Shown here: in pieces, positions 1-32,000 of the stretch
Numbering within the stretch: position 1 is the stretch's first letter
Layout: the number at the start of each line of letters is the position of its first letter
Assembly: GCA_001761425.1 (NCBI GenBank)
Contig: CP012986.1
Span: 600,001-632,000 of the forward strand
Direction of reading: 5' to 3'
DNA: 32,000 nucleotides
DNA from: Candidatus Saccharimonadota bacterium
GTDB taxonomy: Archaea > Nanohalarchaeota > Nanosalinia > Nanosalinales > Nanosalinaceae
Made by a program: the position numbers and the translations under genes
The notes under the pieces: generated by a model
The model's database searches: none
Seen by the model: the letters and a program-made list of their open reading frames with translations, nothing else
What the model was told of the DNA's origin: nothing

Positions 1-529
1 CTACGAACTCAGATACGTTTGATCGGGAAAGTGAGTTCTCACTGTTTTCAGGGATCTCTGCTGTCATGATTACTGTTGAGTCGGATTTCCTGAGCATTTT
101 GACCAAGTCCTGAAGGTTTCTTCTGACTTCAAATTTGTCGCCCCAGTAAGTGGTGAAGACGCTCATCGAGTCCAGTATCACCCGGTCATAGTCTCCGCTG
201 TGAAGTAACTGTTTAACCTGTCCAGAAAGATACTGGTTTTCAGACGGCTCACTGTACTCCATCCTGAGATCTCCCTCATCCTCATGCTTCCTAAGATCCC
301 ATCCAAATACAACAGCATCATCCCTGATAGCTTCGATAGGCTCCTCAGTAGAAATATACAGACATTTCTGCCCCTTACTGATTCCCTCCATCAAGAACTG
401 GTTACAGAAAGTAGTCTTACCCGTACCTGTACCGCCTGAGATCAAAGTAACAGAACTCTCCGGAAAACCACCGTCAATCAAATCATCAAGGCCTTCAATC
501 CCCGTCGTAATTCTCTCAACTTCAGTCAT
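1..529 (-). CDS. KaiC/RadA-like RecA-superfamily ATPase (partial; C-terminus runs off the window start)
   Basis: Reverse-strand ATG at 529-527. My translation is MTEVERITTGIEGLDDLIDGGFPESSVTLISGGTGTGKTTFCNQFLMEGISKGQKC..., with the KaiC-domain TGIxGLD motif and a Walker A (GGTGTGKT). No stop occurs before position 1. The ORF is absent from the track because it is open-ended. Confidence 0.8.
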   Translation of the reverse strand, partial: MTEVERITTGIEGLDDLIDGGFPESSVTLISGGTGTGKTTFCNQFLMEGISKGQKCLYISTEEPIEAIRDDAVVFGWDLRKHEDEGDLRMEYSEPSENQYLSGQVKQLLHSGDYDRVILDSMSVFTTYWGDKFEVRRNLQDLVKMLRKSDSTVIMTAEIPENSENSLSRSNVSEFV

Positions 530-550
530 AAGCTAGTTTACTACTTCCCT

Positions 551-560
551 GTTTAAATTT
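551..560 (-). promoter_or_regulatory. TATA-like box for the KaiC-like gene
   Basis: gtttaaattt (TTTAAA core) lies about 26 nt upstream of the reverse-strand ATG at 529, the spacing expected for an archaeal leaderless promoter. Confidence 0.4.
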
Positions 561-715
561 CTTACAAAAAAAGACGGCCATTCCAAACCTTTTGAACAGA
601 TAAAATATATCCGGTAGTTGAAAACAAGATTCGATCATATTTGTGGGAGAGGCCGAGGTACTGACTCATCCTTGTTTTCCTCTACTTTTATCTCGGTTAT
701 ACTTCTCTGGCAGAA

Positions 716-725
716 AATTTTAATT
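716..725 (+). promoter_or_regulatory. TATA-like box for the AI-2E permease gene
   Basis: aattttaatt is centred about 28 nt upstream of the ATG at 749. Confidence 0.45.
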
Positions 726-748
726 CATTCATGTTCTAAAACCAGTTC

Positions 749-1750
749 ATGGAGTTTGACCGGCAGAACGCGTTTATCTATTCAGCTACTGTCTTAATCG
801 CGTTCATCTGTTTCCTGATGATATCTCCATACATAGGATACCTTCTCTCAGGCCTTCTACTTGCTTTCGTAACCTATCCTCTGTTCCAGAAGTTTAGAGA
901 AAAACTCGGGCCTCACATCTCCGCCACCCTGGTCCTCGTTGTAACAGTTTTCATGGCGATCCTGCCTTTCCTGATACTTCTCGGAGCCGTCGGAGGAGAC
1001 GCAGCACAGCTTGTCTCAAACATCAATACTACAGAAGGCCTTGAAACCATAGAAACTGCTGAACAGCTAATCACCCGGTACACAGGACAGAACGTCGATC
1101 TCCAGCAGAGAGCAGGAAACCTTGTCGGTCAAGTAGCATCCACACTGCCATCCAGCCTTTCATCTGTTATAGGCCTTGCAGCAGACCTGTCAATAGGTAT
1201 CTCTCTCATGCTCTTCCTGCAATTCTACGCCCTGAAAGACGGTAAAAAAATGATCGACTGGACCAAAAAATTCGACTACATAACAACGGAAAGACAGGAC
1301 ATGCTCTACACATCCACCGCCAGATCGGTATGGTCAGTCGTCAAAGGACACGTCCTCATGGCATTCACACAGGGAATACTCTCAGGCATAGGCCTCTGGA
1401 TCTTCGGAGTACCGAACATCCTGTTCTGGACATTCATGATGATACTGCTCGGATTCATACCCATCGTCGGAGCAGCCCTCATCTGGGCGCCAGCAGCCTT
1501 ATTCCTCATGCTAGAAGGACAGATAACATCAGGAGTCCTACTACTTATCTACGGAACAGTAATAGTAGGAGGAAGCGACAACCTGCTCAGACCCCTCGTA
1601 GTAGACGACGAAGCAGACATACACCCATTCTTCATCCTCATAGGCCTCATAGGAGGAGTAGGCCTCTTCGGACCCGTAGGCCTCTTCCTGGGACCAGTAA
1701 TCTTTGGAATCCTCAAAAACCTCCTCGACATAATCCTTCAAAAACAGTAG
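749..1750 (+). CDS. AI-2E family transporter (PerM/UPF0118-like permease)
   Basis: 333 aa polytopic membrane protein. The length, the TM pattern and the glycine-rich C-terminal helices (LIGLIGGVGLFGPVGLFLGPVIFG) are typical of AI-2E/PerM permeases. Confidence 0.85.
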   Translation: MEFDRQNAFIYSATVLIAFICFLMISPYIGYLLSGLLLAFVTYPLFQKFREKLGPHISATLVLVVTVFMAILPFLILLGAVGGDAAQLVSNINTTEGLETIETAEQLITRYTGQNVDLQQRAGNLVGQVASTLPSSLSSVIGLAADLSIGISLMLFLQFYALKDGKKMIDWTKKFDYITTERQDMLYTSTARSVWSVVKGHVLMAFTQGILSGIGLWIFGVPNILFWTFMMILLGFIPIVGAALIWAPAALFLMLEGQITSGVLLLIYGTVIVGGSDNLLRPLVVDDEADIHPFFILIGLIGGVGLFGPVGLFLGPVIFGILKNLLDIILQKQ

Positions 1751-1859
1751 ATCCCCCCAGAACACGAAAAAACCTCATGGTAAAGGCCTCCACAACTTCG
1801 AGCGCAACATTTATAAATGCCGGATCGTAAAGAATAAATATGAGTCACGCAGCACACAC

Positions 1860-2235
1860 CGCAACAAGCGGAACGCACCTGTCAACCAATCGCTGTGTGA
1901 CCTTTATCTATCAAGTGTTTTCCATTCCGAATATCCTGTATAACTGATACAGGATAAGTAGGTTGGGACGACCTGGCCTGGCTCACAACTCAGTGGGCCC
2001 CGGGCAAAAGGACTCAACCGAAAAACGTCGGACATCAACTTCCGAACAAGAATTCCAACACTAAACAAACAACATACCAACACAGCAACAGCTACATCGC
2101 TTCGAACACACAAAGGCCTCCGACTGACGGATGCGAAAACACAAAACAAGCACAGAAAACTTCAAACCAAAGGTGATTGCCAGAACACACGCCATAAACG
2201 CGTAAACAACCATAAATCTTCCCTTTATTTTTTCA
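1860..2235 (+). ncRNA. Candidate structured ncRNA, locus A (unknown family)
   Basis: About 560 bp without a credible ORF. Elements in order: TATA-like aataaatatg (1832-1841), CAGCACACA (1850-1858), hairpin cctgtat/atacagg (1935-1953), and a conserved core at 1958-1997 shared with 3468-3509. An A/C-rich tail follows, ending in the T-run tttatttttt (2225-2234). Strand and ends are approximate. Confidence 0.3.
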
Positions 2236-2323
2236 TCTCTCACACTTTTCAACTATTTCTTACCTGGATTTTTGAAGGCCTTTTTCCTCCTGTTTTTAAG
2301 TTTCGGAACCTGGTTTGTATTCG

Positions 2324-2602
2324 ATGGCTGAGGATGAGATGTCCCGTTCTGAACGGGAGAACCTGCATAAATGGGGCAAGGCCCGCAGAATGATTGATGA
2401 GAACAAACTCGATCTGAAATCGCGTTCCAGGGACAGGTATCAGTACGAGGTCGAGGGAGATACTGACACGTATACTGTAGGAGTGGATATTGATTCCGGG
2501 AAGACTTTCTGTCCATGCCCTTTCCAGGGTGAGACATGTTCCCACCAGATTGCGGTGCATATCCATCTTTCAGGGATAGGCGTAGAGAAGGAAAGCTACT
2601 AG
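2324..2602 (+). CDS. SWIM zinc-finger domain protein (small)
   Basis: Contains CPCPFQGETCSH, which fits the CxCxnCxH SWIM signature. The track ORF starts at TTG 2315. The ATG at 2324 is preferred because it lies about 27 nt downstream of gtttttaag. Confidence 0.6.
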   Translation: MAEDEMSRSERENLHKWGKARRMIDENKLDLKSRSRDRYQYEVEGDTDTYTVGVDIDSGKTFCPCPFQGETCSHQIAVHIHLSGIGVEKESY

Positions 2603-2652
2603 AAACAATTTGAAAGATCTTTTTAGACAAGTTTCTGTTCTTTCCCGAGTGA

Positions 2653-2660
2653 GTTTTAAA
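2653..2660 (+). promoter_or_regulatory. TATA-like box for the DUF502 gene
   Basis: gttttaaa lies about 28 nt upstream of the ATG at 2685. Confidence 0.45.
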
Positions 2661-2684
2661 CAGGAACAGGTTAAGTTATAGTTT

Positions 2685-3338
2685 ATGAGCAGGATTCAGG
2701 TTCTGAGGGAAAGCTTCCGCACAGGCCTTGTGATGCTCCTGCCGTTGCTTATCTCGATTATTGTGGTGAAGTTCCTGGCCGATCAGCTATTTCTTCTGGT
2801 AAATCCTCTAGTCAGAAGCACCAATCTAGCTGCCTATACAGGTAATATAGAGATAATAGCCCAGGCAGCGACCATCATTCTTGTAGTCGCAGCGATAACT
2901 TTCGCTGGCTACATCTCAAGCTACAGGGCCTCCGAGAGACTTTCAAAGAAGCTGGAGAAACTGGTCAAAGAAATACCTGTCTTCGGATCAGTCTACGCAA
3001 CAGTTGACAGGATAAGCGAATCATTCACAGGCGACAGCAAATTCAAAAAAATCGTCCTTGTCGAAATACCCTACGAAGAGGTCTACTCTCTAGGCCTTGT
3101 CACCTCAGAGGCACCTGAGCCGGTCAAGGAAGAGATAGGCGAAGACTACCAGTCGGTCTACCTACCTTACAGTCCTAACCCGACGATGGGAAGGCTCAGA
3201 ATGGTAAAGGAGGAAAAACTCCACGAAGTAGATATGAAAGTATCACAGGGAATGAAACTACTCCTCACAACAGGCATCACCTACCAACAGGAAGAAATGG
3301 AAGAAGAATTCGGAGACATCAGCGATAAACTCAAGTAA
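2685..3338 (+). CDS. DUF502 family membrane protein
   Basis: Two N-terminal TM helices, followed by the pattern EIPVFGSVY...KIVLVEIP...VYLPYSPNPTMGRLRMV that is characteristic of DUF502. Confidence 0.8.
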   Translation: MSRIQVLRESFRTGLVMLLPLLISIIVVKFLADQLFLLVNPLVRSTNLAAYTGNIEIIAQAATIILVVAAITFAGYISSYRASERLSKKLEKLVKEIPVFGSVYATVDRISESFTGDSKFKKIVLVEIPYEEVYSLGLVTSEAPEPVKEEIGEDYQSVYLPYSPNPTMGRLRMVKEEKLHEVDMKVSQGMKLLLTTGITYQQEEMEEEFGDISDKLK

Positions 3339-3379
3339 ACAGAGAAAAATATATAATACACAGCACACAAATACTTGGT

Positions 3380-3550
3380 TATGTTCAAGGCCCTCAAACG
3401 GTGTAACAGTATCTTCTCGAAGGCCTTAAATTCTATTTCCATGCTGACCAGTATTTCATCGAGGTCAGTAGGCTGGGAAAACCTGGCTTTTCCACTCCAA
3501 CTCAGGAGGAAAAGAACAGGACCCGGCCGAAACAGGAAAACTTTTTCTCT
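3380..3550 (+). ncRNA. Candidate structured ncRNA, locus B (related to locus A)
   Basis: Elements in order: TATA-like aatatataa (3349-3357), CAGCACACA (3361-3369), hairpin tgacc/ggtca (3445-3467), conserved core 3468-3509, and T-run ctttttctct (3541-3550). The 61-aa track ORF at 3375-3560 has no coding character. Confidence 0.3.
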
Positions 3551-3667
3551 GTACGTGTGAAGGCCTTTAACATCTGGAACTCCTACAATTTTCCTAAAAG
3601 CAGCTTCAACTTTATCTATACTGATTCAAACCGGTTTACAGCAAGTTTTATAACTTTATAACCCTAT

Positions 3668-4234
3668 TTGTATGCTGTGATTGACGAAGACGACCTTGGA
3701 GATCTTGAGACAATGCTTGAAAACAGTAAGCTTGATGTGGAGGATCAGGTTCGGAGAGCTGTTAACGAGGATTCCGATGGAACTATATCCGGAAACATGA
3801 ACCTGTACCACGGTATGCTCTCTGATTCAAGGAGCCAGGTAGAGAATCATCCGCGTCTCCTCGTCTACGCACACAGTCCCGGGTTCGAGGCCTACGAAAC
3901 TGGCATGGCACAGTTAACTGGCAGAAGGCCTGATGACGAGATAACTCCTCTGAGGAAAGGCAAACAGACCTACAGGAAGGACAGCGAAGTGAACACTGAT
4001 TACATCCCTTTGGAGGTTCTTCCGGAGGAGGCTATGCCTATTGGAGCGGTCTATCAGGGTGAAGAGGTTCCTGAACTAATTTTGGAGCATGAAGAACTTG
4101 AAATGCAGAAAGGCAGACAGGTAACTTTCCAGGTACATCCTTACGATCCTGGAGATATCACCGGCGCGAACTGGCAGGAAAACATCCAGAACTACGACGG
4201 AGACGAGGTCAACTTCTTCGGAACAGGCAGTTAA
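3668..4234 (+). CDS. Hypothetical acidic protein
   Basis: 188-aa ORF with the acidic composition seen in the other genes. TATA-like ttttataa/tttataac lies at 3646-3662. The start is uncertain: TTG at 3668 or GTG at 3677. No motif recognised. Confidence 0.6.
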   Translation: MYAVIDEDDLGDLETMLENSKLDVEDQVRRAVNEDSDGTISGNMNLYHGMLSDSRSQVENHPRLLVYAHSPGFEAYETGMAQLTGRRPDDEITPLRKGKQTYRKDSEVNTDYIPLEVLPEEAMPIGAVYQGEEVPELILEHEELEMQKGRQVTFQVHPYDPGDITGANWQENIQNYDGDEVNFFGTGS

Positions 4235-4270
4235 CCGTAGAAAGGCCTTTTCCTTCTCCATATTTCTTAG

Positions 4271-4279
4271 ATATAAAAC
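4271..4279 (+). promoter_or_regulatory. TATA-like box
   Basis: atataaaac lies about 30 nt upstream of the ATG at 4305. Confidence 0.4.
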
Positions 4280-4304
4280 TTTTCAATTATAGTTTCTGCT
4301 TTCC

Positions 4305-4925
4305 ATGAATCCGATTGAGGGCTTTGTAGAACGCTCCCATAGCCCTGAGAAAAGAGAGGATGAAAGAATAATAGAGGAAAGCAAACAGTTAAACGAGGAT
4401 GGGAACAGGAAAGTCTATAGAGGCCTCAGAAATGATTATCTGGTGCCTCAAAGGAAGAAAGATGAGATCAGACAGGTCTACAGGGATCTCAACGGTTCTG
4501 CCCGCGTTGTAGACATCTGGATCTTCACAGATGGTGAGCAGGACCTCGTGAAGAAAGACGACGTCCCGCAGAGTTTCGAGGACGCACTGGAAGAATACGG
4601 CCTGGACCACGTAGTCAGGGAATCGGTAGAGGTTTTCGAGAGCTTTGCTGAAAACGGTTATACGTACTGCGATCTATCGCCGGATAACGTAAGATTCCAG
4701 GACGGGAAGGCCCTGGCGATAGATTATCTAGATGAGGAAGCAGTTGAACCCCTAGAAGATAACGAAGAATTCTCCGCAGCAATGACATATCACCTTTTCA
4801 CAGAAGAACTGGCGGAGATAGCTGAACAGGACCGGGAAACAATTGAGAGAAAGATAGGCCGGTACTCAAAACATCTGGACGCAGAAGAATACACAGGCAA
4901 CCCTTTGATCGATTTTACTTTCTAG
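4305..4925 (+). CDS. Hypothetical protein, possible minimal RIO/Bud32-type kinase-like fold
   Basis: 206 aa. YTYCDLSPDNVRFQDGKALAIDYLD resembles a kinase catalytic loop (xDLxxxN) followed by a DFG-equivalent (IDY). The functional call is weak. Confidence 0.55.
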   Translation: MNPIEGFVERSHSPEKREDERIIEESKQLNEDGNRKVYRGLRNDYLVPQRKKDEIRQVYRDLNGSARVVDIWIFTDGEQDLVKKDDVPQSFEDALEEYGLDHVVRESVEVFESFAENGYTYCDLSPDNVRFQDGKALAIDYLDEEAVEPLEDNEEFSAAMTYHLFTEELAEIAEQDRETIERKIGRYSKHLDAEEYTGNPLIDFTF

Positions 4926-5244
4926 CCGGTCTGAACGAAATCCTGTAAAATCCTCGGTCATAACCTTTAACCGAGCGATCAGATACTCCATCAACCGGAC
5001 TTGAATCACGGTACTTCTTTTCCGGTTTCACAACCCACTCCCAGCTCTCCATAACACCTTCCTTTCGAGCATCCTCAAGAACAGACCTGACCTCCTGGGA
5101 AATCCTCCTGAGGTCCCCGGAGATCTCTACCACATCAGAACCGGATACAGGCCTGGAAAAAAGCTCTACACGCAGACTACCAGAAAACCGCCTAACAGCC
5201 TTCACACCTTCAAGGCCTTTCAGTTCGCCAACGACCTTCTCCAT
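4915..5244 (-). CDS. Hypothetical protein
   Basis: 109-aa ORF. On the reverse strand, ttttttatc lies about 30 nt upstream of its ATG. Its end overlaps the convergent gene by 11 nt. No motif recognised. Confidence 0.5.
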   Translation of the reverse strand: MEKVVGELKGLEGVKAVRRFSGSLRVELFSRPVSGSDVVEISGDLRRISQEVRSVLEDARKEGVMESWEWVVKPEKKYRDSSPVDGVSDRSVKGYDRGFYRISFRPARK

Positions 5245-5351
5245 GAACCAGTTTTAGACAACAACCGATAAAAAACACGCAAAGAGGTATATACAGTGAA
5301 AAGGCCTTCAGGATGAACTCTGGAAATTTTTTTCTGTAGACTCTGGTTTTG

Positions 5352-6803
5352 CTAGAGTTTTTCTCCTAGGACTGTTTCCTCTTCTAGGAGTGTGTCTACA
5401 GTCCTGTCGAATTCTCCGCTCTGTTCTTTTTCTTCCAGGATCTGGTCGGCTTTCTGCAGGGCTGCTACTTTAACTGCGGACTGGCCTACAGGCAGTTGAC
5501 CTCTTTCTGCGGAGTTAAGTATGTTGAGACTTTCCATGAGTTCTGCGAGCTTGTCTTGATCCTCTGAGAGGTTCTGCATAAGGTCATTGAGTTCGCTCCT
5601 GTCTACCATCGATTCTATGTTAGGTTCTGTTTCCTCGTCCACGAAGTTATGATAGAAGGTATCTATATCCATGACTTCTTCCATCTGTTCTGTTAGGCTG
5701 TCTGCCTTCTTGAGATCTCCGCTCAGGCCTCCCATAGGATCGTATCCCTTCCTCTTCTCGGCTACGTAACCTGCCAGCATTGTCGCTGCGTATTCGAGGC
5801 CTTTGTCAAAGTCCATGCCTGTGCCTGGATTTACAAGGTATGTTTGGCCAAGTGATTCGATCTGCGGTTCGATAGTTACAATCGGTGTTCCGATTCCTAC
5901 TTCGCTGGCTACGTGATAATGCCCGGCTTCGTGTACGGCAGTTTTCTCTCTTTCCTCCTTGCTCCGGGTGACATCGTTTTTCTGTTTCAGCCGATCCTGT
6001 ACCAGCTCCTGAGCCAGGTCTTCTGTGGTCACCTCTAGGTCTGATCCATCAGTGTCCATTTCCTTTCTCATCAATGCGTTGGTATAGGCCTGGTTCACAA
6101 GGGCCTCTATATCTGCGGGTGTTGCCCGATCGTTGAACATCATGGCCAGTGATTCTGCATCTACATCATGTTCATCGTATTTCCTGTCTACATAATGCTG
6201 GATTAGATGTTCACGCTGTTCCTGAGACGGTGTTGAGAAGTGATAATCTTCCAGACGGCCCTTTCTGAACAGCGCTCTATCCGAATCATTTGAACGAGAA
6301 GGTATCTCGTTAGCTGTGCCCATGAAAAAGACTCCAGGAGAACTCGAACCTCCTGCACCTGAAAGTTGCTGCATGAGCTTGGTAGCCTGATCGCTCTTGC
6401 TACGTCCATTAAGATCAAACACGTCATCGAACTCATCCTGAAACAGCAAAACAGGATTACCGGTCTCCTCAAAATACTCTGTCGCAGCACTATATACATC
6501 ATCCACCTCATTCGTCGGACTCCGGTCATTCCAGTCAAACTGTTGTGCATCTACAAAGGCAGCATCAGCCTCAGTAGCTGCATACCTCGACATCATGGTC
6601 TTTCCAGTACCACGTTTACCGACAAAGACAACGCCAGAAGGAAACTCCGCTCCCTGATCCTCAAAATACTCCAGATTATTAATATAGGTAGCCAACTTAT
6701 CAACAAAACCTTTAGTATGATCAAGGCCTACTATATCATCCGCTCTAACCTCCTCATAATCCGATTCCTCCAGAGGATCAGGCAGATCATAACCATCAGT
6801 CAT
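5352..6803 (-). CDS. FtsH-like AAA+ ATPase fused to an M41-type zinc metalloprotease, with no transmembrane region
   Basis: Motifs read from the translation: Walker A GKRGTGKT, Walker B LLFQDEFDD, an SRH-like TANEIPSRS..RALFRKGRLEDY, then TAVHEAGHYHV (HEXXH) and LAGYVAEK...LSGDLKKA. These follow the FtsH order. There is no hydrophobic N-terminus. Confidence 0.85.
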   Translation of the reverse strand: MTDGYDLPDPLEESDYEEVRADDIVGLDHTKGFVDKLATYINNLEYFEDQGAEFPSGVVFVGKRGTGKTMMSRYAATEADAAFVDAQQFDWNDRSPTNEVDDVYSAATEYFEETGNPVLLFQDEFDDVFDLNGRSKSDQATKLMQQLSGAGGSSSPGVFFMGTANEIPSRSNDSDRALFRKGRLEDYHFSTPSQEQREHLIQHYVDRKYDEHDVDAESLAMMFNDRATPADIEALVNQAYTNALMRKEMDTDGSDLEVTTEDLAQELVQDRLKQKNDVTRSKEEREKTAVHEAGHYHVASEVGIGTPIVTIEPQIESLGQTYLVNPGTGMDFDKGLEYAATMLAGYVAEKRKGYDPMGGLSGDLKKADSLTEQMEEVMDIDTFYHNFVDEETEPNIESMVDRSELNDLMQNLSEDQDKLAELMESLNILNSAERGQLPVGQSAVKVAALQKADQILEEKEQSGEFDRTVDTLLEEETVLGEKL

Positions 6804-6840
6804 ATGTTGTTACTTAACAGTAACACTTAAGTAGTTGTCG

Positions 6841-7410
6841 TTATTTCGTATCAAGAATAAGTTCTGTCCTGTTCTTCAGCCTCCACTGAACGCTGTCACC
6901 TTCTTCCAGCTTCACGATCGCTGACAGTGTCTCCGGGATCTGAACCTTCTTGAAACCATCTTTCCCATCCTGGACTGAGGCCTCTCCAGCTCTATCGGAG
7001 GATCTGAAGCTGTAGGCCTCGATATTCTCCGCATCCATTTTATCCGTCACTTTTTCGTTTGAGTCAGTGAAAAGGATTTCTGTCCTGATCTCTCTGAAAT
7101 CTTTCAGCCATTTTAACTGGCTGTGCCTCAAGCCATCGCCCTCTCCTTTGACCTCTACGAAGCAGTAATCTCCGTTGTCGTCAAAAGCCAGGAAATCCGG
7201 TATGCCAGGCCTGAAAACGTTTCCAAGATCTTCAACTCCTTCCCTTCTGACTTTTTCGCTTACCAGGTCACAGGCCTTCGGAAACTTTTCCTGGAAATCC
7301 TCCATAACACCTGGACTGGTCCGTATTACATTGTCCCAGTTACTTTCCAGTACTTCTCTGGCAGCCTTTTCTGTCGGTGTCAGACCTGGTTTTTCCTCGA
7401 AAGGTATCAT
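6841..7410 (-). CDS. VRR-NUC (PD-(D/E)xK) nuclease fused to a C-terminal AbrB/SpoVT-like domain
   Basis: PGIPDFLAFDDNGDYCFVEVKGEGDGLRHSQLKWL matches the VRR-NUC core (PD...EVK...Q..W). The C-terminus KKVQIPETLSAIVKLEEGDSVQWRLKNRTELIL looks like an AbrB/SpoVT swapped-hairpin domain. Confidence 0.8.
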   Translation of the reverse strand: MIPFEEKPGLTPTEKAAREVLESNWDNVIRTSPGVMEDFQEKFPKACDLVSEKVRREGVEDLGNVFRPGIPDFLAFDDNGDYCFVEVKGEGDGLRHSQLKWLKDFREIRTEILFTDSNEKVTDKMDAENIEAYSFRSSDRAGEASVQDGKDGFKKVQIPETLSAIVKLEEGDSVQWRLKNRTELILDTK

Positions 7411-7547
7411 AAACAGTTACCGGGTTCCGATCTTTTTATCTGCTAAAACCTCTGTAGAATAATAACTGGAACCGAAAAATAATACACTGAGAGGAATCCG
7501 AGGAAAAGAAGAATAAACCTGGAGGAGGGATCTGAGGCCTTAATTTT

Positions 7548-8411
7548 CTACTGCTGTCCTTCTTTCAGGTCCTCTATCTTTCCCTTGATCTCTTCACCCA
7601 TTTCCTCTCCGTTCATGTCTTCAAGGTTTCCTATATCAAAGCTGGAGAGGTCTATATCGCTCACGTTATCCAGGACCTGCTGGAGGCCTTTCTCGTTTTC
7701 CTCTGACTGGAATCCTCCGATCAGTTCTGTCGGGAAGGTTACAATGGTGGAGTTTTCCGCTGCTACAGAGTCCAGAGTCTGTAGCGTTCTCATGCGGTAG
7801 CCTTTGTCACCGATGATCTCTGAGGCCTGACGTAGCTTGACTGCTGCTTCCAGTTCTCCCTGTGCGTTCGTTCTCCTTGCTCTTCTGTCTCTTTCTGCTT
7901 CTGCCTGGGCTGCCATTGCTCTTTCCATCTTTTCCGGCAGATTTATGTTCTGTATCTCGACGTCCAGTACTCTCACTCCAAAGCTGTCGGTCTTATTGTC
8001 CAGCTGGCTTTTGATCTCGTCTCCGATCTCGTCTCTTCTTTGCAGCAGATCGTCCAGTTCCTTTTTACCGACAAGATCTCTTAAAATACTTGTAGCGTAG
8101 TTCAGTGTCTGTTTCTTGTAATCCCCTACATTTACGATCGCGTCCTTGACGTCCTCTGTATTCTCCTTTACCTCGAAAAAGACCACGCCGTCCACTGAAA
8201 CCGGGATGTTATCCCTAGTAATCGCCTCCTGCTTCATCACATCCACAGAATCCTCATAGACCGGCACAGTCACCGGCTTCTCAATAAAAGGTATCTTGAA
8301 ATGCAGGCCTGATTTTCTGCTTCTTGAATAGCTACCAAATCTCAGGACGATACTTCTCTCCCATTCATCGTTCGTGAAAAACGGAAAAGGCCCTGAAAGC
8401 GAAAAACCCAT
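7548..8411 (-). CDS. SPFH/band-7 (stomatin/prohibitin-like) protein
   Basis: ERSIVLRFGSY...GLHFKIPFIEK...EAITRDNIPVSVDGVVFFEV, then an A/E/R-rich coiled coil (MAAQAEAERDRRARR). No clear N-terminal TM helix. C-terminal acidic tail. Confidence 0.9.
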   Translation of the reverse strand: MGFSLSGPFPFFTNDEWERSIVLRFGSYSRSRKSGLHFKIPFIEKPVTVPVYEDSVDVMKQEAITRDNIPVSVDGVVFFEVKENTEDVKDAIVNVGDYKKQTLNYATSILRDLVGKKELDDLLQRRDEIGDEIKSQLDNKTDSFGVRVLDVEIQNINLPEKMERAMAAQAEAERDRRARRTNAQGELEAAVKLRQASEIIGDKGYRMRTLQTLDSVAAENSTIVTFPTELIGGFQSEENEKGLQQVLDNVSDIDLSSFDIGNLEDMNGEEMGEEIKGKIEDLKEGQQ

Positions 8412-8507
8412 CTCAATTATCCACCTAGAAAAAAATTTATCGGCTCGGCGATTTATATGTAACGGAGATACGAAAGAAATTATAACAGAGAGTCAGAACA
8501 CGCAAAC

Positions 8508-9362
8508 ATGAGACAGAAAACCGTACTCCTCATCCTCATAACCCTTATCGCATCAGGATGCACATCGACAGAAAACACAGAAACTCCAGAACAGAAGATG
8601 CAAGAACTCGTAAACCAGAGCCAAAATACCACGTACCAGGTAAAATACACGGCTACAGGCCCTGAAGCACCTGAAAACACAGAAATCACGGTAAAAGGCC
8701 TTGAAGGAGGAGAAGTATACACTGTCGACAGGGAAACGCCGGGAGGAACTGTCTCGACAAAGGCCTATGTCCTGGAAGAAAAAACAGTTGTCTGCGGAAC
8801 CGATCCCTCCAGTGAAAGCGTTTCATGCACAGTCGGAGAAGGAGAAGTCATTCAGAAGATGCTCCAGATCGAAAAATGGACTCTGAAGAATCTGACCTAT
8901 ACCGGCGAAAAAAACATCTCTGGAAGAGTTTGTAAAGCCTTCTCAGCATCGGCAGAAAAAGCTGAAAGAAAAGGCCTTACATCTACAGAAACAGATCTGG
9001 ACTTCTGTCTTGACTTCGCCAACGGTTTTCCATCCGGCATCGAAGTAATCGGAGACGGAACCATACTGAACTTTACGGCGGAAAACGTAGAGACAAATAC
9101 TGGCGGAGAACTGGAACTGCCGAAAACCTTAGGCGTCACACCTCACTGCACTGACTCCTATGAAATCGATCTCACACCCCTGAAACAGGTGGAGGAGGCT
9201 GAGATAGAACTGAACAGTTACTCGAAGATTGTCAGGCTTCCCAAAAGGTTTGAAACACAGTCCTACAACATACCTGAGCAGAAGATAGACGAGGGAGAAA
9301 ACAACATCACAGTCAGAACAGAGGGAGAAATTAGTCACATAATCTGCTACAGAAGGCCTTAG
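8508..9362 (+). CDS. Putative secreted lipoprotein (hypothetical)
   Basis: The N-terminus MRQKTVLLILITLIASGCTS has a signal peptide with a lipobox-like LIASGC. The remainder is uncharacterised. Confidence 0.7.
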   Translation: MRQKTVLLILITLIASGCTSTENTETPEQKMQELVNQSQNTTYQVKYTATGPEAPENTEITVKGLEGGEVYTVDRETPGGTVSTKAYVLEEKTVVCGTDPSSESVSCTVGEGEVIQKMLQIEKWTLKNLTYTGEKNISGRVCKAFSASAEKAERKGLTSTETDLDFCLDFANGFPSGIEVIGDGTILNFTAENVETNTGGELELPKTLGVTPHCTDSYEIDLTPLKQVEEAEIELNSYSKIVRLPKRFETQSYNIPEQKIDEGENNITVRTEGEISHIICYRRP

Positions 9363-9404
9363 TAAGCGGATAAAAAATTACAGTTCAAAATTAGGAACCC
9401 AGAG

Positions 9405-9710
9405 ATGAACTCCGGGACCACAGTTCTTGAAGACGAAGACGAGGAGGAACAGGACAGCTGGAGGTACATGCATTTCCGGGGCCATGTCTCGGATCAGGAA
9501 GTCGAGAAAGCACTTGAACGGAAGTACAGCCATGTCTACAGTACTTTTGTCGAACCTGTTCTCGAAACAGGAGAAGAGTTCTCTGTCCAGGAACTGATGA
9601 ACGAGATAAGGCCTCCATACAGTGAGGATGAGATCCAGGGAGCGCTCCAGTACGGTGTTGAGAACGAAGGCCTTGAATATGTTTCCAGTGATTCTGTGAA
9701 GAAGATTTAA
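9405..9710 (+). CDS. Small acidic hypothetical protein, first gene of the Mre11/Rad50-like operon
   Basis: 101-aa ORF ending 6 nt before the next gene. The C-terminal half might be winged-helix-like, but that is a weak impression. Confidence 0.55.
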   Translation: MNSGTTVLEDEDEEEQDSWRYMHFRGHVSDQEVEKALERKYSHVYSTFVEPVLETGEEFSVQELMNEIRPPYSEDEIQGALQYGVENEGLEYVSSDSVKKI

Positions 9711-9716
9711 GGCTCG

Positions 9717-10766
9717 GTGAATAAATCTGGAGATGTGAGGATAGTTCATACTGCGGACGTCCATCTCTCACAGGACCACCCTGAGAGGACGGAAGCGCTT
9801 GAAGAGATCATAGAAATATGTGAAAAAGAAAAGGCCGAACTACTTCTGATCACGGGAGACCTCTTCGATGCAAACGTAAATATAGAAAATTTGAAGACCG
9901 AAGTAAGGCCTCTATTCTCGGAAAACAGTTTCCAGACACTTGTAATACCTGGAAACCACGATAGATCCGCCTTCAGACAGGAGGATTACTTCGGGGAAGA
10001 CATCGAAATCCTGCAGGACAAAACTTACTCACAGAAACTGTTCGACGATGTAAACATAGTATCACTGCCTTATACTAGTAAATCTTTCTCGGAGCTTGTT
10101 CAGCCTCTTTCAGAAGCCGTCGAGGAGGACAGGGAAAATATAATGATGATTCACTGTACACTGGCAGGAGCTTCAGGAGGCTTTGGAGAGGAGACAGAAT
10201 ATCTTCCTGTAAAGCCTTCGGAGATAGTTCAGACAGGTTTTGACTACGTTCTAGCCGGACACATCCATTCATCGGCGACAAGAAAAACCTTTGGACAAAC
10301 CACTTTCGCCTACTCCGGATCACCTGTCTCCATATCAAGCACCGAGATAGGAAAGAGAAAAATCTGGATCCTGGATACAGAAAAAGGCCTGGAAACCCGC
10401 GAAATCGACACAGAATACTTCATAAGAAAGGAAAAAGAGCTTCTGCCCGGAGAGGAAGAAAAAATAGAGGAGGAGATAGAAGAGGATCTGGAGGAAAAAG
10501 ACCTGGAAAAGGCCTCAGTTAAAGTAAAGATCCGGGGATTTACAGAGGAGAATGTAGAAGAAATTTCAGAAAGGGTCGAGAAAACACTGAAAGGCCTTGA
10601 TCCTGCGGAGGTCAGCGTTGACACATTGAATCTTGAATCTGTTTCCTCGATTGTAGATTCGGAGATCTACAGAGAGTTCAGGAGGAAGATGGAGGAAAAA
10701 AGCTTTGAAAACCCGGAGGAAGTCGAGGAAAAGTTTTTGAGAGGTCTTTCAAGACATGAGCGATAA
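9717..10766 (+). CDS. Mre11/SbcD-family metallophosphoesterase nuclease
   Basis: Calcineurin-like phosphoesterase motifs occur in order: HTADVHL, GDLFD, GNHD, IHCT, GHIH. Acidic C-terminal tail. The start is GTG at 9717 or GTG at 9735 (MRIVHTADVHL). Confidence 0.9.
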   Translation: MNKSGDVRIVHTADVHLSQDHPERTEALEEIIEICEKEKAELLLITGDLFDANVNIENLKTEVRPLFSENSFQTLVIPGNHDRSAFRQEDYFGEDIEILQDKTYSQKLFDDVNIVSLPYTSKSFSELVQPLSEAVEEDRENIMMIHCTLAGASGGFGEETEYLPVKPSEIVQTGFDYVLAGHIHSSATRKTFGQTTFAYSGSPVSISSTEIGKRKIWILDTEKGLETREIDTEYFIRKEKELLPGEEEKIEEEIEEDLEEKDLEKASVKVKIRGFTEENVEEISERVEKTLKGLDPAEVSVDTLNLESVSSIVDSEIYREFRRKMEEKSFENPEEVEEKFLRGLSRHER

Positions 10767-12726
10767 ACTGGAGATCAAGAAAGTGGATATAAGTCATTAC
10801 GGACCGGTTCATGACCTGGAACTGGATATAGGGGAGGGCCTGAACGCCTTCTACGGGAAGAACGAGTCAGGTAAGACATTGATCGTCGAGGCCCTGACAA
10901 AGATGCTTACAGAAGATTCCTCCGATTTTGACGGGATCGGCCGTGTCCCTCAACAGCCTAACGGCCTTCTAACCGTGGAAAAAGATGGCAGAGAGTTCGA
11001 TGTTTCCCAGGAAAGCCTTGGAGAGATATTCGGTGACGTGACTGCTGGAGATATCAGGAACGCGTTTGTTGTCCGGGACTTTGATCTCAGGCTTCCGGAG
11101 AGGGAAAACGATTTCGGCAACGGCGATTACTTCAAAGACGTGACCGACAGGGTTCTCGGCTCGAAGACCCAGAAAATAGAATCTCTGCGAAGTGAAATAT
11201 CGGATGTAGGCTTCCTGACCAACAAAACCAGTGAAGCAGGCCTTGAAAACAGGAAAAGTTCAGGAAAACTGGCTGACAGGAAAGAGAAAGCCGAAAGCCT
11301 GAGAAACGAGATCGAAGAATTCACGGATCAAGTCGAAGAGGAAGACCTTTACGGGAAGTACTCGAAGATAGACTCTCTGGAGAAAAAGATAAATTCGAAA
11401 CACAGAGAAATAAACGAGCTGGAAAACGCCAGGAAACAGAAAAAACACGGTAAAGGCCTTCAACTACTGAAAAATCTCAGACAGGCAGAGGAAAAAATCC
11501 AGGAAATCAAAAAGGAGAGACACGGATTCGAGGAACTGGACGAACTCAGGAAAAAAGCTGAGGCCTTCCAGGAAAAAGAGGTAAAGGTCCAGGGTTCAAA
11601 AACAGGAGCTCTGGTATCAGGCCTTGTATCTCTGAGTGCCTTCACCGCAGCCGCGTTCAACCCTGTACTCCTCGTTATCGGTGCAGCCGTTGTTTCCCTA
11701 TTCGTCGCAGCTTTCTTCGCTGAAAAATACAGGAGAAGTTCAAAGCAGGTCAGGAAGCAGGAGAAAGAAAAAGAAAAAATTATAGAAAATGCAGAGGCCA
11801 GAGAAATCGAAACTTCTTCAATACCTGGCGTTGTCAAAGCAGTGGACAGCTACGAGGAAGAACTGGATAGAAAAGAGAAAAAAGCCGACAAAAGGAAAAG
11901 CCAGACACTGGGCGAGCTTAAAGGCCTTTTCAACGCTGACCTGGAGAGCATAGAGGACTGGCAGAAGGAGCTGGACAGTTTCTCCAACAGTTTTGAATCT
12001 GTCGACCGACAGTTCGAAGAAGGAGACCTCGAAAAAGCTGAAAAAAACGTTGAAGAGCTTGAAACGAAGAAAGAAAGTCTTGAAGAAGACATAGAAGAAT
12101 ACGATGAAGTGATCGCCAATTTTGACACAGCTATTTCGGATGCGATAGCCGAAAGGTTCGTGGAGAACGAGGTAGTTGACCTGGCTACTGTCCAGGATCT
12201 TGATAAGGCCTTGAGGCAGCTAGATGAATTTATCTCGACTCTTGAAGACGGTGTTCAGGCCTCTGTTGATGCTATCAGTGTGCTTGAAGAGATGGAGGAG
12301 GAAGAGGAGGATGAGTTCAACAAAGTGTTCGATGAGGGCAGTTATGCTGTCGAAATGTTCAGGGAGGCGACAGACAGTAACTACACTGATATAAAGTATG
12401 ATAAGGCCTCTAGGAAGATCAAGGTCGTGCGTAAGGATGATAGAGAGCTTGAGCCGGAGGCCCTGAGTCAGGGGACGTATGATCTTCTGTACATGGCTGT
12501 CAGGTTGAAGCTTGCGAAAGAGATTCTTGGAGGTCCTGGCTTCCTGATACTGGATAATGCCTTCGTTCACTCGGATAGAGAAAGAGTGGAAAAAGAGATC
12601 GAGTTCCTGGAAAAACTTGAGGATGAAGGATGGCAGATAATCTATTTCACGTTTAGAGATGACGTAAGAAAGATTCTCGAGGAAAGAACAGAAGTTGAGG
12701 ACCTTGAAGGCCTTCAATTCCAGTAA
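10756..12726 (+). CDS. Rad50/SbcC-like SMC-family ATPase, atypical (hydrophobic hairpin in the coiled coil, no CxxC hook)
   Basis: Walker A GKNESGKT at the N-terminus, long K/E-rich coiled coils, and a C-terminal signature-like LSQGTYD plus Walker B FLILDNAF. It overlaps the upstream gene by 11 nt. Residues 284-322 are hydrophobic. Confidence 0.85.
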   Translation: MSDKLEIKKVDISHYGPVHDLELDIGEGLNAFYGKNESGKTLIVEALTKMLTEDSSDFDGIGRVPQQPNGLLTVEKDGREFDVSQESLGEIFGDVTAGDIRNAFVVRDFDLRLPERENDFGNGDYFKDVTDRVLGSKTQKIESLRSEISDVGFLTNKTSEAGLENRKSSGKLADRKEKAESLRNEIEEFTDQVEEEDLYGKYSKIDSLEKKINSKHREINELENARKQKKHGKGLQLLKNLRQAEEKIQEIKKERHGFEELDELRKKAEAFQEKEVKVQGSKTGALVSGLVSLSAFTAAAFNPVLLVIGAAVVSLFVAAFFAEKYRRSSKQVRKQEKEKEKIIENAEAREIETSSIPGVVKAVDSYEEELDRKEKKADKRKSQTLGELKGLFNADLESIEDWQKELDSFSNSFESVDRQFEEGDLEKAEKNVEELETKKESLEEDIEEYDEVIANFDTAISDAIAERFVENEVVDLATVQDLDKALRQLDEFISTLEDGVQASVDAISVLEEMEEEEEDEFNKVFDEGSYAVEMFREATDSNYTDIKYDKASRKIKVVRKDDRELEPEALSQGTYDLLYMAVRLKLAKEILGGPGFLILDNAFVHSDRERVEKEIEFLEKLEDEGWQIIYFTFRDDVRKILEERTEVEDLEGLQFQ

Positions 12727-12755
12727 AAAACAGGGTTAAATAAGGAAAAAAGGAT

Positions 12756-13049
12756 TTACTTTTCTGAGGCCTCTTCTTCGGCTTTTTCGCTTTCTTTGTT
12801 GTCGAGGAATGGTTGGCAGATTTTGTGGCTGAAGGATTTGAAGTAGAAGATCGATACTGTGAATGACAGTGATACTGCTGCTATCAGGACTGCGATAAAC
12901 AGGTAGTTGGCAAACCTGACAAGTGGATGGCATCCGCACAGCACCATGTCGCTTGATGCGATAATTGAGAGCCTGGAAAAGGCCTGGAGAGCGACCAGGA
13001 ACATCACTCCCGATACCAGTATATCTTTCTCCTTGCTCGTGTCGAACAT
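12756..13049 (-). CDS. Small membrane protein (hypothetical)
   Basis: Two hydrophobic helices (ILVSGVMFLVALQAF, YLFIAVLIAAVSLSFTVSIFYF) and an acidic tail. I prefer the internal ATG (MFDTSK...) at 13049 over the track start at 13136, which would abut acyP. Confidence 0.4.
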   Translation of the reverse strand: MFDTSKEKDILVSGVMFLVALQAFSRLSIIASSDMVLCGCHPLVRFANYLFIAVLIAAVSLSFTVSIFYFKSFSHKICQPFLDNKESEKAEEEASEK

Positions 13050-13153
13050 AAGGAAACAGTCGAGGTTTCTACTATTATACTTTTGTGAAACAGTAATGGA
13101 ACCCGGATCTTTTTTCCGGAACCTTTTTCCATTCAAAACACTGTATTATCTTT

Positions 13154-13426
13154 ATGAAACAGGTCCATCTCATGATCTCCGGTAACGTCCAGGGTGTCGG
13201 ATTCAGGGCTTCGATGCGGAGAAGAGCCAGGAACAACGATGTCACAGGATGGGTGAAAAACCTAGAGAACGGGAAAGTAGAAGCAGTTCTTGAAGGCGAG
13301 AAAGACAGTGTAGCAAAAATAATGGAATGGGCGAGAAAAGGCCCCAGCATCGCAAATGTAGAAAATATCGAACTAGAGGAAAAAGAGCCGGAGTATATCG
13401 AGACATTCAAAATCAAAAGAAACTAA
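13154..13426 (+). CDS. acyP: Acylphosphatase
   Basis: 90 aa. ISGNVQGVGFRASMRRRA...GWVKNLENGKVEAVLEG contains the canonical acylphosphatase signatures. Confidence 0.95.
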   Translation: MKQVHLMISGNVQGVGFRASMRRRARNNDVTGWVKNLENGKVEAVLEGEKDSVAKIMEWARKGPSIANVENIELEEKEPEYIETFKIKRN

Positions 13427-13544
13427 GCTTGAAAAGGCCTGAACTCCCCGTAATTCCTAGCGTTTGGTTCGAGGCCTTGAGATTTTTCCACAGGTTCAGG
13501 ATATTGAAAAAGGTTTCTGTTCTAAGTGATTTTTTATTGAGGAG

Positions 13545-13745
13545 GTGTTAGCTTTGCAAGGAGAGGTTAAGTTCTTCCACGACGAGAAGAAGTACGGATT
13601 CATCGAGACTGAAGACATGGATGATGACGTATTCTTCCACATCAACGACCTGGAGATTGAAGGTATTGAGGAAGGCATGGAAGTCGATTTCGACACAGAG
13701 GAAGGAGACAAAGGACCGAAAGCAGTCAACGTAACAGAGGCCTAA
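13545..13745 (+). CDS. csp: Cold-shock domain protein (CspA family)
   Basis: GEVKFFHDEKKYGFIE...DVFFHINDL...GMEVDFDTEEGDKGPKAVNV matches the cold-shock domain RNP1/RNP2 pattern. The start could instead be TTG at 13554, which lies 7 nt after GGAGGTG. Confidence 0.9.
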   Translation: MLALQGEVKFFHDEKKYGFIETEDMDDDVFFHINDLEIEGIEEGMEVDFDTEEGDKGPKAVNVTEA

Positions 13746-13856
13746 AACCTGGAAAAAGGTTTCAAAGGCCTTGAGCGGGTCAAATCTCTTTTTTCTTACA
13801 CTCTATCATCTTATCCGTAACTTCTTTGAATCTGAGATTCTCCAGTTTTACTGTAG

Positions 13857-14410
13857 ATGAATTATATCTTTGATCTGGATGAGACGGTATTTCTCAACTC
13901 CGATGTAGCCCTTCCAGCAGTCAAAAAATGGTGAAAGATGCTTTTGACGGAGAACTTTTCGAGACACTGAAAAATCCGAAAAAGAGATACTCAGAAGCAC
14001 ATTTCCAGGAGACAAAGAAAAGGGTCGATGAAGGCCTTATCTGTTTCGCGAGTGGAGCAGAAAAATGGGTCGGATCAACGTCTTACTCCGCAGGCCTTAC
14101 AAACGCGCCCGGAGAAAGCACCGATTACAAGGCAGAGAAATTCGGTTTAGATGACAGGATGGATCTCCTGCTGAGCACAAGAGATGTGGAGAGAAAGCCG
14201 AATCCTGAAGGCCTTGAAAACATAATAAAAAGCTCTGGAAAGGACAGAGACAGCTTCATGTTTGTCGGAGACTCGTTAAGAGATCTTATAGCAGGAAAAA
14301 GAGCAGGTGTAAGAACAGCACTGATAACCCGGAGAAGATGGATACAGTTACTCGCTGACGAACACTACAGAACCTTTCAACAGTTCCTGGAGAAACATCA
14401 GGACTGCTAG
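13857..14410 (+). pseudogene. HAD-superfamily phosphatase interrupted by a frameshift at an A6 run
   Basis: The frame starting at 13857 encodes MNYIFDLDETVF... (HAD motif I, DxDxT) and stops at 13932-13934. The track ORF at 13928-14410 is in the -1 frame. It carries motif II (GLTNAP), the motif III lysine (RKPNPEGL) and motif IV (VGDSLRD). The two frames meet at aaaaaa (13923-13928). Confidence 0.75.
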
Positions 14411-15576
14411 AATTTTCCACGGATCTCTCCCACCAGGTGAAGAGAACCGGTTACAAGAGTACGGCCTTCAGCCCCATCAACAGCTTCAACAGGATCATCA
14501 ACCACCTCAAAATCAAGCTCCTCCTCCGAAGGCCTCCAGGCATGATTTTTATCCGGTAAAGTCAGAACAAAACTATCAGCATTAGGCCTCAAAATTTTTA
14601 ACATCTCCATGTAAGGCTTCTTTTCCATGCAGCCGAACACAACTGTATCAAATTTTTTTATAGACTCTGAAAGAGCCTTGATTCCTCCAAGGTTATGAGC
14701 GCCGTCGAGAACCAGTTCAGGGTCTTTTCTGATAACCTCCATTCTACCAGGTACTTCAAGTTCTTCAAGACCTTCAGAGATATCTTTGGCCGAAATCTCC
14801 AAGTTTTCAGCTCTTTTCAGGGCCTCTACTGCCAGATTTATATTTTTCTCCTGGTAATCTCCCTGGACAGAAGGCCTGAAAGTCTTCCCCTTGTGAGAGA
14901 ATTCCAGAGGCCTTTCATTTACTTTTTTGACGTGTCCATCAGGTTTTGAAAGCTCCGAGTTTTTCCTGAGTGCTTTCTCTTTGATAACTGACAGTGCTGG
15001 TTCTTCGGCCTGTGTTACGGAGGGTTTTCCTTCTTTGATTATACCTGCTTTTTCCTCTGCGATCTCGGGAATTGTTCCGCCAAGTATATCGCTGTGATCA
15101 AGGCCTACATTGGTTATGGCAGAGATTTCTGGTTCTACGATGTTTGTGGCGTCTCTTTTTCCTCCGCATCCTGTCTCGATCACTGCGATGTCTACATCCT
15201 GGTTTATGTAGTGTTTGAAAGCTATGATGACGAGGGATTCGAACATGGAGAAGTCTTTGTTCCTGATTTCTCTGTAAAGATCTGCAATTTCCTCTCTTTC
15301 GATCAGTTCGCCGTCTACCTCTATCCTTTCTACAAGTTCTCCGAGATGCGGTCCTGTGAACAGGCCTACAGAGTAACCTGCCTCTCTGAGAATCTGGTAG
15401 AGGATGTTGCAGACTGAGCCTTTCCCGTTCGTCCCGGCTACATGGATGACAGGAACCTGTTTCTGTAGGTCTCCCAGTTCTCTGACCTGTTCTCTGTACT
15501 CTTCGAAGCCGAACTCGTCAGGATCTGAGATATCCTCCCTCATCTCGCTGACTGCTTCACTGTAATCCATTAACAA
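14407..15576 (-). CDS. folC: Folylpolyglutamate synthase / dihydrofolate synthase (Mur ligase family)
   Basis: Contains IHVAGTNGKGSV (P-loop), with a FolC-like length and layout. Its stop overlaps the convergent HAD gene stop in CTAG. Confidence 0.9.
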   Translation of the reverse strand: MLMDYSEAVSEMREDISDPDEFGFEEYREQVRELGDLQKQVPVIHVAGTNGKGSVCNILYQILREAGYSVGLFTGPHLGELVERIEVDGELIEREEIADLYREIRNKDFSMFESLVIIAFKHYINQDVDIAVIETGCGGKRDATNIVEPEISAITNVGLDHSDILGGTIPEIAEEKAGIIKEGKPSVTQAEEPALSVIKEKALRKNSELSKPDGHVKKVNERPLEFSHKGKTFRPSVQGDYQEKNINLAVEALKRAENLEISAKDISEGLEELEVPGRMEVIRKDPELVLDGAHNLGGIKALSESIKKFDTVVFGCMEKKPYMEMLKILRPNADSFVLTLPDKNHAWRPSEEELDFEVVDDPVEAVDGAEGRTLVTGSLHLVGEIRGKF

Positions 15577-15623
15577 GCAGTAACTTGAGCGGAAGCTTTT
15601 AGAGAAAGACCATTTCCTGAAAG

Positions 15624-16040
15624 TTACCTTCCCTCAGGATGTTTGTCCACAAACTTCTGTGCATCCTCCTCAGCGAACTCTCTATCCGAGTAACCGTACA
15701 TAGGAGTATCTACACTGTCTTCAAGGCCTTCAGTTTCGACATTCCAGAAACCGTTTTTCTTCCTGACAACCTCAACTATTGCACCGGTCTTCGAATGAAC
15801 CCATGAAAACTCGTCTCTTTCCCATTCTCCAACAGACCTCAAATCCTCACAGTAAGAGGAATAACGCCTATTACCCTCCTTCGAAACAAGCAAAGTCCCT
15901 TCATCTGTAAAAATCTCGTACCTCCCGCCGTTAGGACCTTCAACCACGGCCCTGTCCTCGTCTTTCTCTTCGACAGTCAGAGGAGTCTTCCTGTCATTGA
16001 AAAGTATCTTAAGGCCTTCCTCCAGATTTTCAAAATCCAT
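15624..16040 (-). CDS. Hypothetical acidic protein
   Basis: 138-aa ORF with composition like its neighbours. No motif recognised. Confidence 0.6.
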   Translation of the reverse strand: MDFENLEEGLKILFNDRKTPLTVEEKDEDRAVVEGPNGGRYEIFTDEGTLLVSKEGNRRYSSYCEDLRSVGEWERDEFSWVHSKTGAIVEVVRKKNGFWNVETEGLEDSVDTPMYGYSDREFAEEDAQKFVDKHPEGR

Positions 16041-16149
16041 CTCTCACAGAAAAAATCTACCTCGACATTTATGAACAGGCCTTACACACGATCATCTGCT
16101 TTTGTGGCGGTAAGATAATAAAAGTTGTAATCCAGTGTATATTTCAGTC

Positions 16150-16452
16150 ATGGAGTTCGAAAACGAATCCGCAGAAAAGGCCTACAAAACAATCGCAAAC
16201 TCCTCGGGAATAGGCCTCTACGAACTCGTCTCGAGGCCAGAGGACTACCGAGATATCATGCACAGGAAAGACTCTCTAAGACCTGAAGATCTGGACAAGA
16301 ATGACCAGGCCTTGAGAGCTCTCAACATACTGGAAGAAGCAGGCCTGGTAATGCAGAACGGAGATTTCCGGACTTATGACGTGGTCTCCGACCCTGAAGT
16401 CTATGGAGAAACTCTGGAAAAACTCGGGGAGAAAGGAAAGCACCTGGTGTAG
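16150..16452 (+). CDS. Hypothetical small acidic protein
   Basis: The track ORF starts at GTG 16135. I prefer the ATG at 16150 (MEFENESAEK), which lies about 30 nt after ataataaaag. No motif recognised. Confidence 0.5.
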   Translation: MEFENESAEKAYKTIANSSGIGLYELVSRPEDYRDIMHRKDSLRPEDLDKNDQALRALNILEEAGLVMQNGDFRTYDVVSDPEVYGETLEKLGEKGKHLV

Positions 16453-16581
16453 TATAAAAAGGCCTGTAAGGATTTTTTACGCAGAGGTTTATCTTCGTTA
16501 AAAAATAGGTCGCAGGGACAGAGGGGAAAGAGGCTTTGAAGCATTGAGTACGTTCCTTTTCTTTCGAACAGTTTCCCTGTG

Positions 16582-16590
16582 ATTTAAATT
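16582..16590 (+). promoter_or_regulatory. TATA-like box for the beta-propeller gene
   Basis: atttaaatt lies about 27 nt upstream of the ATG at 16613. Confidence 0.45.
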
Positions 16591-16612
16591 AGGTATTTCG
16601 AATAGTTTCTTT

Positions 16613-18517
16613 ATGAAAAATTACTTCGCTATCTCAGCTTTTACAGCTTTGCTTGTCGCCACAGCTTTACTCGGTATCTCAAACCTTGTAACGTCGCCAG
16701 GCCCTGAGCCAGCTGGTGAAACCAGCGTTCAAAAATTCGAGTCAGAGCAGGCCTTCAGGCAGTTTGTCTCTGGATCTTCAGGTGTTAGAGAGTCTTTCCA
16801 GGGAAGGACCAGAGATTTCAGTACGAATTTTGAGAGTTCTCTTGACGGATCTTCAGGAAGCTCAGGTTCTGATGTAGAGAGAAGCTCGGATACCAACATA
16901 CAGGTCTCAGGTGTTAATGAGCCGGATATACTGAAGAACGGCGGTGAAAAAATATTTTACTCCTCAGAACACACAGACTACAGTTACTACCGGACAGGAA
17001 GCCAGAGAAATACATCGGTGTTCAATACTTTACCAGCCGAGAACTTTTCGGAAACCGATGAACTACCAGATAACGGAGACATGTTCCTCACAGAGAACTC
17101 AGTCATCTTTATCGGAGACTCAATGGCCTCATACGACAGGGAGAACTACGATAAAAACTGGGATCTAGGCCTCAACGCCTCAGTCGAATCAGCGAGAAGG
17201 ATAAACGACAGCATCTACCTCGTGACACGTGAAAGACCATCCGAGTCAGATCCGTGTCCTGTAAGGCCTCTTGACTCAGTAAGCATGCCATGTACAGATT
17301 TCTACAGGCCTACAGGAGCTGAGGGCGGTGATACTGCCTATACAGTTTCAAAGATAGACGTGGAAAGCGGGGACGTCGAGAAGACCACAGGTTTTGTCGG
17401 TTCAGGCGACAATACTGTTGTCTATGTTTCACATGATTCGATCTACCTGACATATCTTGAGAGAAAGTCGGAGATGGAGGTCTGGCTGAACTTCCTCGAA
17501 CAGAGAGGAGACGAATTCTTCGACCAGGAAACTATGGAGAGAATAGAGGAGATCCAGAGCTATGATATAAGCGATAGAGCGCTCGAGACAGAGGTCCAAA
17601 AGGCAGTAAGAAACTATATGGAAGGCCTCTCCGGAGATGAGAGGACGGAGATGCGTGAAAACTTCCAATATGCCTGGGGCAACTACACGGATGAGAGAAA
17701 GCGGCAGCTCTCGACCACAGGCATAGCAGAGTTCAACACAGACCTTGAACTTGAAAATGAGGGACAGGTCCCCGGAGAGGTCAACGACCAGTTCTCCATC
17801 AGCGAGAAAGACGGCGACCTGAGGATTGCTACGACAGTCGGAAACTCATGGGAGTTTGAAGCGGAGTCAGCGAACGATCTCTACGTCCTCGACGGACAGC
17901 TGGATAGAAAGGGCGAGATCCAGGGATTGGGCCTTACAGAGGAGATCTACTCTGTCAGGTACGTCAATGACAAGGCCTATGTCGTAACGTTCAGAAGGAT
18001 CGATCCTTTCCACACAATCGATCTCTCAGATCCTTCGAATCCGGAGCTTGAGGGAGAGCTGAAGCTTCCAGGTTACTCGTCTTACCTACATCCGCTTTCA
18101 GATGAGAGAATCCTGGGCATCGGAGAGGAAGATGGAACTGTAAAGGCCGTGATCTTCGATGTCTCAACTGAGGAACCTGAGATAGAATCCTCAAAAGTTC
18201 TGGACGACTGGTACTCCGAAATCGCGGATTCACATCATGCGTTCACGATCGATAGGAAGCACGAAGTATTCTTCCTGCCTGGAAGCGAAGGAGGTCACGT
18301 CTTCGACTACAGTGAAGGCCTTGAACAGGTCAAAGAAGTCAACATGACTGACGTGAAACGTGCAGCCTATGTCAACGATAACCTATACGTCTTCAGTGAC
18401 ACGAACGCAACAGTTATCGACCAGAACAGCTGGGAGACAGTCAAAGAGATCCGGTTCCACGAACCAAGCTACAGGCCTATAGAACCGCCAGTGATAGACC
18501 CTCCGGTAGTCCGGTAA
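16613..18517 (+). CDS. Secreted beta-propeller domain protein (Beta_propel/PF09826-like)
   Basis: N-terminal signal anchor, then SDTNIQVSGVNEPDILKNGGEKIFY, which matches the family's characteristic TNxQxxGVDExDxxKxDG motif. The length also fits the family. Confidence 0.75.
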   Translation: MKNYFAISAFTALLVATALLGISNLVTSPGPEPAGETSVQKFESEQAFRQFVSGSSGVRESFQGRTRDFSTNFESSLDGSSGSSGSDVERSSDTNIQVSGVNEPDILKNGGEKIFYSSEHTDYSYYRTGSQRNTSVFNTLPAENFSETDELPDNGDMFLTENSVIFIGDSMASYDRENYDKNWDLGLNASVESARRINDSIYLVTRERPSESDPCPVRPLDSVSMPCTDFYRPTGAEGGDTAYTVSKIDVESGDVEKTTGFVGSGDNTVVYVSHDSIYLTYLERKSEMEVWLNFLEQRGDEFFDQETMERIEEIQSYDISDRALETEVQKAVRNYMEGLSGDERTEMRENFQYAWGNYTDERKRQLSTTGIAEFNTDLELENEGQVPGEVNDQFSISEKDGDLRIATTVGNSWEFEAESANDLYVLDGQLDRKGEIQGLGLTEEIYSVRYVNDKAYVVTFRRIDPFHTIDLSDPSNPELEGELKLPGYSSYLHPLSDERILGIGEEDGTVKAVIFDVSTEEPEIESSKVLDDWYSEIADSHHAFTIDRKHEVFFLPGSEGGHVFDYSEGLEQVKEVNMTDVKRAAYVNDNLYVFSDTNATVIDQNSWETVKEIRFHEPSYRPIEPPVIDPPVVR

Positions 18518-18528
18518 GGCCCCAACAC

Positions 18529-18552
18529 CTTTTTCCTCCTTTTTGTTTTTCT
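18529..18552 (+). terminator. Oligo-T tracts downstream of the beta-propeller gene
   Basis: ctttttcctcctttttgtttttct begins 12 nt after the stop. Archaeal termination typically uses T-runs. Confidence 0.4.
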
Positions 18553-18604
18553 CCAGTTACAAATTTCTGCAGTTATTTATTTGTTACTTCTAAGTAATAT
18601 TAGT

Positions 18605-20047
18605 ATGTCTGCTGTGGAAGGTATCGGTACTGGCTGGCAGCTGGAGTTCGAGGATATCGATGGCTGGCAGAGCGAAAGTAAGGAACCGTACGCTAGTTTC
18701 CGGGATGAGCCGATGTCTTTCATGAGCTATGGTCAGCTATCCGATGAGAGAAAGCCTTTCTACCAGAGCAGAAGAAACGTTCTAGCAGGGACTTCAGGCC
18801 TTCAGGACCGTTTCTCTCATGAAGGCCCTCCAATGTCCAACTGGTCAAATCATTACCATACACCAGAGTCATGGCAGAATGTCAGAAACCTTCACGGCCT
18901 TGAAGAAGGCGATAATTATGTTATCAACATGTCGAACAAGGCCCGGAAATGTGCGAAGCCAGAGTTCAAGGATTACCTGAAACAGAGCGACGACGATGTA
19001 GTCATCAATCCGATCGATATGATCAACCTGTTCAAGGACAAGTACCAGACATCAAAGCATTTCGAGGACAAAGGCCTTCCCGGGATACCAAGTATCAAAG
19101 GCGATGAGTTCCTGGAAGGAGGTAAAGAACACGTAGAAAAACAGATCGGTGACGGAGGAAAACACGGTTTTATCGCAAAGCCCTACAACGGCTCGTTCGG
19201 TGACGGAGTTCAACCTCTTGACAGCATGACCGAGGTCTACAACTTCCTGGACGGCGGTATCGAAAGAGAGGACGAAGAAGAGCTTATAGACCCTGATGAA
19301 TACATTGTTCAGCCACGTATACCTCATGAAAGCGATCTAAGAGTCATAACAGTTGGAGAAGATGTCGTAAACGCGGAGAGAAGAAACAATACTGATGATG
19401 ACATTAGAACCAACCTTTCACAGATGGACGGGATCATAAACGGAACAGATTACAGAGTCTACGGAAAAGCCCTGAAGGCCTTCAGAGGCCCTAATCCACG
19501 TGTGGAGCATATAGATGTTAACTACAAAGAAACACGGATGGAGATGGGAAGGTTCAACGATCTGGCGGATGAAAATTCCTCTCTCCTGGGTAGACAGGCC
19601 AGAAACCTGGCGAATGATATCATAGGTTCCTTCGGGCCTGAAGAGTTCAACTACAACCAGAATCTGGACAGGAAGCCGTTCAAGATCGGTATGGACTTCA
19701 TAGAGACAAGTATTGAAGACATCCAGCACCTGCCGGACCGCTACGTTGAGAGGGCCAGTCAGTACGAGGAAGAGGATGGCACAGTATACCTTTCACCAGA
19801 GCTTAACGGCAGCCCCGGATCAATGGCAGATCTTGTCGCACGCTTCTCCAACCACCATGAACAGGTCTCGGCACTTCACGTGAACAAACTGATGAGAGAT
19901 CTAGCTGATCAAGAAACAAAACCGATCAGCCACCACGTTCAGAACCCCAGAAGCGATGTATGGAAAAACATCAAGGACTGGTACCCAGACCTCGGAGACG
20001 ACTACCTCCAGAGAGGTTACTACAACCTCAAACCTAAGAACAAGTAA
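18605..20047 (+). CDS. ATP-grasp (RimK-like) ligase with long N-terminal extension
   Basis: GFIAKPYNGSFGDGV, YIVQPRIPHESDLRVITVGEDVVNAERR and the Mg-site FKIGMDFIE...VYLSPELNGSPGS follow the ATP-grasp pattern. I prefer the ATG at 18605 over the TTG at 18581. Confidence 0.8.
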   Translation: MSAVEGIGTGWQLEFEDIDGWQSESKEPYASFRDEPMSFMSYGQLSDERKPFYQSRRNVLAGTSGLQDRFSHEGPPMSNWSNHYHTPESWQNVRNLHGLEEGDNYVINMSNKARKCAKPEFKDYLKQSDDDVVINPIDMINLFKDKYQTSKHFEDKGLPGIPSIKGDEFLEGGKEHVEKQIGDGGKHGFIAKPYNGSFGDGVQPLDSMTEVYNFLDGGIEREDEEELIDPDEYIVQPRIPHESDLRVITVGEDVVNAERRNNTDDDIRTNLSQMDGIINGTDYRVYGKALKAFRGPNPRVEHIDVNYKETRMEMGRFNDLADENSSLLGRQARNLANDIIGSFGPEEFNYNQNLDRKPFKIGMDFIETSIEDIQHLPDRYVERASQYEEEDGTVYLSPELNGSPGSMADLVARFSNHHEQVSALHVNKLMRDLADQETKPISHHVQNPRSDVWKNIKDWYPDLGDDYLQRGYYNLKPKNK

Positions 20048-20078
20048 CTCAAAAAACTTTCATCCAACAACACCTTTC

Positions 20079-20711
20079 ATGACAGAAGACGAAGGCCTCG
20101 AAAAGAGATACGTACTGGACACATCCGCATTCCTCACCAACTACATCAGAGACGAAGAAACCATGGAATCCGCGGTCAGAGGCCTTCTCAACACTTTAGA
20201 GGAAGCGACAAGAGAAGAGGAAATCAACTTCTACATGCCTCCTTCCACTTTCTCAGAGTTAAGAGATATCCTGCGGTCCAACGATGCAGAGGACGAAACC
20301 GTGGAAATGCTGGAAGCCTGGGTCACGAGAAAAAGTCCCTCACGCTACGAGATTTCAGTCCCAGGGGAAGTCGTAGCAGAGTTCATCGAAGATATGAGAG
20401 ATCGTGTCAATAAAGGCCTCAGAGACGCAGAGAAAGCCATCAGAGAAGTTGGGGAAACCGAGGAGCCTGATAAAAAACATTACTCAAGTGAAGATGTCGT
20501 TGTCTCCGACCTGAGGGATAAATACAAAGAAACTATGAGGAAAGGAATCCTTGATTCCCGTGAAGACCTGGACATGCTTCTCCTTTCACGTGAAATCGAT
20601 GCAACCGTTGTAACAGAAGATAAAGGAGTCATCAACTGGGCCGAGGACTTCGGAGTCAGCTACATAAAAGGCCGTAACTTCCCAGATGTCCTGGAAAAGT
20701 ACATGGACTGA
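20079..20711 (+). CDS. PIN-domain protein, resembling the 'RNA ligase partner' (MJ_0950/UPF0278) family
   Basis: RYVLDTSAF (PIN aspartate), FYMPPS, and a C-terminal VVTEDKGVINWAE. The start was moved to the ATG at 20079, because the track ORF start at 19956 overlaps the previous gene and its N-terminus is low complexity. Confidence 0.7.
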   Translation: MTEDEGLEKRYVLDTSAFLTNYIRDEETMESAVRGLLNTLEEATREEEINFYMPPSTFSELRDILRSNDAEDETVEMLEAWVTRKSPSRYEISVPGEVVAEFIEDMRDRVNKGLRDAEKAIREVGETEEPDKKHYSSEDVVVSDLRDKYKETMRKGILDSREDLDMLLLSREIDATVVTEDKGVINWAEDFGVSYIKGRNFPDVLEKYMD

Positions 20712-20765
20712 AACCAGGCGTATCCAAAAACCCGTTAAAAACCTGGAAAAAGATTCTCACATGAT

Positions 20766-21392
20766 ATGAAAGTACTGTTCATCGTATCCGAGAAAGGCTT
20801 CTGGGCGGAAGAATGTTTCACACCCCTGAATAAAATCTCAAAAAAACATGAGGTCACGGTAGCAACCCCAACAGGAGAAAAACCAAGGCCTGACGAAAAA
20901 TCCCTTGAGGAAGGCGACCAGGAACTTATGGAAGAAAATAATGAACTAAACTCGCCAATTTCCGCATCAAAGGCCTACAGAAAAAGGCAGGAATACGATG
21001 CCGTCGTCCTGCCTGGAGGCCACGGCACCCTCTGGGATATCAACCAGGACGTACACGTACAGCAAATCCTGAAGGAGAAAACGGAAAAAGGCCCTGCACT
21101 TGTTATATGCCACGCAGTCGGAATCCTCGGTTTCACACCCGAGCTTACAGAGGGCAGGGAAGTCACTGGCTTCCCGAACCAATGGGAGGATGGACAGGTC
21201 GATGAAAACGAGGTCAGGAACGGAGAAAAACTTCCTTACAGAGTCGAAGACCTGGTGAAAGAAGCAGGCGCAGAATGGGACGCAGAACTAGATAAAGACA
21301 CCTCTGTAACTGTCGACGGCAACCTCATTACCGCAAGAGGCCCTGACTCCAGCGAGAAAGGTGCGGAAAAGTTCCTGGAAAAGGCCTCATAA
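20766..21392 (+). CDS. DJ-1/PfpI family protein (class I glutamine amidotransferase-like fold)
   Basis: AVVLPGGHG...GPALVICHAVGILG contains the nucleophile-elbow cysteine motif typical of DJ-1/PfpI. Confidence 0.85.
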   Translation: MKVLFIVSEKGFWAEECFTPLNKISKKHEVTVATPTGEKPRPDEKSLEEGDQELMEENNELNSPISASKAYRKRQEYDAVVLPGGHGTLWDINQDVHVQQILKEKTEKGPALVICHAVGILGFTPELTEGREVTGFPNQWEDGQVDENEVRNGEKLPYRVEDLVKEAGAEWDAELDKDTSVTVDGNLITARGPDSSEKGAEKFLEKAS

Positions 21393-21398
21393 CTCTCC

Positions 21399-21407
21399 GT
21401 TTTTTTA
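21399..21407 (+). terminator. Oligo-T tract
   Basis: gttttttta lies 7 nt after the stop of the DJ-1 gene. Confidence 0.4.
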
Positions 21408-21455
21408 ACAAAAAAGAGCGTAACCCGGTTAAAGGATTAGGCCTCAAATAATCCT

Positions 21456-24026
21456 GTGAAGACTCAAAAAGCAAAGAATCTTGACCAGGTCTACGAAGAA
21501 GTCAGAGAATATGACCTGGTTATCACCGCAGAGGCCTCGACAGCTGACTCACTGAAGCGGAGACTTGAAGAAACCAAACTCGGCAGATTCGCAGTCACAC
21601 CTCAGAGACTGGCATACGGCGACGAACTCGCAGAAGAAGATTTCAAGCGAGACATATTTCTCAAACTCGTCAAAGAAGAAGGCCTTCGCTGGAAACAGGC
21701 ATCTTACCTTCTCAGGAACGCTATAAGCTGCTGGAAAGAATGCGGAGACCTAGAAAAAGTGAAAGAACACGGCTTCACAGGCGAGGCAATGGAGAAAGTC
21801 ATAAAGATCCTGCAAAATACTGACAACCCGCTCAAAGCCCTGGAAAATTACAGAGTCCCGGAGGATAAAAATGTGGCGGTCCTGGCACCTTACCAGTTAA
21901 ACGAACTGGATAAAAAAATCCTGCCGGACGATTACGAGGAGATAGGCCTCTTCCTTGACGATGAACAGGATTTACCGGAGTTCAAGGTCTTTAATTCATC
22001 GAACGAGCTGATACAGGCCCTGAAAGAAAGTATAGAAAAAGTGGGGCCTCAGAACGCCGGTGTCGTCGTCGATCCTTCTTCCGGTTACCAGGCCTTGCTT
22101 GAGTCTGCTCTGGAGTCCTCTGATATTCCCTATCTGAAGCAGCAGGATCTTTCTGAGGACGAGGATCTGAGGACTTTTCTCTCCCTGATGCGTACAGGCC
22201 TCTCTTCGAAGCGTGTGCGTGTGAAAGATATAAGACCTGTTTTACAGGAGTTGAACGTGCCTGTCTCCTCCGTTGAGAGCGAGAAGTTTATCGAGGATCT
22301 TGAGGAGGGAAGGCTTCAGGAGTTCAGAGATGTTTTCTCAATGATGCAGCATCTGCCGTTCGAAGAAGTGGTGAGAAAGTACGAAGAGTTCACAGGGAGA
22401 CATCTCGGACCGGTGAAATCTATACTGAGTGAGCTTGACGTCGAAGATGAAATGGTCTCAGAGGCACGTATAAACCAAATAGAGTATTACCTAGACAGTT
22501 TCGCACCAAGCGAAGACATAGAGGAGGACGGGGTTCTGTTCGCCGATCCGAAAAAGGTCTCACGTGTTGACAGACCGGCAGTCTTTTTCGTTGGCATGGA
22601 TACAGAATGGAGACAGGAGCCTGAGAACCTGGCATGGATAGATCAGGAGAAAAGGGAAAAAGAGAATTTGAAAGACTTCAGATCGCTGCTTCAGAGCGGG
22701 AAACCGGTTTTCATGGTCCAGGACAGGGAGATGAACGAGGACATCAAGCCCTGCTTCTATCTCAACGAGCTGATCGATGAAGATTTCCAGAACTTCCGCC
22801 AGCTACCGCACAGACGTGTAAGGCCTGAAGAGACAGAGACAGAGACAGGCTTCGAACGCCAAGGCCTGGAAATCGAACAGGAAGAAGTGGAGGTCCTGAG
22901 CCAGTCCTCTCTCAATGATTTTGCGATGTCCCCACGCTACTACTACATCTCCAAACTTGTCTCCGACGTCGATGAAGAAGCCCTGGAAAAAGGAAACCTG
23001 TTCCATGACTACGCAGAGTTCTACGTCAACTATCCAGGCTTTATGGACGATAAAGGAGATGAAGAAGTCATCAGTTTCATGATGAACAGGATAAGGCCTT
23101 TTGCCGATGACCTGGATCTTGAGAAGCTGGAGACAGAGTTCAAGGTAGGCCTGAAAAATATCAGAGAGTTCATCAAGAACAGAGATATCTCGAGAGAGGA
23201 GATAGACGGCTACGAGAAAAAAGACAGGGATGAAAACGTGTTCTCAGAGGAGTACGGAAAACCGGTCCGGTCAAAGATAACAGAACTCTGGTTCAAGGAC
23301 AAGGATCTGGGAGGTAAGGGAAAAATCGATTTCCTCCAGGACCAGCAGAACCTTATCGATTACAAGTCAGGGAGAAGAAAATCTGAGAAAAAAGTCGTCA
23401 AGAAATCAAAAGTCGCTTTACACGGCGACGAGCAGTATCCTAACTTCCAGGCACCGATGTACCTAGCCTACCACCGCAAAAAGAACCCCGGAGAAAAAAT
23501 TAACTTCACATTCTTCCATTTCCTCGACAACCTCGGCGATGAGGTAACAGGTAAGGCCTCAAACGGCGATAACGTTGTAACAGTTACATACTACCCGGAA
23601 AAATTCAGCAAAGCGGTCGCATCCAACCAGGCCTTCGAACTACTGATAAAAGACGTTGCGAAGAGCAACGACCGGAGGAAAACCCTGGAAAAACTTGGCT
23701 GTCACCAGTTCAAAAAGTTCATGGAGGAAAACGAGTTCCCGAAGACGCATGACAAGAAAGAGGTTCTGGCCTCCAAGTTCGCCGAGGATTTCAAGGCCTA
23801 TGCGAAGAAAGAGGTAGGAGACTACAAATACGTGAAAAACGGGGTTAAATCCGCGTTAAAAAAACTCGTTGAGTTCCACACCGAGAACTATTTCAGGGAT
23901 GATATTGATCTCTTCGAGGAGTTTCTTGAGGAGAAGCTGGAGGAGTTGAACGATTACAGAGGAACCAGGTTCCCACTGGATGCAAAAGCAGATAACATAC
24001 CTGAAAGAGACCTGATAGTCAAATGA
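21456..24026 (+). CDS. AddB-like protein: degenerate helicase-like N-terminus plus C-terminal PD-(D/E)xK nuclease
   Basis: 856 aa. I found no Walker A. The C-terminal nuclease motifs are ELWF...GKIDFL...LIDYKSG...FQAPMYLAY (E, D, DxK, QxxxY). GTG start. It is ATGA-coupled to the helicase gene that follows. Confidence 0.7.
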   Translation: MKTQKAKNLDQVYEEVREYDLVITAEASTADSLKRRLEETKLGRFAVTPQRLAYGDELAEEDFKRDIFLKLVKEEGLRWKQASYLLRNAISCWKECGDLEKVKEHGFTGEAMEKVIKILQNTDNPLKALENYRVPEDKNVAVLAPYQLNELDKKILPDDYEEIGLFLDDEQDLPEFKVFNSSNELIQALKESIEKVGPQNAGVVVDPSSGYQALLESALESSDIPYLKQQDLSEDEDLRTFLSLMRTGLSSKRVRVKDIRPVLQELNVPVSSVESEKFIEDLEEGRLQEFRDVFSMMQHLPFEEVVRKYEEFTGRHLGPVKSILSELDVEDEMVSEARINQIEYYLDSFAPSEDIEEDGVLFADPKKVSRVDRPAVFFVGMDTEWRQEPENLAWIDQEKREKENLKDFRSLLQSGKPVFMVQDREMNEDIKPCFYLNELIDEDFQNFRQLPHRRVRPEETETETGFERQGLEIEQEEVEVLSQSSLNDFAMSPRYYYISKLVSDVDEEALEKGNLFHDYAEFYVNYPGFMDDKGDEEVISFMMNRIRPFADDLDLEKLETEFKVGLKNIREFIKNRDISREEIDGYEKKDRDENVFSEEYGKPVRSKITELWFKDKDLGGKGKIDFLQDQQNLIDYKSGRRKSEKKVVKKSKVALHGDEQYPNFQAPMYLAYHRKKNPGEKINFTFFHFLDNLGDEVTGKASNGDNVVTVTYYPEKFSKAVASNQAFELLIKDVAKSNDRRKTLEKLGCHQFKKFMEENEFPKTHDKKEVLASKFAEDFKAYAKKEVGDYKYVKNGVKSALKKLVEFHTENYFRDDIDLFEEFLEEKLEELNDYRGTRFPLDAKADNIPERDLIVK

Positions 24027-26764
24027 CAGAAGAATCACGTGAGGTCAGTCCTAACAGGCAACAGCAGAAACTTATAGATAACATTGAAGGCCTTTACCTG
24101 GTAAACGCCGGTGCAGGGACTGGAAAAACTTTTACTATAACTCATCGCTACATCGAGATACTGGATGAGGTGGAGCCGGAGGATATCTTCCTTGCTACCT
24201 TTACAAGGAACGCTGCGGACGAGATGGCAGAGAGGATTGTATCAGAATCTGATTACCAGGCCTCGGATATCTGGGATGCTCCGATCTCGACTTTTCACAG
24301 TCACTGCCAGAAGATACTGGAGAGAAACGGCTTTTCAGTGCCGGAGGAACTGGGAATCCAGGACAGCATAGAGAACATCGATGTCCTGGAAAGCCAGATA
24401 CGTGAACGCCAGGAATTCCACCGGTTCATGGACCGATTTATAGAAAACAACCCTGAGTACTCAAATTTCTACAGGATCTCACGTAACTACGATAATTTCC
24501 TGCACCTGATCAAATCCCTGGCCTCCAAAGGCATTATACCGGAGAAAGAAGGATGGTACCGCGACACAGAGGCCTTCCTCAACGGAGATAAAAAAGAGTT
24601 CATGGAGCTGTTCGAGGAAGCAAACAGGCCAAGACACAGCAGTAACGGCAAGAGACAGAGCGATCTTCGAAACAGGCTCTACAGCTACAGGTACAAGAAC
24701 TTTCCCGAAGACGCGCCGGAGGGAGAGGAAGTCCGCGGAGGATACGGTACAAAAACTGTGAGAAAGGATTTTGGGGAAAAGGCCTTTGAAGAGGATAGAG
24801 AAGAACTCAAGGCCTTTGTACATGATCTTTACTTCGAGTACGTCCGTTACTGTCTTTCAAGAAACTATCTTAATTTCTCGTTCCTGATGATGTTCGCCTA
24901 CGTCCTTCTGAGAGAAAATGAGTACGTCAGGAGGCAGGAGAGCTTCGAGTATATGATGATTGACGAGTTTCAGGATACTAACCCCCTCCAGTTCAAGCTT
25001 GCGTTGCTTCTGGCGGAGAGGCCTAATATAGCGGTTGTAGGTGACTGGAAGCAGAGTATTTACAGTTTCCAGTATGCTTCTGTAGAAAATATTCAGGAGT
25101 TCCGTCAGCGCCTGAAAGATTTCAGGGATGAGCTGAATCAGGAGAGGGAGAGAGTGAGTTTTTCCGTCGAAGGCGTCGAGGAGATCGAGCTGAGGAAAAA
25201 CTACCGCTCCACCCAGGACATACTGGACTATGCGGAGCAGAGTCTCCAGTTATCTGCGAATAAGTACGAGGAGGTCGATGAAAAAGATGTTACAGGCCTT
25301 GAATCTGAGATAGAGAATCAGGAGTCAAGTATTGAGAAATACATTGCTGAGGAAGAGGTAGAGGCCGTGCTGACAGAGATCCTTGAGATAGTTGACAACG
25401 AGGATTACAGGTATGGAGACGAGAACAAAAAGCTGGATTTCAGGGATATAGCAGTTCTGACCCGTACCCGTGGTTTCGGCCTTCAGCTCCAGGAGGAGGC
25501 CCGTGAACACGGTATCCCCGTCGCCTATGAGGGAGGTGTAGAACTTTTCAAGACGAATCCTGCGATCCTTCTCCTCGCGTGGCTCCGCGTACTTAACAAC
25601 GAGGATTCCAGGAAGGGCTGGGCTGTGATCCTTGAAGAAGCCGGTTACAGGCTTGAAGAAGCAAAGAAAATTCTCGATCCCGAGGAAGAAGAATACAAGT
25701 ATCCCGAGGATATGGAAGAGTTCCGGGAGCGTCTGGAAGGCCTTGAATCGATAAGTTCTGTAGCGAGAACGGTCTTCCACAGGTATGGATATTCGAACGC
25801 ATTCACTGACAAAATAATAGAAGTTCTAAGCAATGTTTTCACGTCAAGCTACATGAATCTAGGTGAACTGATCCAGTTCATACAGGAGAATATCGAGGAA
25901 AACGAGATATACGAGGTCGATTCATCGCGTAACAGGAATACCGTCAAAATACAGACGATACACGCAGCGAAAGGCCTTGAGTACCCTGCTGTCTTTATCT
26001 CGGACGTGAACCAGGGAAAGTTCCCGTCGAAGAACTCTGATTCCAAGGCTATCACCTATGCGGATCCTGTAGGCCTCAGGCAGAGAAAAATCTACAGGAA
26101 CGGAGGCCTTGCATTTGAGTATGATAACTGGAGGACTGAGATCCTCATGAAATGTCTTTCCGGGAACTACGATGAAGAGAGAAGGCTGATGTACGTCGCC
26201 ATGACCAGGGCACAGCAGCATCTCTTTATCACAGCGGAGAAGGATCGGGGATCAACGTTCTTTGAAGGCCTCAGTGGAGAACCGGAGCTGCTGGAAGCTG
26301 ATGTCGAGGATGTAAAAGTCGATAAAGAGGACCTGGAAGTATTCGAAGTGGAGAGTGTAAACTCAGAAAGAAATGAGCTGAGATCCGTCCATTCAGAACT
26401 TGATGTGGTTGAAGGAGATAAGGAAAAAGGCAACGGTCTACATGAGTTCGCTGAGGCCTATGCTAACGGAGAGGATGTAGAGGCCTCGAACAGCAGGGAA
26501 AAAGAGGTCAAGGAATTTATAGATTCCCTGGAAGGTGAGTTAGAGGCTGAAAAGCATGTCAGCATACCGGTTGACGGAAAAGTCTATGAAAGCGTGATAG
26601 ACCTGGTACACGTGACTGAGGAGAAAGTTGAGGTCATAGATTACAAGACGGACTCAAATCCTGATAACATGAAGGAGTACCAGAAACAGGTCGAATGCTA
26701 CAGGAAAGGCCTTGAACAAATATTTGACAGGCCTGTGGAGAAAAGGATAGTGACTCTGGAATGA
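24023..26764 (+). CDS. AddA/UvrD-family SF1 helicase with C-terminal PD-(D/E)xK nuclease
   Basis: Helicase motifs: GAGTGKT (I), MIDEFQDTN (II), VGDWKQSIYSFQYA (III), NYRS (IV), IHAAKGLEYPAVFI (V), LMYVAMTRAQQHLFI (VI). The C-terminal nuclease has GLHEFAE...IDLVH...VIDYKTD...QVECY. Confidence 0.9.
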   Translation: MTEESREVSPNRQQQKLIDNIEGLYLVNAGAGTGKTFTITHRYIEILDEVEPEDIFLATFTRNAADEMAERIVSESDYQASDIWDAPISTFHSHCQKILERNGFSVPEELGIQDSIENIDVLESQIRERQEFHRFMDRFIENNPEYSNFYRISRNYDNFLHLIKSLASKGIIPEKEGWYRDTEAFLNGDKKEFMELFEEANRPRHSSNGKRQSDLRNRLYSYRYKNFPEDAPEGEEVRGGYGTKTVRKDFGEKAFEEDREELKAFVHDLYFEYVRYCLSRNYLNFSFLMMFAYVLLRENEYVRRQESFEYMMIDEFQDTNPLQFKLALLLAERPNIAVVGDWKQSIYSFQYASVENIQEFRQRLKDFRDELNQERERVSFSVEGVEEIELRKNYRSTQDILDYAEQSLQLSANKYEEVDEKDVTGLESEIENQESSIEKYIAEEEVEAVLTEILEIVDNEDYRYGDENKKLDFRDIAVLTRTRGFGLQLQEEAREHGIPVAYEGGVELFKTNPAILLLAWLRVLNNEDSRKGWAVILEEAGYRLEEAKKILDPEEEEYKYPEDMEEFRERLEGLESISSVARTVFHRYGYSNAFTDKIIEVLSNVFTSSYMNLGELIQFIQENIEENEIYEVDSSRNRNTVKIQTIHAAKGLEYPAVFISDVNQGKFPSKNSDSKAITYADPVGLRQRKIYRNGGLAFEYDNWRTEILMKCLSGNYDEERRLMYVAMTRAQQHLFITAEKDRGSTFFEGLSGEPELLEADVEDVKVDKEDLEVFEVESVNSERNELRSVHSELDVVEGDKEKGNGLHEFAEAYANGEDVEASNSREKEVKEFIDSLEGELEAEKHVSIPVDGKVYESVIDLVHVTEEKVEVIDYKTDSNPDNMKEYQKQVECYRKGLEQIFDRPVEKRIVTLE

Positions 26765-26819
26765 CCTGGAAATCTTTGGTGCATCAGATTTTTTCTTCTC
26801 CGTATCGAGTTTAAAAGAA

Positions 26820-27233
26820 ATGGAGCACAAACGCTTAGACATGGACAGACAAATCCTTGCGGTATCTGCTGTGGTATTCCTGGCTGCTGTTGTAACAGGA
26901 TTTGCCCTCGGCTCGCCAGAAGAAAAAGCAGCTTCTACCTACCGGGAAGATGTCAGCTACACCGCCAATGCCAGCAATCCTATAGAGGAGGTCAGGTTCG
27001 ATGACAGGAACATAAGCCTGATCGTCCAGAGCGGTGAAAAAGCACAGTTCTTCATAGAAGCAGATAACGAAGTAGAACCTATACAAGGCCTCAAACACGA
27101 CGGAAACATAAACGAGTACTCAGAGTTCATCACACTTGAAGAAGATATGTACCTGTTGAACTTTCGGTACAGAGATGACTCCGAGGCCTCAGAAGATGAA
27201 TGGATAACACTTTACAGAATCACAAAACTCTAA
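26820..27233 (+). CDS. Membrane-anchored hypothetical protein
   Basis: 137 aa with a single N-terminal TM helix (ILAVSAVVFLAAVVTGFAL) followed by an acidic soluble domain. No motif recognised. Confidence 0.55.
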   Translation: MEHKRLDMDRQILAVSAVVFLAAVVTGFALGSPEEKAASTYREDVSYTANASNPIEEVRFDDRNISLIVQSGEKAQFFIEADNEVEPIQGLKHDGNINEYSEFITLEEDMYLLNFRYRDDSEASEDEWITLYRITKL

Positions 27234-27380
27234 TCCTCGAATATCCTTCCCAGTTTCTGAAGGCCTTCACTTCTTCTCCGATAATCCGTAGCTTCTACAG
27301 TTTCCAGAGTCTGGACCGGTCAAAGGTTGGGGCTACGTGAAGGTTTATGAACAGAAATGATCAATTAATCGACAGGGAAC

Positions 27381-27704
27381 ATGATTGAGTTACAGGTGCT
27401 AATTGAACTGAGCACAGCTTTAATCGCTGCATTGATCAGTATGGCTGCAGGTAAACTTTACTGGAACATCAAAGAGGATTCTGAAACTGTACTTACATCT
27501 TTCAAGCTGAGAGCGGATCTTACCCGATACGATTTCCTCGCATACCTGGTAGGGGAGCTTTTTCTCGTAATAACTTTTCTTATATATGTCGCAGGAGGCC
27601 TAATGGAAAACAAAGCCCTGGTACTGTTCTCAAGAGTACAGATCGTGGGCTTTCTCGGCGTGATAACCTACGGAGTGCTTAGAATGTGGTGGAGATCAAG
27701 ATGA
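27381..27704 (+). CDS. Small 3-TM membrane protein (paralog 1)
   Basis: 107 aa with three hydrophobic helices. It resembles the next ORF in layout and shares its KED-E and LT-KL motifs. Confidence 0.55.
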   Translation: MIELQVLIELSTALIAALISMAAGKLYWNIKEDSETVLTSFKLRADLTRYDFLAYLVGELFLVITFLIYVAGGLMENKALVLFSRVQIVGFLGVITYGVLRMWWRSR

Positions 27705-28156
27705 ACCTTATAATAACTCTATTCGCAGCACTTTCGGCATTGATTACCACGCTCATATTCTATTACAACCTGAAGATCGTCAATAAATTCAGAGAGGACG
27801 AAGAACTCACAGCAACAAAACTCGTGATCAAGGAAAGAGTACCAGACGCGTTCATGGCACTGTCAATATCATCACTGTTCTTCTCACTGGGAGCCTTCAT
27901 AGGAGCAACACTCATACTGTTCAGACTCCAGATATTCCAGTACTTCACAGAAATAGGGATCATCACCATGCTCGTAGGCCTGCTGACATTCATGAAAAGA
28001 ATAAGCGATGCAGTAACCGAAGGAAAGAAAGACGAAGTAGAAAACGAACAGAGAAAAGAAGAAAAATCAGAGCCTCAGGAAGACGAGAAAGAAAACATGG
28101 AAACCGAAAACGAGAAAGCCTCGAAAAAAGACTCTGAAGAAGAAAAAGAAGAATAA
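27701..28156 (+). CDS. Small 3-TM membrane protein (paralog 2) with E/K-rich tail
   Basis: I prefer the start at ATG 27701, which overlaps the upstream stop as ATGA. Three TM helices are followed by a low-complexity tail of about 45 aa rich in Glu and Lys. Confidence 0.55.
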   Translation: MNLIITLFAALSALITTLIFYYNLKIVNKFREDEELTATKLVIKERVPDAFMALSISSLFFSLGAFIGATLILFRLQIFQYFTEIGIITMLVGLLTFMKRISDAVTEGKKDEVENEQRKEEKSEPQEDEKENMETENEKASKKDSEEEKEE

Positions 28157-28162
28157 AGGCCT

Positions 28163-28957
28163 TTACCAGGGAGCGAACTCTGGATCTACCCTTCTATCTC
28201 TTCTCTCAAGGCCGTCGATCTTCTCGATGTCTTCCTCATCAAGTTCAAGGTCCAAGGCCCTGTAATTGTCCTCTATATGTTCTTCAGAAGTTGCCTTGGG
28301 AATCACAACAACATTGTCTTTCTGCATCAGCCAGGCAAGTGAAACCTGTGCAGGAGAAACACCGTGTTTCTCTGCGATATCTCTAAGCTCCGGGATCTCG
28401 AAGACCTTACCTCTCGCAAGAGGAGAGTAAGCCACCAGATAGATATCATGTTCTCTGCATTTCTCCAGGATCTCTTCCTGCTGGAGCAGAGGATGCATCT
28501 CAACCTGGTTCGCAACAATATGCTCGCCAGCAATCTCCATAGCCTCATCCACCTGCTCCGGTTCAAAGTTACTGATACCGATGTTATCGATTCTTCCCTC
28601 CTCTACAAGCTCCCTGAACGCACCCAGAGTCTCCTCAGGCCTGTAATCACCGGAAGGCCAGTGAACATACATCAAGTCAACGGAATCAACGCCAAGCTTA
28701 TCCAGACTCTCCTCTGTCGAGGCCTTAACCTTCTCAGCCGAGAGCTTATTGATCCAGACCTTTGAAGCAAGGAAAAAATCCTCTCTGTCTACATCCGCTG
28801 CTGAAAGGCCTTCGCCGACATCTTCCTCGTTGCTGTAGGCCTGGGCGGTATCGATATGCCTGTATCCCATGTCCAGCGCGGTTTTAACTGATTCACTGCA
28901 TTCTTTTGGGTTTGAGTTCTGCCAGGTGCCGAGACCAAGCTCAGGTATCTCTTTCAT
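28163..28957 (-). CDS. Aldo/keto reductase (DkgA-like)
   Basis: LGLGTWQ, GYRHIDTAQAY, LASKVW, LMYVHWP, IGISNF, NQVEMHP and VIPKATSEEHIEDN are canonical AKR motifs. I trimmed the start to MKEIPELGLGTWQ (ATG at 28957). The 61-aa upstream extension in the track is Cys/Ser-rich and not AKR-like. Confidence 0.93.
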   Translation of the reverse strand: MKEIPELGLGTWQNSNPKECSESVKTALDMGYRHIDTAQAYSNEEDVGEGLSAADVDREDFFLASKVWINKLSAEKVKASTEESLDKLGVDSVDLMYVHWPSGDYRPEETLGAFRELVEEGRIDNIGISNFEPEQVDEAMEIAGEHIVANQVEMHPLLQQEEILEKCREHDIYLVAYSPLARGKVFEIPELRDIAEKHGVSPAQVSLAWLMQKDNVVVIPKATSEEHIEDNYRALDLELDEEDIEKIDGLERRDRRVDPEFAPW

Positions 28958-29362
28958 AACACCAAGAAGAGGCCTCAGTGCTTTTACCTCTTGCTTTATT
29001 CTACCGGAACTGCCGGAAAGCTGTCTCTTTTCGTTTTTAATAGGGGGTTCGAATAATGAGGTGAGGGGAGAACAAATGAAACACATTGAGAAGGGGGAAC
29101 TTGACTTTCCAACACAGAAAACGCCGTTCGAGGCCTTCAACTCCAGGATAGAGGAGGGAACTATATGAGAGCCGAGGAGTTCCGGAGCCTTGAGGCCTTG
29201 CCAGGTGATCCTGATGAGGATCTGTCCGGATTAAGAAGGAGGTTTGCCATAAAGCTGAGGAGGTCTTTCGCCCGGGTATCTGGGTAGAGTCCTTCCCAAA
29301 GCTTTCTTTTTCCTACCGGAAACGGCGAAATTCCCTTAAGATTTGAGGTTTAATTACGGGTT

Positions 29363-30370
29363 ATGATTGTCCAGGATGCACGTGTTCTGCGCGATGACTT
29401 TATCCCGAAAGAGGTTGTCCACAGAGATTCCGAGGTACAGGAGCTTTCAAGAGCTCTGGAACCGCTGGTGGAAAATGAACAGGCGCGCAACATACTTCTG
29501 TACGGGCCTCCAGGAACAGGGAAAACCTGTCTTTCACAGTACGTCATGGAAAAACTGGAGGAGGAACTCCTTGACTTTAACTACATGTATATCAACTGCT
29601 GGGAAAACTACAACAGGTTCAAAGTCCTTTATAAAGCGTTAGAAGGAGTCGGGAAGACTTTACACGTCCACAGACAGTCAACACCTACAGATGAACTTTA
29701 TTCAAAGCTGAAAGATTACGACAGGGCACCTTATGTACTGATACTTGATGAGGTCGACCAGTTAGAGGATGAAAAAGTCCTTTACGATCTTCAAGGCCTT
29801 AACAACGTACATATCGTGATGATAGCGAACACCCAGGAATCTGTTTTCTACAACATGGATGACAGAGTCAGAAGCAGACTGATCGACTCGAAGAGAATCC
29901 AGTTCAAGGCTTACACCTCTGATCAGTTACAGGATATACTCATGGACCGTGCGGAGTGGGGTCTAGATTCTTCTGCTGTCGATTCTTCTCTTATCAAAAA
30001 GATCGCTCTCTCCTCGGAAGGTGATGCACGCATAGCGATTGGAGTTCTACGTGCAGCGGCCAGGATGGCTGAGGAAAGAGATAAGAAAGAGATTACCCGG
30101 GATATGATACAGGAAGCAGTTCCAGAAGCGAAGGACAACAACAAGAAGAAAAACGAAGAGAAACTGAACAACCACCAGGAGAAACTGTACGAAATAGTAA
30201 ACGAGGAAGAAGAGATCCAGCCCGGCGATCTCTACGAAAAATACAGAGAAGCCATGGATGAACCGAAAAGCGACAGGATGCTCAGAAAATACCTTCAGAA
30301 AATGGATCACTACAACCTGATAGAAGCCGAAGGAGAAGGTCGCTGGCGAAAATATCGGTCAGTGGAATGA
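29363..30370 (+). CDS. orc1: Orc1/Cdc6 replication initiator
   Basis: DDFIPKEVVHRDSE, LLYGPPGTGKT (Walker A), LILDEVDQL (Walker B), GDARIAIGVLR (sensor 2) and a C-terminal winged helix. At 335 aa it is short for the family. Confidence 0.93.
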   Translation: MIVQDARVLRDDFIPKEVVHRDSEVQELSRALEPLVENEQARNILLYGPPGTGKTCLSQYVMEKLEEELLDFNYMYINCWENYNRFKVLYKALEGVGKTLHVHRQSTPTDELYSKLKDYDRAPYVLILDEVDQLEDEKVLYDLQGLNNVHIVMIANTQESVFYNMDDRVRSRLIDSKRIQFKAYTSDQLQDILMDRAEWGLDSSAVDSSLIKKIALSSEGDARIAIGVLRAAARMAEERDKKEITRDMIQEAVPEAKDNNKKKNEEKLNNHQEKLYEIVNEEEEIQPGDLYEKYREAMDEPKSDRMLRKYLQKMDHYNLIEAEGEGRWRKYRSVE

Positions 30371-30777
30371 AAAAAGGAAGCTACATACTCCTCATAGAAC
30401 TGGAGGAAAAAGAAACAGTAAAAATAGGTCCTGGAAACCGGGAACTAGAGAAAGGATTCTACACCTACTTCGGCACTGCATTCGGACCCGGAGGCCTCAA
30501 AAGAGTAGAAAGACACAGCAAACAGGCCTCAGGAGAAAAAAATGTAAAACACTGGCATATCGACTACCTGACAACCCTGGAAAAATCAAGGATGATCAAG
30601 GCCGTGAAATTCCCGGAGAAAGACCTTGAATGCGAACTCGCATCTCAGGCACAAAACATGATAGAGGCCTTCGGATCCACAGACTGTAAATGCGGTTCAC
30701 ACCTCGCATACTTCCATGAAAGAGAGGAAGGAGAGGCCCTTCTGGAGAAGATGAAAGCGAAATACCTTAATTCTTAA
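30367..30777 (+). CDS. DUF123 protein (GIY-YIG nuclease superfamily)
   Basis: KGSYILLIEL...GFYTYFGTA...KHWHIDYL is the characteristic DUF123 pattern. ATGA overlap with the orc1 stop. Confidence 0.85.
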   Translation: MKKGSYILLIELEEKETVKIGPGNRELEKGFYTYFGTAFGPGGLKRVERHSKQASGEKNVKHWHIDYLTTLEKSRMIKAVKFPEKDLECELASQAQNMIEAFGSTDCKCGSHLAYFHEREEGEALLEKMKAKYLNS

Positions 30778-30802
30778 ATCCTGAGACCTTTCCCTCTGTT
30801 AA

Positions 30803-30943
30803 GGGCTCTTAGTTCAGTCTGGCAGAACGCCTGCTTCGCAACACCACTTGCTTGAATCTAGGTGAAAGCTGGAGGTTAGAGAAGAACAAAGATCTTCAAA
30901 GCGGAATAGCAGGAGGCCTCGGGTTCAAATCCCGAAGGGTCCA
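30803..30943 (+). tRNA. tRNA-Ala(CGC): tRNA-Ala (anticodon CGC) with an intron of about 67 nt at the canonical 37/38 position
   Basis: Hand fold: acceptor GGGCUCU/AGGGUCC including the G3:U70 alanine identity pair, D arm GUUC-AGUCUGGCA-GAAC, anticodon stem CCUGC/GCAGG with loop UUCGCA[intron]A, T arm UCGGG-UUCAAAU-CCCGA, discriminator A. CCA is not encoded. TATA-like ttaattcttaaat lies about 28 nt upstream. Confidence 0.85.
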
Positions 30944-31094
30944 AATTTATTTCGTCCAGGATTTGATATCCTCCGAGAAGATTCTCTGATCTTCGGACGG
31001 GTTCAAATCATCGAAAATTTCCCTGAGAAATTTTCTGGAGATGCAGAAACTCTGCGAGTTTCGAATCCCGAAGAGTCCAAGTTTATTCCGTCCA
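30920..31094 (+). repeat. Direct repeats derived from the tRNA-Ala 3' end plus downstream flank
   Basis: 30920-30958 and 31055-31094 align with 34 of 39 positions identical plus one 1-nt indel. A third partial copy at 30998-31009 (cgggttcaaatc) is identical to 30920-30931. Confidence 0.75.
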
Positions 31095-31109
31095 TGACTT
31101 TTCCTGGTT

Positions 31110-31469
31110 CTATGCAAGGTTTTCAGGCAATCTGTAGAACAGGTTTTTCCGCGGGTATGATTCGTTCGGCAGGTCCACATGTTTGACCTCTCTTTCAAGG
31201 AGTCCCTGTTCCACTGCTCCGTTCAACAGGTTTTCAAGCCGGTTCCAGTCACTTTCTCCAGCGATCTGTGCCGGTACCCCGCTGTATTCCCCGGTTTCTG
31301 CGTATTTTTCTCTAAGCTTTTTCATCGCGTCCAGAGTGTTGAACTCGTTTTCCTGTATATGACTGGAGTAAAGCCTGTCTCCTGAGTTGTAAAGGCCTCC
31401 AAGATCTTCTACCAGGTTATGTGCTGTATACTGTCCTGTATCTGCGTCCTGAGTTTCTGTGCCTGACAT
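31110..31469 (-). CDS. Hypothetical protein
   Basis: 119-aa ORF of acidic composition. No motif recognised. Confidence 0.5.
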   Translation of the reverse strand: MSGTETQDADTGQYTAHNLVEDLGGLYNSGDRLYSSHIQENEFNTLDAMKKLREKYAETGEYSGVPAQIAGESDWNRLENLLNGAVEQGLLEREVKHVDLPNESYPRKNLFYRLPENLA

Positions 31470-31592
31470 GGGAAAGTAGATATATACCTCACAGTTTAAA
31501 AAGTATTACGTCGTAATATCTTTTCTCTGCGTTCTACTTTACCGGGAAAACACAGGCCTTGATCTGGGAGGGGGATAGTTGATTTACAAAGG

Positions 31593-31602
31593 TTTTATTT
31601 AA
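31593..31602 (+). promoter_or_regulatory. TATA-like box
   Basis: ttttatttaa lies about 27 nt upstream of the ATG at 31624. Confidence 0.45.
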
Positions 31603-31623
31603 GGCCTTACGGAAGTTAGATGT

Positions 31624-32000
31624 ATGTCATCTAGTATTCAGGAGTTGCTGGCGGATGGTGAGCAGGTTCAGGTAAGGACCAGTCCATCCATCATGGATTC
31701 GAGTTTTGTAAAGAGCTATGTTGTTGCCTCTGTACTGGCGATAGGCATCTTTGTGACTTCTGTCCTGCCTATCCAGTTGCCGTTCAATAGCCTCTACTTG
31801 AACGTTTTGCTGGTTCTCCCTCTTGGTATTGTTTTGAAGTCGGAGGTTGAGAGAAGGTTTATCAAGTACTTTGTCACCAGTCAGAAAGTTATCGAGAGAA
31901 GAGGAATGCTTAGTCAGACGACGGAAAGCACGATGTATGAAAATATTACAGATGTCAAGCTGAGTAAAGATATCAACGAAAGACTTTTCGACGTCGGAGA
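31624..32000 (+). CDS. Membrane protein with bacterial-type PH domain (bPH_2/YdbS-YdbT-like), partial
   Basis: My translation is MSSSIQELLADGEQVQVRTSPS...(two TM helices)...RRFIKYFVTSQKVIERRGMLSQTTESTMYENITDVKLSKDINERLFDVG. It fits the bPH_2 pattern (Y.vT..ri....G.......i.y..I.dv). The ORF is open at the window end. Confidence 0.65.
   Translation, partial: MSSSIQELLADGEQVQVRTSPSIMDSSFVKSYVVASVLAIGIFVTSVLPIQLPFNSLYLNVLLVLPLGIVLKSEVERRFIKYFVTSQKVIERRGMLSQTTESTMYENITDVKLSKDINERLFDVG

Follow-up and report, generated by a model that had tools for sequence, protein, structure and literature searches.

AGGCCT, a densely iterated palindrome in the nanohaloarchaeon Candidatus Nanopetramus SG9 and its relatives: a possible archaeal counterpart of HIP1

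The window and its AGGCCT sites

The window, the whole 32,000-bp stretch analysed here, comes from Candidatus Nanopetramus SG9, a small halophilic member of the Nanohaloarchaeota (DPANN) with a 1.1-Mb genome; the AddA-like gene identified the organism, being a 100% match to AQV86_03240 of Nanohaloarchaea archaeon SG9. It contains an AI-2E transporter gene (749-1750), AddB-like and AddA-like genes, an orc1/cdc6 gene and a tRNA-Ala(CGC) gene, and is strewn with the palindrome AGGCCT (Table 1). The AddB-like gene displays amino-acid replacements that create sites, and the orc1/cdc6 gene, which shows the DNA to be archaeal, has an unusually low site density. The tRNA gene was missed by default ARAGORN and by Rfam because of its intron.

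Table 1. Features of the window, with their AGGCCT sites and synonymous opportunities where counted
Feature	Coordinates	Strand	Remarks
Array of 143 dispersed AGGCCT sites	1..32000	.	mean spacing 224 bp; genes on both strands, all codon phases, intergenic DNA
Three AGGCCT sites, 18 bp apart (1642, 1660, 1678)	1642..1683	+	encode IGL / VGL / VGL
AddB-like PD-(D/E)XK nuclease gene	21456..24026	+	12 sites, 18 opportunities; comparative marker
AddA-like UvrD-family helicase gene, AQV86_03240 (100%)	24023..26764	+	16 sites, 17 opportunities; phylogenetic marker
Perfect 12-bp palindrome TAAAGGCCTTTA	28154..28165	.	holds stop codons of two convergent genes
orc1/cdc6 gene	29363..30370	+	1 site, 3 opportunities
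tRNA-Ala(CGC)	30803..30943	+	67-nt intron; aragorn -i

Exact counting placed AGGCCT first among the hexamers of the window, with one site per 224 bp. Base composition (46.4% G+C, compared with the 44-45% estimated in an earlier note made from the letters alone) predicts 6.6 sites, and dinucleotide-preserving shuffles yielded 7.45 ± 2.56 with a largest value of 14, the observed 143 being reached in 0 of 100. The earlier note's manual count of about 140 sites and its roughly 20-fold excess are thus borne out (143 against about 7 expected), and the count did not fall back to near expectation, an outcome on which that note would have given up its claim. An order-4 Markov expectation, which it had also proposed, is uninformative and would mislead, returning 136.6 because AGGCCT dominates its own sub-words. 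As had been noticed, GGCC is rare outside the motif: 143 of the 210 GGCC tetramers lie inside AGGCCT, and the remaining NGGCCN contexts are scarce. Sampling in SG9 covered about 50 kb of the 1.125-Mb contig (~4% of the genome), where the trait is very uniform, with 6-13 sites in every 2-kb bin.

The individual sites singled out earlier were found as described. The triplet at 1642, 1660 and 1678 lies in a glycine-rich membrane segment of the AI-2E transporter, each site in the Gly-Leu phase xxA-GGC-CTx; those at 9906 and 10510 read AGG-CCT (Arg-Pro) and xAG-GCC-Txx; the 12-bp palindrome does hold both convergent stop codons; and the site at 30914-30919 falls at the junction of the variable loop and T-stem of the tRNA, including the first T-stem base. 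The flank bias is likewise present, the commonest AGGCCT-containing octamer being AAGGCCTT (44 of 177 sites in 40 kb). Flank preferences are weak, confined to positions ±1 and ±3 and weakly symmetric (A..T in the SG9 clade, G..C in the Nanosalina clade). A dispersed repeat element of the REP or MITE kind is ruled out, only these weak preferences extending past the core.

A force on the DNA itself maintains AGGCCT

The excess might follow from the usage of amino acids, dipeptides or codons, or consist of dispersed copies of a mobile repeat; Gly-Leu and Arg-Pro dipeptides are indeed over-represented, and AAGGCCTT is a frequent context. However, genes of the window hold 122 sites, whereas synonymous-codon shuffles gave 18.3 ± 3.9 (maximum 29) and codon-order shuffles 8.9 ± 3.0, so that the codon-preserving check proposed earlier does not reproduce the enrichment. 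Non-coding DNA is equally dense in AGGCCT (5.75/kb, against 4.35/kb in CDS), and the sites within CDS fall in all three codon phases (63/39/20), confirming the reported occurrence on both strands and in intergenic DNA. Orthologues in trait-free genomes lack the dipeptide excess, which is therefore a consequence rather than a cause, while the flanks beyond ±1 carry nearly no information, and there is therefore no larger repeat unit. Codon shuffles, flank analysis and orthologue comparisons together refute the usage or mobile-repeat account, which we regard as hardly credible.

Wherever synonymous codons would allow the motif, it is usually present: 121 of 160 such opportunities carry it in the window (~76%), 181 of 235 in 49.6 kb of SG9, and 574 of 754 in 150 kb from six trait-bearing loci. 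Where no synonymous opportunity existed, amino-acid replacements were fixed. AddA and AddB orthologues have 16-20 AGGCCT-compatible peptide contexts per 1000 codons in trait-bearing genomes compared to 7-10 in trait-free ones, whose aligned peptides are only 13-23% compatible. In these alignments the site-creating replacements include EGL for the EGI or EGV of all other genomes, TGL for TSL, and EAW for the EGW of all eight others. Such replacements occur at otherwise invariant positions, and the SG9 and Nanosalina clades mostly use different ones.

The sites are also hyperconserved. Between SG9 and L008, whose identity at four-fold sites is only 0.48, 59 of 80 AGGCCT sites are identical (74%), compared to 24% of all hexamer windows; at shared opportunities SG9 and L004 each fill about 75%, independently. 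Local spacing is more even than random, with a coefficient of variation (CV) of the gaps of 0.74 in the window (0.99 for random placement) and a range of 0.65-0.93. In the pooled data, gaps below 25 bp occur at 0.44 times and gaps above 700 bp at 0.40 times the exponential expectation, and the distance to an existing site is shorter for unused opportunities (69 vs 94 bp, P = 3e-4). Both redundant sites and long site-free stretches are thus disfavoured. Altogether, AGGCCT is maintained at roughly one site per 220 bp in SG9 and its relatives by a force that acts on the DNA itself rather than on codons or peptides; the DNA-level selection suggested by the earlier note is supported by the codon shuffles, the non-coding density, the 76% use of opportunities, the altered proteins and the hyperconservation.

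Patchy distribution among nanohaloarchaea

Seven of the 13 nanohaloarchaeal genomes sampled bear the trait and the other six do not. All seven carry about one AGGCCT per 190-230 bp (for six genomes, drawn from both clades, the mean gaps are 233, 206, 229, 218, 207 and 190 bp), with observed-to-expected ratios (o/e) of 20-26 in the 16-50 kb sampled per genome, compared to 0.3-1.4 in the trait-free relatives. Four pooled trait-bearing loci contain 489 sites in 111.5 kb (o/e 21.8) and five trait-free loci 17 in 99.5 kb (o/e 0.99), counts that leave out two later trait-bearing loci and one later trait-free locus.

The trait-bearing genomes fall into two non-sister clades, the SG9 clade and the Nanosalina clade. 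In a phylogeny built on two linked genes, Nanosalina and the trait-free L009 grouped in 100% of bootstraps, whereas the trait-bearing genomes were monophyletic in 0%. The trait state has therefore changed at least twice within the Nanohaloarchaeota, by gain or loss, and such a patchy phylogeny is as expected for a mobile specificity gene. The Nanohalococcus-type genome sampled is trait-free, which fits the published methylome of this type, with GDGCHC as the sole methylated motif (PMC11001535, PMC10266531).

Candidate explanations and known systems

We propose that AGGCCT is an archaeal HIP-type iterated palindrome that is recognised by a lineage-specific factor, a DNA methyltransferase of StuI specificity being the likeliest, and serves as a mark maintained at a set density; to this reading we give about even weight. 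The earlier note listed possible functions without choosing among them and made no connection to HIP, but its pointer to StuI holds, AGGCCT being the StuI recognition sequence. The factor would be dimeric, sequence-specific and horizontally mobile, and the methyltransferase could be an orphan or belong to a restriction-modification system. The site, possibly methylated, may serve a DNA transaction that reaches only a few hundred bases, for instance the discrimination of strands, or of self, during mismatch repair or when homologous DNA is recombined or taken up. A density set-point would be kept so that AGGCCT acts as a distance-limited mark, and new sites might become fixed because coverage is selected for, because repair or recombination favours the marked allele, or for both reasons. 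Chance alone gives a 4-bp mark like GATC about one site per 256 bp; to match that coverage, a 6-bp specificity needs about 20-fold enrichment, as is observed. The ~50 kb of SG9 and the ~20-kb pieces of relatives that were examined contain no methyltransferase, restriction enzyme or other candidate reader. A full StuI-type system would be paradoxical here, as a genome that carries a restriction system normally avoids the site which that system recognises. A link to methylation can be inferred by analogy, since the alternate HIPs of cyanobacteria are accompanied by a methyltransferase of corresponding specificity (Elhai 2015, PMC4390886).

Molecular drive could also have spread AGGCCT as an uptake, transfer or recombination signal without methylation, fragments that bear it being preferentially imported or recombined, as for the uptake sequences of Neisseria and Haemophilus. 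The even spacing with few long gaps, the equal set-point density in two clades and the alteration of proteins to hold sites, known also for uptake sequences, fit this account. We nevertheless consider it unlikely: known uptake sequences are non-palindromic, 9-12 nt long and present at ~1 per kb, whereas AGGCCT, a palindrome of 6 bp, has 4.4 copies per kb; the DNA examined showed no genes for competence or uptake; and we know of no demonstration that nanohaloarchaea take up DNA. HIP1 has been proposed as an uptake- or transformation-enhancing sequence tied to type IV secretion genes (bioRxiv 10.64898/2026.06.24.733823; bioRxiv 10.1101/2024.09.10.611283), and DNA import has been suggested for giant nanohaloarchaeal surface proteins with VirB4/TraG-like ATPase domains (PMC10266531; PMC6642349). 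The cyanobacterial effect is, however, reportedly methylation-dependent, which would merge this account with the methyltransferase mark. A Chi-like AddAB recombination hotspot is ruled out, AGGCCT being palindromic and AddAB orthologues occurring in both trait-bearing and trait-free genomes.

The sites could instead be functionless products of biased repair or gene conversion, through a methyl- or site-directed ratchet or a very-short-patch-like correction. Elhai's ratchet model predicts both distance-limited saturation and patchiness that follows the methyltransferase (PMC4390886), two independent clades reach equal density, and trait-bearing genomes have fewer other NGGCCN contexts, as if these had been converted to AGGCCT. 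However, compared with trait-free genomes no one-mismatch neighbour is depleted, not even the expected targets of Vsr-like correction (AGGTCT/AGACCT 1.62-fold, AGGCTT/AAGCCT 1.17-fold); the excess is therefore not driven by a simple T:G-to-C:G correction of the Dcm/Vsr type. The 'halo' of neighbours is explained by wobble positions and is uninformative on the methylated base, if any. The replacements at invariant positions and the 74% vs 24% conservation would demand a strong bias, and the deficit of long gaps suggests coverage pressure over passive accumulation, although a saturating ratchet could mimic it. We therefore hold functionless sites to be distinctly unlikely. Quite improbable, in our judgement, is a lineage-specific binding array for an abundant dimeric chromatin, architectural or segregation protein, for which the palindrome with weakly symmetric flanks, the regular coverage and the equal coding and non-coding densities would speak. 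Against it, an extrapolated ~5000 strict sites per 1.1 Mb lies far above the numbers in parS and nucleoid-occlusion (Noc, SlmA) systems, the DNA examined revealed no candidate gene, and we know of no archaeal nucleoid protein that reads a strict 6-bp palindrome.

Nanohaloarchaeal symbionts live on haloarchaeal hosts unrelated to them, to which they are attached and with which they exchange material. The methylated mark might be a 'self' tag by which these DPANN archaea recognise DNA of their own lineage in import or recombination, arising independently in two clades and convergent with HIP1; we offer this tentatively and consider it doubtful. If true, the tag would be an archaeal DNA uptake or recombination sequence, and a dense self-mark would let symbionts repair or recombine with DNA of their kin while host DNA served as food.

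Among known systems, the array looks like an archaeal counterpart of cyanobacterial HIP1 (GCGATCGC), and we found no earlier report of the AGGCCT trait in the literature. HIP1 and the alternate HIPs are short G+C-rich palindromes over-represented 15- to 300-fold, in coding DNA in all frames and in non-coding DNA, with no explanation in codon usage; they are conserved between genomes above background, non-randomly spaced (Xu et al. 2018, PMC5861425), lineage-specific, and sporadically replaced or lost. AGGCCT exceeds the 15-fold level in the 16-50 kb sampled per genome, has no codon or amino-acid explanation, occurs in all frames and in non-coding DNA, and is conserved between relatives well above background; local spacing is more even than random (CV 0.65-0.93 over at most 50 kb), the periodicity reported for HIP1 being on a scale of 18-94 kb. 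HIP1 proper is ruled out, being an octamer of cyanobacteria, whereas AGGCCT is a hexamer of DPANN Nanohaloarchaeota; it has ~4400 sites per Mb compared to 300-2700, comes near saturation of synonymous opportunities, visibly rewrites proteins, and was gained or lost at least twice in one phylum.

The Neisseria DUS and Pasteurellaceae USS are likewise evenly spaced, lineage-specific 'self' tags in thousands of copies, and their presence within genes is costly for the encoded protein sequences; however, they work through a known competence receptor and often form inverted pairs at terminators, and their length, asymmetry and density exclude AGGCCT from this class. We know of no DNA uptake sequence in Archaea. 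StuI-type enzymes (AGG^CCT) share the identical recognition sequence, but genomes with active restriction usually avoid the site, whereas here it is 20-fold enriched. Enzymes that read and methylate AGGCCT exist, as in the restriction-modification system of Alcanivorax borkumensis, with cytosine methylation and 1674 genomic sites (PMC12128166). In coverage, AGGCCT may parallel the Dam GATC mark of gamma-proteobacteria and the marks of archaeal orphan methyltransferases, which are genome-wide and palindromic at ~1 per 250 bp and serve housekeeping DNA transactions. The orphan enzymes are patchy or persistent at clade level, the persistent ones reading 4-5-bp sites (PMC10609329); such sites reach this density by chance, whereas the 6-bp AGGCCT needed about 20-fold enrichment.

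AGGCCT abundance and coding context

The window carries exactly 143 AGGCCT sites, or one per 224 bp at a G+C content of 46.4%, compared to 6.6 sites expected from base composition and 7.45 ± 2.56 (maximum 14) in 100 dinucleotide-preserving shuffles, which bears out the excess claimed in an earlier note. None of the other 4096 possible hexamers is as frequent as AGGCCT, and 143 of the 210 GGCC tetramers lie in this context. The order-4 Markov expectation that had been proposed as a check is 136.6; because AGGCCT dominates its own sub-words, this value is circular and thus uninformative. The individual sites had been read correctly: those at 1642, 1660 and 1678, in a membrane segment of an AI-2E transporter, are Gly-Leu codon pairs, those at 9906 and 10510 are Arg-Pro and Lys-Ala, respectively, the site at 30914 lies inside a tRNA, which is tRNA-Ala(CGC), and the stop codons of two convergent genes are both contained in TAAAGGCCTTTA.

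The 32 genes called cover 86% of the window and hold 122 AGGCCT sites. Synonymous-codon shuffles, which exchange codons among identical amino acids and preserve both proteins and codon usage, gave 18.3 ± 3.9 sites (maximum 29), so that the codon-preserving test suggested in the earlier note does not reproduce the enrichment; codon-order shuffles gave 8.9 ± 3.0. All three codon phases are used, as X-Gly-Leu (63 sites), (Lys/Glu/Gln)-Ala-X (39) and Arg-Pro (20). Where the amino-acid sequence permits AGGCCT by synonymous choice (termed an opportunity), the site is present in 121 of 160 cases in the window, 181 of 235 over 49.6 kb of the SG9 genome and 574 of 754 (76%) over 150 kb of six AGGCCT-rich genomes. 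The flanks of AGGCCT show only weak and symmetric preferences, and this profile rules out a larger dispersed repeat unit. Codon or dipeptide usage is ruled out by the shuffles together with the orthologue comparison described below, and neither codon usage nor mobile repeats can be the source of the array.

Distribution among relatives and neighbouring genes

The AddA-like helicase encoded here matches AQV86_03240 of 'Nanohaloarchaea archaeon SG9' (1,125,078-bp contig) at 100% identity. Candidatus Nanopetramus SG9 (JGI Ga0136257_100001) comes from halite nodules of Salar Grande, Atacama, and its genome paper makes no mention of palindromes, methylation or restriction (bioRxiv 10.1101/029934). 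SG9 has a CRISPR-cas island of 41.5% G+C that was acquired horizontally. Relatives were sampled as 16-23 kb around the AddA orthologue, and they fall into genomes with the AGGCCT excess (trait-bearing) and without it (trait-free). Observed/expected ratios are 20-26 in the trait-bearing genomes; four of their loci pooled hold 489 sites in 111.5 kb (ratio 21.8), compared to 17 sites in 99.5 kb (ratio 0.99) for five trait-free loci. Gaps of 1-2 kb free of AGGCCT occur in trait-bearing loci, with no clear compositional sign of foreign origin.

AGGCCT density in the sampled genomes and positions of the features discussed (L numbers, sequences examined besides the window)
Genome or feature	Location	AddA identity	AGGCCT per kb	State
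SG9			4.27	trait-bearing
L008		85% to SG9	4.88	trait-bearing
L004		78% to SG9	3.89	trait-bearing
Ca. Nanosalina sp. VS9-1		57% to SG9	4.49	trait-bearing
L134		79% to VS9-1	4.71	trait-bearing
L135		77% to VS9-1	5.21	trait-bearing
Ca. Nanohalobium constans			0.04	trait-free
L012			0.08	trait-free
L009			0.45	trait-free
L136, Nanohalococcus-type genome			0.31	trait-free
L003, soda-lake MAG	PWHR01000007		0.18	trait-free
L005, soda-lake MAG	PWHU01000041		0.05	trait-free
Mre11/Rad50-like pair	window 9717-12726			
Bacterial-type AddB/AddA-like nuclease-helicase pair	window 21456-26764			
Convergent stop codons	window 28154-28165			
orc1/cdc6	window 29363-30370		1.0	
Small nuclease-fold gene 3' of orc1/cdc6	window 30367-30777; L011 3341-3814; L134 3250-3588; L135 381-800			
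tRNA-Ala(CGC)	window from 30803			
Partial duplicates of its 3' part	window 30998-31009 (12/12 identical); 31060-31100 (41 nt, 85%)			
Giant ORF	L007 1-7467		3.7	
BREX-type genes beside addA	L009 15306-22337; L012 4414-13085			
Anaerovibrio sp. JC8 prophage, siphovirus-type, Negativicutes host	L072 1-11862; L137 1-21689 (ANBM01000008)			
Tandem array	L121 6700-8430 (IMGVR_UViG_2595698529_000001)			

In a bootstrapped neighbour-joining tree of AddA+AddB (1553 ungapped columns), the Nanosalina clade (VS9-1, L134 and L135) grouped with the trait-free L009 in 100% of bootstraps, whereas monophyly of all trait-bearing genomes was found in 0%; the trait has therefore changed state at least twice. 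The preferred flanks also differ by clade: the SG9 clade favours A..T, the Nanosalina clade G..C. That the Nanohalococcus-type genome is trait-free agrees with the methylome published for Ca. Nanohalococcus occultus, in which the only methylated motif is GDGCHC, a rare one with 140 copies (PMC10266531, PMC11001535). The two soda-lake MAGs are publicly labelled 'Thermoplasmata archaeon'; their AddA and AddB share 47-48% and 36-39% identity with the nanohaloarchaeal proteins and sit at the root of the nanohaloarchaeal tree, and they are probably mislabelled relatives of Nanohaloarchaeota.

An AddA orthologue is present in every nanohaloarchaeal locus examined, trait-bearing or not, and AddB wherever the contig reaches; SG9 has a Mre11/Rad50-like pair in addition. 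In two trait-free contigs addA adjoins a BREX-type defence set of BrxA, BrxB, PglZ and a DUF1156 / N6_N4 methyltransferase-like gene. The orc1/cdc6 gene, with one AGGCCT and three opportunities, has the lowest density among the larger genes of the region, and is followed in both clades by a small nuclease-fold gene of differing family; the SG9 clade has a DUF123 gene here and the Nanosalina clade an AHJR-like one. The tRNA-Ala(CGC) gene was missed by default ARAGORN and Rfam because of its 67-nt intron, and the downstream partial duplicates of its 3' part resemble att-type remnants left by integration at this tRNA. The giant ORF, which ends about 1.8 kb left of the window, encodes at least 3216 residues with no Pfam hit on record; it has an AGGCCT density like the rest of the genome, and is reminiscent of the giant SPEARE-type surface proteins known from nanohaloarchaea.

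Among the viral matches listed, AGGCCT-dense contigs are mostly chance matches and tandem repeats. One IMG/VR 'viral' contig (L121), rich in TTAGGG-type hexamers, has an array of 73-bp period with two AGGCCT 6 bp apart per unit, which is unrelated to the dispersed trait. The one dispersed case among these matches is the prophage of Anaerovibrio sp. JC8, whose bacterial host rules it out as a nanohaloarchaeal virus. Within 21.7 kb it has 33 sites for an expectation of 3.3, and they are concentrated in the structural module; Lactobacillus phage PMBT4, to which it is related, shows no excess (6 versus 4.8). Judging from the prophage, whose flanking host DNA is too short for an assessment of the bacterium itself, the trait may therefore exist outside archaea.

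Maintenance, spacing and protein sequence

SG9 and L008 (82% mean amino-acid identity, four-fold-site identity 0.48) have 59 of 80 AGGCCT sites (74%) in common, whereas aligned hexamer windows taken together are conserved in 24% of cases and frequent hexamers in a median of 27%. Between SG9 and L004, at a four-fold-site identity of 0.40-0.42, each genome uses about 75% of 33 shared opportunities, and 18 sites are jointly used compared to 19 expected under independent use. The sites are therefore continuously kept or re-created in each lineage.

Mean gaps between sites are 233, 206, 229, 218, 207 and 190 bp in the six genomes of the two clades, with a coefficient of variation of 0.65-0.93 compared to 0.99 under random placement. 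Among 674 pooled gaps, those below 25 bp and above 700 bp reach only 0.44 and 0.40 times the exponential expectation, respectively. The median distance to an existing site is 69 bp for unused opportunities and 94 bp for used ones (P=3e-4), and 19% of the unused fall within 30 bp of a site, compared to 8% of the used. Non-coding DNA is only slightly denser than coding DNA (4.7 versus 4.4 per kb in the window, 5.75 versus 4.35 in the pooled trait-bearing loci), though it has room for far more. Spacing and density argue for a target density with diminishing returns over unlimited accumulation.

Protein sequences are altered to hold the sites. Motif-compatible peptide contexts per 1000 codons number 19.8, 19.3, 16.3 and 16.9 in trait-bearing AddA+AddB, compared to 9.7, 9.4, 8.8, 7.2 and 7.2 in trait-free ones, and 69-83% of the former actually carry AGGCCT, compared to 1 of 65 of the latter. 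In the nine-genome alignment, trait-free peptides aligned to a site are motif-compatible in only 13-23% of cases, and many sites are placed where all other genomes have a different, conserved residue. The SG9 clade has EGL where all six others have EGI or EGV; further site-creating replacements are TGL or KGL for TSL or TEL, and KAF for KNF, KDF, KQF or KSF. Nanosalina has IGL for IGI, and EAW where seven of the other eight genomes have EGW or NGW and one has NSW. Created sites mostly differ in position between the two clades, and sites common to both are found mainly where the ancestral peptide already permitted AGGCCT. Thus a DNA-level signal can strongly override protein conservation, with invariant residues swapped for a 6-bp site. 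AGGCCT is under a strong DNA-level pressure with a distance-limited optimum, and this pressure has been switched on and off between lineages.

Possible basis and comparison with iterated palindromes

Strict palindromes of 6 bp are typically recognised by dimeric type II enzymes, whether methyltransferases or restriction enzymes; AGGCCT is the specificity of StuI. A 4-bp mark occurs by chance about every 256 bp. For AGGCCT itself, a bacterial system that includes methylation of cytosine is on record (PMC12128166). In cyanobacteria each alternate HIP (highly iterated palindrome) co-occurs with a methyltransferase of the same specificity, and Elhai suggested that methyl-directed mismatch repair both makes use of such sites and acts as the ratchet that generates them (PMC4390886). 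HIP1 itself is conserved and non-randomly spaced (PMC5861425), and a methylation-dependent enhancement of transformation has recently been proposed for it (bioRxiv 10.1101/2024.09.10.611283; bioRxiv 10.64898/2026.06.24.733823). Orphan methyltransferases have a patchy distribution in archaea, and those that persist recognise sites of 4-5 bp (PMC10609329). From these marks and the chance spacing of a 4-bp site, we suggest that a 6-bp-specific enzyme recruited to their role would select for a roughly 20-fold enrichment of AGGCCT. Pfam searches of every sizeable window ORF, with the existing annotation of flanks and relatives, revealed no DNA methyltransferase or obvious restriction enzyme.

A signal for uptake or recombination that acts without methylation appears unlikely. 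That the array is a functionless by-product of biased repair seems slightly less probable again. A simple Vsr-type (very-short-patch repair) drive is argued against by the absence of depleted one-mismatch neighbours of AGGCCT in 111 kb of trait-bearing versus 99 kb of trait-free DNA. What resembles a halo of decayed sites (GGGCCT/AGGCCC and AGGTCT/AGACCT) consists only of wobble-position variants of the dominant codon phases, and the elevated neighbours cannot tell which AGGCCT cytosine, if any, is methylated. To binding sites of an architectural protein we would give the lowest probability of these three.

In the literature searched, neither an enrichment of AGGCCT nor an archaeal iterated palindrome of any kind is described, and the array is the first HIP-type palindrome that we could find in Archaea. 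Palindromes of such abundance have puzzled the field for 30 years and, to our knowledge, were previously known essentially from one phylum, the cyanobacteria. The archaeal case, an independent one, offers 1-Mb genomes, with trait-bearing and trait-free sister lineages and at least two evolutionary transitions, so that the responsible gene could come to light in a simple phyletic-pattern screen. Complete genomes are available for both states: the trait-free Ca. Nanohalobium constans (CP040089) and Ca. Nanohalococcus occultus (CP104395, CP180231) are published co-cultures, and the trait-bearing Ca. Nanosalina sp. VS9-1 (CP180230) has a complete genome, for which we found no paper. GCA_022729355 is likewise trait-bearing. 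The state changes among close relatives bring the old question of the role of such palindromes within direct reach of comparative genomics and of methylomes from available strains, and AGGCCT can serve as a compositional fingerprint for binning these lineages and spotting recently acquired DNA. Compared to cyanobacterial HIP1, the nanohaloarchaeal AGGCCT is denser; it visibly reshapes proteins and has undergone repeated changes of state among close relatives.

Follow-up and report, generated by a model that had tools for sequence, protein, structure and literature searches.

Three closely spaced genes in a nanohaloarchaeal DNA stretch of 32,000 nucleotides (the window) raise the question of which machine is formed by an Mre11-like nuclease and a Rad50-like ATPase whose centre is a hydrophobic hairpin instead of a zinc hook. 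The reading that we favor, and consider likely, is that the pair belongs to the SbcE/SbcF (YhaN/YhaO) family as a nanohaloarchaeal representative and forms a DNA-end-processing module of two genes with a membrane-anchoring hairpin at its apex.

Gene layout and conserved core

The three open reading frames lie on the forward strand at 9405–9710 (101 aa), 9717–10766 (349 aa, GTG start), and 10756–12726 (656 aa). The first two are separated by 6 nt (9711–9716) and the last two overlap by 11 nt (10756–10766), so that the coordinates, gap, and overlap reported in the first-pass annotation are all present in the sequence. The same three genes were found in independent gene calls on public contigs, at 98% identity.

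That annotation described a three-gene operon, but the conserved core consists of two genes, the nuclease and the ATPase, and the 101-aa gene is a lineage-restricted add-on. Homologues of the 101-aa gene were identified only in the close relatives L006, L007, and L009, each time directly 5′ of the nuclease gene; a database search with the protein gave two matches only, and in Ca. Nanosalina VS9-1 and other nanohaloarchaea the pair is not preceded by this gene. The encoded acidic protein combines a disordered acidic N-terminal tail with a winged-helix domain. Its AF2 model (pLDDT 76) has the topology H-b-H-H-b-b, and Foldseek matches it best to winged helices of a generic kind, every one with E > 0.02. 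In the window, this gene is probably the first of the transcription unit. The gap of 6 nt is too short for the nuclease gene to have a promoter of its own. An A/T-rich box on the forward strand (ATAAAAAATTA, 9370–9380), about 30 nt 5′ of the ATG, is a possible archaeal TATA box.

No HerA or NurA Pfam domain was detected in the 23 scanned ORFs (≥90 aa) of the window or in the gene tables of loci L001–L007, in agreement with the reported absence of both from the neighborhood. A bacterial-type AddAB-like helicase-nuclease is encoded 9 kb downstream of the pair.

The nuclease, the ATPase, and canonical Mre11-Rad50

The 349-aa protein (9717–10766) is assigned as an SbcF/YhaO-like phosphoesterase of the Mre11 family, the putative nuclease subunit, based on Pfam, motifs, BLASTP, and gene adjacency. 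It matches Pfam Metallophos (E 1.4e-16) and Listeria YhaO (BLASTP E 3e-11), and all five phosphoesterase motifs could be located (D14-x-H16, G47-D48, G79-N80-H81-D82, H146, and G181-H182-x-H184), as expected of the Mre11/SbcD phosphoesterase with a full set of metal-binding motifs that had been proposed. Although these motifs are present, the NCBIfam SbcD model TIGR00619 scores 59.5 bits against a cut-off of 77.65, and the Mre11 equivalogs reach at most 47 bits against cut-offs of 500–600. The nuclease is a member of the superfamily and probably not an orthologue.

The 656-aa protein (10756–12726) is assigned as an SbcE/YhaN-like, Rad50-type ATPase based on hhalign, BLASTP, and the names of its homologues. 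The Walker A motif (G34-K-N-E-S-G-K-T41, 10855–10878) has the family-typical Glu in the P-loop, with G34, N36, E37, G39, and K40 invariant in alignment A1; the tripeptide after Gx (“NE[SA]” of GxNE[SA]GK[ST]) is NEx in nearly all of 251 scanned family members. The signature motif (L570-S-Q-G-T574, 12463–12477), for which Listeria YhaN has LSQAT, is invariant at L570, S571, and T574 in the same alignment, as are D600 and D607 of the Walker B and D-loop region (F596-LILDNAFVHSD607, 12541–12576). No Glu follows the Walker B Asp, and ATPase activity of the protein is accordingly uncertain because this would be the catalytic residue. The deviation is common in the family: of the 241 members whose motif could be located, 184 have D at this position, 28 have N, and only 13 have E.

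Two coiled-coil arms flank the center of the protein. The N-terminal arm (aa 172–283, 11269–11604) is modeled by AF2 as helices 172–195 and 198–300, with pLDDT > 90 over residues 180–270, and the C-terminal arm (aa 323–524, 11722–12327) as helices 307–348, 356–392, 399–410, 424–463, and 481–524. The C-terminal arm is about 90 residues longer and contains W402, nearly invariant in A1. The solved structures that best match the family profile are the Rad50 heads of P. furiosus (E 4.6e-20), and the top Foldseek match of the ATPase is Rad50 7zr1 (7zr1_C, E 1.7e-11). These matches agree with a Rad50-type ABC head fold, and the description of the protein as Rad50-like stands; no solved structure of the SbcE/YhaN family itself was found, P. 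furiosus Rad50 being the nearest. Cysteine is absent from the entire ATPase, and with it any CxxC, which confirms the missing zinc hook.

The pair shares with archaeal Rad50-Mre11 the Rad50-type ABC head, the Mre11 motifs, the arrangement of two genes in an operon, and an antiparallel coiled coil with an apex element. On the other hand, an apolar hairpin replaces the zinc hook at the apex of much shorter arms, no Glu is present in the Walker B motif, and neither HerA nor NurA accompanies the pair as in the Mre11-Rad50-HerA-NurA system. An alternative is that the pair is the lineage's own orthologous Rad50 and Mre11, fast-evolving, shortened in a reduced genome, and deprived of the hook by chance. 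DPANN genomes are reduced and fast-evolving, Rad50 is the closest solved relative of the head, and the NCBIfam Rad50 and Mre11 models do give weak matches. Nonetheless, the best Rad50 equivalog (NF003034) scores 41.9 bits against 700, a miss of more than 650 bits, and the remaining models score 33.8, 21.9, and 15.9 bits against about 1000 (cut-offs up to 1087), in line with the Mre11 scores given above. Moreover, bacteria, Halobacteria, and Asgard archaea have YhaN-type proteins with the same specific motifs and hairpin. Halobacteria such as H. volcanii also carry a canonical Mre11-Rad50, and the family therefore represents a separate paralogous line rather than a local degeneration. Orthology with Rad50/Mre11 is thus highly improbable. 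Membership in the archaea-specific SMC-related proteins (ASRP) was likewise rejected, as NCBIfam NF045487 scores 34.6 bits, far under its cut-off of 300.

The central hydrophobic hairpin

The hairpin (aa 284–322, 11605–11721) comprises two helices of about 18–19 residues joined by Asn-Pro (N302-P303), and is predicted to be both a membrane anchor and the apex. Residues 283–322 form a run of 40 residues without D, E, K, or R; charged residues make up 38.6% of the protein. The analytic expectation for such a run is about 2e-6, and none of 20,000 shuffles of the protein reached 40 (mean longest run 12, maximum 32). The AF2 model has a helix-turn-helix over residues 198–348 with the turn at 301–306. 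A hydrophobic two-helix hairpin in place of the zinc hook, as suggested in the first-pass annotation, is therefore well founded, but its presentation as an oddity of a single protein overestimated the novelty. The segment is found family-wide in bacteria and archaea, and a central domain that is hydrophobic, proline-containing, and insoluble was described in 2009 for SbcE, which also has no CxxC (PMC2811018).

Whether the hairpin enters the membrane is judged here from composition, which makes insertion plausible. The Kyte-Doolittle 19-mer peaks are 1.57 and 2.79, and the summed insertion energies on the Hessa scale are +2.2 kcal/mol for helix 1 and −2.6 kcal/mol for helix 2, the median over the whole protein being +26. 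The hydrophobicity of helix 1 is thus no more than marginal, which counts against insertion, as does an AF2 confidence below 50 over the hairpin. The hydrophobic center could instead be a soluble equivalent of the hook, with two hairpins packed into a cytoplasmic four-helix bundle that serves dimerization only and has no contact with the membrane. Apex dimerization is general to SMC proteins and Rad50 relatives, the low AF2 confidence is compatible with this alternative, and the insolubility of the isolated SbcE central domain in E. coli would fit an exposed hydrophobic surface equally well (PMC2811018). Furthermore, SbcE-YFP foci in B. subtilis were reported to lie on the nucleoid and to move from pole to pole within minutes (PMC2811018), behavior that would be unexpected for a static integral membrane protein and counts against the anchor. 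The composition of the hairpin argues the other way. Its helices are apolar all round, with hydrophobic moments of 0.43 and 0.25 versus 0.8–1.2 in true coiled-coil helices, and across the family the core of about 36–69 residues is nearly charge-free and keeps this composition while its sequence, poorly conserved, drifts freely. The flanks are rich in basic residues (K/R fractions of 0.24 and 0.25 versus 0.16 elsewhere, in 239 homologues), and a soluble protein with such an apolar surface would be very improbable in so acidic a proteome (24% D+E). A purely soluble hook is therefore considered unlikely, although it is the alternative that we take most seriously.

Under the preferred reading of a membrane-anchored SbcE/SbcF-type module, translational coupling links the 349-aa Mre11-fold nuclease to the 656-aa ATPase, whose N- and C-terminal lobes make up an ABC head of the Rad50 type. 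From this head, an antiparallel coiled coil some 110 residues (about 16 nm) long rises to an apex at which, in place of the zinc hook of Rad50, the pair of apolar helices would most likely enter the cytoplasmic membrane from within the cell and leave both of its ends in the cytoplasm. Packing of two hairpins against each other is probable and would provide, in addition to the anchor, a hook-like apex-to-apex dimerization. The nuclease-bearing heads would then be held about 16 nm below the membrane, where they may act on DNA ends from a broken chromosome or from incoming DNA. The contact between ATPase and nuclease and the role in DNA repair or DNA uptake are suggested by analogy to B. subtilis, in which SbcE has roles in double-strand-break repair and transformation, SbcE and SbcF interact in yeast two-hybrid assays, and SbcE gathers at the competence pole, where its partner nuclease SbcF also accumulates (PMC2811018). 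Two-hybrid data also link SbcE to YabT, a transmembrane kinase (PMC4205851). A single functional study of the SbcE/YhaN family was found in the literature.

Distribution of the family and comparison with known systems

The distribution of the hairpin variant and its conserved neighbors, which the first-pass annotation had left as a question, can now be described. The family comprises 2,151 cluster representatives at E ≤ 1e-30 and spans Bacteria and Archaea, Asgard lineages included. The set of 74 full-length homologues that was examined covers Nanohaloarchaeota, Halobacteria, Asgard archaea, and numerous bacteria. The central hydrophobic segment is present in 73 of them, about 46% of the way along the protein, and likewise in 146 of 148 representative sequences. 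None of these 73 has a mid-protein CxxC; the sole CxxC among the 74 occurs in L087, which lacks the hydrophobic center. The only neighbor that is kept is the Mre11-like gene, located directly upstream of the ATPase gene in at least 54 of the 74 loci, and no third conserved gene was found beside the pair across 75 loci.

A role in defense, one of those envisaged in the first-pass annotation, fits this pattern poorly. The pair could be an anti-virus or anti-plasmid system of an SMC-like ATPase and a nuclease, similar to Lamassu, Wadjet, or Gabija. Lamassu LmuB and Wadjet JetC resemble the ATPase in having SMC-like heads and coiled coils and in acting with a nuclease, and PADLOC gives weak matches to LmuB (E 3.2e-6, 24.6 bits, full length), JetC, AriA, and PtuA, and to LmuC for the 101-aa protein (E 0.026). 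JetC and LmuB also appear among the Foldseek matches, ranked after Rad50, and one haloarchaeal copy is on a plasmid (Halorientalis p4). Every PADLOC score is low, however, and the locus is neither mobile nor variable, with the pair at one locus in essentially all genomes of a lineage and with chromosomal synteny preserved at all nanohaloarchaeal loci examined. The pair has no LmuA-type effector and no kleisin, and the apparent “plasmid” and “phage” matches in databases are only mislabeled chromosomal yhaN genes of Listeria and Staphylococcus rather than genuine mobile copies. To our knowledge, no membrane-type hairpin has been described at the center of LmuB or JetC family proteins. Since B. 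subtilis genetics also point to repair and transformation (PMC2811018), a defense system has only a very slim chance of being the correct reading. Lamassu membership in particular was rejected, given the weak LmuB and LmuC matches, the absence of LmuA, and the lack of a conserved third gene.

The family received its name in 2009 and the locus is an unexceptional member of it, so that what is gained is a correct annotation and the recognition of the hairpin as a family trait. If the hairpin is truly embedded in the membrane, SbcE/YhaN proteins would process DNA ends as Rad50-like machines with a permanent membrane tether, which would bear on how incoming DNA and breaks near the membrane are handled; the archaeal forms, being short and free of cysteine, might lend themselves to structural work. 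A bolder combination, which we regard as speculative and quite improbable as a whole, is that the SbcE/SbcF-type complex is the only Mre11/Rad50-class machine of Nanohaloarchaeota and, together with the AddAB-like helicase-nuclease, replaces Mre11-Rad50-HerA-NurA. With the tether, these obligate ectosymbionts could then capture DNA that enters from the haloarchaeal host where the two cells touch, and process it, and the whole family, with thousands of members including those of Asgard archaea, would be a distinct integral-membrane Rad50-like class that uses a transmembrane hairpin in the role of the zinc hook.

The likeness to YhaO/YhaN, previously noted in the first-pass annotation, is supported by direct comparison with the yhaO-yhaN operon of Listeria, the Bacilli reference being Listeria YhaN (L008, 2631–5354) in a yhaO-yhaN-yhaM-prsA locus. 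The window differs from this reference in its host, an archaeon with a reduced genome, in having no yhaM-type exonuclease gene downstream, and in the length of the ATPase, 656 aa compared with 907–967 aa in Listeria and Halobacillus, and therefore in its shorter arms. In an NJ tree of the head domains, built without support values, the Bacilli sequences lie on the remotest branch, and the similarity to them is limited to the head lobes and overall layout, with the center added in the case of Listeria YhaN. The SbcE/SbcF family corresponds to COG4717 and Pfam PF13514 (AAA_27, the YhaN AAA domain). The Pfam profile covers the full domain of Listeria YhaN (81.8 bits), whereas the window ATPase just reaches the cut-off of 22 (22.0 bits, profile positions 3–50 of 206) and its homologues score 22.7–45.4 bits, again over the first ~50 positions only. 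By hhalign, the ATPase matches Listeria YhaN with a probability of 99.5% (E 1.2e-22), and BLASTP gives collinear segments in the C-terminal head (36% identity, E 2e-13), the N-terminal head (E 2e-5), and the hairpin (E 4e-4). Three homologues are named “uncharacterized protein YhaN” at JGI, and UniProt also applies YhaN to homologues.

The two systems have the same gene order and translational coupling, with the phosphoesterase gene overlapping the ATPase gene (by 11 nt in the window and 4 nt in Listeria), and the ATPases have the same layout of head, heptad arm, hydrophobic proline-containing center, heptad arm, and head, with CxxC in neither. Listeria YhaN itself has a center of 42 charge-free residues at relative position 0.50, but without proline. 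The motifs GxNExGK[ST], LSQxT, and FVHxD are held in common, including a deviant Walker A (GKNESGKT in the window, GENEAGKS in Listeria YhaN) and a Walker B without Glu (FLILDN in the window, IIIDDG within IIIDDGFVHFD in Listeria YhaN). On this sequence comparison, the pair is an archaeal form of SbcE/SbcF (YhaN/YhaO), a family already known but little studied.

Gene layout around the pair

The SbcF/YhaO-like nuclease gene (349 aa, GTG start; 9717-10766, + strand) and the SbcE/YhaN-like ATPase gene (656 aa; 10756-12726, +) overlap by 11 nt (ATGAGCGATAA), and a gene for a 101-aa protein (9405-9710, +) precedes them with a gap of 6 nt. The positions of these three ORFs, read from the window, and both spacings are exactly those of the first-pass annotation, and public contigs that share 98% identity with the window have these three gene calls as well. 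The 349-aa protein matches Metallophos in Pfam (E 1.4e-16) and carries five out of five Mre11/SbcD motifs (D14xH16, G47D48, G79NHD82, H146, and G181HxH184), which upholds its earlier description as an Mre11/SbcD phosphoesterase with all metal-binding motifs. The Mre11-fold nuclease and the Rad50-fold ATPase are translationally coupled.

The 101-aa gene is probably co-transcribed with the pair in the window, because of the short gap to the nuclease gene and an A/T-rich box ~30 nt upstream of its ATG. Among the homologous loci compared, L006, L007, and L009 (Ca. Nanohalobium) have a homologue of the 101-aa gene immediately before the nuclease gene, and different genes occupy this position in Ca. 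Nanosalina VS9-1 and the P0023 lineage. Only two relatives of the protein were found in a large-database search. Its AF2 model, built on a 3-sequence alignment (pLDDT 76), combines a winged-helix fold with a disordered acidic tail preceding it; matches to the fold are generic, the best being the P. abyssi Rpa2 winged-helix domain (E 0.02). The three-gene operon initially described was ruled out as a conserved unit since only a subclade has the 101-aa gene; this gene is a lineage-restricted accessory outside the conserved module.

Adjoining the 101-aa gene on its upstream side is a gene (8508-9362, +), conserved in loci L006 and L088, whose 284-aa product has no match in Pfam or NCBIfam and carries at its N-terminus a signal sequence that ends in the lipobox-like LIASGC. 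A VRR-NUC nuclease (6841-7410, -) and an SPFH/Band-7 membrane-scaffold protein (7548-8411, -) are encoded less than 3 kb from the pair in the window and likewise in loci L002/L003, L006, and L088; L012 also has a VRR-NUC homologue near the pair. The side of the pair on which they lie varies, and both are absent near the pair in L001 and L007; their proximity may reflect loose linkage or only shared synteny. Farther upstream, a 483-aa AAA ATPase (5352-6803, -) with a sub-threshold Peptidase_M41 match (22.5 vs. 29.9 bits) is putatively FtsH-like.

Downstream, genes for a PD-(D/E)XK nuclease (856 aa; 21456-24026, +) and a UvrD/PcrA/AddA-like helicase (913 aa; 24023-26764, +; AddA_Gpos 187 bits, below cut-off) overlap by 4 nt and are syntenic in L007 and L088. 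In this DPANN archaeon, the two resemble an end-resection pair of the bacterial AddAB/RecB-like type, which hints that the break-processing kit of this lineage may be largely bacterial-type. A replication origin may be located near the Orc1/Cdc6 gene (29363-30370, +), which overlaps a DUF123 gene (30367-30777, +).

The apolar hairpin of the ATPase

The ATPase contains no cysteine at all, and therefore a CxxC hook is impossible, in line with the first-pass annotation, which had seen no CxxC. Residues 283-322 form a run of 40 residues free of D, E, K, and R within a protein that is 38.6% charged, and the longest charge-free run in 20,000 shuffles of the protein had a mean of 12 and a maximum of 32 residues. 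This stretch is divided by N302-P303 into two helices, the first of 18 residues (Kyte-Doolittle mean 1.69, Hessa-scale sum +2.2 kcal/mol) and the second of 19 residues (2.79 and -2.6 kcal/mol, respectively), the Hessa-scale median over all 19-mers of the ATPase being +26. In this region, the AlphaFold2 model (pLDDT 78) has one unbroken helix (198-300) joined by a turn (301-306) to another helix (307-348), with high confidence in the arms and values below 50 in the hairpin. The arms are short, antiparallel, and helical. The C-terminal arm (aa 323-524, window 11722-12327) exceeds the N-terminal arm by ~90 residues and contains a tryptophan that is nearly invariant (W402); this surplus may represent either an additional folded-back element or the nuclease-binding site.

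The central segment recurs throughout the family. Searched against 1.84 billion cluster representatives, a profile matched 2,151 proteins at E ≤ 1e-30, and the top 150 of them are 640-920 aa long. A 19-residue window with a Kyte-Doolittle mean of at least 1.6 was present in 146 of 148 inspected representatives, near 46% of the length in the examples inspected. When one genome was scanned for each prokaryotic species, at least 282 loci encoding a relative were confirmed, and a scripted survey of the best 79 yielded 74 full-length ATPase ORFs. All but one of these (73/74) have a central hydrophobic segment, which spans at least 30 residues, i.e., two helices, in 67 of the 74, and none of the 73 hairpin-bearing proteins has a CxxC motif. 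The fraction of K+R is 0.24 and 0.25 in the hairpin flanks compared to 0.16 elsewhere (239 proteins). Across two domains of life, the apolar hairpin at the apex keeps its position and composition though not its sequence.

We propose that the hairpin would be inserted in the cytoplasmic membrane and have its two ends on the inner side, and that two hairpins would associate to form an apex dimeriser in place of the zinc hook. The nuclease dimer would then sit on the ATPase heads ~16 nm beneath the membrane, and the complex would process DNA ends there. The main rival explanation is that the hairpin forms a soluble four-helix "hook-equivalent," as favored by the nucleoid-associated and mobile SbcE-YFP foci. 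However, the helical hydrophobic moments of the hairpin helices (0.43 and 0.25, vs. 0.8-1.2 for the coiled-coil arm helices) are low, so that both are apolar all round and not amphipathic, which argues against a soluble bundle. Directly after the Walker B Asp, 184 of 241 family members have D, 28 have N, and 13 have the catalytic E, and the lack of this glutamate suggests that ATP hydrolysis may be slow or unconventional. The family consensus of the P-loop (GxNExGK[ST]) includes a glutamate, and the invariant Glu37 could, speculatively, be a candidate substitute.

Spread of the pair and the defence reading

The nearest ATPase homologues (43-98% identity, all of 646-658 aa) belong to Nanohaloarchaeota and are encoded by Ca. 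Nanosalina sp. VS9-1, Ca. Nanohalobium, and nanohaloarchaeal MAGs. Three close homologues are named "uncharacterized protein YhaN" by JGI, and a haloarchaeal member, Halovivax ruber Halru_2855, has the UniRef label "YhaN AAA domain-containing protein." Archaea among the best 79 loci comprise Nanohaloarchaeota, many Halobacteria (Natronomonas, Haloparvum, Halorubrum, Halosimplex, Halovivax, Salinarchaeum, and one Halorientalis plasmid), Thor- and Lokiarchaeota MAGs, and one Hadarchaeota MAG, while the bacteria include Bacillota, Fervidobacterium, Leptospira, Chloroflexota, Gemmatimonadota, WOR-3, and Halobacillus. An Mre11-like gene is located directly upstream of the ATPase in at least 54 of the 74 loci, usually with an overlap of 4 nt. 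In an NJ tree of the head domains, computed without support values, Asgard, haloarchaeal, and bacterial sequences are interleaved, which suggests horizontal transfer within the YhaN family. One haloarchaeal pair is plasmid-borne, on Halorientalis pallida plasmid p4 (L029).

A possible role in defence, raised in the first-pass annotation, is unsupported because PADLOC matches are weak (LmuB, JetC, AriA, and PtuA), the pair holds a syntenic chromosomal position across nanohaloarchaea, no conserved third partner was found (no cluster of more than five loci among 399 neighbouring ORFs from ~75 loci), and phage and plasmid collections gave matches only to mislabelled Listeria or Staphylococcus chromosomal yhaN. 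The neighbour-ORF clusters all reflect lineage synteny. Lamassu membership was rejected on the weak PADLOC matches and missing third gene, and ASRP membership on an NCBIfam score of 34.6 bits against a cut-off of 300.

PLSDB files the 2.9-Mb Listeria chromosome NZ_CP030101.1 (L008) as a plasmid. Unannotated Listeria/Staphylococcus "phage" contigs (OR84xxxx-OR85xxxx; hits H2-H7) match the C-terminal part of yhaN, with the same coordinates and identity as Listeria chromosomal yhaN. Both labels are database artefacts that could mislead inferences of mobility.

Relationship to Rad50 and to SbcE/SbcF

Of the proteins with solved structures, Rad50 is the closest to the ATPase head (family profile vs. 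P. furiosus Rad50, E 4.6e-20; best Foldseek match 7zr1 Rad50, E 1.7e-11), and structure searches found no solved structure for any YhaN family member. Canonical Rad50/Mre11 orthology was ruled out by the missing hook and by NCBIfam scores, as Rad50 equivalogs reach at most 41.9 bits against the ATPase (cut-offs 700-1087) and Mre11 equivalogs at most 47 bits against the nuclease (cut-offs 500-600). No canonical Rad50-like ORF was found in any homologous locus examined, and the reported absence of HerA and NurA from the neighbourhood holds, with no such domain in the window ORFs scanned.

In the plasmid collection, tblastn matched a 2.9-Mb Listeria monocytogenes record, really a chromosome, with ORFs in the order yhaO-like (411 aa), yhaN-like (907 aa, 4-nt overlap), yhaM-like (328 aa), and prsA-like lipoprotein, which we take to be the classical Bacilli arrangement. 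The likeness to YhaO/YhaN noted initially is borne out by the nuclease match (E 3e-11) and three collinear alignments of the ATPase with Listeria YhaN, covering the C-terminal head lobe (36% identity, E 2e-13), the P-loop region (E 2e-5), and the hairpin with its flanking arms (E 4e-4); the family profile aligns to Listeria YhaN with an hhalign probability of 99.5%. The centre of Listeria YhaN likewise has 42 charge-free residues at relative position 0.50 and no CxxC. PF13514, the sole Pfam family matched by Listeria YhaN (81.8 bits), reaches threshold in the window ATPase and its relatives, over the first ~50 positions only. Three motifs common to both proteins set the YhaN family apart from Rad50: Walker A with a near-invariant Glu (GKNESGKT at 10855-10878 in the window, GENEAGKS in Listeria), the signature (LSQGT and LSQAT), and the Walker B/D-loop (FLILDNAFVHSD at 12541-12576 and IIIDDGFVHFD).

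In 2009, B. subtilis SbcE (YhaN) was described as having a "unique central domain" common to all homologues, with a hydrophobic first half and a conserved proline, which was completely insoluble when expressed alone (PMC2811018). SbcE lacks a CxxC motif, interacts in yeast two-hybrid assays with its partner nuclease SbcF (YhaO), functions in double-strand-break repair and transformation, and accumulates at the competence pole (PMC2811018). The word "transmembrane" does not occur in that paper (PMC2811018), nor did we find a later paper that addresses this question for SbcE; our literature search found none on transmembrane YhaN/SbcE, membrane-anchored Rad50-like proteins, or Rad50 in Nanohaloarchaeota. 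The observation made in the first-pass annotation is confirmed and its interpretation supported in part only. The locus itself is of low novelty, and its moderate interest lies in the family-wide question of membrane anchoring. Since a hydrophobic centre without CxxC and a partner nuclease are known for SbcE, the architecture is the defining one of a known family, and the pair is a new archaeal member of this under-studied SbcE/SbcF (YhaN/YhaO) family.
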